Positions 1 to 64,000 of a DNA stretch of 64,000 bases are shown one piece after another. Made by a program: the position numbers and the translations under genes. The DNA lies in the NCBI GenBank assembly GCA_973895155.1, contig OZ316891.1:31069112-31133111 (forward strand), written 5' to 3'. Under the pieces are notes generated by a model. The model had not been told where the DNA came from and ran no database searches. It saw only the letters and a program-made list of their open reading frames with translations. How positions within the stretch are numbered: position 1 is the stretch's first letter; each line of letters opens with the position of its first letter. Source of the stretch: Marsupella aquatica. Lineage: Eukaryota > Plantae > Marchantiophyta.

Positions 1-539
1 AGATTTGTACTTTTCATAAGCTATACACATTAATTATGTGTTCATCACACACTATTTCGAGTGGCATCTAGAATAATCTCACTTACTCTAATTTAGAATA
101 ACATGTATTTAGTCTCACTTCTTATATAGCCTCACACACATTAATTGTGATGACATCTTTCAAAAACCTTTATAAATATTATGTGTGAGACTAATTACAA
201 TAATCACTGTAGATAACCAAGATAACTTAGATGGATGACAATAAATCTCATTGTGTATTAAACACTTGGTCTTTCAAAAACAATCCATTATATTTTTAAT
301 ACTAACATGAGCCTGGTCCATCCTAGCCTAAATTTCTTTTGGACACTTAGAATATTTAGTTTTCATACAATTATTACCAACTAAGTGTAGCAATTAGTAT
401 GGTTGGGAGTTCATGATCATCAAGCTTTCACCATGATCATTAACAACTTACTATCTATCTACTTCTATAATATGCAATGTCACCAAAAATTCAAAATTGA
501 AGGGAATCAACCTGACACTAGTACATTTTATCGCCCTTT

Positions 540-970
540 TCCGACAGTGAAAGTATCGGAACCCTTCGGCAACTTGCGACCAGATTTTTGGAACTTCCGA
601 TTACCACAATATCGGTACATGCCATTTTCTGCACATTGGATATAGACCATCGGACAACTATCGGAAACACCGATATTACCTTCATCGGACCATCCGTAAT
701 CTAAAATATTGGATATTTTACTATCCGATGCCGGAAGTATCGGACCACCACTTTTTTGCCTGTTCTGTTTACTTAGTTCGTGTCCGATTAGTGTCCGTTG
801 GTTGAAACTTCGGAATATCCGATATTATTAGTATTGCAAGTTCCAATGCGGTAAGATTCGGAAGATCCAAATGTTCTGGAATGGGAAAGTCCAATACAAA
901 GTGCATCGGAAGGGCGTGGTTTTGGTTGGATGGAGTGGGATGATTTAAGTATCGGAATGGCATCGGAAAG
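540..970. repeat. CACTA subterminal repeats (ATCGGA / TCCGAT in both orientations)
   Basis: Many dispersed copies directly after the CACTA terminus; further clusters at ~2820-3010 and ~4350-4510. Confidence 0.8.
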
Positions 971-1009
971 AGTTCTTTGGGAAGGGGGGATGCCACGCTT
1001 ATTAGCATA

Positions 1010-1046
1010 TTTAGGGGGTTAGGGTTAGGGTGAGGGTGAGGGTTAG
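1010..1046 (+). repeat. Short telomere-like G-rich tract
   Basis: tttagggggttagggttagggtgagggtgagggttagg. Confidence 0.55.
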
Positions 1047-1248
1047 GTGTAGGGGTGTTTTGGAGGCATTTTGGAGCTCATTGAAACAACCATGCAACAT
1101 AGATCTAATTAGAACCTATGCATGGCCAAAAAGGGTACTCAAGCCCCTAAAATGAATATATACATATAGACCCCAATATGTACAAGTGTGATCCACTCGG
1201 ATCAAATAAGAAATAGCAGCCTGCCCCATATGGTCTACACTTTTTGCC

Positions 1249-4229
1249 CTAACACACTAGGCCTCTACTCTGCACATGCTGGTCAACTATCTGACTTGCT
1301 ACCAGCTCAAAATGGAGCATGTCGTCCCTTCCTCTTTTTGGAACAAGTCCGTGGAGGTGGGGGTGGAGAAGCCTCGGTGAATGTGGTCTGGTCCATATTG
1401 GCTTGGTCCAGGTCGTCTGTCCCAAGTGTAGAGGCAACATGAGGAAGTGGACCAACCCCACCACCACCACCATGGGAAGCCCCTGAGCCATGAGAGGGCA
1501 CACCCTCTTCGCTACCTGGGCAAGTATGAAAGAAAGCTGCAGGACCCCCCCCCCACTGGTCCCATCGGCAGTAGAACGTCGTGACTCACCACCACCACCA
1601 CCACTCCCTCCTGACTGGCTAGGGACACCATGACTAGCCGCTGGAGGACCTGAGTGGTGAGAGACCCCACCACCACCGCCTCCACTCCCTCCAGACATGC
1701 CAGAGGCATGTCCACCACCCCCAATGCTGCCTGCATGCTGAGAGACACCGCCACCACTGCCTGCACTCCCTCCAGACTGGCCAAGGGCATGTCGACCACT
1801 CCCAGTGCTGCCTCCATGGTGAGAGGCTCCACCACCACCGCCTGCACTCCCTCCAGACTGGCCAAGGGCATGTCGACCACTCCCAGTGCTGCCTCCATGG
1901 TGAGAGACTCCACCACCTCCGCCTGCACTCCCTCCAGACTGGCCGCCCCCAGTGCGGCCAGAGTGCCGAGACCCTCCACCGTCGGCTGCACTCCCTCCAA
2001 CCTGGCCACCCCCAGTGCGGCCAGAGTGGCCAGAGCCTCTAGAGCCACTCCCAACTACACCTAACTGCTGAGAGCCTCTAGAACACCCTTCCCCATGGGG
2101 CTCTAATCGGCGAGACCCACCAACAGCATGTTGTGCAACAACATGTCGCGGGCCCTGAGTGTCAGCTCTACCAGCAACCCCTGATTGGCGTCGGCCACTA
2201 GAACCAACCCCTATGGCTCTCGACTGGTGTGCGCTAGGGGCCCGACTAGCACCACCTCTGCCGGCCCTACTTCGTGACGCTGGAACACCATGATCCTCAC
2301 CCCGTTGAGTCGAGTGGCGAGGACCACTAACACCATCCCTAATTGCTCTAGACCGGCGAGATGTGGGTGCGGCCACAATTGCCTCCTCTGGGCCCAACGA
2401 CTCTGCATCTGAATAGTCCGCCCCTGAGCCCTCCTCCGAGTCCTCACCCTCCGACCCCTCCTCCTCTGAGCCCTACATATATCCAACTAGCAATCCAGTT
2501 AGTGTATGCTCCATCTTACCACAAAAATTTCATCAACCAATTAAGACATTGCATTCAGAGGATTGTCCATACCGAACCCAACTCCTCCTCCATGTGAATC
2601 TTGAGAGCTCGCGGTCCGTGCTTCTTAGCCAACTCCCTCTCGTCTGGTAAGATCGGCCGCCCATGCTCACGCTCCTACACCCCACACAAAATGGCCCCAA
2701 CATCAAATTGTCCCCCATTAGTCCCTCCCTATCACACCTCAAGTAGTCCCACATCCTCACACCCCCATTTACATGTACAATGGCCTTTGGATCCTACTAA
2801 CAAATCTACCAAGGATTACCGATAAAAATTCAAATTATCCAATTACCCAAGTATCGGACCCCTCGTGCTAAAATATCGGACACATTGTCCGAATGTTGAT
2901 CCGATACTGATACTATCGGATCATAATCGGACCCCAATTTCAAAAAAAGGTGTGATAACACTTTTGATTATGGGTCTGATACCGACAGAATCGGACCGGT
3001 ATCGAAAAGACGGCCCAGGAAAGAAAAAATACATTGCCGAGAGCGGGCCTGACTTGCAGGTCTCACCTCGACAATAAGAAGGGACTAGCTTTGGGTCGGG
3101 GCTCTTTAGGCATACACAAGCCTCAGGTGATCAGGCAAATTGAGGTGAGGAGCTTGGACAGAGGAGGGGGAGTACTTACAAACTCTGCCTTGAGATGCTG
3201 CGACCCACCCTGCCCCATCCGGTGATTGATTACTGGCCTATTGTCAACTCGAAGCAATGCTTTCAAGATTTGTGAGGGAGGGTCTCCAAGCTGAACTGAT
3301 CTTGCTTCCCAATGCTGCAGGTTGCTCTGAGCATGGCGGGTGTCAACAGTCTCCCCTGCTTGGGCCTTGGTGGCAAGCTCTTCTAATTCGGCCTGCCAGT
3401 ACCATCTTGCCTGCCAAGCTCAAACTTGTAGCTTGGTCTCGATCCAAACTGCCCATACATATGGTGGTAGATCAACTGGGCACCCCCTCTGCCTGATCAC
3501 CTCCTCATTATCCTGGCATTCATTAAGGTATTTCCTGAGCTTCTCCTTGACATGGTTCCTTCTGTCTGCAAGTGAGAGGCTGATTTTTTTATTCAAGAAC
3601 CTGTCATCAAGGAATGATCCATTGGAAAACCTCTCCTTCACCTGCTCACTAACTCTGAATTTCTCCTGTTCATTTTGCTTCCCCCAGTAGTCTAACACCC
3701 CAAAATGGGATCTAAGTACCTGCCCAAGCTGACTCCTTAAGAGATTATAGCTCTTGGCCCTAGGAGCTCCTCCACTATTCAAAAATAGCTTTGGCTGCTT
3801 GTTTCGCTCCTCTGCTTGCTGTTTCTCCTCCTCTGCTCTCTTCCTCTCTGCAGCCCGTGCTTCTTTACGCAGGGCTTTCTCTCTCTGTCTTGGTGAGAGG
3901 GCCTCCGCGGGGATGCTCCGCTTCTCATCCATTCGCTTCCTCTTCTTTTCTTTCTCCCTCTGCTGCCTTTCCTCGAATGCTTTCTCAGCTTCTGAAATAA
4001 TTGTGCCCTTTGAAGAGTCAATCAATCCCTGTGTCAATGCAGCAACCTGTTGTGCAACTTCTATTGAGAGCCCTATTTGCATTTGAAAAATGGCTGTCAT
4101 AATGTCCCCAAAGTTTTGAGATGGCCCGGCTCCATCTCCTGCATATCCTCCGGCTCCCCCGCCGGCTCCGGCTCCCCCGGCTCCACCTCCTGCCCCTCCT
4201 GCCCCTCCATTGTTCCCCTCCATAGCCAT
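1249..4229 (-). pseudogene. TnpA/Ptta-like (Transposase_24-type) second gene of the CACTA element, multi-exon, with acidic and Gly-rich tail
   Basis: ORF 4229-3420 (W..Q...K..V...V..RF; CP..LP...W..W) continues in frame past one TGA to NHRMGQGG..LKAEF with a GTAAGT donor at 3179; downstream acidic/Gly-rich ORF 2397-1249; middle exons not resolved. Confidence 0.6.
1640..2060. repeat. Degenerate coding tandem repeat (Gly/Ser-rich units)
   Basis: Recurring ctgcactccctccagactggcc blocks; peptide GQSGGSAGGGGG.SHHGGS repeated. Confidence 0.75.
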
Positions 4230-5220
4230 AAGCTCCTCCCGGCCTTCAATTCCAGTTCGCGACCACGCACCTGCCCGGATTTTACCAAAGAAAATATCTC
4301 CCGACGCTCTTTTGATGCAAAGTCCAACTAAGAAGGAGTGGCACTTTGATCGGGAAACCTAAAACTTGTCCGACTATGGATCCAATTCTTACAGCATCGG
4401 AACAAGCGATGCTATAATTATCAGAAACATAGTGGATGTCCGATTCTTACAGCATCGGACCCCTCTTGTTAATTCCTTGTATTACTCATGTCCGAAGTCT
4501 TTTCCGATAGAATAACTATGGCAATTAATTTGGTTGTATGTTTGATGACCCTATGTTGGTTCTATGTGTTTAAGTAGGGTTTTAGGGATAGGGTGGACCG
4601 TTGGAGCCGCGGTCCCTTCTCATTGTGTGGTTTGGAGGTGGTTGGTATGTATAGATGTTGCGAGTTATATTTGAGAGTTGTGTGGTATTTACATTGTGAC
4701 ATTTTGGGGGAAAAATATGGATTCACCTAGCTAGCTAACCTTATGCACAGTGACATGCCAAATTTTGCAGTTCTTTTTTGTAGAGGGTTAAGTCACTCAG
4801 TTTTTGCGGAGGGTTAGGTTGCTGAGCTTTTTTGGGGGTCCATTTTTGTAATGCATCATGCACAGCGAGAGCCTGCACTTCTGAAAGGTATGGTTGGACC
4901 ACTCTAAAAGGTTCTGGAGGTGAATGTTGGGAGGTGCCCGACATAGGTTGGCCCCCTAGCCAACTATAATTATGGTCATACAGAGGTTAATTATTGATCT
5001 TGTTCCACACTAATTAAGTTGAAGTGTTCTTGTGCAGTAATTTCAGACTAGTCTTAGCATATAGTCTAAGGCCAAGATCCTAGTTGGCACTGCAGAGCGC
5101 GGGTCTCATTAAGGTATTATTGATTAAAACATTTTTTTTTTTTGCCTAAAGACATATATATGTAAATCACAATGGTGCGGATTCTAAAATATATTGACAT
5201 TGTGTATGGATGATGGGCAG

Positions 5221-6469
5221 ATGTCCAGTTTTGGGAGTTCTGAGTTGGACTCAGACTCAACCTCGTCATCTTCTGAGGGGGACGTTCCTCCTCCCCCTCC
5301 TTGGACTCAATGTCCTCCTCCTATAGGACCTATTCCATGCTGGTGTGTTAGATGTAAAGGCATGGTGGTTCGTCAAGCCTGGGAAGCCATTGAGCACATT
5401 GAGCACTATGGCCGACATGAGGGTGATTTACCTGGATATTCTGCTCGCCAGGTATGCATAATTTATTGCGCTTGGAGACATTGATATGCACAAGTTGTAA
5501 CATTGCACCCATACATTTATTAATTGTTGGTATTTTTTGTGATTGAATAGGTGCCTCGTAGGACCTCTCCTCCATTGGTCTCTAATGACTTATGGGTAAA
5601 CACACTTTTGGCTGGTGCAAGAGAGTTGTTAGCAGCATCATCAGATCCCCCTCAATGTAGCCTCCCTTGTGTTGATCCGGAGACTATACCAATTCCATCT
5701 AGGGTTGGTCGCACCCGAGCACGTTCCCAAAGACAACGGCGTCGTTATGAACCCTTGGGTGTGCATGAGACCGAGGACCAAGTTCTGCACCATACTCATA
5801 GAGTACCGCCAGGAGAGTCCGACTATGTGGAAGTGGAAGGGAGGTTGGGGCTTTCATATGTCACTGGGAAGGCATTGACAGTCTTGAAGGATTTCTCATC
5901 TGAGAGATTCAAAATACCCCCTGGCCTAACCACTGACACTCCTATCCACATATGGGGTCACCAATGGATAGTGAAGACATCCTCCCTTGGTCCTGACATA
6001 GGATTTGGCGTATTTGCCTTGGAGGACATTTTGGTCCCTGCAAAGTCATGGGACCCGAGGTTATGATGGGGAGCACCTATTTCCATATATTGGTCCTGTA
6101 TACACTTCAAAAAGTTGGAACATTCTATTGCGCCAACACCCATCTTGGGGTGTCTATGCATTGCAAATGGATTCTGATCCAGATGAGGTCATGCGGAGGC
6201 CTTGGCATTCTCGGATGATTGATGGGGACCCTGTTCGCTCCGACAACATAGCCGGGTACATCAATAGTACTCGTGGGAGAGGGAGAGGACTTAGGCCTAA
6301 TGTTGAGTGGATACAAATATTTGGTCCACCTAGAGAGCCTTATTATGTAAAACACATGGATGACCATGTCATGACTGTAGCCATTACAACCATTAGGGCT
6401 GGCGAGGAGTTGTTTTGCGACTATGAGTGGGATGCTCCCAAGAAAGCATTCCTTTCTCACCCTGTGTAG
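5221..6469 (+). pseudogene. Spliced gene: N-terminal CxCxxC...H...H Zn motif plus SET-domain lysine methyltransferase; one frameshift near 6050
   Basis: Exon 5221-5451, phase-0 GT..AG intron 5452-5550, exon from 5551; SET motifs VKTSSLGPDIGFGVFALEDI, NIAGYINS, PNV and AITTIRAGEELFCDY split over two frames. Confidence 0.8.
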
Positions 6470-6534
6470 GGCAGACATGTATATACCACCTCTTTTGTTG
6501 AACATAAAATACATGACAATGTTTCCAAACAAAT

Positions 6535-9500
6535 TGTGACACGGGTAACATGTCACTTGACCGAACCCAGGTCATAGATTAGGACTTATACGGTCATTAG
6601 GACCGTAGCCATAGTGTAGAATAGCACGTATAGCCGTCTGTTGCCATTATGATTAGATTAGGAGTAGGTTAAGATGATCGAATCATTACGAGTTCAGGAA
6701 GGGGATTATTACGCGCGACCGAGGTACGGTGGCGGCAGTGGAGTAAAATTCAGTTAGAAGAATCACGCTTGGACCGAGGCGCCAACTTCAGCTCGCTATC
6801 AATGACCAAAACGGCCTGGCCTTCTCACGCTCGGGCTCATCCTGGCACCTCCATAAGAGAGGAGCCGATGGTGCTGCGGGTCATTTGCTCATGTCTACCT
6901 TTCTTTGAATTCGCGGACGTTGCCACCCACTTGCCCTGCTGATCGAATCGAGTTGACCTTTACAAGGAGATTATCGAGGGAGAAGAGCGGAATGTGGCGA
7001 GATTTAGTCAGGACGAGCGAGGCCTCCACGAGACAGAGGACCAGCCGGGTGGGAACGCGGACTCAACGAACCGGACTACGAGGTTAGTATGACCCTCACA
7101 GCCTTGGGATTTTGGACCTTGTTTGGCGAGGTAGGTGCTAAGTTCTCTGAGACTTACTGGTACTCTTGCCCCGAGAAAGCCGCTTACGAACGAAGATACG
7201 CGAGGCTGGTGACCAAGGTAGCACTGGTTAATTGCGAAAGGACAGCCATCACCAGGGATTCCAACTACAACGAGCTGCGAGACTACATCACCGAACTATA
7301 TCTCAGCGAGGAAGGGCTTAGATCGGTAGCTGAGGCGATTCTTGAAGTTCCAGCGAAGTTCTTTAAGCTAAAGGGCAACCAGCGGCTTACTCAAGCAGAG
7401 TTCGACAAGATTCCGGGGTACTTAGACCAGCAGATCGCAGCCGAAAAGCGCCAGGAAGACATCAGCAGACAACGGGAAGCGGCGCGTAATCTTACATTCC
7501 TCGGGGAAAGCTCCAACGCCTTCAACTAGGATATGGCTACCCCGATACCACCAGTGCCTCAACCGATGACGACCGGAGTACCGCCGAACCAGTCCCAAGT
7601 CTGTCCAGTAATCAACACGGAGTGTTCTTCGGGTTCCGAGCGAGCTAGTCCGCAACTCGAACATCGTCCTCGTAAGCGGCCAAGGACTACGACGGCCCCC
7701 GAATCAACACGGACCGACGCTGCGCCTGCACCTGCCCCGACAAACCTCCCGACCAACCAGACCCGACGGCCCCCGGATAACCCGAAGTCCAACTTATTAC
7801 AGGTAATCCGCGTCCCTGAAGTAGTCTGGATCGCGATCAAGAAACTCGAACATGCGGACTATCTCAAGGAGCATCAGTTGGAGCGGTTCGCCCACTTGCT
7901 ATGGAGGCCGTGCGCCGCCGGGCCGAAGGAGATTTGTGAGTTCATCTCCAATTTCGACACTGACGCGTCGACCACCAGGGTTTCAGGGCAAGCCTTATCA
8001 CTCACGGAGCATCGGTTAACGCAAATCTTCTGCCTACCAACCGGGCCGGTGCCGGTGGAAATCCGAATTCGGGATAAGAAGTATACGCCGCGGCACTTCA
8101 AACCCGAGGGTAAGACGGACAACGGATACAAGCAGGGGGCGTGCACCAACTTAACCTGTATGGAGCGGCTTAACTTCATACGGACTACCCTACACATGAT
8201 TGAGCCACGATCCAAGATTTCCCTCTACACGATCGTGCAGGTGGAACAGTACAAACGATGAAATTGGGCCCAATTCTTCTACCAAAGATTCTCGGGGGAG
8301 CTAAAGCGGGCTCAGGGTGGTATGGCTATTGGGGGGAAGACTTACTTGGGAAGTCATATCGCCATTATCCTCGCCTGGTACAAGGCACGGCGGGAGGCCA
8401 GAGGAAAGAATATGGCCACCTCAGCCCCGGGTAATGTCACCCCTGCCCCAGAGGAGGCAACCCCGACTACGCGGACTACCGTCCCTCGGGCAAACCCCGA
8501 GCCGGAAGCCCCGACTAATACTCCGCCACCGCCCCCTGTGGAAATTCTGCCGCCCCCTTCTGTCGAGCCTCCGCTACCCGCAGTACAACCACCCCCAATC
8601 CCTCCACCACCTGAAGAGACCTTCCCCTCCCAAACGCTGACTACGGAGGAGCTCATTGCCCCTGCCGAGGAACCACCGGTACCCGAGAGGATGGAGGACT
8701 ACCAAGTAGCCCCGGGGACCATGGCCTACGACCTGGTCTAGAAGTTTAGCCAGACTATGTCTGGGGAGCTGGCGACGTACATCGGACAACAAGTCTCGGC
8801 GTACTTTCAACCAGCCTTCTTCATGTTAGAGCACCAACCACGGATCGTAAGCCGCCTGGAAGAAGAACTCATGGCGAAGGGTGGAAGCAGGCGCAGTGCG
8901 AGGCAGTTAAGTCAGCGGCATCTTTTGGTTAGGCGTAACGACAGAATGACTGTCATTAGGCGCCGATTAGCGGCAGTAAGAAGAATTAGGGCCGGATCAG
9001 TTAGGATCAGCCAACGTAGGATGGAGTCCATCAACGGACTAGAATTAGTCAGTAGGCTTGGCCGTTGCCATTCCGGTCGGCACCTTGTCGTCGATGGTCA
9101 ACCAGTCAGTGCGGCGCGGCCAGTAGTCAGTAGGTAGTTAGTCAGTAGGTAGTATCCCGGAAGGCAGTATCCTTCGACTCTCCTCCGCGATTGTAGTATT
9201 TAGACTTCCCCTTCCGCTAAGGAAAGGGGGAGAAGGCTTAGTTATCTCAGCAGAGGGAAGGTGAGGCACGGGGAGTCCCGGCCTGAGCAGGGTCAGAGTG
9301 CACCAAGGAGTGAGAGCCAGAGTCGAGCTTGCTGGGCAAGTGCGAGGCAGGCCTCGTAGAGACTGGGCATCGACTGCCGTTGGGCCTGCTGACCCCCTTT
9401 GAAGTCGAGTCAACCATGTAAAGTGATGCTTCGCTGAGTAAATGTAGTCTTTTCCCCCTAATGTTTCTGCAAGTAACTGGTGTTGTGTGTATGCTTTGTC

Positions 9501-9845
9501 TGGGTAAAGGCGCCATTTTAAGGGACGTACCGGGTGCGGACTAATGGTAGGGATTGCCACTCATTGTATGTCACAAGGTCCTATCGTGTCGATGGCTTGA
9601 AAGGCCCCAAGCCGGGAGTTAGTCCGAGTCACTAACTGAGGGAATATTCCAGCGGTGGAAAACAAATATACCTATGACTAGTACAAATTATTCAGGTGTT
9701 ATACCGGTAAGTATATCGACTTAGCCCAACTTAGGGTTAATTGAGGTCACTACACACCTCCTTGCCCGAACCCTCACCCTTACTGGTGGTCGAGGTCGCA
9801 CCATGGCACTAAACTGGATTTAAGGCCCAAGTTAGCGGCGCGACA
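6535..9845 (+). repeat. 5' LTR of element A (~3.3 kb, ORF-containing)
   Basis: Begins at the TSD with TG, ends CA before a PBS-like motif; last 94 bp recur at 30690-30783. Confidence 0.75.
7089..9137 (+). pseudogene. LTR-internal accessory ORF of element A (unknown function)
   Basis: ORFs 7089, 7533, 8322 and 8757 are all in one frame, separated by single stops; clearly homologous to the 15525-17473 ORF. Confidence 0.75.
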
Positions 9846-9863
9846 TACGGCGACCGGTTTTTT

Positions 9864-9881
9864 TGGCGCTAGATGGAGGGG
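9864..9881 (+). promoter_or_regulatory. Putative primer-binding site of element A (primer RNA not identified)
   Basis: TGGCGCTAGATGGAGGGG 18 nt after the LTR end, preceded by a T run. Confidence 0.55.
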
Positions 9882-9960
9882 GCACTCATTTTGCCTTACG
9901 AGTGGAGCCGTGTAGTGAGCTAGTAACTTTTGATTTTGTACTCGACGTGTAGGAAGGGGC

Positions 9961-12900
9961 ATGCCCCTTACCCGGTCACATTCTGCGTATTTACAACAAC
10001 TGGACGGAGCATCAAGTTTGGAAGAGAATACCGCGTCCGGCGAAGCGGGGAGCTCGGCTTCCCAAGCAGGATCGCGTGCTGTGATGGGTACCCAAGCACC
10101 AATGGCGGGAGGAACTCCACCGGTTCCACCAGCCCCGCAGGTACCAGGTGCGTTGCGGCCCCCTGCGGCTCAGAACGTGTCTCAGCAATCCCGGTTTCAC
10201 TATCAACCCTTTAAGGGACGACCCACAGACGACCCTGATGAATGGATAGCTGAGTTCGAGGCCACGGCCAAGGCGAATGGTGAGGAAGCCATTAAGCTAA
10301 CCATTCTTCCAGGCGTGCTACAAGGAGAAGCGCGCCCGTGGTATAACTTACAACCCCCGGGTTTCACATGGGGCCAGTTCCAAACGGCGTTCTTGCAAGA
10401 ATTTCGGCCCGTCGGGATCAAATCTCGGGCCCTGTCAAAAATCGGACGAATGCAAATGGGTAAGCATGACTCACTTCGCAAATTTCTGCAACGATTCCAG
10501 AAGGTTGCCGCCAAGATTCGACCTAAGCCAGATGACTCTCTGCTGAGGAAATGGTTCGTCAACGCGCTACCCCAGAGGATGGCATTCTCGGTACTAGAAA
10601 AGAAGACCACCACTCTGCAACAAGCAATTGATAGTGCCGAATCCTTCAGGGAATCGCACTACGCCTCTCAGCTTAATAGGAGGACCAAGCATACGAAGAG
10701 CAGGAGGTATCATACCTTCAGCGACTCCGACTCTGAGTACGACGAGAAAAAAAGGAAGAAGAAACAATGCCATAAGAAGAAGGTCCGGACAAGCTCTTCG
10801 TTAGACTCTGATTCAGAGTCTAGTGATTCCTTGTCCAGTAGCCCGACGTCAACTGGCTCATCCTCCAGCGAGCGAGTCAGAGTCTTGTAACCACCAAAGA
10901 AAGAAGGGATCACGGTCAGATGCGGGTAAACATAAACCGTGAGCCAAAGTCATCACCGCGGACCCAAAGGCTGCTGAGGTAGAAAAGCTGAACGAAATCA
11001 CAGACCGACTGAAGGCACTATCGGTGCACTTGGCGGAAAAACCTCCGGACAAAAAGAAACCACCAGAAATCCGAGCACATGCTTGGTGCTCCAAGTGTTA
11101 TCAGTCGGGACATGTGGTGCAAGAATGTCCAAGATGGAACACTCGTGTGCACCAGATAGAGTTGGAGCCCGGACAGTCCGAGCCAGAGGAATACACGATG
11201 GAGTACTTCTTCGAGGATCCAGGTGAGGCGGTGTTCCAGATGAGTATGACGGGACCTCGCACTCTAAGCGGCCACAATCCAAGGTTCCATACCCCTTATC
11301 CATACCCGATGAATGGGCGTGGCCCCCAGATGGTCAGCAATCCAAGTATCCCACCTAAACCCGGAGTTTGGCGGACCCCGGTTTGCTATAATTGGGAGAA
11401 ACCTGGTCACTTTGCCCGAGAGTGCACGGAGCAAAAGAAGCAAGGGGATGGGAGAGCGCTTCCATTGTGCCAAGTTTGTCGAACCGAAGCACATTCCACG
11501 TCAAATTGCCCCTTGGTGCTAGCCGTGAAGGCCGGTGCCGTCAGAGCTGCTCAACCTGCGGCCCCACCAATTACGGATGCAGTAGTACAAATGGTAATAA
11601 TGGAATGGCAGGACGACTCCACCAAGTGGATCGACCTCATAGAAGCAGTCGAGCAAACAGGAACACACGCGGACGACGAGTGCTACCGCGTTTCTACTCG
11701 GTCATCCCGCAAGAAGGACAAGTACAAAGAACGAGTTCGGAAGGATGCCCGGCAGGAAGAGGCGGTCGCGGATAAGAATATTCCAATGGAACCCGATGAG
11801 CTAGAAGACTACCAGCGGGATAACCTGAAGCTATTTTACCCGCGAGTAGAGGAACTGGTCAAAAAGCAATTGGAAGCCTACGAGGCCCAAGAGCACGAAA
11901 AAGCCATTAAGAAGGATATTGCCGATGCAAAGGCAGCAGAAGAAGCCGAGGAAGCTGAGACTGCCTTGCAAGCTGAAGTCAAGGGAGCAGAAGCATTAAA
12001 ATCTGCGACCCCACCGTCTAACCAATACGACATCAAAAAGGATGTTCAGAACTGTGCAGCTACGGCCACTGTCGGACAACTATTACAGGATAACCTGAAG
12101 TATCGGCAACAACTCAAGGAGATGCTAATAGGAAAGAGGAGGCGATGGCTACCTCGGGTAAGCACCTTAGCCGACTGTATGATGATTTACCAGGACTTAG
12201 GAGCGCCGGAAGTCTCTATCGAGATAGCGGGTTGTACTGTTCGGTTTGTACCGGTAGACGGCGGGTCCGGTGTAAACATCATGACGGAGGACACTTCCGT
12301 AAGGTTGGGATATACATCTTATCAACCCACGGCGCGCGCCATTCGGTTAGCAAACGGCGCCAGGATCATGCCACTGGGGACGTTAACCAAGATATCCACG
12401 TGGATTGGAGGCCTCGACTTTTTCCTAAATTACCTAGTGATGCGACCAGTCCGACCCTCTTCTTATCCAGTACTGCTGGGCAGACCCTGATTATACGGTG
12501 CCCGAGTCGTGACTGACTGGGGAAGGAAGGAATTACGATTCGGTAACCCGACTACGACGGTATCATGGAAGGAAGAAGACTACCAGGGCGAAACGCCCCA
12601 GGAACCCGAAGAATATGACTCGGAGGAGGACATCTCAGAAGAAGAGGTGAATATGGTGGAGTTAATCTCTCGCCTGGATGAAGAGGAAGTCTTCGGGGTA
12701 AGTGCTATCCGAGAAACCCATTTTCTGAACCAGCCCAGGCCAGCGGCCCAAATCAAAACACCCGGGAGGCCAGAAGGAGATGATGCGGCAACGGGCGGAG
12801 CATTCCCCGGAATAGTGAGCCCTAAGAAGGCAGTTGGCCGGCTTGCCTTGCCCGGTTTACCCGAAGAAAACGCTACTCAGACCGCCACTCCTCCCACAAA

Positions 12901-13092
12901 GAAAAAGGTTACCTGGAGCCCCGAGATTCCGTCCGTAGGTTACCTGGAGCCCCAAGGAGCTCCCAAGGGAGCAGCCGACAGTCTGGGAACCCGTGGCCTA
13001 CGATGGCACCAGACTAGAGGAATTGGAGGCTCATCTTGACCGGGCCACGAGAGACCATGTGGATGTAATCCGCAAGGAGCACTATGGCAATT
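9961..13092 (+). pseudogene. gag-protease of element A
   Basis: Retrotransposon gag (PFKG..DDPDEWIAEFE), three CCHC-type knuckles, protease VDGGSGVN...LLGRP*LY; frameshifts near 10890 and 12940, stop at 12488. Confidence 0.9.
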
Positions 13093-13223
13093 TGTGATGC
13101 CGCCGGTACGGCGGTTAATGAGTGATTCAGTCTAACTGCGCTCGGCACGCGCGTTAGGTGGGTCTTAGGCCGCTATTATTAGCATAACGACAGTATTTAG
13201 GTAATCATTAGGGGTAGGACATC

Positions 13224-15175
13224 CCCTGGGCCCTCACTCTGTATATATTAAGTGAACCCCCCTGAGAACAGACCCCCCCTTGTACCCCTTCTTAATATTT
13301 TTTTTCCATTAAACTATTCCTTATTAATATAAAAATATTAATTTGTGCTATTAAATTTTACCCTTATGTAACTTATAAAAGGGTCTTTTAGGTAATTGAA
13401 ATTACCCTTGACTTTTTAAAATTATGAATATCATATAAACATGCAAACTACTCAGAAACATATATTATGTGTAATGATGTTATTTTGCATAAGAAACCTG
13501 ATGTGGGTACAAGTTTTATATAGATTAACAAAATTAGCACCAGATAATTATAGTATCGCTGGTTGCTCATAAACATGTACTAATTAAATAGCACATGCTC
13601 TACTACCCTGTAAGAATAATTGCAAGTATACTATTGCATATGCATGCATACTATTGTGTATGCATGACTGTATACTATTGCTAAATTATTCTATTATAAA
13701 CTAAACATGATTCTCAGTCGAGTCTGTAAAGATCTCCCTGACTCAAGTAAAGTTCTGTTTGACTCAAGTAAAGTTCCCCATGATCATGACTAAGCATGAT
13801 GATCACTGTGAAGTCACTAACTCAAATACATTTCTTGGCAGCTTCTTTTGTACCTGATACATCAAACTACACATTAGTAACTGATTTTGGACCATACTCA
13901 TTACACAAGAAAATCACTACTGAGAAATATGAGAGTAATACCATTAGGTCTTCTTTGGCTGAATTGTTACTTAGACATGCTGGGTAATTTCTCTGTTATC
14001 TCTGCAATCAAAAAATTGATTGAAATGTCAAAGGCATTATCAAAACGTCTATTCAAAAGCTTTTCATACCAATTATATACTTAAAAGGTACATGCAATAA
14101 CCAGGCAATAACTATGACAATTGCTTACCATGTTATATAAGATTAAAGAATTTTGTTTCTGGAAAAATTATCAAGAGAAACTGCATCATCTGGATGCAAT
14201 TGAAAAACTCCTGGGCATAGTGGATCCACTATCAAGTGAACTGTTGATATAACACAGTCCAAATTGATAAATTGTGGATCACACACATTGTAGGCAAATT
14301 TATGCCTACTAGTTCCAATTGGAGAAAACCATTGGAACATAATTGTACATGCCTCCTCACCACCAGGCCTATCAAGCAAATCCAATTCACCTATTGCTCT
14401 GTCCTGTTTCCCTCCATATTTTTTGTGTATACTTTGTATTCTGCCTATCCACCACATATATTTTGGTGTTGTATTTGAAGACATTATAACAGTTGCACCT
14501 CTAGGCCTCTTTGGATTTGGAACAAGATCATCTGATCTACTGCCACTTCTCTTTCCTCGTCCTTTTCCTCTCAATGTTCGTGAAATTGCCTCGGAACTTC
14601 TGGTTTCAGGAACATTGTATGTATCATCCTAAAATAATATGCCACAGTCTGAACCTACTGTAACAAACATTGTTTGGGCACCTGCCCTCACATTGGGTTT
14701 GTCCACTAAATTGTTGAAGTAGTGATTTTGCTTTATCCGGGTCAATCTGTCTTTACTTAGGAGAGGGTTGAGAGTCAACTGGCTAACCAAAGTACTTTTG
14801 TAAATGGATCGATTGTAAACACGTCTCCCAAAACCCATTTGCCTCAACTTATGGATCACAAACCCTAAACCAAACTTGCCTTAGCATACCACATAATTAA
14901 ATTATTGATTTAGTACATGGACACATGTACTAATGAGGTGATGACACATGGACCAACCATAGAGTGACTCGTGTCCTAGGCATTTTGGGTAACCTTGCAT
15001 AAAATTCTTGTGACATGTATTTGATAAGAACCTTATTATTAATATTGTGCCAAATGTATATATGGGGATGTTATCTACTTTAAAAATTATTGTAAAAATT
15101 ACTTTGCATTGTATTAAAAATACCCTTGCGTCGTTCGCACGTCCGCCCTGTATTAGTAAGACTGAGGGCCCAGGA
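13224..15175 (-). mobile_element. Non-autonomous TIR DNA transposon with 8-bp TSD
   Basis: Ends ccctgggccctcactct / agactgagggcccagga (15 of 17 complementary); TSD AGGACATC at 13216-13223 and 15176-15183; AT-rich interior. Confidence 0.85.
14143..14859 (-). pseudogene. Probable C-terminal transposase fragment
   Basis: Two ORFs in one frame separated by a single TAG; motifs YKSTLV..LSKDRLTRIK and WWIGRIQ...FQWF; lies inside the TIR element. Confidence 0.5.
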
Positions 15176-15416
15176 AGGACATCATTAGGCAATAAGGGGG
15201 ACTTCAGGTTTGGGCTGGCGGCGGGTCGCTATAGTGTACGATCTACAGTGTGCATACCCTTGGAAGGGCCCCTCCCTTGGGTCCGTATAACGAACTTAAG
15301 GAAGCGGCTACTGACGCACGCTGACTCGGACCGACGGAGTGGCCGGTACACCACAAGCGTGAGCGGTTCAGCCTATGGGCGTCGAGGAGACGTCGGGGAT
15401 CGACAAGCCCTCAAAG

Positions 15417-15423
15417 TATAAAA
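15417..15423 (+). promoter_or_regulatory. TATA box of solo LTR C
   Basis: TATAAAAGGGG followed by a CT-rich leader, ~100 bp upstream of the ORF ATG. Confidence 0.6.
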
Positions 15424-15524
15424 GGGGAGCCAACCCTTTGTAGTGCACCAGTCCATCAGTCCGCGCGCCAGCTTCGACCCCAGCTCTCTCGTTCTCTCTA
15501 GGTCGCCACTACTATCTCCTCTGA

Positions 15525-17473
15525 ATGTTGCACACGATCCTCTCCAGCTCGGCCATTCGATTCTGGACGCAATTCCTATCTACCGGAAGGCACTTGGCCG
15601 ATTCATTGAAACACGCCAACCCGCGCCGATACGAAATCGAACGCGAATACGAGAGAGCCATCCGCCTAGCAGGACGACACCACTACATCCTTAACTTTGA
15701 CTACCCGTCTCAGAGCAAGCTTTACCGACCAGCAGAGGTATCTGGGTACTTCTTCAACGGAGACAAATATATCGGGTTCTGGGAAGCATTGCTTCGGCTT
15801 CCGGACGAGGTCTTCAACATCCCGGGTACAATCGACCTGCAGCGACATCACTTCGACCACATCCTTGCCCAGGTTCGGGCTGTCATTAACGGCGAGTCCA
15901 GTACCAACCGTTCGACAAGGGCGTCCGCACTCACTTCTAAGAACTTCTACCAGCACCTGCAGAGCTTCATGGGAACTCGGCCATCGACCAACATGACCAA
16001 CTCAGCCGTGCCCGTACCCGTACCCGTGCCCATGCAACCCCAGCCTCAACCTCAGGCTCAGCTTCAGCTTCAGCCTCAGCCGCAGCCTAGCCAAACCCCA
16101 CCACCTATCACCCAGCCAGCACAGGTACGCTCTGTCATCAACGCTGTGGATCTTAGCGATGACGACGAGGCTACCCCACCCTTGACCAGGCGGCCCAGAG
16201 GAACAAGCGCTCGGGGGGCCGACACTATATCGTCCCCACCCCCTGCTCTGACCCCAGGAGCGGCCCCAGCAGACAACATGGTGACCGTGGCCGCCCCGGG
16301 CCCGTTACCAACGGCAGTGACACTCCCCAGGCCCGATCGGGAGGATGGGGAAGTATCACCTTCCCCGAGTCAGTCACGGGGAAAGAAGAGGAAGGAATCC
16401 GCCACTGCATCCGGGTTACCGTTGGCCACGGTAGCCGTAGCCAAGGTGACGATGCACCGCATGGGGGAAAATGTTCACAACAACATCCTCCATCCCAAGC
16501 ATGCAGTGTACCTGAAGACTCAGGGATTTGAGCACCTCGCCTCTCTCCCCTAGAACACTTGCAGGTACTATGGGGAGGACATGACAGAATTCGTCAAGAA
16601 TTATGACGACATACGTCAACAGACTCGGCTGTGGGGAAGGAATATGTCCCTCACAGAAGAACGGCTCAAGATGATCTTCGGGTTACCCGAAGGTGACCAT
16701 CGAGTCGAATCACGGGCTCCCGGGGGCAAGGGGGCCAAGTACCAATCTTCATGTTTTCCCTCAGAGAGAGCAGTAGACAACAGGTTTGTGATGAGGACCT
16801 GCCTCATGCCCGAGATAGCTGAGCGGCTGGAGTTCCAAAGGTACGCTCTCCACATGATGGAACCCCGGGGGAGATCTCCGCCGCCCAGGTTATCCAGGTC
16901 GAGAACTATCGACCTAGGAAATGGGCGTCGTACTTCGCTAAGAAATTCCATGAAGAGATGGAGCGGCGAAGGAAGACGCTGTACATTGGCGGGAAGGCTG
17001 AGCTTCTGCAACTACAACCCAAGGTTGCAGCCGCCGATGAGTTGTTAGCAAAGGCGCACGCTCTTACCGCCCTAGCCGAACAGGCCAAAGCTGGGAACGA
17101 GGCCGAGATTACACGACTCCGGAACCAGATTGATAGTTTGAAGAAACAAGCTGTCACCTAGCAGAAAGACCTGGAGGAGGCCGAGGAGCGAGCCCAGCGG
17201 GACACGGCGGAGATAGCCACGCTGCAGGCCGAGATAGCGCGGCTCCAAACCGAGGCCGAGAAGCAGGATCAGCTGGCGGCTAAACTGACGAGCGATGCCC
17301 AGCAGCTGGAGGAGGCATGTCAGGAGGCAGCAGAGGAGACGGACGTGGCGAGGCGAGAGAACGAATCTCTGCTGGACCAGGTCCAGCTCCTCAAAGCGGA
17401 CAATGACAGGCTTCGAAGGCAGCGGGATGGCCGTTCCCATTCGGGCGACTCTGGCAAGCGTGCCAGGCATTAG
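15525..17473 (+). pseudogene. LTR-internal accessory ORF of solo LTR C (~650 codons; N-terminal domain, Pro/Gln linker, conserved core, coiled-coil tail)
   Basis: In-frame stops at 16551 and 17159, frameshift near 16870; homologous to the 7089-9137 ORF. Confidence 0.75.
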
Positions 17474-18326
17474 CGGCGGAGTAGGAATAGATTAGGATTA
17501 GGATTGGCTTAGTCAGGCTCTTGGGACAGGCATCTGCCTTAGGTACAACAGCGCTGCCCTGCTGTCCAGCCTGCGTAGATTAGGATCTTCTAATAAGACA
17601 CAGCCGTTTTCCGGCCTGACTGTCAGCTTAGTTAGAACCTTAGTCAGTGAATCTTTGGCGAGAGGACACCCCGTCCCTCGGCTCTTAGTATTTAGTGCAC
17701 CCCTCGGTAGAGGCAGGGGGGTTTTTAGTTTCAGAGTCAGACATCCGCGGGATATGCGGGGAGTCCCGACCTCTGGGAATGAAAGAGTACCAAGGGGAGG
17801 GGGTAGGACTAAGCTCGCCGGGCGAGTGCGGAGCCAGGCTCCGTTGTAGTGTGCACCCTCGGCCTTGAACCTATTCATTCCAGGGCTGTCGGGTCAACTA
17901 AGTGTACGCATATGTTCTCTTTATAGTAAAATCCTTTCCCATCATTTTCCTTTGTGTAAATCGAGATTGTATGCATGTGTGCGCATATGTGTGTGGGTTT
18001 CTCGTATATGGGTGGCAGCGCCAGGCCGAACGCACTACCCGAGACATGCACAGGGTGCAGCCTGCGGGTAAGTGGTTGCGAGCACGGGTTGGGGACCTGT
18101 ATCATCGAATCCGGATCGAAGGCGGACAGCACGAAGGCTTAGAAGCCCTTAAGCCGGGGTCGATCCTGCTATCAACTAAGGTACGTTCCGGCGGCGGAAC
18201 ACAAACCATACCTAGGAGGTGTCCGTATTTAGCAGTAGGCGCACTTAGCGCTAGTTTACGAGAATAAGGTGCATTACGTGCTTCCCTTCCTGCCCGAACC
18301 GTCGGATTTACGAGGAATGTGCCCGT

Positions 18327-19839
18327 TGTCGTGGGGATTCTTTGTTTAGTAAATTCCTCCTAAGTATAGCTTAGTAGTATAGGATAGTAGTTTAAATTCT
18401 CGCATATGCAGTCTATAGTGTGCATGCTACAGTGCATAACCTACAGTGTGCATGCTACAGTACACGGTCTACAGTATGCATGCTATATTGTTCGATCTAT
18501 AGTGTGCATGCTACAATGCAAGACCTACAGTGTACGATCTACAGTGTGCATGCTACAGTGTACATGCTATAGTGTACAATCTACAGTGTGCATGCTACAG
18601 TGTACGATCTACAGTGTGCATGTTACAGTGTACGATCTACAGTATGCATGCTATAGTGTACGATCTACAGTGTGCATACTACAGTGTACTGTCTACAGTT
18701 GCTCCACTCACGTAACTACAGTACTAGCACACTTACTTGCCTTGGATGTGTGACACATGGCTTCCATCCGTGTGCCATGCTTGATCCGTGTGCTTGAGGT
18801 GTGAGCACTATAAATAAAGAGGAGAGGGGCTCTCTCCCCTCACTCCCCATTTTCCATCAACTAAGTTGTGAAGTCTTAAAAATCCATTGGACTTGATGAT
18901 CTCTTCTATGAATATAACCCTTATGAAGTAGACCCACTCATGCACTCTTGCTTAGAGCTTCAGCTCGGCCAGGGATATTTTGTATGAGTCGGACCTTCAG
19001 AAAGTGTTGTCATTTGATAGGAGATGGTTATTAAGTTCTAAAGAGTTGGAAAGTGCTCAACAATGCCTTGACATCATATGCTCCCTTTTGGGTGAAATCC
19101 TTATGAAGTAGACCCACTCATGCACTCTTGCTTAGAGCTTCGGCTCGGCCAGAGGTATTTTGTATGAGTTGGACCTTCAGATAGTATTTTCATTCAAAAG
19201 AAGATCAACCTATTAAGATAAACATCTATATGTATATACTTAGAGTTAACTCAATGCATGATATTTGTTTGAAATGGATGATCTTTTTGTTGAATGATTC
19301 TATCTCTTGTCATTAGAATGAAAATTAGTTGGATGGAATATTTGATAGTACGATAATGCCCAGACCAGTACCTATTCTTCCTCTCCCTAATCCTTTCCTT
19401 ATTAGAATTCATGTACTCCAAAAGAGATAATGCGCCAGCATATGACTTTTCACTTTGGAGAAGCATTTGCAACTGCGGTATTAAATTCAATAGAGCCAAT
19501 TGTATACCCTTATGTAGTTTACGGGCAAGATTGGGCTTGCACAATTTTTATCTTGTATTGAGATGGATCTCAACAAACCTCCCTCCGATGAGCCTCTCGT
19601 TTCTTTCTCGTTGGGAGATATTCATTTTGTAACTCGACCCAAGGTAGCTGCCAAGGAGGCAATAGTCCGTAGGTATGGAGAAAAGGGTTATGATGTTGTG
19701 CTTTCATCCACGGAACCGTTCCTTGTGGTGTCTGCTACCCAGTCTAGAATAGTAATCATGATCTTAACTTAAGTTCTCTCTTGACACTAGCAGCCATAGG
19801 CCTGGTGCTTCCTCAAGAACCATATTTTTCCCCCAGACA
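18327..19839 (+). repeat. 5' LTR of element D
   Basis: Near-identical to 25795-27332; contains a 14-bp tandem array, TATAAATA near 18809 and an internal ~80-bp duplication (18919 / 19099). Confidence 0.95.
18405..18700. repeat. 14-bp minisatellite in LTR U3 (TACAGTGTGCATGC / TACAGTGTACGATC)
   Basis: Direct inspection; a longer version lies at ~25873-26210 in the 3' LTR. Confidence 0.9.
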
Positions 19840-19842
19840 TAT

Positions 19843-19860
19843 TGGCGACCATACTGGGGA
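19843..19860 (+). promoter_or_regulatory. Primer-binding site of element D (tRNA-Arg-like)
   Basis: TGGCGACCATACTGGGGA 3 nt after the LTR end. Confidence 0.7.
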
Positions 19861-19937
19861 AACTTGAGGCTAGTGTCAAAGATAAAAGGATATTGATGAG
19901 AGAAGAAGCTTGATAGAAAATAGAAGCAAAGGAGAAG

Positions 19938-22255
19938 TTGTTCACAATGGTAGGAGGAACTATGGAAGAGATGACTGAGATGTTTATGAGTTTGATGGAG
20001 GCCAAAGCACGAAGAGAGGCACCTGAGAACCAAAAGAAGGAGGAAGCAAGTCGTATGACCAAGTGCTTACAAGCCTTGTTAGCAAAGTTTGGGCAGTTCG
20101 ACGGGAGAAGAGCAACGCGGTACTTGAAAGAGTATTGGACAGAGGTAGCCATCCACAAGATCAGTGAGAAGGTTGCCATTCATGAATTTGCATCATTGGT
20201 GGAATCAGAATTGAAAGACATCATCACCAAGATTGCGGAAGGAGCCAAAGAGGATTGGAAAACATTTGAAATGAGGGTGAGAGAGGAGTTTCGATTTGAA
20301 GATCCAGATCGAGTTACTGCAGCCACGTTCCTTGGTTGGGTACAAGAGAAAAACAAGAAATTGGGACCTCAAGAATTATTGAGGGAATTCAATAGGCGCT
20401 ACCATCAGCTATCTTCAAAGGATCTAACAATAATCAGTCTCAGAAGAGGGGGTCTTTTGATCCGTGCAGCTGATATACCTTTGAGGGTAGAGTTGGACAA
20501 TGCTCTAGATGTTATTGCTCTAGATGCGGATGAAGTCACTTGGGAACAAGCAGAAGCTGCAATCCACAAGGTGACAAAGCAAAGGAGGAGAAGGGAGGTC
20601 GATCAAGAAGCGGAAGCTCCCATTCTAGACTTGAGAAAAGTCAGAGAAGAAAGCACTACTGATGGAGGAGAAAAAGAAGTCAAAAGCAGCATCACAGAAG
20701 GGGGCGACATAGCATCATTGACAGACATGATAGCAAAGCTTGCTCTTTCAATTCAAGCCTTGGAGAACAAAAACCCTGGTGGAACATCACTAGCAGCCTT
20801 GAATAAAAACTGGAATTGTTTGTGGTGTGATAGCAAGGAGCATCACAGAAGGGATTGTGGAGAACTGACAGAAGCATTGCGACTTTGACATGTCAAAGGG
20901 AAGATTGCATTTGTTGATTCTGGAGAGCCAATACCAATGAATGTGAACCGAGGAGGAATGAAGCAGATTGTGGAACAGAGAATGAGAGAGAAAGTTTCTA
21001 GTGCTGCAGCGATGTATGGTGATCCTTCTGTCTTCAGTCTTCAAGTTAAGAAGGATCTGCCTTCCATAGAGCATCTTGATATTATTGAGAGGAAGAGACT
21101 TGCGGAAAGTATCAGGAGAAAATCCGGTTGGGATGTGCCTGTGTTGATCAACTCTATCACTGCGGAAGTAGGAGCAGCATGGAATGCCGTTGTGGAAGAT
21201 AAGAGGAAGTATGAAGGCACTTCTATGGAAGAAACCCAAAGGAGAGAAAAATAACAGAGACCCGAAGCAGGACCTCGCTTCACACGTCAAGCCAAAGAGA
21301 AAGGAGTAAGATTTGAGGAGCCTGAAGCGTCCACAAGCAAGAGTCAAGAAAAAATCTCCCATGGAAGCTCAATGGATACTGACACCCCAAAGAAAGGTGC
21401 TAAGAAGAGCCCAGGCTATTTGCTTACTAGAGAGGTGGAGCAAACTGTTGATCCAGAAGTGATTGCCGAGAAATTTTGGCAGCAAGAGGCTAGGGGGTTC
21501 ACTAATGGAGAACTTTTTGGAAGTCTTCGTTTAGACTTACAAGGCAAGATCTTGGATAGGGCAAGAAGAAAAAGGGTTTACAAGGAGGGACCTCATGCAC
21601 TAACTGCCAAGATTCTTAGCTATGACTATGAAGATGATCTAGAAGATGAAGAAGAAGAAGAGGCATTGGAGGGAAATGTATTTTGTGCTACCATGAGTCA
21701 CCATGAAGCAACTACAGGTATTCATGGCAATGTAGCCTACATGAGGTGGATTTGCGGGAAACAATCCGACCATATTGGGCAAGAGCTTGCCCGGAGATTG
21801 AGGTGCAATTGCTTGGTGCTGAAGGAGGAATTCGGGCACTCCTAGACTCAGGATCTGATTTGAATCTAATGTCTAAAGAGACATACCAAAAAGGGCATTG
21901 GAAGATTGATTGTGACATCAAATGGAATGTCAATTCAGTGGGCACAAGGGCAAATCCCTTGTGGGGAGCATGTCCCGAGATCATGATCAAACTTGGGAAT
22001 GTGGTAGAAGCTATCAATGTCTTTGTATTTGAAAAACTTCCATATCCTCTTATTCTTGGTGTTCCTTTCATCACAGAATTACGAGTAGAGACCATGGTAC
22101 TTGACGATGGTACTCACATGGCAAAAGTGAAGAGCAAGGATGACTTGAAGAAGATTCAATTTCCCATACTTCGGCCAGGTAGTACAAGAGATCGTCGGGA
22201 ATTAAGAACAGTGGAGGAGTACAGGTCCGATCAGAGTATGAAGGGTTTTGACTAG
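19938..22255 (+). pseudogene. gag-protease of element D
   Basis: FDGRRATRYLKEY gag motif, CLWCDSKEHHRRDC knuckle, LLDSGSDLN protease; several in-frame stops and a frameshift near 21745. Confidence 0.85.
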
Positions 22256-22308
22256 GCGTCCCGCTAAGAGAAACGAGCAGGCAGGACGCCAAGCCTTTAG
22301 TCTCGTCT

Positions 22309-25300
22309 ATGGAGGTTCATTCCTCTTTTGTTGGTGTGAGTAGGACTAGTGAAGTGAGCTATTTTCATAAAGGTGGTGTGAAGAGGCGAGCTCAGAAGAT
22401 GTTGGAAAAGAAAGAAAAAGATTTGTTCACATTAGGAGTGTTGAAGGTTGAAGAGAGAATAGAAGGAGTACTAGAGGAAAGGGGATTACCACCCTCTCTT
22501 CGAGAGATTATTGGAGACATTGAGGAAGAAAATGGAGAAGTGGAGGTGGAAAGGGATGTGTATGGTTACATTGAGTGCTTTGCAAAAGTACACACAAAGT
22601 ACAAAACAGTGGACAAGAAGGTGCGACCTGCAGCAGTTCCCTTGCCATCTGAGGCTAAGGAAATATTGAGGCGAGCAAAGGAGGAGCCAAGTCTTAGAGA
22701 TCGTACTAAGATTGGGCATAAATTCACTGAGGAGACGTTGCTCAAATTAAAGATTGGTGATAAGGGTTTACTAGAGGAAGAGAGAAGAGCCTTCAAGGAG
22801 ATGATCATCAAACATGAAAAGGCCTTTTCCTTTTCCATTGAAGAGATTGGATGTGCTGATCCAAGGGAGATCACACCAATGGTAATCTTCACTGTTCCAC
22901 ATGTTCCTTGGGACCTTAAGCCAATTCCTGTGCCACGAGCACTGATGCCTAAATTGGTGGAGTTACTCAAGGAGAAGTTAGATGCCAAAATCCTTGAGAG
23001 ATCAAACGCTCCGTACTCAAATCGGTGGTTCACGGTGAGAAAGAAGAATGGGAAGCTAAGGTTCATTCAAGACATGCAGCCACCAAACAAGGTCACCATA
23101 AGGAATGTGGGCACAGGACCTGTGGTGGATGAGTTTGCTGAGGAGTTTGTTGGGAGAGCAATCTACTCCATTGGCGACTTATACTCAGGGTATGATCAGT
23201 TTCAGCTTGCCCAAGATAGCAGAGACATTACTGCCATGAGAACGCCACTAGGGTTGTTGAGAATGTGCACCCTTCCTCAAGGTGCAACTAACTCAGTGGC
23301 CCATATACAAAATGCCATGAATAGGATTTTGCAACCGTTTGTTCCAGAGAAGACTAGACCTTTTCTTGATGACATCCCCATAAAAGGGTGTTTGTACAAG
23401 GAGAGGGATCAAACACTTAGAGGAGATGGTCTAAGACAGTTTGTGTGGGAGCACTTACAAGATGTGGGAGCTATTCTACAAAGACTCAAGGAAGTAGGAG
23501 TAACTCTATCTGGAGAGAAGTCAGCTTTTGGGTTACAAGAGATCATGGTAGTAGGGCAAGTTTGTGGCCCTTATGGAAGAAGACCATGTGAAGCAAAAGT
23601 GGATGCCATCAAGGATATGGAGAACTGCATAACTACCTCAGAGGTAAGGAGATTTCTTGGGGCCTGCATCTTCTACAGAATATGGATACCACATTTTGCT
23701 CACATTGTAGAACCTCTCTATGATCTTCTAAGGAAGAATGTGAGGTTTGTATGGAGTGCAGGCCATACAAAGGCTATGCAACAATTGAAAGAAGCTTTGA
23801 CTAGCTCACTGGTATTACGACCTCTGAAGTACAATGGTATTGACCCAATAATTGTGACCATTGACTCAAGTCCTCACGCATCTGGATGGGCAGTTGGGCA
23901 AGATGAGGAAGGACAAAGGTTTGCCGCACGGTTTGGGGCAAAAATATTTACAGAAAGATAGAGGCATTATCCTCAAGTAAAACGAGAGTTGTGGGGTGCA
24001 AAGGTAGCACTTCGCCAAGAAAGAGACTATTTGATAGGAGCAAATGTAATACTGGGTACAGATTGCCTACCCTTGTTGGGAATGATAGCCAATTGTGATA
24101 CTCCAGATATTGCAATGCTTTGATGGATAGCATTCATCAGAATGTTTAATCCTGAGTTAAAGCACATTGCTGGGAGAGATAATCCAGTAGCTGATATGCT
24201 TTCCCGAGCTCGCTATAGGGACGAGGAAGACCAAGGAATGTGCCTTCATAGTACATATGGAGAAGATGAAGGGGAATTGAGGTTTGAAGAGGAAGCTTAT
24301 TCTGGGGAATTGTTACAGATAGGACGTTACCTTGCCACGTTGCAGAAAGATTCAACATGGAGTAAGCAAGACTTCAACAAAATTCGGAAGAAGTCTTACC
24401 AATTCATGGTAAGAGGTGGATCCCTTTGGAAGCATCCAAAGAAGAAGGGGCACATACTTCTAAGGGTCATTGGTAGAGATGAAGAGAAACACAAAATTTT
24501 ACATGACTTACATGATTCCGACGTGGTAGGACATAAGGGGCGAGAAGCTACTTATGAAAGGATTCGAAGACTATATTGGTGGTCAGGAATGTATGTAGAT
24601 GTAAGCAAGTATGTGGAAACTTGCAAAGTGTGTCAACTCTACTCGAAGGTGAAGCATAGAGATGGACTAAAACCCACGTACCCTCTTTCCCTACACTACC
24701 AATGGGCTGTAGATGTGGTACACATGCCGAGAGGAGTAAGAGGAGCCAAGTACCTTGTCTTGGCTATTGAGGACCTCTCCTCTTACATTGAAGGTAGAGC
24801 CTTGACAACAAATAAGACCGAGGCAATATGCAGATTTGTATTGGAGGACATCATTGCAAGGTATGGATGCTTTGATCGCATGAGGGCAGACAGAGGGGAG
24901 CTCAATGCAGAGGAAGCGGTTGCATTTTTCAGGAAGTTTAGGGTGAATCTCAAATTGACAACTGCTTACAATCTTGAAGGTAATGGCAAGAGTGAGAGGG
25001 GACACCAACCAATTGTGAATGCCTTGATTAAGGCATGCAAGGGAAGAACCTCACTTTGGCCAAATTTCCTTCCCCTAGCACTCATGGCACACAGAACAAC
25101 TTGCACATCGGTAACAGGATATGCACCTTCAGAGTTGATCAATGGTCAACTTCCACTTATGCCAATAGAAGAAGACATTAATAGTTGGAGGGCAATAGAG
25201 TGGGAGGATGGTGTATCTCAAGAGGATTTGATTCTTTGTCGCATAGAGCAGTTTGATCACACTCCTACAAAGATCCAAGGCGCCATTAAACAATTGAAGC

Positions 25301-25671
25301 AAAAGAGAATGGCTAACAAATCCCGCTTTGACAAGACCCATCGATTGAGACCCAAGACAATCCAAGAAGAGGATTGGGTCTTAGTTTCTGAAGGCGGACT
25401 CGGACAAGATCACTCCTCGATCAAGAAATTTGCACAACGTTGGAGGGGCCCATTTATAGTAGTTACTACTCACCCAAATTCCACTTACACTCTCCGTGAA
25501 TTGGATGGAGCAATTCATTGTGTGCCTTATGCAGGAAAAAGAGTGAAAATATTCAAAAGGCGAACACATTTTTTAGAGGAAGATCCCATCGATTCAGACC
25601 AAGAAGAGGAAGAAGAAGAAGAAGAAGATGAAGAACCTGAAAAGCAAGAGGAAGAAATATTCATTGAGTAA
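22309..25671 (+). pseudogene. pol (RT-RNaseH-integrase) of element D
   Basis: DLYSGYDQ, LPQGATNS, FLDD; RNaseH IDSS; HHCC zinc finger and D,D(35)E integrase, GPF; in-frame stops at 23959 and 24121. Confidence 0.93.
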
Positions 25672-25794
25672 AGTAAGAGATTAGTAGGGGTGACTATTAA
25701 GTGTGGTGCAGACTACAAGATGCACAAAATTAGTAAGGGTGACTATTAAAGTGTGGTGCAGACCGGAGGCTGCACAGGTTTAGTAGGGGTGATA

Positions 25795-27332
25795 TGTCGT
25801 GGGGATTCTTTGTTTAGTAAGTTCCTCCTAAGTATAGCTTAGTAGTATAGGATAGTAATTTAAATTCTCGCATATGCAGTCTATAGTGTGCATGCTACAG
25901 TGCACAACCTATAGTGTGCATGCTACAGTACACGGTCTACAGTATGCATGCTATATTGTTCGATCTACAGTGTGCATGCTACAGTGCAAGACCTACAGTG
26001 TACGATCTACAGTGTGCATGCTACAGTGTACATGCTACAGTGTACGATCTACAGTGTGCATGCTACAGTGTACATGCTACAATGTACGATCTACAGTGTG
26101 CATGCTATAGTGTACGATCTACAGTGTGCATGTTACAGTGTACGATCTACAGTATGCATGCTATAGTGTACGATCTACAGTGTGCATACTACAGTATATT
26201 GTCTACAGTTGCTCCACTCACGTAACTACAGTACTAGCACACTTACTTGCCTTGGATGTGTGACACATGACTTCCATCCGTGTGCTTGAGGTGTGAGCAC
26301 TATAAATAAAGAGGAGAGGGGCTCTCTCCCCTCACTCCCCATTTTTCATCAACTAAGTTGTGAAGTCTTAAAAATCCATTGGACTTGATGATCTCTTCTA
26401 TGAATATAACCCTTATGACGTAGACCCACTCATGCACTCTTGCTTAGAGCTTCAGCTCGGCCAGGGATATTTTGTATGAGTCGGACCTTCAGAAAGTGTT
26501 GTCATTTGATAGGAGATGGTTATTAAGTTCTAAAGAGTTGGAAAGTGCTCAACAATGCCTTGACATCATATGCTCCCTTTTGGATGAAATCCTTATGAAG
26601 TAGACCCACTCATGCACTCTTGCTTAGAGCTTCGGCTCGGCCAGAGGTATTTTGTATGAGTTGGACCTTTAGATAGTATTTTCATTCAAAAGAAGATCAA
26701 CCTATTAAGATAAACATCTACATGTATATACTTAGAGTTAACTCAATGCATGATATTTGTTTGAAATGGATGATCTTTTTGTTGAATGATTCTATCTCTT
26801 GTCATTAGAATGAAAATTAGTTGGATGGAATATTTGATAGTACGATAATGCCCAGACCAGTACCTATTCTTCCTCTCCCTAATCCTTTCCTTATTAGAAT
26901 TCATGTACTCCAAAAAGAGATAATGCGCCAGCATATGACTTTTCACTTTGGAGAAGCATTTGCAACTGCGGTATTAAATTCAATAGAGCCAATTGTATAC
27001 CCTTATGTAGTTTATGGGCAAGATTGGGCTTGCACAATTTTTATCTTGTATTGAGATGGATCTCAACAAACCTCCCTCCGATGAGCCTCCCGTTTCTTTC
27101 TCGTTGGGAGATATTCGTTTTGTAACTCGACCCAAGGTAGCTGCCAAGGAGGCAATAGTCCGTAGGTATGGAGAAAAGGGTTATGATGTTGTGCTTTCAT
27201 CCACGGAACCGTTCCTTGTGGTGTCTGCTACCCAGTCTAGAATAGTAATCATGATCTTAACTTAAGTTCTCTCTTGACACTAGCAGCCATAGGCCCGGTG
27301 CTTCCTCAAGAACCACATTTTTCCCCCAGACA
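25795..27332 (+). repeat. 3' LTR of element D
   Basis: Copy of 18327-19839, preceded by purine-rich AGTAGGGGTGATA. Confidence 0.95.
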
Positions 27333-27384
27333 CCGTCTAAGCTGAAGTCTGAGTTAAGGCCGAAGCCTACGACGTGACACAATT

Positions 27385-29960
27385 ACACCACAAGGAGGGA
27401 GAGAACATTCAACGTCGGTTATGGCCTACGAGCGCCAGAGGAAAAGGCCATCCAAGAACTCCTATCGGAATATGAGGACGTCTTTGCATGGAGTCACCGA
27501 GACTTAACCGGGATTTCACCAGCCTACGGTGAACACATCATTGATCTAAACTTAGGTGCGCATGCCGTCCGAGAGAGACAACGAAGACTAAACCCAAGAC
27601 ATTCCATCTTGGTAAAGGAGGAGTTAGATCAACTGATCGTGGCGGACATAATCTACCCCGTCTTATCTAGCGAATGGGTGTCCCCCATTGTGGTGGTTCC
27701 TAAGAAGGTAGGGCCTGATGGTAAACTCAAAATTTGAATATGCCAAGACTATCGGAAAGACCATTACCCACTTCCTTACACGGATATGGTCCTTGACATG
27801 GTAGCCCGAAATGAGGTGTACACGTTCTTAGATGGATATTCGGGTTATAACCAGATTTGGATCAGACTATCGGACCAGCTCAAAACCACGTTCATAACAG
27901 AGTGGGGAACCTACGCGTTCAGGCGAATGCCCTTTGGCTTATGCAATGCTCCGGCTATGTTCCAGCGAATCATTATGAATATTTTTCATGACTTCTTACA
28001 AGAATTTTTGGAGGTGTTCATAGATGATTTCGCCATCTTCGGAACAATCGCCCAACACCCCGAACACCTGAGGCGGACTTTGGAGCGGTGCCGAGAAGTA
28101 GGGTTGAAATTACATCCGGGCAAATGCTTCTTCGGGGTAACGGAAGGAGTGCTACTAGGACACCGAGTGTCCAAATGGGGGATCGAGGTGGACCAAGAGA
28201 AGGTGGCTGTGTGGATGAATGTCCCTTACCCAACGGACCAGAAGGCGGTGCGATCCTTCTTAGGATGCGTGGGGTACTACCGACGATTCATTCAGGACTT
28301 CGCTAAGATAGCCCTACCCCTCACAGAAATCATGAAGCAAGACGCGGTCATAGAAATGACTCCCCGTCGGAAATCAGCCTTTGACAAACTAAAAAACCAG
28401 CTAACAATGGCTCCGATTCTGACTACCCCCGATTGGAACAAGGAGTTCCATGTGTATGTCGACGTGTCTGGGTTCTGCATCGGCTCAATCCTAAGCCAAC
28501 TGGACGACCAAAAACGTGACCACCCCATTTACTTTGCGAGCCGACAACTGTTTACCGCAGAGAAAAACTATTCGCCCACCGATCGAGAGGCCTTGGGAAT
28601 CATCTACTCGTGTAAAAAGTTTCGCCATTATCTATTGGGATATAAGGTAGTATTCCATACTGACCATGATAGCCTGAAGTACATGGTAAACAAAGCAGAC
28701 TTAACGGGGAGAATAGCCCGTTGGGTCCTGCTGCTCCAAGAATTTAACTACGAAGTCAGGGTGCGACCAGGGAAAGCTCACGTAAATGCGGACTTCTTCT
28801 TGAGGATTGAAGGGGAATCGGACGACGCACCTGTCGATGATGCATTCCCGGATGAGGAGTTATTCCGCATAGAAACGGACCAACTAACATGGTACGGGGA
28901 CCTAATCACCTTCCTCTTAACGGCCCGCATTCCAAATAACATAAACCAAGAGGCCACGTCGGTCTTTTTGCGCAAGGCCGCACCATACATGATGATCCGC
29001 GGACATCTGCATAAGGAAGGCGTCGATGGGAAGATCCGCAGATGCCTAGATTATAACGAGACGATCATTGTCATGCGAGCTATGCACGAGGAAGAGGCAG
29101 GAGGACACTTCGCCCCGGTCACCACGGCTCACAAAATCTTGGACGCAGGTTATTGGTGGCCTACGCTTCATCATGACGTAGCCCATTTTATCTGAGGTTG
29201 TGACTTGTGTCAGCGCGCAGGCAAACCTCGCAGGTCGGGTAATCATCCTCTTACCCCAATCTTTCCCCTTGCCCCGTTTGAGAAATGGGGCATCGATTAT
29301 ATAGGACCATTCACTCCGGTAACCCGAGGTCGGCGTTGCCGGTACATCCTTCTTGCTATCGACTACTCGACTAAATGGGTCGAGGCCCAGGCAACGGTCA
29401 AGGATGACGCGGCCACCACAGCCAGGTTCCTATACGAACAGATCTTCACCCGCTTCGGACCTCCCTTAGAATTAGTCAGCGACCGCGGGACTCATTTTTT
29501 GAACGAAACGATGGAAAAACTGACTGACCGTTACCTCATCAAGCACAGGAAGACTAGTCCTTATCATCCCAAACGTAACGGACTAGCAGAGCAGGCTAAT
29601 GGCATTGTAGGAAAAATTCTCAACAAAACCGTGGTAGCCCACAAAACAGACTGGGATGACAAGCTTTTTGCGGCGGTCTATTCGTACAACTTGGCGTTTA
29701 AGACTACTACAAACCATAGTCCGTATTTCTTGGTGTTCGGACAACATGCGCTAGTACCTGTCGAGTTCGAGGTCAAGACCCCGCGGGTGCGCATCCGCCA
29801 CAGACTACCGGAGGCCGCTAGTTCGTCCGATCGAGCATATAAGATCGACAGTCTAGAAGAACAGAGATTGTGGGCATCGCGACGCGTAACTGCCAAGCAA
29901 GAAGCAACGAAGAAACAACACGACAAGGGACTGCGCCCGGTGGACATCACTACGGGAGAT
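27385..29960 (+). pseudogene. pol (RT-RNaseH-integrase) of element A, C-terminally truncated
   Basis: LDGYSGYNQI, MPFGL, FIDD; RNaseH YVDVS; PFEKWGIDYIGP, SDRGTHF; stops and a small deletion; breaks off at ITTGD. Confidence 0.92.
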
Positions 29961-30783
29961 TGTGACGCCAATGACATGGTCCTTATTTTGTAATCTGATT
30001 AAGTAGGTTGCTGTATGCAAGGAGTAGCTATTGATATTGCATAACAATTAGCAAGATGGCAAGAATAAGGGCAATCATGGCGTTAAGAGTAGGGAAATAA
30101 AAGCTATGTCGTAGGTGGTCGGCGACCATATCTCTTTCAATATGTCACCAAATCCGGATCTGTAAAGAGCATTGGAAAGATCTGGTCAAGGCGAGTAAAA
30201 TCGATATAAAACACTCGGGAAACGGAGGTGTATTAAGAAAGATACGGCCTGATTAGTGTGACGGGTTAACTTGTGGCCGGAATTAGCGGATTCGGCTTCA
30301 GTTTCAGGACACCCAAGCTCGACCACGGCTTAGCTTATGTGAGCACGGCTTCAGCTTAGCTTAGGTCAGCACGGCTTCAGCTTAGCTCAGGTAAGCACGG
30401 CTTCAGCTTAGCTTAGGTAAGCACAGCTTCAGCTTAGGCTTAACCCGGGTTCGGATTAGATTGATCCCGGGTTAGACTTAACTCGGGGTCAGGTTAGCAT
30501 AGGTAAGCTCGGGTTCGGGCTCAGCTTAGGTTAGGATAGCGGATAGCGGATAGCGGGTGACGGCCTAACCCGAGACCACGGGTTAGCTCTACTCGGGTTA
30601 GATAGGATAGCTAGGTTAGCCGAACTCGGGTTAGCTATGTAACTCGGGTTAGCGCAACAGTTAGTACCCCCTCTCGGTTACGGGGGCACACACACCTCCT
30701 TGCCCAAACCCTCACCCTTACTGGTGGTCGAGGTCGCACCATGGCACTAAACTGGATTTAAGGCCCAGGTTAGCGGCGCGACA
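29961..30783 (+). repeat. LTR-like segment F replacing the 3' LTR of A
   Basis: Starts TGTGAC exactly where integrase similarity ends; only the last 94 bp match the 5' LTR; internal 26-bp (agcacggcttcagcttagcttaggt(c/a)) and GGATAGC repeats. Confidence 0.7.
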
Positions 30784-30886
30784 CAAATTTGGTTCTTTGT
30801 ATAAATAAATCCTAAACCCTAAACCCTAAAACACTTGTCTCATTGTGGGTCTCTTCTAATATTTATGTATGTTTGTGAACTGCTAG

Positions 30887-33800
30887 AATGCGTATGTTCA
30901 ACCAGATGTGGGGGTATTATCACGAGCAATGCGGCAACACCTTGTCGAGGCCATGGAAGATTGGCGTAGGGCTCAAGCTTCAGCGAATGAAGATATCCCT
31001 CCTGAGCAAGTATCTAATGCCACCAATGACAGACTTGAGGATGAGAGGGCCATGGATGATCTCATGCACCAGTTCTATGACGTAGAGGATGGTGACCATG
31101 GTATGGGTGATGCATTTGACACCACAATACATGCTCATCGATCATGACATTCCTTCACGTCGAGGTTCCCACTCTAGACAATGGGAGGAAGCTCGTGACC
31201 ATGCACAAACAAGGATTTTTGAGGGGTCACAACTGTCTTGACTATCAGGAATAATGTTATTGTTGAACTTGCAACAAAGACATGGTGCAAGCAATCTCCT
31301 TCTTGATGATCTTTTCAGGACTTTGCATAGTCGGATTTTACCAGAAGGGAACTGCTTGCCTAGTTCCTGGAAAGGAGCAAAAAAGGTGTTGAAATCCATA
31401 GGTCTCAAATACGAAGTCATACATGCTTGTGTGAATGCTCGGGGGTCTCACTACATGGGGACCTCCCCATCACCTGCGACGTTTTTAGGCCATGGGCCCC
31501 CTAAAATGTAAGAATTTTATTTTATTTTTTAACCCCTATAAAGTTGGAATATTCTTGGAATATTCCAAAAATTGAATTAAAAAGGCCCTAATGTTCTTAT
31601 AAGTCTCAAAATTGAATTTGAAAGACCCTATTGTTCTTCTACAAAAATTCTTAAGTCTTCCCTTACAACCAATAAAATGACCCTATCCTTCGTCGCACGT
31701 GATATGCCATTTTTGTGGAAGTGAAACCCCCGAGTGTGAATGATTGTGGTCTCTTTAGGGGGGAACACAAAGATGCCACTACATGTCCTACATGTAACCA
31801 ACCGAGGTATCGAGAGGACATGCTCACTGGAAAAGTAGCACAGAAGGTCATGAGGTATTTTCCTCTTATCCCTAGATTATGGCACCAGTACCGATGTGCG
31901 GAGTTGGCTGAGTATATGGTGTGGCATTCCAAGAACCGGTCAGATATGACTTCAGATCCGCCCACCATGCGTATGATGGTGGACTCACCTGCCAATAGGT
32001 TTGTGGAGGACCGTGGGGTGAGTTCAAGACAAATCCACGTCATGTACGTCTAGGTTTGGCATCAGATGGGATCAGCCCCTTTGCATTGGCAGGGAAGGCC
32101 CAACCATACTCAGTTTGGCCAGTAGTCCTTACAAATTATAACATCCCTCCATGGATGGCCATGAAGAAGGGTCATTTGCTGCTCTCAATGATTATCCCAA
32201 GCCCCAAACAAGTAAAAAAGATTGATGTTTACTTGCAACCATTGTTGGAGGAGCTTCAACAACTATGGAGAGGAGTGGATTGCTGTGATGGTCGAGTGCT
32301 TTAGGGTTTAGGGTGAATTTAAATTGAAAGCCATCTGTATGTGGACCATACACGATCTTCCGGGTATGTGGAAATATACCTCACCCCATATAAATTATGC
32401 ATGGTTTGTCATTTCTGGATAATATACCTCACCCCATATTAATTATGCCTTGGTTTATCATATATTGGACCCCTGGCCATTGTTTAATGTATGCAGTGGG
32501 TGTGAACATTGTAGGGTTTGGATATATCTCTGGGTTGCAGGTCTCAGGATACCGAGCTTGCCCAACTTGTGGGCCCAATTTGGAGGGAGTGGCGCGCCCA
32601 AAGTCTACCACCCTACGGAAGATAGTTTACATTGGTCACACAAAGTATCTCCCCCAGAGCATGAATGGAGGCGTGACCCATTCTTATACGATACAGATGA
32701 TGGCCAACCAGACACACGCCCTCAACCAGTGCCAAGGGATCCACATTATTGGAAAGATGTATGGGATAGAGTGACAGACCCAGATGATCCATTACAATTG
32801 GCCTGATGTGGCATGACTCGATTGTCTGCATTAACGTCAAAGCTGCCATATTGGGCTAAGATGCCAATTAACCATTTGTTTGACCCTATGCACATTGAGG
32901 GGAATATTGGGAGGTTATTGATTTGCCATCTATATGGAGAGAAAGACAACAACTGGAGAGAGAGTTGTGAGGAGATGGGGATGCATGGCCCTCATGGGTT
33001 TTGGTCATCTATGGATCCTCCTAATGACCCCCTGACTATTCACCCTCCTTGGGTATTGACCAGAGGTGAGCGGACTGAGTTTCGCAAACGTATAGGGTCA
33101 ATGAGGTTTCCCACAGGTTATGGTGCCAATCTTCGTAAGGCATTTGGGGGTGATGATTCTCCAAAATGGCCATCTTACCTGAAAACACATGATTTCATCG
33201 GTTACTTGAACATGTCATTCCAGTTGCAATTATTGGATTGGGTAGTGAGGATCTTCAAGATGCCCTATGGTCATTAGGTAAGCTCTTGAGGTGGGTGTGT
33301 CAGAAAGAGGTGAATGAGGATGAGATTGCAGCGATGGACCTTTTTGGAGTGGAGGTATTGTGCAAGTTGGAGAGGGCACTCCCTCCTTCATTCTTTGATG
33401 GTCAAGTTCACTTCCTCCTCCACCTAGTGCGTGAGGTTGCGATTGCAGGGCCGGTACATTGTCGTTGGATGTACTAGGTAGAGCGGTATATGGGAGTGAT
33501 GAAGTCATATGTGTCAAATCGTGCAAGAGTGGAAGGTAGCATTGTTGAGCGTCATCTTGGAGCAGAGAGCATGTTTTATTGTACAAACATTGTAGCTACA
33601 CTTGATCCCAAAGCTCCAAGGGGCTGGATAGACAAGGCATCAAGGGAAGCAGACTTTGAGGATGACCGTCTCACAGGGGCAAAGGGATAACGAGTTATGG
33701 GCTCAACTGAGCGTCTTCAACTTACTACATTTATGTTGTATAACTCGCCTGAGATTGTGGGAGATTGGACAACTTTTTATGAGGAGGAAAAGGCAAATAG

Positions 33801-33954
33801 TCGTCGGTCACGCAACTTCCCCAAGTTTGTCCCATACATGAGGGCAAAGTTGACAGAGATTGATGCCTTGTTGGAGCAAGGGGAGAGTGTGTCAGACTTC
33901 TCTTTGGTTACAGACAGTCTTCGCACCTTGGTTCATGGACCATCATCATCATGA
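30887..33954 (+). pseudogene. CACTA Tnp2 transposase (Transposase_21 and DUF4218 regions), 3'-truncated
   Basis: LPEGNCLPSS..IHACVNDC..CPTCNQPRY, KVMRYFPLIPRL, ASDGISPF, YSVWPV..YNIPPW, DVYLQPL, HDLPG (intron 32364-32514), DPMHIEGN, LKTHDF, FFDGQVH..GPVHCRWMY; stops and frameshifts. Confidence 0.93.
31438..31734. mobile_element. MITE (297 bp) in the transposase
   Basis: TIR ctcgggggtctcact / agtgaaacccccgag; 8-bp TSD TGTGAATG; its removal restores HACVNDCGLF. Confidence 0.9.
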
Positions 33955-35798
33955 GCCATCAGATGATGATGATGATGATGATGGTGATGGTCCATGAATC
34001 ATGAGCCATCAGATTTTCTTGAAGTTTTTGTGTATTCTAACTTGGATTGATTGACCAGGAGTGTCAAAGTGATATACTTAGTTCTCTTTAAAAGATAGTA
34101 CATGAGATGATTCTTATGTGTCATTCTTAGGTGATATCATCTAAAATGTGTCTTTACCCCAAACGTTTTCTAGGGCGTGGATGTTGCATATTATGAATGA
34201 ATGGGCAAATGAATTTGATTACCTTGATGAGTGAATTATTTTGGTACTGGATTACCCCACCTTTTTGCAGGATTTTTCTCTTGGACACTAGGATAACAAA
34301 ATCCATGATGAGTCAAATACTTCTATACTATATTACCCAACCAACTTCTTTCTAGGGCTTGGATGTTGCATACTATGAGTGAACGGGCAAATGAATTTGA
34401 TTACCTTGATGAGTGAATTACTTGGATATTTGTCGTGCGCATAAACATCCCTACACAACATATATCGTTTGTCACACATATTTAAGCATAGTCACGATCA
34501 ACATCACAAACATAAGAGAATGGAGTACAAGTGGAACTCCTATCCACACATGTCCCAAACCCACAATAATCTTCAAGAGCAATCAAACAGCGATTGATGT
34601 CAATCAAACACAAAATCCTGTTTGAGCCAATCACACACTTATGTCAAGCCAAACGCACTTTCCGCCTCAAGAAATCCACATTACGTACACACATCCTAGA
34701 CAGCCACACCATAGCCGTTAGAGCTTTGCTTGAAAGGCTCAACATCAAAAGATGAGATCTTTGAGCCAACACAAAGAGATATAACTATCCCTCACAAACA
34801 TACACCTAACCCTAAAACACTTAGATAACACACATATGAAAGCCTCAAACCTACATAGTCCGATATCCTATACTACCACTCATACTGGTGTGACAAATTA
34901 CTCCAACTTTTATAGGGTTTAAATGTTACACACCAGAATAATATCAATTCTCATTAGGGAATTGTGTTGATACTAGATTACCCCAACTTTTGTAGGGCTT
35001 GGATGTTTCACACTAGAATAAGATTACCCTAATCACAATAGTTCATAGTGGATTTTGTGATTGCCAATCATTGGTCATATTTTAGTTGAAGTTGCCATAT
35101 TTTGAAGTTTAATTAGCATCTTGAGATTTTTTACATTGAGTTGCTTGCATGGATCAAGTTAGTTTGCTTGGGTTCATTAATAGTCAATTAATATTGGTTA
35201 CTTGTATGCATCAAGGTAGTTTGGTTTGTTTGTTGCTAGTCAATTGATAATTGGGGCTTGTATTGATCAAAGTACTAGCTTGGTTGGATTTGTTTACTTG
35301 TCAGATAAACTGGGCTCTTTACCAGACTCCAACAAGGATGCTTGAATCAAGGTAGCTTGATAAGATCAAGAAAACCTATGTGATTGCTCTTCCCAACACT
35401 AGAAGAAAACAGGGCCCTTTATGACCAATCACCCAATGACAGAGATGAATAAATGACCAAAATTTCTAATGACACAAAAAGAATGACAGGGGAATGACTA
35501 TCCACAATGACCAATAGACTGAAATGACAAAATGTTAACTTTTGTGTCATTTTGTATAATGTCTGTAATGACTGATGCGACCAAAATGACCCAATTTTCC
35601 TAAGTGGTCAATTTAGACACGTGTCTTAAATGACGCAAATGATAACAACAATGATAAATCAGTGTTTAGCAACATTATAGTCACTCTAGACAATGATAGA
35701 AAAGACCAAAAATCTATTTAGGTCATTTTGGACAACGGTGATAAATGACAAAAAATGTATTACCGTCATTTTAACCAACGGTGTTAAATGACAAAATA

Positions 35799-36213
35799 TA
35801 GGGTCAATCTGAAAATGAGAATATATCAATGTTTACAACAACATATTGTCATTATGGACTCCTCCCATAAATGACTAACTCTAGGGTCAATCTTGAAATT
35901 AGGACATATCAGTGTTTACAAGAACATACCGTCATTATGGACTTCTCTCATAAATGACTAACTCTAGGGTCAATCTTGAAATTAGGATATATCAGTGTTT
36001 ACAAGAACATACTGTCATTATGGACTTCTCTCATAAATGACTAATTCCATAGTCATTCTTGAAATTAGGATATATCGGTGTTTACAATAACATACTGTCA
36101 TTATGGACTTGTCGCATAAATGACTAAATATAGGGTCAATCTAAAAATTACGTTATTCAATGTTTACAATAACATACAGTCATTATGGACTTATTGCATA
36201 AATGACTATTTAT
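35799..36213. repeat. 83-bp tandem repeat, about 5 copies
   Basis: agggtcaatc...tgtttaca..aacatac.gtcattatggact...cataaatgacta recurring at ~35800, 35883, 35966, 36049, 36132. Confidence 0.85.
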
Positions 36214-37533
36214 AGAGTCATTAAAGAACCCAAGAGATATGAAAATTAAAATACTCAATAGTCATTCCAGACACCGGTCATAATTGTAGAGTCATTGATA
36301 TGGTTGATAACCCTTCCACTAAGTGCGGGACACAATACTCATCATTGTCCTCCCACTAGTTGCGGATTAGCAATTTGAACACATGTCTTGCATTTACTTT
36401 AGGCATGATGCACCTAGCTTTGGGGAAATCACTCCCAAGTCATACACCTTTGGAGTGATTTTCCAGAACTGTCACCATATATAGATGTGCGCATACTATC
36501 GTATCCAAAGGCAAATGAAACTTTATTGTCTCTCCAAGAAGTAGGGCAATACCAATGGAAGGTTGTCATCCTTTGTTGTAATTGTGTCATGTTTGTGCCT
36601 TTGTTTGGATGGGGAATATTCTATTTTGAAAATGAATAGTGACAGGGCAATGAAGGATGTAGTGTAATCTTTATTGGGTCATTTTTAGACAAATTTGTGT
36701 CATAATGCCAATGACTACAAGTAGAGTCATTAAACTGTCATATGGTATGTCATATCGGTCAAGTGACGAGACTTGTGGTCATTTGTGTGGTCCCTCATGC
36801 AGTCATTAAACACAAGCACAAATGACCAGTTTGGGGCTAGGGGCTGGAGATGGGCCCTAGAGTGCCATGGGGCCCCACATAGAGGTGAGAACCCCTCCAC
36901 TAGGTGCGGGACACTATACTCATCATTGTCCAACCACTAGTTGCGACATAAACACTTTGGACACATGTTTTTGCGTTTACTTAAGGCATGATGCACCTTT
37001 GGGGAAATCACTCCCAAGTCGTATGACTTTGGAGTGATTTTCCAAAAGTATCACCATGCATGCATACCATCACATCCAAAGGCAAATAAAAGTTGTTTTT
37101 TGGTTCCCCAAGAGGTAGTGATGCACCAATGGAATGGGCAAGGGAGTCGTGCTTCTCAGTATGGTGTGGGTGCGGGTTTAGCGAAGAGGAATATTCCAAT
37201 CTTGCAAGGAATCTAGAGTTGGCTCTAGTTGGAGGTACTAGGGCCTTTATTGGGTCATATGTGAGCAATGGCCCATCATAAATGCCAATGACTAAAAGTA
37301 GGGTCATTAAAATTGTCATATGGAGTGTCATATCAGTCTAATGACTGGATTTGTGGTCATTTGAGGGGTCCCTTATGCAGTCATTAAGGAAAAGCACAAA
37401 TGATCAGTTTGGGGCTAGGGGCTTGAGGTGGGCCCTAGAGTGCCATGGGGCCCCACATAGAGGTGAGAACCCCTCCACTGGGTGCGGGACACTATACTCA
37501 TCATTGTCCAACCACTAGTTGCGACATAAACAC

Positions 37534-38921
37534 TGTCGTATAGTGCTAAGTATCAAAAGTGACTCTCCTCACCTAAAACCAGGGTTTCGATCCCTTTAAG
37601 AACAGATTTCAGAATGAATTGTATAACTTTTATCACTCCGAGTGATTTAGAGTCTTGAGCTCTATGTTGACTTCACTTCTCAATAAAAAAAATCGAATAA
37701 ACAAACAACAAAGTAACTGAACTTCTGATTTATGAATTAGAGAAGAAATGAGTAAGGATTTAGAGACTACAAGCTACTGCCACTCCTTCAGAAAGGATTT
37801 GGGCTCAGTATAGACATGAAATCTATCTCATAATTCATCCATCTCACTCTTCAAAACACAAAGGTTAATGATAATGGAATTCTCAATCTGATGAAGCAGA
37901 AGCTTTCTGATTGCAAATGAATGATATGATTTAAAATGCCGTCAACATGATTTGACATCAGCGATACGCAATTCAGTCAAACTCTAAACCATATTCCAGA
38001 ATCAAAGCAACAGTACTAACTACTCTGAGAATCAGAATTTACTTCTCATTTATCATTAACTATTCTTGAATTGGCTAGCGAATCCCGACTCTGCAAGCAA
38101 GCCTAGCAGTGAATTCAATACGAGTTTCAGAAATCTGCAACTGAATTCAATCACCACAGGAATCTCTTGAATTCAATCTTAACTTCAATCAATATAGCTT
38201 TACTTCCATACAAAACACTCACAGCATGCCTTGTTACAATGGAAGGAGGAGAAAACTATTCAGAAGACTCAATTCTGAATACAGTATTAACTCTATTTCT
38301 CTCTACTTCAAATGAGCATTCTACTCTGTCTTATAAGTGCTGGAATCCTAAAATGGAGGAGGTAAGAACAGTCGTGCCTTTCCAAGCTTAAAACTAAACA
38401 AGGGAGAAGCACAGCATAAGTACTTCAACAAGGGTGGTAGAATACTACTTTACTAGTAATCTACTTCAAAAACTAAGTGTTGAGCGGACGCTGCTAGAAG
38501 CGTCGGGAGAATCTGGACGCTGCTAGAAGCGTCTTAAGTAAAACCAACGGACGCTGCTCACACTGCTCACAGCGTCAATACTAGGGTGGACGCTGCTCAC
38601 AGCGTCGTGTGTTGAAGCTGACGCTTTCCACAGCGTCGGTCGAAATCCTCATAGAGTCTTGGTGGCGGTCGGGCACTGCCAAAAGCGTCATGAGGAGGTT
38701 GGACGCTTCCGCAGCGTCTTGAGTAAAAGAAACGGGCGCTGGTCACAGCGTCGGGCAAAGTACACTAGGAATCGTCAGGAAAGCCGGAGATGTCAAATAT
38801 TTCTATAAGTGTCCAGAACAAGTAAATGTTGGCCGGAAGGTGTCTAAAGTGTAAGTAAATCTTGTGATATGCTAAAAATAAACAAGTTTCCAGAAAAAAT
38901 TGCAGGGACACCCATACCACA
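37534..38921 (-). repeat. 3' LTR of element E
   Basis: Copy of 49690-51077; TG..CA ends. Confidence 0.96.
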
Positions 38922-38940
38922 TAGCCCTCCACTTAAATTT
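38922..38940 (-). promoter_or_regulatory. Polypurine tract of element E
   Basis: Minus strand AAATTTAAGTGGAGGGCTA abutting the 3' LTR. Confidence 0.7.
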
Positions 38941-38998
38941 CGCCGTGTCCCCACAAGACATGACCGAATTGAATCAGAAGCGAGTGACATGTTCTTCA

Positions 38999-39475
38999 TT
39001 AATAATATTCTGGCTTAATAATCCAAGTAGTGCTCAAAATCATTGACGGGAGTTGGGAGATATCCGAATCCAGAATATAAAAATCGAGGTCATGGAATTC
39101 TTCTCCGATCTGTATTGGGACTCCTTTAACTCTTCCCCAAAGATTAATGATTCGTCCATCGATTGATATCTGAGCAGATATCGGTTGTACTTCTTGATGA
39201 ACAAATTGCTGGCACAGTCTGTGGGAGAGGAAATTAATTCGAGAGCCTGGATCAATAACAAAGTGTTGAATAGCATGTCCTCCCAGTTTGATCTTGCCTT
39301 CAAAGGAATGTTGGAAAGCACGGGGTAAAGAATTCCAACAATCCATAGTAGCTTTGATGTCCCACATGAGCAGATAAATATCAATTCGAAGGAGAAAGAA
39401 GGAAACAATTGCAGGATGCTGCAAAAGTAACGGCTTATATACATATAAATGACAACACCGTTTGATATCTCTCAT
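38999..39475 (-). CDS. Small retropepsin-like (aspartic protease fold) accessory ORF
   Basis: FVIDPGSRINFLS...GRVKGVPIQIG...LDFYIL...MILSTTWI parallels the element's own protease (VPVDGGASVNLI...LDYVVI...VLLGRPWL). Confidence 0.65.
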   Translation of the reverse strand: MRDIKRCCHLYVYKPLLLQHPAIVSFFLLRIDIYLLMWDIKATMDCWNSLPRAFQHSFEGKIKLGGHAIQHFVIDPGSRINFLSHRLCQQFVHQEVQPISAQISIDGRIINLWGRVKGVPIQIGEEFHDLDFYILDSDISQLPSMILSTTWIIKPEYY

Positions 39476-39487
39476 AAATGGTGTCCT

Positions 39488-42061
39488 TCAAATCTGTGTC
39501 CTAGATAAAACACCTTGAATAATCACATCCGGATAAGAAGGAATAATAGGTAGGAACGCTAAACACCTAAGCGACTTGAACCCTTGGGAAGCCGGTAGCA
39601 TACATTGTTTTGTAATCAACTGCTCCCTTAGCTTAACAAGCTTCTTCTCATATTTAATTGGAATAGCAAACCCACCAGGACAAACCCAAACATAGTATGG
39701 ATAGGGCCATGGAATTTCCGGCACAAGGGGCGGAAATGGAGCTTGAGCTCGTCGAAGCATATACACCCAACACCAAATTTCGAACTCCGAAAACTTATGT
39801 CGTCTGTCCTTATCAATGGGAGGAACCGCCTTCCCAGGTTCATATGTGCGAATCAAACTACGAATCCTCGGATGGGATGTCATTGGCAAAATCTGCTGCT
39901 GCTGCAAAATGCTCTCCATCTCCAGATGTCGAAAAGCTACTCGAAAATGTTTCTTCTCCCACCTGTGAATTGAAGCCAAATTAGGGATAGGATTTCGGGG
40001 TGGCAAATCCACTGTATGCCGAAGTCGAGGAGGTACTCTGATAATGCGAGGGTCTTCGTCTTCTTCTCCATCACTTGGTGCTCCTATCCAACGGAAAATT
40101 ACATCTGGCATAGCGGAAGGAATCACTGACTCCTTAACTGGTCGAATTGGCAATGTAACAGGAGACGAAGGAGCAGAAGGTTCGGGCTCCAGTGGTTCAA
40201 ATTCTTCTCTTGCAACAGTAGCTGGTTGATCTGCAATGGGATGCATTGGTACTAAAACAGGAAGTTCTTCTTTAAAATTATCGCTAGGTAAAGAGACTTC
40301 CTGGTTAGTTCGATCTGTCAAAAGTACAGGAAGGGGTAGCTCGTCTGTTCCGACAGGTGCTTCTCCCTGTTCAAAATCCTGGGAAGATGCTTCAGGAAAG
40401 ATCTGTCGACTGATAGCATGGCGCAACCGTTTCCAAGATTTTCGAGTATACGTCACTGAAAACTCCTCCCGAATGTTTTTATCCTCGTTTGTAGCCAATG
40501 AAACTGGTGCTGAGCTGGTTGTCGAAGCGGGTGTCTCGGGTACCAATATGGGTACAGATATACCCATATTACCAGATACCTGATTGCGACTCGGAAAACC
40601 AGCAGAGCCTCCTTCAATCAACTCATCTTCAGGAGAAACCCATTTTACAGGCGGAAATGAAGGAGCTCCTATCGCGGCTATTGCCTCATCTAATTCCTTA
40701 GTTATATCCAAAGGAATCGATATGAGTGAACCAGGTGTAGACCAGGCAGGGTATCTTGCGACAGATTGGGGAGAAGTCACTGGTTCACCTACTTCGTCTA
40801 TATCCACAATTGCATCCTCCGAATCAACTTTAACCAGCTTCACAATTTCTGAGCTTAATATTTCTGACTCCTGGACCAGAGGGATTTCACCTATATTTGG
40901 GCTAGAACTAAGAGAGTCGGACGAATCATACTCCTGTAAAGCCTGCAAAGCATCACTATTTGCCTCTATGGGAACCAAAACAGGGGTAGAAGTAAATCCA
41001 TCATACTCGTCCTCAGCAGTAGAATGTTGAAGAGGTTCCCCTGAAAAACCTTCTTCATCCACCCTCACCTCATCTTCAACATTCATCTGAGAAGCAGAAT
41101 TATCCTGATCAACATCATAAATAGGCTCGGCAGCACAAGGTGAACACGAGAGTCGAGGTGACATAGAATGCTCCAACCCTGTTGGCATTGCTGAAGGAAC
41201 ATCTTCGGCAACTTGAGCCTCTCTTGGTTGGTGAAGAATCGGATCGTCACTCCCTTCAGCTGATGCTCTTGTCTCTTTCAATTTCCGAACTTCACCCACC
41301 AGTTCAGGTTCCTCACAGTCGAGTATTGCACATAGCTCTACCACTGTGGAATTGGCTCGGACTTCTCGTACTTCAGGCATATAATTTGCTTCACCGGTAG
41401 ATGCTCTCTGATTGTTGCGATAAAAATCTTTTTCCAAGACAAGCAGACAGTCATACTTATGGTAAATGTGAGCTAAATAAGGGGCCAAGTAGGTACACCT
41501 TATTTTCCCCGTTTTCAGCCTGCTACGAAAATTTTTGACCTGAGTATGAATTACTCGGTGCAAAACCTTCGTCCAATTGATAGACTGCGTCTGTTCTAAT
41601 GAACAGATCACCGTTGCAGCGAACGAAAGAGTGATGCGCGTCTGGCTTTCTGGGTAGAAAATTGGTGCCAGAAATCGAAATAGACGCTGCAGAGAATTAT
41701 CTAAGCAGTCCGCCGCTAGCCATCCATTCCGCCTCTTGAAAGATCCTGGAGCGAAGAAGGATTCTACATAAACCCGAGGCTCACAATCAACCCTCTGTAA
41801 ATCCTCGCCCTCCATCGGCGTCGAATAGACCTTCGCTATGAGCGCTTCAGTCCAAACACTGGGACGCGAGCGCACACCAATCCTTTCTTCAGCGTCCCAG
41901 ACACCTTGATCGATAAGGCTGAATTCGCAAATCTTCCAAGGAAGTTGAAGCAGCTTCTTCAAGCCCATTTTTGCCAGAGCCGTCTTCAACTGCCGCCTAT
42001 GCACTGCATTCGATGGAATGTCTGCGAGTATTGGTCGCGTCGTCAGCTCAGTCTCCGCCAT
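39488..42061 (-). CDS. 857-aa accessory ORF between pol and 3' LTR (sense orientation; unknown function)
   Basis: Intact long ORF; N-terminal ~210 aa aligns by eye with the core of the LTR ORFs in A and C; long acidic/Pro-rich linker. Confidence 0.8.
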   Translation of the reverse strand: MAETELTTRPILADIPSNAVHRRQLKTALAKMGLKKLLQLPWKICEFSLIDQGVWDAEERIGVRSRPSVWTEALIAKVYSTPMEGEDLQRVDCEPRVYVESFFAPGSFKRRNGWLAADCLDNSLQRLFRFLAPIFYPESQTRITLSFAATVICSLEQTQSINWTKVLHRVIHTQVKNFRSRLKTGKIRCTYLAPYLAHIYHKYDCLLVLEKDFYRNNQRASTGEANYMPEVREVRANSTVVELCAILDCEEPELVGEVRKLKETRASAEGSDDPILHQPREAQVAEDVPSAMPTGLEHSMSPRLSCSPCAAEPIYDVDQDNSASQMNVEDEVRVDEEGFSGEPLQHSTAEDEYDGFTSTPVLVPIEANSDALQALQEYDSSDSLSSSPNIGEIPLVQESEILSSEIVKLVKVDSEDAIVDIDEVGEPVTSPQSVARYPAWSTPGSLISIPLDITKELDEAIAAIGAPSFPPVKWVSPEDELIEGGSAGFPSRNQVSGNMGISVPILVPETPASTTSSAPVSLATNEDKNIREEFSVTYTRKSWKRLRHAISRQIFPEASSQDFEQGEAPVGTDELPLPVLLTDRTNQEVSLPSDNFKEELPVLVPMHPIADQPATVAREEFEPLEPEPSAPSSPVTLPIRPVKESVIPSAMPDVIFRWIGAPSDGEEDEDPRIIRVPPRLRHTVDLPPRNPIPNLASIHRWEKKHFRVAFRHLEMESILQQQQILPMTSHPRIRSLIRTYEPGKAVPPIDKDRRHKFSEFEIWCWVYMLRRAQAPFPPLVPEIPWPYPYYVWVCPGGFAIPIKYEKKLVKLREQLITKQCMLPASQGFKSLRCLAFLPIIPSYPDVIIQGVLSRTQI

Positions 42062-42444
42062 CGCGTGACTTGTTAGCTCCGTAAGCTCAGTGAGAATCGT
42101 GTTCCATAGTGAACTAGGGCGAAGCGCGACTGCTTACTCCTCAGCGTCCCGTTGAGCTGTCGCAATCCGCCATTGTACAAGATGCCTAGTCATCGGCTCA
42201 CAGCGTCTCATGCAACTGAACTAATACAAAAGCGGACCTCTGCACAACGTCCTTTGTAAACTAAGTGGACGCTTCCCCAGCGTCGAGTTACAATGGACGC
42301 TTTTCACAGCGTCCAATGTAAAAACTGAAAGTAACTAAAAAAAATTAAAAAAATATGCCGAATACTTACTAGGGAGGGTCACTAATTCTAACTAAGTATA
42401 ACTACCGCCCTCCACTTAAATTGCAACCTGTCCCAGGTGGAATT

Positions 42445-45417
42445 CTAAATGGAAGACTCATAGTACCGTTTAATCCTAAACCCATTGATTCTAGTGTTAA
42501 GTGGGTGACCATCTAAGGTAGTCAATGAAACTGAACCATTATCCCAGATGTGTGTAACTCGGTAAGGACCAATCCAATGAGTATGAAGTTTCCCAGGAAA
42601 TAGCATATAACGAGAATCAAAGACTAATGCTAAATCACCAACATCTAACTGCACTACGCGCAGCTTCTTATCATAAGCAAGTTTACGCTGGTTCTGAATG
42701 GTGACTGTATGGTCTAATGCTAAAAGTCTAACTTCTTCTAATTTAACAATATTGGAAAACCGATGTGAGAGACTATCTGAAGGAGAGAGTCGGTGTGGTA
42801 CCAAGATACGTTCCGTTGGTAACGAAAATTCTATTGGAATAATACTATTCAGGCCATAGGTCAGATAGAAGGGGGTGTGAAGAGTTGTAATCTTCTCAGC
42901 GGTGCGGTAAGCCCATAATGCAGAATGGAGCTTCACATCCCAATCTGTCTTGTGAGATTCTACCATTTTATTCAGAATCTTGCCCATAATGCCATTAGCT
43001 CTCTCGGTTAAGCCATTAGCTCGGGGGTTGTAAGGAGTAGTTTTGCGATGCTTGATAAGATAAAGGTCAGTGATTAACTCAATAGTTGAGTTAAGAAAAT
43101 GCAAACCCCTATCGCTTACCAACTCCAAAGGACAACCAAACCGGGTGATAATGTGCTCAAAGAGAAATGCAGCTGCGGTTATAGCATCATTCTTGCGAGT
43201 AGCTTTCGCCTCTACCCATTTGGTGGCATAATCAGTGGCCAGAATAATATATTTGCTTCGGCTTTTCCGAGCTGCTGGAGAAATTGGGCCAATAAAATCA
43301 ATCCCCCATTTCTCAAATGGTGCCAACGGAAGGATAGGCGTAAGAGGCCATTTGGAACTAGCAGTGGGCTTCCCGATCCTTTGACAGGGATCACAGGTCT
43401 TAATAAAATTGTAAGTATCTCGATGCATAGTAGGCCACCAGTATCCAGCATCCAAAATTTTCTTAACTGTGGTATTCACTGCATAATGCCCACCGGTTTC
43501 TCCTGAATGTAAAGCTTCAATTACTTGGGGAAGTTCCCTATCCTCTAGACAACGTCGCAATTGTTGATCAGGACCTTGTTTAAACAAAGTGCCCCGAATA
43601 ATGGTATAGGGACCCACCTTATGAGCAAAGACAGCTCGTTCTTCCGCATTAAAGCCTTCAGGGAACGTTCCATGAAGCAGCATGTGCACAATATTAAAAT
43701 ATCGAGAAGACTCCCCTTCAATGTGCCACAAATGCTCGTCAGGAAATTCATCGGAGAGATTATGCTGATTCTCCGGACCAGGTAACCGAGATAGGAAGTC
43801 TGCATTCTCATGATGTTTGCCAGGTCGGACATGAACTTCATAATCAAATTCTTGGAGTAGTAAAACCCAGCGGGCTACTCGTCCTGAGAGATCCACTTGG
43901 TTAACCAAATATTTTAAGGAATTATGATCAGTGTGAAAAGTAACCTGATACCCCAACAAATAGTGACGAAATTTCTTACACGCAAAGACGATGGCCAAAG
44001 CTTCCCGTTCAGTGACGGAGTAGTTTTTCTCGGCTGCACTCATTTGGCGGCTGGCATAGTAAATTGGATGGTCACGGTTTTCCACATCCTTCTGACTGAG
44101 ATTAGCTCCAATGCAGAACGCAGAAGAGTCAATGAAGACATGAAACTTCTTAGTCCAATCTGGGGGTGACAAAATAGGTGCAGAGATTAACCGATCCTTG
44201 AGCAACTGGAATGCTTGCTGCCGCTCCTCATTCCATGTATATTCCACATCACTTTTTAACAGTTGGGTTAAGGGTAAGGCAATATTAGCATGTTTATAAA
44301 TGAACCGACGATAATACCCCACATGTCCCAGAAAAGCACGAAGCTGCTTTAAATCGGTCGGTGGTTGCAACTCCATAATTACTCTAACCTTCTCTGTATC
44401 AACCTCAATGCCGCGTTGTGAAATAACATGGCCTAACAAAATTCCCTCCTTCATACCAATAAAGCACTTTTCTGGATGAAGACACAACTGAGCCTCTCTA
44501 CACTTCTGAAATGTCTTCTCCAAATGGACGAGGTGTTCAGCCGCTGACCCGTAAACACAAAAGTCGTCAATAAAAATCTCCATGAAATGCCGCAAATATT
44601 CTTGAAAAATAATCATCATAATGCGCTGAAAAGTACCCGGGGCATTACACAGCCCAAAAGGCATCATGGTAAATGCATATGTACCCCAGTCGGTGGTGAA
44701 CGTAGTCTTGTCGCGATCCTCCTTCCGAATGGACACCTGGTTATAACCAGAGTACCCATCTAAAAAACTGTATAACTCATGCAAGGCCACTGAATCAAGT
44801 ACCAGATCAATAAATGGCAAAGGATAATGATCTTTCCGAGTGGCAGCATTCAACTTCCGGAAGTCTTGACAAACGCGAATTTTCGTTTTACCATCGGGTC
44901 CCGGCTTTTTGGGGACAATGACAATTGGTGAGACCCATTCACTACTCAAGACCGGGTAGATAAATCCAGCAGTCGTGAGCTTGTCCAACTCGTCTTTAAC
45001 CAGGATGGAATATTTGGGATTCAAACGGTACTGTCTCTGTCGGACAGGTACTGCTCCTTCCATAAGGTCAATACGATGTTCGCCCAAATGTGGATGGATA
45101 CCTTTTAAATCAGAATGACTCCAGGCAAAGACATCTTTATACTGGGTTAATAAACTGATATACTGTTCCCGTAGCTCTCCTTCGATATGCTTACCAATAT
45201 TCAAAAACTTGCCTGGCTCAATTTCGATTTTCTGACAAGCTTTTGGATCCACAATTCCATCCGTGAGGTTTGCCGGCTGAAGTCCAAGTTTGGATACTTC
45301 TGGTGCAAATGGCTCAAGGGTAGCTGACATTCCCATATCATGGTGTAAATCCCTATTAGCCTCAGTATTAGGAGGTTCGTCTGCTGCTGGGCCCACTTCC
45401 GATGATGAAGTTAATTG
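42445..45417 (-). CDS. pol (RT-RNaseH-integrase) of element E
   Basis: DFRKLN, LDGYSGYNQV, FIDD, FIDSS, HHCC, WGIDFIGP, SDRGLHF, GPY; open from the codon after the gag-PR stop. Confidence 0.95.
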   Translation of the reverse strand, partial: QLTSSSEVGPAADEPPNTEANRDLHHDMGMSATLEPFAPEVSKLGLQPANLTDGIVDPKACQKIEIEPGKFLNIGKHIEGELREQYISLLTQYKDVFAWSHSDLKGIHPHLGEHRIDLMEGAVPVRQRQYRLNPKYSILVKDELDKLTTAGFIYPVLSSEWVSPIVIVPKKPGPDGKTKIRVCQDFRKLNAATRKDHYPLPFIDLVLDSVALHELYSFLDGYSGYNQVSIRKEDRDKTTFTTDWGTYAFTMMPFGLCNAPGTFQRIMMIIFQEYLRHFMEIFIDDFCVYGSAAEHLVHLEKTFQKCREAQLCLHPEKCFIGMKEGILLGHVISQRGIEVDTEKVRVIMELQPPTDLKQLRAFLGHVGYYRRFIYKHANIALPLTQLLKSDVEYTWNEERQQAFQLLKDRLISAPILSPPDWTKKFHVFIDSSAFCIGANLSQKDVENRDHPIYYASRQMSAAEKNYSVTEREALAIVFACKKFRHYLLGYQVTFHTDHNSLKYLVNQVDLSGRVARWVLLLQEFDYEVHVRPGKHHENADFLSRLPGPENQHNLSDEFPDEHLWHIEGESSRYFNIVHMLLHGTFPEGFNAEERAVFAHKVGPYTIIRGTLFKQGPDQQLRRCLEDRELPQVIEALHSGETGGHYAVNTTVKKILDAGYWWPTMHRDTYNFIKTCDPCQRIGKPTASSKWPLTPILPLAPFEKWGIDFIGPISPAARKSRSKYIILATDYATKWVEAKATRKNDAITAAAFLFEHIITRFGCPLELVSDRGLHFLNSTIELITDLYLIKHRKTTPYNPRANGLTERANGIMGKILNKMVESHKTDWDVKLHSALWAYRTAEKITTLHTPFYLTYGLNSIIPIEFSLPTERILVPHRLSPSDSLSHRFSNIVKLEEVRLLALDHTVTIQNQRKLAYDKKLRVVQLDVGDLALVFDSRYMLFPGKLHTHWIGPYRVTHIWDNGSVSLTTLDGHPLNTRINGFRIKRYYESSI

Positions 45418-48400
45418 TCAGGAGGGCCTAGTTGTTTTTATGGGAGCATCAGACAGATAAACTTCCAAGTAACGAACTTCCTCCAGTTCAAATTCCAATG
45501 GCTGCAGGACTAGCGAAGAGGTCGAAAAATCCGAGGTGTACCCATCATCTGTTTGTGTTTCTCCAAAATGTGGTTCCGGAACCCAACTAACAGTCACCTT
45601 AGGCTTCCCAAATGAAAGCTCTTGAGATTGCCAATTAACCTGAACTTGAGCCTTATACAACCATGGTCGGCCTAACAAAACAGGAAAGCTGGATGGTATT
45701 TCCGGATTAATAACCACATAATCCAACAGAAAAGGGACACCAGCAATCAAAGTTTCTACTTTGGTCAGCTTCCCTATGGGTACCACACGAGACTGATCCG
45801 CCATGCGCAAAATCTTGGGAGTGGGCTCAAACTTAGTGAAACCCAAATTAAATGCTGCTGACTGTGTAATCAGATTAACGCTGGCTCCTCCATCCACAGG
45901 AACTCTCCGAATGACACACCCCTGGATTTGAACCTCAATTTCCATCGGTCCTTTGTCCTCCCACTCTGTTCGTAGCACATCCACAGAAGGTAACTTCTTC
46001 TTCCTCCGTTTTCCTGCAAGGAGGCTCCTCAGCTGTCGCCTATAAACCGGATTGTCCTGTAATAATTCCCCAATGGTGATATGTGCAGGATGATTCTTGA
46101 CATCTTCAACAATATCATAACCTGGATTTTTCAGTGGCTCTTTAGCTTTGACTACTACTGGTGGGTTAGGAGATTGCACTTGCTCCTTAACTAGCTCTTC
46201 CAGATTGTCTTTCACTTCCAAAGAGATGTCGGGCAAGAAGTATTTTGGGTCATATCGGTCATAAGCAGGGTCGTCTTCTTTGTCGAGGCCTTCCTTACAT
46301 GGCTTGCGCCCTTCATCCTTGGGAGCTTTCGCGACCTTCTGATGCTCGTGCTTCTTGGTCTCCTTTTTCTTCGAACGAGTAGTTGCGTAAATATTAGTCA
46401 GAACTTTATCCCGATTCTGAACTCGATCATTCGGCATACCAACTACTTCAGGTTTCACTAAATGACTTACCAAGACATCAGGCACCACCCCGGATACTGG
46501 TTGATGAAAAAGTGAATCTGGCTTTAATTCCACCCGATTTACATCCATATGTTGAATGAAGCTGCATTGCTCCATCTCTTCAGAATAAACCATCCGAATC
46601 TTGGCTTCAGGTCGACTTGCTTCTTTAACTGGCTCTTGAGCAAATCGAACCATCAGCCTAGGCTTAGCCGGATTCGGGCATTCCACCGGTAAGTGTCCTT
46701 CTTTTCCACAGTTCCCACAGACAGGTGTATACCCCACCTCCTGTTTGGGATAAGGGCACTGGGGTGAATAATGATCAGGTTGGCCACAATTCCAACAAGC
46801 CCCTTTTTGACACGGCATTCCTCGTGGTGGGTATCCTCCCGGGGGTCCCATGGGTGGTCTTGACGTTGGTTTATTGAAAGTGGGCTTAGGTGGTCCCCAA
46901 GTCGGTCTGGAAGCAGGAGGTGGTGGGAAATACTGTCCAGGGGGTGCTGTTTGGACGGTATACGTGGGATCGTACTCATACTCCTCAGCCTCTTCTTGAC
47001 CATCTACATAATTCACCGGGGTTCGTAATGTGGGGCACTCGTTCGGGTAATGGCCCTGCTGACTGCATCGGGTGCACCATACGTTCATTCTCATGGGAGC
47101 AGGCAACCTTCGTACTGGTTTTACCGCGGCGATATTGACATTCAACTTGGACAATTGGCCAGAGAGTTCTTCCATCATGCGATCCATCTTCTTCTGGTTG
47201 GGAACTTTATTATTCCCTTTTACAGAGGATTTCTTCTTTTTAGGAGCAACGGATTCTGAGTCGGAACTTGAGCTTGAACTATCACTAGTGCTCGAATTTG
47301 TACTCTCGTCCTCCTCACTAGTGCTACTTCCACTTGATTCCGTCTCCGAGTCAGATTTAGACCTGGACGTTTTCTTCTTCTTTCTTTTGTCTTTCTTCAG
47401 GTCCTTCTTAACTCGTTTTCTCTCTGAAATCTCCGAGTCTACGTACTTCTGGGCTGCCTCTTGTACTTCTTCCAAAGTGGTGCCACCTTCTCGTCTCACG
47501 TAACGAGCAATCCTGGAGGGTAAACCGTTAATAAACCAGTCCTTGATAGTAGATTTCGAGGTAGCTGGATTATATTGATCTACCAAATCCAATAATTTGT
47601 CGGCATATTTCCTCACAGACCCATGTTTCTTCATGTGCAGATGTGAGATTCGGGCAAAGGCACGCGCAGCTGCTCCTTCTTCTTTATATTTGGCCAAGAA
47701 AGCAGCCTTCAATTTCCCCCAATCCTGCTTGTCCGGAAAACGGTCATACCATTTCTGAGCACCCTTTTTCATTAGACCACCAAACAGATTGGCTTTTTCA
47801 GCGTCTTGACTCTGTCCATTGGATGCAGCTGCAGCTTCAAATTCTTTCAAATACACCTCTGCATCCTCCTTGGAAGTACCGAAGAACCGGTCGTACCTCA
47901 CATTATTTCGAGCCATCGTGGTTGGAGCTAGGAGGGTAACGAAAGGAAGAGCTGATCGGGTAGCAAATGGGTTTGGGCTGCCCAAGCCTGAACTGCTGCT
48001 TGTCTCACTAGAAGACGAACCACCGGCTTCACTCAGTGGTTCTGGATTATCCAATTGTGAAAGATCGACAGAATTATCTTGGGCCAGCGATTCTGCAACT
48101 GTATTCTCGGGCAAACCCAAATTTCTTCCTTCGGTATGAGATAAGGCCCTCTCAGTGGTACTATCCACACCAGAGTCAATTTGGTTCACCGAACGTACTG
48201 TCTGCTGGCGGAGCTTGGTCTTTTGAGAACCAATAAGTTTTGGACCTGAACGAAGATTTACAAACAGGGGTCGGGTCGACGTGGGCCTTTCCAAAGAGCC
48301 ACTTGCCTCTTGAATAGATCCCACTTGTTTCCCCACACTACCCGGTGCAGGTGCTCCTGGTGACTGGAATTCGGGTAACAATGTGCGAGGGGTCACTACT

Positions 48401-48471
48401 AATTTTGCAGCATCCGAATTACTGGAGGTCTTGGTAGGTTTTCTTTTATTCGGTGGATCTCCCTCAGACAT
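45418..48471 (-). CDS. gag-protease of element E
   Basis: 1017-aa ORF, gag core, three CCHC knuckles, protease VDGGASVN...LLGRPWL. Confidence 0.95.
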   Translation of the reverse strand: MSEGDPPNKRKPTKTSSNSDAAKLVVTPRTLLPEFQSPGAPAPGSVGKQVGSIQEASGSLERPTSTRPLFVNLRSGPKLIGSQKTKLRQQTVRSVNQIDSGVDSTTERALSHTEGRNLGLPENTVAESLAQDNSVDLSQLDNPEPLSEAGGSSSSETSSSSGLGSPNPFATRSALPFVTLLAPTTMARNNVRYDRFFGTSKEDAEVYLKEFEAAAASNGQSQDAEKANLFGGLMKKGAQKWYDRFPDKQDWGKLKAAFLAKYKEEGAAARAFARISHLHMKKHGSVRKYADKLLDLVDQYNPATSKSTIKDWFINGLPSRIARYVRREGGTTLEEVQEAAQKYVDSEISERKRVKKDLKKDKRKKKKTSRSKSDSETESSGSSTSEEDESTNSSTSDSSSSSSDSESVAPKKKKSSVKGNNKVPNQKKMDRMMEELSGQLSKLNVNIAAVKPVRRLPAPMRMNVWCTRCSQQGHYPNECPTLRTPVNYVDGQEEAEEYEYDPTYTVQTAPPGQYFPPPPASRPTWGPPKPTFNKPTSRPPMGPPGGYPPRGMPCQKGACWNCGQPDHYSPQCPYPKQEVGYTPVCGNCGKEGHLPVECPNPAKPRLMVRFAQEPVKEASRPEAKIRMVYSEEMEQCSFIQHMDVNRVELKPDSLFHQPVSGVVPDVLVSHLVKPEVVGMPNDRVQNRDKVLTNIYATTRSKKKETKKHEHQKVAKAPKDEGRKPCKEGLDKEDDPAYDRYDPKYFLPDISLEVKDNLEELVKEQVQSPNPPVVVKAKEPLKNPGYDIVEDVKNHPAHITIGELLQDNPVYRRQLRSLLAGKRRKKKLPSVDVLRTEWEDKGPMEIEVQIQGCVIRRVPVDGGASVNLITQSAAFNLGFTKFEPTPKILRMADQSRVVPIGKLTKVETLIAGVPFLLDYVVINPEIPSSFPVLLGRPWLYKAQVQVNWQSQELSFGKPKVTVSWVPEPHFGETQTDDGYTSDFSTSSLVLQPLEFELEEVRYLEVYLSDAPIKTTRPS

Positions 48472-49665
48472 CCCTCATTCTCCAAGCACGGGTGATTTTG
48501 AGACACCAGACCCGCTCCTCAGGAGTCTTTATGCAAGGAGTCACCATTTAGGTGCGACGTTATCACCCCACTCCGGGAGATATGAACCTGCTTCCTCAAA
48601 GTGACTTCCCGTAGCGTCGTTCAACATCCCTTGCATGATTCCTCCCCCTTGCTATCCCGTAGCTAATACTTCCCTTCAGTGACCAGCCGAGATTCTAAAA
48701 CCTCGTTTTCTCTGGTGCGTCCTTCAGGTTGAGACGCGGAAAGGCACACCAGAAGCGTCGCGCACGTTGGTTCGTCACAGATTCCACCGGACGCTGCTCA
48801 CAGCGTCCACTGGGATCGGACGCTACTCGAAGCGTCCTGACTTGCGGAATCTTCTGGGACGAATCGCATTGGACGCTCTTCGCGGCGTCCTTCCTTATCT
48901 CCTTTACGGTGGCGATTACTGGAACCGGGCGTTCCCCATAATCTCCGACTTCCTTCACCCTGAAATTTCTTTACCACATGGTACGCTACACTAGGCCATC
49001 CTACTAATCAGACGTCTAACTCCTTCCTAATCTTCTACGCAATTCCTGGTGCATGATTCTTTCCGCTAACTCCCGAATGGAAATGACTAAATATCACTCC
49101 TGTGTGATCCTACCATTCAGCCTTAATATTACTAAATGCAAACTTTCATCTTCCCACCAGGTGATAGTTAACCAATGTATGCCATTCCTCCCTCTCAGGC
49201 TCAGAACCCAAGAATTAACATAACGATTCCTCAAATTCCTAATTCTTAATGTTCCCAAAGATCGGATAGGTGGCATCGGTCACACGAACCAGGATGGTTG
49301 GACAATTTTACAAATCATACGTCCCGAGCAACGTTAGAATAACTTCACTTGTCACTCAAAGTGTCTTTGGTGTCTTCGACTATCTCCAAAGCAACTTGAC
49401 GAGCAACAGCTCCTCTCTGTGAGGCCTTTTCTGGTGGGAGGGCGGTTTCTTCTCTTAAGTTTGGCACCACAAATTTTTCCAATACTCTTAAGAGAGCTTC
49501 CGGGGCGCTTTGGATAGAGTACGGCATCACCTCGAAATGGAAGCTCTTCATCTTTTTAACTGGAGTGATGACGCATCTTCACAATTATAGTAGAACGTGA
49601 ATTCCTCTCCCGTCTAGCTCCTTCTGGCATACACTGCCTGTACGTCAATTCAATCTTAAATTCGT

Positions 49666-49683
49666 TCCCCGGCAGCGGCGCCA
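49666..49683 (-). promoter_or_regulatory. Primer-binding site, tRNA-Asp(GUC)-type
   Basis: Minus strand TGGCGCCGCTGCCGGGGA 6 nt after the 5' LTR; near match to the plant tRNA-Asp 3' complement used by Athila elements. Confidence 0.85.
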
Positions 49684-49689
49684 AAAAGA

Positions 49690-51077
49690 TGTCGTATAGT
49701 GCTAAGTATCAAAAGTGACTCTCCTCACCTAAAACCAGGGTTTCGATCCCTTTAAGAACAGATTTCAGAATGAATTGTATAACTTTTATCACTCCGAGTG
49801 ATTTAGAGTCTTGAGCTCTATGTTGACTTCACTTCTCAATAAAAAAAATCGAATAAACAAACAACAAAGTAACTGAACTTCTGATTTATGAATTAGAGAA
49901 GAAATGAGTAAGGATTTAGAGACTACAAGCTACTGCCACTCCTTCAGAAAGGATTTGGGCTCAGTATAGACATGAAATCTATCTCATAATTCATCCATCT
50001 CACTCTTCAAAACACAAAGGTTAATGATAATGGAATTCTCAATCTGATGAAGCAGAAGCTTTCTGATTGCAAATGAATGATATGATTTAAAATGCCGTCA
50101 ACATGGTTTGACATCAGCGATACGCAATTCAGTCAAACTCTAAACCATATTCCAGAATCAAAGCAACAGTACTAACTACTCTGAGAATCAGAATTTACTT
50201 CTCATTTATCATTAACTATTCTTGAATTGGCTAGCGAATCCCGACTCTGCAAGCAAGCCTAGCAGTGAATTCAATACGAGTTTCAGAAATCTGCAACTGA
50301 ATTCAATCACCACAGGAATCTCTTGAATTCAATCTTAACTTCAATCAATATAGCTTTACTTCCATACAAAACACTCACAGCATGCCTTGTTACAATGGAA
50401 GGAGGAGAAAACTATTCAGAAGACTCAATTCTGAATACAGTATTAACTCTATTTCTCTCTACTTCAAATGAGCATTCTACTCTGTCTTATAAGTGCTGGA
50501 ATCCTAAAATGGAGGAGGTAAGAACAGTCGTGCCTTTCCAAGCTTAAAACTAAACAAGGGAGAAGCACAGCATAAGTACTTCAACAAGGGTGGTAGAATA
50601 CTACTTTACTAGTAATCTACTTCAAAAACTAAGTGTTGAGCGGACGCTGCTAGAAGCGTCGGGAGAATCTGGACGCTGCTAGAAGCGTCTTAAGTAAAAC
50701 CAACGGACGCTGCTCACACTGCTCACAGCGTCAATACTAGGGTGGACGCTGCTCACAGCGTCGTGTGTTGAAGCTGACGCTTTCCACAGCGTCGGTCGAA
50801 ATCCTCATAGAGTCTTGGTGGCGGTCGGGCACTGCCAAAAGCGTCATGAGGAGGTTGGACGCTTCCGCAGCGTCTTGAGTAAAAGAAACGGGCGCTGGTC
50901 ACAGCGTCGGGCAAAGTACACTAGGAATCGTCAGGAAAGCCGGAGATGTCAAATATTTCTATAAGTGTCCAGAACAAGTAAATGTTGGCCGGAAGGTGTC
51001 TAAAGTGTAAGTAAATCTTGTGATATGCTAAAAATAAACAAGTTTCCAGAAAAAATTGCAGGGACACCCATACCACA
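49690..51077 (-). repeat. 5' LTR of element E
   Basis: Copy of 37534-38921, followed on the minus strand by the PBS. Confidence 0.96.
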
Positions 51078-54000
51078 AACACTTTGGACACATGTTTTTG
51101 CGTTTACTTGAGACATGATGCACCTTTGGGGAAATCACTCCCAAGTCGTACGACTTTGGAGTGATTTGCCAAAAGTGCAACCATGGATGTATACCATCCC
51201 ATCCAAAGGCAAATAAAAGTTGTTTTTTGGTTCTCCAAGAGGTAGTGTTGCACCAATGGAATGGGCAAGGGAGTCGTGCTTCCTGGTATGGTGTGGGTGC
51301 GGGTTTAGAGAAGAGGAATATTCAGACCTTCCAAGGAATCTAAAGCAGGCTCTCTTTGGAGGTACTATGGCCCCCATTGGGTCATTTTTGCGCAAAGTTG
51401 TGTCATAAGTGCCAATGACTACAAATAGGGTCATTGAAATTGTCATTTAGGATGTCATATAAGTCAAATGACTGGACTTGTTGTCATTTGAAGGGTCCCT
51501 AGTGCAGTCATTGAAGACAAGCCTGAATGACCAATTTGGGGCTAAGGGCTGGAGATCGGCGCTAGAGTGCCATGTAGCCCCACATAGAGCTCGCAACCCC
51601 TCCACTATGTGCCAAATACTATATTTACGATTCTCCAACCACTAGTTGCATCATTAGCACTTTGGTCTCATTTCTGTGTTTACTTAAGGGATGATACAAT
51701 CTTGGGGAAATCACTCCCAAGTCATACAACTTTGGAGTGATTTGCCAAAAGTGTCACCATTGATGCATACCATCCTATCCAAAGGGAAATGAAGCCATTT
51801 TTTGTTTCTGCACGAAGTAGCGCAACACCACTCCACAAGGTGCGGGGTACTATACCCACTATTCTCCAACCACTAGTTGCACCATGAGCACTTTGGAGCC
51901 ATGTTTTTGCAATTACTTAAGGGATGATCCAACATTGGGGAAAATCACTCCCAAGTCATACAACTTTGGAGTGATTTGCCAAAAGTATCACCATGCATGC
52001 ATACCATCCGTTCCAAAGGCAAACAAATTATTTTTTTGTCTCTCCAAGAGAGATATAGTGCAATACTAGTGGAAGACTATGTCATTCTATATAACTATGT
52101 CATGTTTGTGCCGACATTTGGATTTTGGATATATTCTATTAAATTTCAAAGGAATTGTAAGGGGGCACTCTGAGAGGCAGTATACTCTTTATTGGGTCAT
52201 TTTCACATAATATCTGTCATTAATGCCAATGACTACAATAAGGGTCATCTTGGTAGTCATATTGGAGGTCATTTGGAGCAATTGACTGCATATGTGGTCA
52301 TTAATGAAAACACCTCAAATTAGGGTAATCTTGGTTGTCATACTAGAAGTCAAAAGTACCAAATGACTGGAAATGTGGTCTTTACAAAGGCTATTGGGGG
52401 GTTCTCTTTGGAGGTACAAGGGAGTTCATTGGGTCATTTGAATTAAATGGTGCTTCAATCTGAGGACTAAACATGGGGTCACTCACGCTGTCATATTGGA
52501 AACCATTAATGTTGGCATATTGGAGGTCATATAGTCATGGGAAGGCTCACTTGTTAATGCTTTGGTGTAATGCTCTCAAAAACTCTTAGACAACATAGCC
52601 TCATATGTAGTGGTCATGTAGCATGTAAGGGGCCCGTGAAGTGGGCCCTAGACGAGGGTGTTGGCAAGGGCATGTACAAAAGTACACATACTATACATAT
52701 GTCTATATGAAACTAATAGTTGCCCTATAAATGTGCTTGAGTCATGACTGAGGGTTTCTCTCGAGGTTTCTCTCAATTGAGTCACGAGTGGAAAGCTTTT
52801 AAATGCTAACATTTGGATGAGTATCACTATCATATGGTGAGACTAATAAGGTAGTCCAAAATTGTGTTCATGCATGCATATATTTTTGCAGACATAACCT
52901 ATCACTCAAAAACCATGGCCGGTACATAGTTAATTACACTAAAGTAATCCACAACACCCTCACCTCCCATGAAGGATTAATTTGTTTAAATGAGGGGCGG
53001 GTTATGGGTTTAGGGTCAATGTGATTTTGAGCCATAACTCTAGAGCACCAAGTTAGAAAACCAAGGTTTTCCCTTGGTCCAAAAGGACCTTTTATATTGC
53101 GGGCATCATTTTTTATATATAACATGCGTCCTTAACATTCTTGTTGGCACCTACACAAACGGCCATGACCTTTAGGGCTCTCTTTAAATTGGATATACCA
53201 TAACCTTCATTGGGTTTTTTGCAAACCAATAATGGAGAGGTATTAAGTTTATAACCTAGTGGAGAGGTATTAAATTGTCCAACCTAGTGGAGAGGTATTA
53301 GATTTTTGGCACCTACACAAGTGCCAACGGCTGAGATCACACCCTGGATCATACAATCAACATCGTGCTCCAATTCCCGCGTTCTTGTAGTAGGCCCTCG
53401 GAACAAAAGTGGTCGACAAATCTGCATTGGAGGTGCACAACGGCAAATGTCGAGTCGAGCACAAGTTGTGAAATGTAGGGTTTTTGTGGTTGAGGTGCAC
53501 GTTTTCATCAAAGGAATGTGGCGGTGGGCAATGTGCATGGAGTGCGGGGCGCTTTTGAGTTCAGCTGCGAGTTGAGACAGCTTTGTGGAGTGCGCACTCC
53601 GTTTCTTCCCACAAACTGTATCAGGGTGCTGCGCGCGGTCAGGGGAGTAGGAAAGCTTAGGGTGAGCCGGTAGGACTTGGGAGCTACTACCACGGAAGAG
53701 CTCCAATCCATTGTTGCAGTGTCGCGCAACATTGCGGAGCATTTGGCGTTAACGTTGGAGCTATATGTCTCAGAAAGCTGCAAAGGGCGACGACGTGCGA
53801 TCGATGATAACCAGTGGGTGAGGAGGAGACTTGGGACAATACATTACGAAGGAGCTGCGGGAGGCTACCTCAGCGAAGGGCGACAAGCTGTGATTGGTGA
53901 TAACCTGCGGGTCATAAGCTGCGAGCTCGGCTGCGAGGAGTGGTTTAGGGTTCATTGGGAAGGAGCTGCAAGCTATGATTGGGGATAACTAAGCTACAGA

Positions 54001-55937
54001 GGAGTGGTGGAGTTGCAGGAGGTCACATTGGTGGAGCTTCGAGAGGTCACAGCAGGCAGGATCTGCGGGAAGAGCTGCAGGAGGTCTCACCGTTCGTCAG
54101 CGTGCTGCGGGAGGTTACATCGGGAGCTACGGGAGGAGAAACGGGAGCTGCAAGAGGTTGTGCTCTTCTTCCCCTTCAATCTGGCTATGTTTCATAGTTT
54201 CAATTTACTCTTTCCTTTTGCCATGCTACCCCTGCCTTCTTGCTATGTTGCTCTATTGCTCTGTTTCTCCTCCTGCTTAGCATACATTTTTTGTGTCTGC
54301 TATGTTAAGTTCCGAACCCTTCGATTGCCACGAGACTATTACCTCAACCTCTCGGTCCCTCTCTAGAGCTCTCTCTGTGACTGCTCGAGGTTGCACCAGT
54401 TCTTCCGAGTTTTCCATTCTGTCTGCTGTTGATTTCCGACAGTCCCTATCAATTGTTTGATTGTCATTTTCCCTCTGAATGGTACTGCTTGAGTTCCAAC
54501 ACCAAATTGAACAAAAACGTGCTCATGTCCTTGGCAGGAGTTCTGCACGACCTTAGACAGTCGTCCCCTCTCATGTGGTGTGCATAAGTTGAAGTGGATA
54601 AATCTATAATTCTAAAAGCCACCTTCTGCCTGAACTTGTCACCAAAATTATGAGAACCTATTTTTCTAACAGTCCCTTCACATAAACCATGCCCTTTTCC
54701 ATGAGACCCAATTCTTGTTGGAGACGATCGATTTGTTCGTCATTGCCTTGGATTATAACATCAGTCGATCATTCATCATCAGCTACCACCAACTTTACTT
54801 ATATCTGCTCCTTTCGTGATGCTCTCGTCCAATAATAGAATCCTTTGAGTAAACGAATGAAGAATGTTGTTAGCACGGCATACAATAAGCATTGAGGCGT
54901 ACACGGGAAGGACAAGATTGACCCTGTTTAATGCTTGAGTGGGCCAGGATTGTTTCTGCCTGAGTGGAAGGCTGGTCTGTTTAATGCTGCCTAATTGAAC
55001 ATAGAATCTGCTAGTAAGCTCATGGAGTTTGGCAATGAATGTTTCATTGGCAATGTTTGTTGTGTTCGTTGTGTTCAGTGGGCCGGAATGTCTTACAAAA
55101 TTATACCCCACTGTCCACAGATCGAGTCCAAATGGAGAATTTGCCATCAAATGATTTTAGTCGTTTACTTCAAACAAATAAATTTTGTTACAGAGAATGA
55201 TCCAGAAGAAGTCTTGTCACATTAGGAGAGTACTAACCTTCCTAGACCTGACGCAACTTGGGATGGATCATCGCCTGGGTATCTCCCGCTTTAGACTCTG
55301 GGTAGAATTTCCCGATGCTATGCAGGGACAAGGTTAGAACTTTATTCACAGCCTTGACCCATGTTTACTTCATGCCTCTACATGATTTCATTGTGTGATT
55401 GTTTTGAAGTCGTAGCCGTGGTGAAAAGCTGGTCTATAAAAATCGAATTCAGGTTGCTGCTGTATATAAAGCGCAGCAGGATCCAAAACTAGAAAACTGT
55501 CCCAACAAATATTGTAGCTCTCACTACTTGAATATATAAATTATTTGCCCTGATCGGTCTTAGCCTGCTGCGCACAAGGCAGACAATGAAACAAGTCTGT
55601 CCATTTTAAAACTTGAGAACCAATGCTTTGCTGAAACTCAATTGCTATTTGTTCTGTGTTGCCCTTACAGATTTAAAAAAGGCAGGGTGAGTGAGCACTG
55701 CTGGACAGAAGGCGAAGGCATACAAGTTGCAATATTTGTGATTGCTTCCAATCATAGGCCAAGGTTATTTGCGTTGCTAAGTCCTAGTGCTTTGCCATCC
55801 ATAAAGCATTGGTTTATGCTGCTCCCTTGTGGTTACATGTCATATTTTATGCTGCACCCTCATTCTTTTGTGTCATGTTGCACCCTATTATTCCTTCTTG
55901 TTTCACAATCTGATGTAGGGTCTGAGTGTACAGGACC

Positions 55938-56593
55938 ATGGCTCGCAATAAGCAGAAGGCCATGAATCGTTGCAGAGGTGAATCCTCTCAAGCACCTCAA
56001 TTGGCCTTATATTCAGACATTGAGATTAACCAAAATAGTCCACATGTATGTGCGATTTGTGATGAGGGAGGGGATCTCATTGTTTGTGATGGGCCTTGCC
56101 ACCGACATTTCCATAAGAATGTTTCCTGTCCTTTGGGTCAGCAATGGCTATGCCCAACTATATCCCTGATGGCCATGTTGGAGAATGGCTTTGTGTTGAT
56201 TACAAGAATGATGAACATTCTTGCTTTAAGTGCCATGTGTCTGGAAAAATTGGTGAAGAGGTAAGAAAATGTCCAGACCCTCTCTGTGCCCTGTTTTACT
56301 ATCGGCAGTGTTTGGTTCCTGGCACAGCATCATGTGGACTCCATATTTGTCTTACTTGTGGACAGGGGCCCAATGATGGGGCTAATGGCTTTTTGGTTTA
56401 GTGCATGAGGTGTCCTAAGGCATGGCACAAGGACTGCCTGTTGTTTATCCAGCAGAGGGGATTTGCCCATGATCGAACAATTTGGGATCACTCAGCGCAT
56501 GGGCAGCCCAAGAAGGGGATGTTTTACTGTCCTGACCATGACATTGACCCTACACTAGGCACTCCTGCTAGGAGCCACATATCTTGGATTTGA
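55938..56593 (+). pseudogene. Stand-alone EDM2/NSD-type tandem PHD-finger gene (frameshift near 56155, stop at 56399)
   Basis: CAICDEGGDLIVCDGPCHRHFH; HSCFKC...EVRKC...C..FY...C; CGLHICLTC; CMRCPKAWHKDCL; YCPDHDIDPTLGTPARSHI follows the EDM2 PHD cluster through its YCxxHxIDxxLxTPxRxH end. Confidence 0.85.
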
Positions 56594-59500
56594 TTGAGGC
56601 TGGATGGAACACAAACTTGAGATAGAGCTTTTTGATGGTTTCACGCACTAGAAGAAACCGAGCCATTCTGAGACCCAGCCTTACATGACTTGTGTGAGAC
56701 CTTTGAAAATAAGTGACTCCAAGGTTTAGGGTGTCATCTTTGTTACATCTTCTTGACTCACTTTTGGTGAAGTTCTGGGAAGTCATGTATTTAACTATTG
56801 GGAAAGTTGCTTCTGTAACTGAGTTAAGGCAAGTATATTGAAGTTATATAAGTGACCATGACTTACATGATTTCCTTGCCCAATACATATGATTTTGGAT
56901 CCATCATATTAATCACATTATGTCATGCAATTATATATAGTTACCTCCCTTTGCTTTAACCATCACTGAGTTGCTCTTTATTGTTCCCCTGTAAGAAAGT
57001 ATACATGACATTTTTACCCTAATTGAAGTTTAGGTAAGTAGGGCAAATTTGTGATTCTAGCTAGACAAGAACCAACCAAATTTAAGTTAACATTCATGTA
57101 CACGGCCGCAACTGAGTTCAAAAAGGTGTGAAAATTTGTGCCATGCCCCCAAAAATAATGATGCACCCTAAACCCTAATACTCTACATACATAGTTACCT
57201 TAAAAAAGTCACCACAACCAATTAGTGGTACTTGTCACATACTGCTCACACACATATTAAAACTCACTTCATCCACTAACTCATTTTAAAAATTTGCTCT
57301 GCATATATACCCCATAATTAGCCAATATCAAATGGAACCCCCTTCATATGGGAATATTGAAGGGCCCAATTTAGGACCTCTTTTTCCTTAAGTGCACAAT
57401 GCAATGCCGTTGCATCAATTTCTCTATCGGAAGCCCTCTTCCAATGAACCATGTTGCGCAATTGCAAGTTGATACAACTGGCAATAGCTTTTGCCCTAAA
57501 CTTTTGACTGCCAAAAGCTTTTGTGGAGGGACTTGGAGAAAGAGAGAGTGCGCCCGCAAAGTGAGAGTCTTGTTGTTTCATGAGCGGGAAAGTTTTCACA
57601 CACTAGTAGAAACCGGGGCAATTTATATGTCAAGGCTAGGGGGTGGCTGGGTTTTCACTAAAGGGGGTTTAGGGGGGGTTTGATGTCAAGGGTCGGGGGT
57701 TGCATGTTAAGGGGATGGGGGTTTAGGGACCATTGGATCGTCGGCATCCATCCCCCCCGGTCCATTCTTCATCCATTTAACCCTCTTTTGCCAATGACTC
57801 CAAATGTCCAATGGGTTTTCAGAGGGTTTATGCTTGAGGAGGGTGAGTTTAAGGGTAGGTGTTGTTTTTTGCCATCTGGGTGACTTAGGATATTTATCTA
57901 ACCCAATGACTATACCCAAAATACCCAACTAAAATCCCCCCCCCCAAAAAAAATGCATGCACCCTTGGTCTTAGTTACCGTTTAATCCTAACTGTGAACT
58001 TACGTCTAAATGTGTTAGGTGCTTGCAGAATGCCTATGAACGAGTCCTTCCAGTCGACTCAATGTTTAGGGTAAACGGATTTTGTAAAGGAAAATTGCAC
58101 AAAGTGTCGACGGCTACCACCAGGGTTTTCCTTCATGTTTCTGCAAGGGAATCCAAGGCCAAACACTTTGCGCCCGATAATGCACTTTTCCTCAGTTGCT
58201 CTCGACTCTTGCACCTGATCGCACTCAGTCAATACATTTAGCGCTTTTGGAGGTGGGATTTCATGTCATTGCGTAGGGCTTGGAGCTTCGACCTTTGCTA
58301 TATGACCCATTGTCGACTGCAATCTCACTATAGGGTTTAGGTGGGCCCTAAATCTTACATTCGTCTTTCCTGTGGTGACAACGCGGGTGCTAAGGTGTAT
58401 AGGAGCAAGGTTGTCGGGAGGTTTATCGCAGATGACTGGCGATTGGTGAGGCCTATTTGCATTCATCTCCACTATCATTGGGTACCCGAGATACAACGAT
58501 CGACCTTCTATACAGAGGCGAGGAAGTGACGAGAACCTACAACTCTTTGCGGGAATGCGTGGTCTTCTGCTTACCTGATTGCCCTCATGCTTGACTGTAA
58601 ATACATTAGTAAAGTTTTGCTTTGGCTCAACTTTGGTCTTTTTTGGCCTTGCGTGACTGCGCTCACTTCTCTCAGTTTCCAGTGTGTAGTTGGCTAAAGA
58701 CCTGGATGTCATGCTGTGAGCGCAAGCTGCTAGTAGTTGTCCATAGCTTGGGGAAAGCGGTGGGGACTGAGGCCACAAAGGAGTTTGACCTGCGCTTTTT
58801 TTTCTTTGCAGCAAGAGCGAGAGTGAGACGAGTTGCAAATTGAGTTTCATTGAGCTGCTGCCCTGGGCTTGGCGGAGGTCCTACACTCTTGTGTCGCTCA
58901 CTTGTTCAGCTACGGTGGGAGCGGGCTTTTGGTAGTGACCTGTTCAGTTGCAGTGGGAGCTGACAACTTTGGTGGCTGTGGTGTTGAGCTTCTGAGGAGG
59001 GCAAGCAACTGCGTGATGTGCCCTTGAGTGAATGTCTCTTGGAGGAGCTGCGAAGTGGTGAAAGGGGAAGGAGGTGAGCTCGGGCCTGGAAGCAATGTGC
59101 TTCTCCAACATTTTTGCACAATGCAATGCTGCTCAATCGTTTATCCTTCCTCTAAAGCTGAGTGTGACGCATCGACCTTTGACGGGAGTATCTGCATTAT
59201 AGTTTGCTACATACGGCTGCTCTCTGTGTGGCAATCGCCAATAGCTAGCGCAATGGAGGGTTCGACGTCAACTTTGAGTCATTGATCAGTGCACACTACA
59301 TCGCTCTCCCTTTGCTAAACCCTTTCTTTTGGCTTGGTTCTTGGTGCCTTTGGCATAGGAGCGACGTTATTGCTAATCAACTCCCGAATCAACTTTGGAG
59401 GTGCGGGTTAGAAGGGGTTGGAGAGAGGAGGTCCAAACCGAGAATGCCCTTCACCGTCAACGGTTTCTACTAGTCCCGGCCATGCAGCTGAAAGTGCGCT

Positions 59501-59639
59501 TCTTTCAGGTGTCGTAGCATTCTGCCAGCCGGGTGCTTGGACTGCAGAGAAGAGCAGCCACAGTCATTCAGTTCTTCTCCTAGCTCAGCTGCGCATTGTC
59601 AACCATCGAGCGCTGTTGCGCGCTAGCTGTGAACCCCAA

Positions 59640-59770
59640 GAGGAGCTGCGACAAGGAGGAGATGCAACCAAGAGGAGATGCGACGAAGAGGAGATGCGAC
59701 GAAGAGGAGATGCGACGAAGAGGAGATGCGACGAAGAGGAGATGCGACGAAGAGGAGATGCGACCAAGAG
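59640..59770. repeat. 16-bp minisatellite (GAGATGCGACGAAGAG), 5 perfect plus ~3 degenerate units
   Basis: Direct inspection. Confidence 0.9.
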
Positions 59771-61900
59771 AAGCTGCTGCATCCCACATTGAGTTGGACA
59801 TTGAGGTAGGGACGTGAGCTACGCACTTTCAACCGTCAAGCAACCACCAAGCTCGGCAACGCTCTGGGATTTGTTGGCCACAGCAGACAAAGCGGAAGAC
59901 AAAGGTGAGTGTTCGTGCACCGTTAGAGTAACCGCAAGTACTCTATTACATGCCTCATTGTTCTCTATTACATGCCTTGTTCTCCCGCCCACTGTTTCCT
60001 GCGATTTTCTTTCTTCCATAAGAAAATGGTGATTTCTTCTTCTATCAAACAAAACCCCACCCAACCACCACACAAGAACGTGGGGTGCGCGCTTCTTAAT
60101 CCTCCTCAAACTGGCCCATTGTTCATTGAAACCCCACATATTACCCACCGGCACCAAGGGTCCAGTCCCAACCCGTCTTCCGCTCCCCACCATCTTCACT
60201 CTCTCGCGCATCTATCTCCTGAACGGCGTCGCTCTCCCTTAGACGCAGAATGCTCCGCTGTGATATTGCCTCCAACTTTTCTAGTGCAGTCTAGGCAATT
60301 AGACTGCTTTTGCGAAAACTGCCCTTCTTAAAAGTGAGCAATACTAATAAGCCCCGGGGGTGGAGCGTTTGTTACGATGGCCGTGGACCTACCGTGGGCT
60401 ATGGTAGAACACTCTATTGTCTATGATGATTCTGAATCTGCTTGAACTGCGAGTGGATGTGCTTTAAGGCAAACTTGTCGGAGAAATTAGAATGGGGGGA
60501 CGGAGCTGTCAGTGCTTAGGTTGTGGCATTTTTGAGATTGTCAAGAGTAATCTGTGATCTCATTTCTAAATGGTTTGAGCTCCTCTGATGTGCATAGGAA
60601 TCGGGCTGAGGAAAGCTTTTGGGAGCTATCATCGGAACTAGCTTTCGATCTATTTCTGCTACTTTTGAATTGGTACTTGGGAAGGCTTTGTATCGTTAAG
60701 CACTACAAGATTCACAGGCCAGACCTGCTTGCTAGTATGAGGGGCTTTGAAGGAATGTGTGGCCAGGGCTGATTAAGTATGGATTAATTTTGCATTGCCT
60801 GAGATACTGAAACTGCCACCCGCTTTGTTTCAATGCCTTTGATATTAATTGTTAATATCTCAAGAGGGTCGTCAACTAAGCTGAAAGGAGTCAAAGCTAA
60901 CTACAAGCTAGCAAATACAGAGAATGCTCCCAAGTCGAGTCAGGAGGAAGTTACTAAAACTAGACCTTCACAACTCTCGAAACTGGAAAGTGAAATTCAG
61001 CGTGAGACACGTAGCTGAAGGCCACAAGGATAACTATATGGCCACGCTGTCCCCCATTCAAGTCCAAAGTCCTCTTCAGATTGTCTGAACTCCTATTGAA
61101 TGTATTGAATAATTATTTCATCACAGAAATTTTCAGAACAAACACGGAAGCACCAGGGGGCTGAGGATTGGATATTGAGGCTGAAGACATTGAGGTCATA
61201 AACTAGGTGTGGTTCGGGTGACAATGTTAGCAACTGATGCTTCTTCAGGGGAACTTCCCATGTGCAGTTTATCCACACATGATTGACTTTGGTTCTTGCT
61301 ATTTTTCTTTTGGTGTACTCTTGAGTTTGGTGTCACTCTATCCTTTCCTGTAGCCTCGAAATAGGAACACACCTGCTTAGTGGTCCCCAATCGCCCAATG
61401 ATTTATAATGACTGTGTCTAGGTGATGTATGCATTGCGTGTTCATTCCAGAAGAATGAATATGTACACTTTGCACAAACCTGGACAGATTTTGAATGTTA
61501 TTTATCTGAGTTTTTGTTTGTGAGCTCTGACTTGGAGCCTTAACATTTGTGTTTCTGTGGGGCTGAGCAGAGTTTGTTCCGTCTAGAAGTTGCTGTACTG
61601 AAGTGATCAGCCTCCGGCTTGGAGGTGAATCTTCAATTTTTTGTGGATCCGAGTGACTTCTGTCCAGCTGAGTTTTGCTTTGTCGGGACGATTGTGTTTG
61701 GCTAAGATGCTAGATTGTGGCTTGTCTTCTTGCTTCCAGCTTGTGTATTTTCAATTAATAGAAGTTGGGAACGAAGTGATAATTGAATTTCCTTATATTA
61801 AGCATCTTCACCTAGAAACTCAATACATAAACTCCAGGATTCCCTCGGGACATAAAATGAGCCAAATTGTCTCAAAATTGGGAACCTGCACCCGCACTAC

Positions 61901-62194
61901 TCAAACAATTGTGTTGGGCTTGGTGGCCTTGTAAGTCTTCTTTAGCTTTCGCAATGGAGGTTGAATCTTGCAGTACGTCAAGGGGAACTTGATCTTTGAA
62001 TCATGGAACTGCTTGGTACTTTCTCGCTTGCACAAAGAGACAGGGACTGTTGTAGTCTTCATGATCTGGATGCAAGGGAACCGAACTCTATGACAAGAAG
62101 CCATCTCATCATACATCTGCTCTGCAGCTCCGTTTCTTGTGGTATCACAATATTCCTTGTACATGTTGTGATAACCTGTACGACTCTGATACGT
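61901..62194 (-). pseudogene. RPL18A: C-terminal fragment of 60S ribosomal protein L18a (eL20)
   Basis: [61 protein letters not shown] matches plant RPL18a; N-terminal half absent; conserved Arg residues changed to Cys. Confidence 0.9.
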
Positions 62195-63251
62195 GGACCC
62201 AGATACCGAAGTTCTTAATTGTGGTGGGCTTCTTTTCGAAGATCTGGTAGACACATTATTCAGCATTTGCTAACTTCGAAACTAGAAGGGTAACACATTA
62301 AACAACAGAGAAACTCACAACATCCTCCTTTGGTCCTTCAGAGTCTATACTTTGATTCTGAAGTTTGACTGAGTTTTTGTTTACTAAAAGAATGTGACTG
62401 TGTAAGAGTTCCGTTTGGCAGTGGATTGGTTGAAGCACTTCATGCTAGTGTGTTGTCCACAGCTCTTCAACCAGCTTTCATCTTCCTTGTCTTTCACCAC
62501 TTACGATGACATCAATTCAGCTAAGACCATAGAAGGTTCCAAAGCATCTAACTTGTAAAATCGCATTATGTTACATCAAGGACTAAGGTGTTGGGTGCCA
62601 AAGGAGACAACACAACAAACACGCTGAAAAGACTTCAGGACTGGGTTCAACAAGGTAGTGAAGGTGCTTAGAGCCATAGTAAGTATGCATTCTGTATCTT
62701 TCTCTGTTGATGTGAGCTTGTGCATAATGGGAGTTGTAGTTGGCAAGAGTTCCAAATATGAATAGATCCAGAAGTATGTGATCATGTACTTGCTCTATAA
62801 AGTTCTGAAGATATAAGCATTTTCTGTTAGACCAGGCAACTTGGGAGTTGGTAAGTGTCACCTGCATCTGAGGGGCTACACCGGGGCATCAGTGGAGGTT
62901 CACTTGCACAACACGACAACCAGTGAATTTTCTCTCTGCTGCAACCTGCAAGGTGAGACTTTCGGTCTTTCTGGATGAAAAAACAGGAGTTTAATATGAT
63001 TGATATACATGTCCATCGAGAATATGGGTTTATCACCAAGCTCTTTGTCTTAGGAAACTCATAAACTCAGAATCAAATATGTACTATGCACGTTTCATGC
63101 TATGTGTATACTATGACCTGTAGTTGGAACCAAGACAATGAGTGGGAACTGATTAGTTTAGGTGGTTGCTGTTGGCGAGGCAAGTCGACCTCCTGCTCAC
63201 CTTGCTCATCAAAGGACGTGAACAGAGGACATCACAACGAAAGCAACACTT

Positions 63252-63701
63252 ATGGTGAGGACCCGCAACGCTGAACATGTGCGACTTGCACGCAAGGCAG
63301 AGATGTTGCGCCTTGAGTATGTCAGACTTGGGATCCTTCCAGCCCAGTCTGCATGGTACTTTGAGTACCCTGTTGTTTCCAGGAACAACTACAGCCGGCC
63401 TCTACCTGCTTCAGTACCCTTCCCGACATCCTTGGTATTTGTGTCTCTTGTACATGACCCGCCACAAATTAGGTGCCAAGGGTGTGTACACAGTTGCCAA
63501 TATGACTGTCCTGCCTGTAGGGCTTCTGGCCCAGAATTGGATGACCGTTCTCTTGGATGCCGATTTTTGCACAGAGCACAATGTATCATCTGGAACCACT
63601 CGCCATCCTGCAGTGTGCCTGGTGATGTCACTTGTCTTGCCCTCCCAGACCCCACCACCGGTGACTTTGGTGTCTACACATGTTTGGATCACATGCTCTA
63701 G
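63252..63701 (+). CDS. Putative small Cys/His-rich zinc-finger protein
   Basis: 149-aa ORF with CQGC, CPAC, C.FLH...C and YTCLDH spacing; MVRTRN start. Confidence 0.35.
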   Translation: MVRTRNAEHVRLARKAEMLRLEYVRLGILPAQSAWYFEYPVVSRNNYSRPLPASVPFPTSLVFVSLVHDPPQIRCQGCVHSCQYDCPACRASGPELDDRSLGCRFLHRAQCIIWNHSPSCSVPGDVTCLALPDPTTGDFGVYTCLDHML

Positions 63702-64000
63702 AGGACCACTTGTCACACCGCATGCACAGACCAGATACCATTGACCTATAGCTTAACACTCTGACTTCAACACAGAGGATATTTACTTAAAATTTTGATG
63801 AATGAGCAATTTTGGGTCCAGGGTTTAGGGTCAACAGTACATAACTTATATCCTATTATGCCTGCACTAAGCAAAATATCCTAATTTAAGAGGCTAGCAA
63901 ACTCGCATAAAAGTCTCTATTGAAAGACTGCTTTCATGACTGCTTTAACCTGGTGAACATTGCAACGTGGAATGAATTAATGGGCCATGTGATAATATGC

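Follow-up and report, generated by a model that had tools for sequence, protein, structure and literature searches.

A dead CACTA transposon copy from a bryophyte has a SET-fold exon between its Zn exon and transposase body, suggesting alternative splicing

SET and transposase sequences joined by splicing occur in SETMAR/Metnase, a single-copy domesticated host gene in which a host SET lies upstream of a mariner transposase. In maize En/Spm and in Arabidopsis EN/SPM3 and EN/SPM7, TnpA and TnpD are produced from one gene by alternative splicing (PMC13547354; bioRxiv 10.64898/2026.08.24.746577), and for Spm DNA binding is assigned to the TnpA-type HTH domain and not to the Zn module (bioRxiv 10.64898/2026.08.24.746577, section 6). 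The Plavaka elements of red algae, which belong to the EnSpm/CACTA superfamily, have an accessory gene, PAG2, with a SET domain (bioRxiv 10.1101/2025.02.11.637652). HarbingerS and MuDR elements of Phytophthora also carry SET, as do Helitrons (PMC12730594; Bostrychia preprint). The VANC proteins of VANDAL (MuDR) elements are described as anti-silencing proteins whose self-targeting has been demonstrated. As these sources describe them, both SET-carrying DNA transposons, in oomycetes and red algae, and alternative splicing in Spm are already known. A coding exon shared by SET and transposase isoforms was not found in the literature searched.

Here we describe such a candidate in Marsupella aquatica, within a window of 64,000 nucleotides (contig OZ316891.1) to which all positions refer. 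Like En/Spm, it is a CACTA element for which a single transcription unit is predicted to encode the transposase and an accessory protein. En/Spm accessory proteins act on the chromatin state of their own element, a likeness in which self-targeting by the present element is a proposal. The En/Spm accessory isoform is described as an HTH DNA-binding protein dependent on host demethylases, whereas here the predicted isoform has a SET fold and a shared coding Zn exon, and a separate, presumably TnpA-like gene stands head-to-head. PAG2 likewise places a SET domain (PF00856) inside an EnSpm-superfamily transposon, but is described as an accessory gene of its own in which the SET is fused to a DNA methylase domain. 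That description sets it apart from the SET exon reported here, which lies inside the transposase gene of a land plant element and is predicted to be fused to the transposase Zn exon. A DNA methylase domain (PF01555) was found in none of P0001, P0002, P0008, P0010 and P0011 at E ≤ 1. The HarbingerS and MuDR elements of Phytophthora are similar in being DNA transposons with their own SET gene, in other superfamilies and hosts. With VANC we draw a parallel of possible function, as transposon-encoded editors of their own family's chromatin, and claim no homology. SETMAR resembles the locus in having SET and transposase sequences in one gene, joined by splicing that is here predicted, but the present family is multicopy and mobile, and its isoforms are probably mutually exclusive.

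The bryophyte CACTA transposon at this locus is a dead copy. The Zn exon (exon A), the SET exon and the remainder of the transposase all lie within a single CACTA insertion, which begins at 516 and whose right end is missing. The left end (516..970) consists of the CACTAG terminus and a cluster of the ATCGGA/TCCGAT subterminal repeats typical of CACTA/EnSpm elements, with 12 copies at 555-962 and more clusters at 2853-2990 and 4396-4503. The 3-bp target-site duplication (TSD) that characterizes this superfamily is present as TGA, with a left copy at 513..515 and a right copy at 34002-34004. This call depends on one loose end resembling an empty site, seen in two contigs of one run (X4), in which left-flank-like sequence continues directly into the sequence at 34005. 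Since CACTAG at 516 comes right after TGA and the loose end joins the left flank to 34005, we conclude that the locus is one insertion. No right terminal inverted repeat matching the CACTAG end was found near the transposase end. The right part of the element is deleted in the window copy and is replaced by a deletion scar with a short inverted filler (33946..34004), the filler being a reverse-complement copy of 33933-33950. Position 33954, which the preliminary description gave as the end of the gene, is part of this scar.

Exon A (5221..5451, plus strand) has the translation previously given, with 77 codons and a phase-0 GT donor at 5452; an in-frame ATG lies upstream at 5206. It encodes a Ser/acidic and Pro-rich leader and then a C-x-C-x2-C-x13-H-x4-G module homologous to the transposase-associated Zn domain. 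We assessed the proposed relation to PF13963 with profile searches, and it emerged through homologues rather than from exon A alone, which had no Pfam match at E ≤ 10. None of the 13 exon-A proteins scored near the Pfam cut-off (best E 0.025; P0064 reached 13.4 bits against a cut-off of 27.7), and PF13963 was the family matched by most members (3/13). An hhalign comparison of the exon-A profile with PF13963 gave E 6e-05 and a probability of 65%, below the Pfam cut-off, and the exon-A HMM matched P0082 and P0081 in their PF13963 region, where the Cys/His spacing is the same. Its residue pattern and its homology, at profile level, to transposases that carry PF13963 identify exon A as a homologue of this domain. 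One of the 14 initial matches, the 1123-aa repeat protein P0060, was dropped from this set as unrelated, and alignment A4 leaves out P0057, which begins after the cysteines. The conserved part ends at Val in 11/12 homologues, as expected from reading into the GT donor. Identity of exon A to Calypogeia fissa is 83%. The transposase reading frame otherwise lacks the Zn motif, as had been noted, and the six frames of the window hold no other candidate Zn exon. A weak minus-strand match of the exon-A HMM near 18050 (E 0.001) was rejected, as it lacks C-x-C and lies inside the LTR nest.

A GT-AG intron of 99 nt (5452..5550, plus strand) separates exon A from the SET exon and has a branch-like TTAAT 31 nt before the latter; sister contigs match both ends of this intron and differ inside it. 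The SET exon (5551..6469, plus strand) encodes a variable Pro/Arg-rich linker of ~90 aa followed by a conserved SET module of ~215 aa. Its acceptor AG ends at 5550 and the exon is in frame from 5551, as proposed. The claim that this frame runs on through the SET domain does not hold for the window copy, because one extra base near 6050 shifts the frame and leads to a stop at 6064-6066. This base is absent from sister contigs in 4/4 runs from two studies, although in runs X1 and X3 its absence is seen in only about half of the depth. PF00856 matches 6002-6466 (E 1.2e-06), above the cut-off, which bears out the SET assignment. Identity to C. fissa is 78% for the C-terminal half, 59% for the N-terminal half and 34% for the linker. 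At the protein level, the SET exon is by these comparisons about as conserved as the transposase, for which the values are 75% and 86%. A metagenome scan returned 2 loci from 82 candidates, both unrelated canonical SETs (37-38%), and a viral scan returned none.

The residues and the predicted structure of the SET module were compared with those of known SET domains. Among 26 homologues, 38 columns are invariant, including both Gly of GxG, Asn280, Gly326, Glu328 and Tyr333. The GxG SAM motif, the Asn of the NH motif, GEE and the terminal catalytic Tyr are retained in 26/26, with roles assigned by motif order. Canonical SETs carry Asn-His where the SET exon has Asn-Ser, and the NS variant is likewise found in 26/26. 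A cysteine post-SET Zn site is lacking, and in the SET proteins 1-11 residues follow the Tyr+1 position; some active SETs are similarly without a Zn post-SET. Exon A was considered as a substitute for this site and rejected, as a partner Cys after NS occurs in only a few homologues. The structure model (pLDDT 59) retrieved SET domains for all of its top Foldseek matches (E about 1e-5), and its comparison with SETD8 gave a VIA Z of 9.1 (rmsd 3.8, 128 aligned). Matches to SETD8, EZH2, Set1, SET7/9 and NSD2 range from Z 8.3 to 9.1, with the PR domains of PRDM2 (Z 8.4) and PRDM5 (Z 7.9) near-tied, and no histone-SET subfamily stands out. Structure 3bo5, the SET of SETMAR/Metnase, gave Z 6.9. A PDB sequence search found no solved SET with a match better than E 0.9. 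The SET exon, as modelled, folds as a SET domain and keeps the catalytic Tyr, and its product is probably a SAM-dependent protein-lysine methyltransferase.

Downstream of the SET exon, a short spacer is interrupted by a later arrival from outside the CACTA family, a Ty3/Gypsy LTR retrotransposon nest of 24.2 kb (6535..30783, plus strand) with TG...CA ends. The spacer (plus strand) is split into a 5' half (6470..6534), which ends in the TSD, and a 3' half (30789..30886). Both copies of the 5-bp TSD CAAAT were confirmed, at 6530-6534 and 30784-30788. The insert is therefore flanked as described, but it is not a single element; its ends share only 94 bp, and several elements are nested in it. Once the insert is taken out, 163 nt separate the SET stop (6467-6469) from the transposase exon at 30887, in agreement with the ~160 bp first estimated. 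The 3' half contains AATAAA at 30804, a branch-like CTAAT at 30856 and an acceptor AG at 30885-30886, and this phase-0 acceptor would join exon A in frame to the acidic linker, as suggested. The 96 nt leading up to the far acceptor are free of AG, a property shared by 12/2081 windows of like GC, and in both introns the branch-like site is at -31.

The transposase is heavily broken. Exon 2 (30887..32363, plus strand) encodes the acidic linker and the N-terminal part of Tnp2, and contains a 297-bp MITE (31438-31734) with an 8-bp TSD. A second, phase-1 intron (32364..32514, plus strand), common to the clade, leads to exon 3 (32515..33945, plus strand), which holds the rest of Tnp2 and DUF4218 and is cut at its 3' end. 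The Tnp2 assignment is upheld by a PF02992 match at 31999-32301 (E 7.4e-31) and agrees with membership in CACTA/EnSpm, as does the DUF4218 match at 33193-33468 (E 2.5e-13). The open reading frame placed at 30.9 kb by the preliminary description does not exist; we found in-frame stops at 31239, 32804, 33475 and 33688, about five frame changes, the MITE and a lost C-terminus, with the final ~170 aa present in P0018 missing. The closest homologous ORFs (P0071-P0079) stop just after the HDxPG motif, while the ORFs of the sister clade continue past this point. A tree of 28 transposase rows places the window copy in a group of 12 rows, at only 86/88 support, that lacks the Zn motif in the ORF; in the sister group (support 100/99), 11/13 rows carry it in frame.

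Calypogeia gene models support the same layout. In C. fissa CAM6082608.1 (P0001), the junction of exon A with the SET exon falls where it is predicted in the window, and CAM6082316.1 (P0057) has the order exon A, start of the SET exon, transposase N-terminus. In Riccia sorocarpa KAL3690087.1 (P0064), the Zn motif is joined to a SET-like motif. These records were predicted automatically, and in P0057 or P0064 the model may be wrong or the copy may carry a deletion. The order, reading frames and splice-site sequences of the parts can be read directly from the DNA, and we regard the layout of Zn exon, SET exon and transposase body as almost certainly a family trait. The splice from exon A to the SET exon is very likely. 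The alternative join of exon A to the transposase is likely as well, though less so, given the good acceptor context, the absence of another Zn exon from the window and the related transposases with the module in one ORF. A conserved SET-fold exon between a Zn exon and a transposase body suggests that one gene makes both proteins by alternative splicing, and a CACTA gene whose exon A is spliced to either partner is, on balance, the best explanation. Use of the near acceptor (5550), with AATAAA just past the SET stop, would yield a Zn-linker-SET protein of ~385 aa. Skipping to the far acceptor (30886), whose distance from the donor would have been ~1.2 kb until the LTR nest inserted, would yield the complete transposase, including the Zn module that such proteins usually have at the N-terminus.

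Several other explanations were weighed against this model. Exon A could belong to the SET gene only, having been taken from the transposase, with a Zn-less transposase starting inside the spacer; the locus would then hold two tandem genes without alternative splicing. An in-frame ATG at 30929 offers a possible start, and P0071, P0073, P0076 and P0079 begin with M-R-Q/E nearby, but these starts are probably choices of the gene caller, and 14 open codons precede the ATG. The AATAAA after the SET stop fits two genes, as does our finding that exon A fused to a full transposase in one protein occurs in 0/14 exon-A matches and 0/9 of the closest transposases. Spliced and split-gene layouts are also described as alternating among Arabidopsis Spm families (PMC13547354). 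Given that the spacer measures just 163 nt, that the context of its acceptor is clean and that sister-clade transposases retain the Zn module, we consider two tandem genes improbable. Alternatively, splicing from a donor within the SET exon might give rise to the transposase, and the part shared by the isoforms would then extend beyond exon A. The order in P0057 is exactly the one expected, but P0057 is only one automatic model, an internal deletion would account for it just as well, and by eye only a weak GT occurs at the matching place in the window, which makes this route quite unlikely.

A further alternative concerns the enzyme and not the splicing, which it shares with the best explanation. 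The SET protein could be a non-catalytic binder, or its target could be a protein other than histones, for example the transposase, in a form of self-regulation. The NS in place of NH, the missing post-SET and the near-tie with PR domains favor this reading, whereas the invariant GxG, Asn and terminal Tyr oppose it. PRDM9 is active although it lacks the His of the NH motif. We rate such a non-writer role as a serious possibility, somewhat short of even. In contrast, the idea that a host fragment was captured as the SET exon and now decays neutrally, or that the exon's position is an accident of the LTR nest, is already largely refuted and very improbable. The frameshift in the window copy and the 94-bp match of the nest ends would agree with it, but SET conservation about equal to that of the transposase, many intact diverged homologues, recurrence of the linkage in the Calypogeia and Riccia models and the 5-bp TSD at the TG...CA ends all contradict it.

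If alternative splicing operates as favored, the shared Zn module may contact the transposase or a TnpA-like protein and so bring the SET isoform to the element's own ends, where it would mark chromatin. Such putative recruitment through protein contacts of the Zn module is doubtful at present. Still more speculative is a bryophyte-wide CACTA lineage with a two-way switch, in which the Zn exon would serve either the transposase or a divergent histone methyltransferase, docking by the shared Zn module would place the enzyme at the transposon's own transpososome sites, and the self-written histone mark would have been selected across both major liverwort classes. The known plant anti-silencing factors VANC and TnpA are DNA binders dependent on host enzymes. 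If true, a lysine methyltransferase that a land plant transposon itself encodes would be a direct writer, and one testable in bryophyte models. The shared exon would similarly be a first handle on the role of the transposase-associated Zn domain. The divergence of the SET family, which has NS for NH, no post-SET and an additional conserved module at the N-terminus, makes a new substrate possible.

Two minor observations concern linkage and the neighboring gene. SET P0020 and transposase P0072 are both on JGI contigs of 5790 nt, and exon A P0055 and SET P0037 are both on contigs of 1885 nt; these equal sizes are a hint of linkage only, since with this many lengths some may agree by chance, and a further comparison brought no additional match. 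In divergent orientation to the transposase gene, a second multi-exon gene occupies 1249..4358 on the minus strand (ORFs 4358-3420 and 2472-1249). A Pfam profile search placed no family above cut-off in it, and its single-sequence model is all-helical and uninformative (pLDDT 42). It is a likely candidate for the gene of a TnpA-like accessory protein.

We found that a single zinc-motif exon (exon A, 5221-5451, + strand) of a CACTA element lies upstream of both a SET exon (5551-6469) and a transposase exon starting at 30887. Anatomy, homology and conservation are shown here; alternative splicing of exon A to the SET exon or to the transposase body is likely. We confirmed the preliminary description in reading exon A up to a phase-0 GT donor, and in placing both acceptors in phase 0, the near one ending at 5550 after a 99-nt intron and the far one at 30886. 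A branch-like site is located 31 nt upstream of the exon at near and far acceptor alike. The distance between the SET stop and the far acceptor, previously put at ~160 bp, is 163 nt once the CAAAT-flanked block is removed, and this spacer contains an AATAAA. No AG occurs in the 96 nt upstream of the far acceptor, a property shared by 12 of 2081 windows with comparable GC content.

We searched 1.8 billion representatives with exon A and obtained 14 matches, of which 13 are true homologues. Among 12 aligned homologues and the window, the three Cys and two Gly show no variation, and the conserved part closes with Val in 11 of the 12, in agreement with the GT-donor reading. The proposed Zn 'transposase-associated' domain (PF13963) held as homology but not as a Pfam call: profile comparison aligned the motif with seven PF13963-bearing transposases (E 6e-05) at identical spacing, while the domain was not called by Pfam and three of the 13 homologues matched it (best E 0.025). 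No second candidate for this Zn motif was present within the window.

The SET domain was recovered in a Pfam scan of 35 ORFs (PF00856, E 1.2e-06). Its in-frame connection to exon A stands at the join, but full read-through does not, owing to an extra base at about 6050 and a stop at 6066. Sister copies are present in four public sequencing runs (X1-X4; two organisms, two studies; none recorded as RNA), which contain the transposon family and cover 30 of 30 bins of 1-6700. Contigs from all four lack a single base at 6050 or 6053. The missing base accounts for the whole depth there in X2 and X4 and for roughly half of it in X1 and X3, so at least some copies of the family have an open SET frame. 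The other SET-exon indels among those listed are frame-preserving, namely 3 bases at 5818 and a 90-base skip at 5634-5725 present in all four runs. Diverged sister contigs match up to 5455, differ, and resume at 5536-5540, as would be expected for conserved splice sites flanking a free intron.

A structural model of the SET module, built from 26 sequences, had a pLDDT of 59 overall and mostly 70-85 across residues 131-330, and the listed matches to it were SET domains alone (Foldseek E about 1e-5). SETD8 aligned with a VIA Z of 9.1 (rmsd 3.8, 128 aligned), and EZH2, Set1, SET7/9, NSD2 and PRDM2 were tied within 1 of that value, so that no subfamily, and hence no substrate, is readable. In the Atlas the module falls, with a score of 0.97, in a SET cluster of 50 members, most of them from streptophytes. 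GxG, Asn, GE and a terminal Tyr are invariant in the homologues, which carry Ser in place of His and lack the cysteine post-SET.

The best named homologues of SET and of transposase both come from Calypogeia fissa, which points to a liverwort as the probable host. Identity to C. fissa is 78% in the SET C-half, 59% in the N-half and 34% in the linker, with transposase segments at 75% and 86%, a pattern that indicates probable purifying selection on the SET module. In C. fissa, CAM6082608.1 joins exon A and SET exon at the predicted site, and CAM6082316.1 runs from exon A through the SET-exon linker to the transposase N-terminus; KAL3690087.1 of Riccia sorocarpa has a SET-like motif joined to the Zn motif. 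All three are automatic models and are evidence of neighbourhood, not of transcripts. A CACTA lineage of bryophytes very probably carries the layout of Zn exon, SET exon and transposase as a family trait.

The Tnp2 assignment was borne out by the same scan (PF02992, E 7.4e-31). The transposase had been described as an ORF; it is instead interrupted by four stops, about five frame changes and a MITE, and its C-terminus is missing. This 297-bp MITE (31438-31734) has terminal inverted repeats and an 8-bp, hAT-like TSD. In a tree of 28 transposase rows, the non-duplicate ones covering the core segment, the window transposase groups with the homologues P0071 and P0072 (support 98/98). Its 12-row group (86/88) has no Zn motif in the ORF; the 13-row sister group has it in frame in 11, and the remaining two appear N-terminally cut. 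The nine closest homologue ORFs stop at a second intron position, which the sister group lacks. Tree and intron position fit a Zn module on what would be a separate first exon of the transposase. An in-frame ATG at 30929 would permit a Zn-less start, and because of this the splice from exon A to the transposase is not proven.

Under alternative splicing, the near splice with intronic polyadenylation would give a Zn-linker-SET protein and the far splice the transposase. The SET domain would likely transfer methyl groups to a lysine; it might act as the chromatin writer suggested in the preliminary description, and the shared Zn module might, speculatively, recruit it to the element via protein contact. 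In Spm, a TnpA-type HTH domain is credited with DNA specificity (bioRxiv 10.64898/2026.08.24.746577), and complexes of TnpA with TnpD have been predicted for Arabidopsis (PMC13547354), so indirect targeting would be likelier than direct binding of DNA by exon A.

SET domains occur in HarbingerS and MuDR elements of Phytophthora (PMC12730594) and in Plavaka PAG2 and Helitrons (bioRxiv 10.1101/2025.02.11.637652), and CACTA transposases have gained and lost introns (PMC4158355); the accessible text of PMC11982613 makes no mention of transposon-borne SET. That DNA transposons can carry SET and that Spm is alternatively spliced are each already known. A combination of the two in land plants, by way of one coding Zn exon used in common, did not come up in the publications searched, and is directly testable. 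Among the titles, abstract openings and passages covered, none describes a bryophyte CACTA with a SET exon; Repbase, subscription papers or preprint supplements (the Plavaka family table; 962 Spm structures) may hold an earlier annotation.

At the left terminus, TGA is followed by CACTAG from 516 and 12 ATCGGA/TCCGAT repeats. A loose end in run X4 (two contigs) passes from left-flank-like sequence straight into sequence at 34005; together these define the insertion as 516 to about 34001 with TSD TGA. The right part of the CACTA was lost by a deletion (33946-34004) that reaches the target site and carries short inverted templated filler, as after break repair there, possibly from abortive excision. 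ORFs outline a divergent second gene within the element (4358 to 1249, - strand), which looks TnpA-like; neither Pfam scan nor structure prediction confirmed this likeness. Its Gly/Ser-rich exon (1249-2472) contains 81-bp tandem units that vary in number between sister contigs. Short telomere-like TTTAGGG/CCCTAAA runs (1016-1050 and 30812-30830) lie directly past the 3' ends of this gene and the SET exon.

CAAAT indeed flanks the 24.2-kb block at 6535-30783, but the block is a nest rather than the single LTR element proposed, and its ends share only 94 bp. An ORF region of ~630 codons (7008-8900, no Pfam family) is 32-34% like a second one (15525-17849) and sits in a 3.3-kb stretch (6535-9845) that runs from a TG start to a CA end, followed by a primer-binding-like site; it looks like an accessory ORF within an LTR-like segment. 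Integrase homology stops at 29960, where a different LTR-like sequence (29961-30783) begins that matches the 5' LTR end only in its last 94 bp (98%). This switch likely reflects recombination of two related Gypsy families with the outer TSD kept. A nested Gypsy (18327-27332), with 1.5-kb LTRs 94.7% alike, sets an approximate lower bound on the age of the nest. A second CACTAG terminus, at 35397, has subterminal AATGAC/GTCATT repeats along with tandem units of 83 bp; no matching far TIR was found for it. This CACTA-like element (35397-52500) belongs to a different family and is split by a young Gypsy (37521-51077, - strand) with an extra 881-aa ORF of no Pfam family (39488-42133), near-intact gag and pol, and 1.4-kb LTRs that are 99.6% alike.
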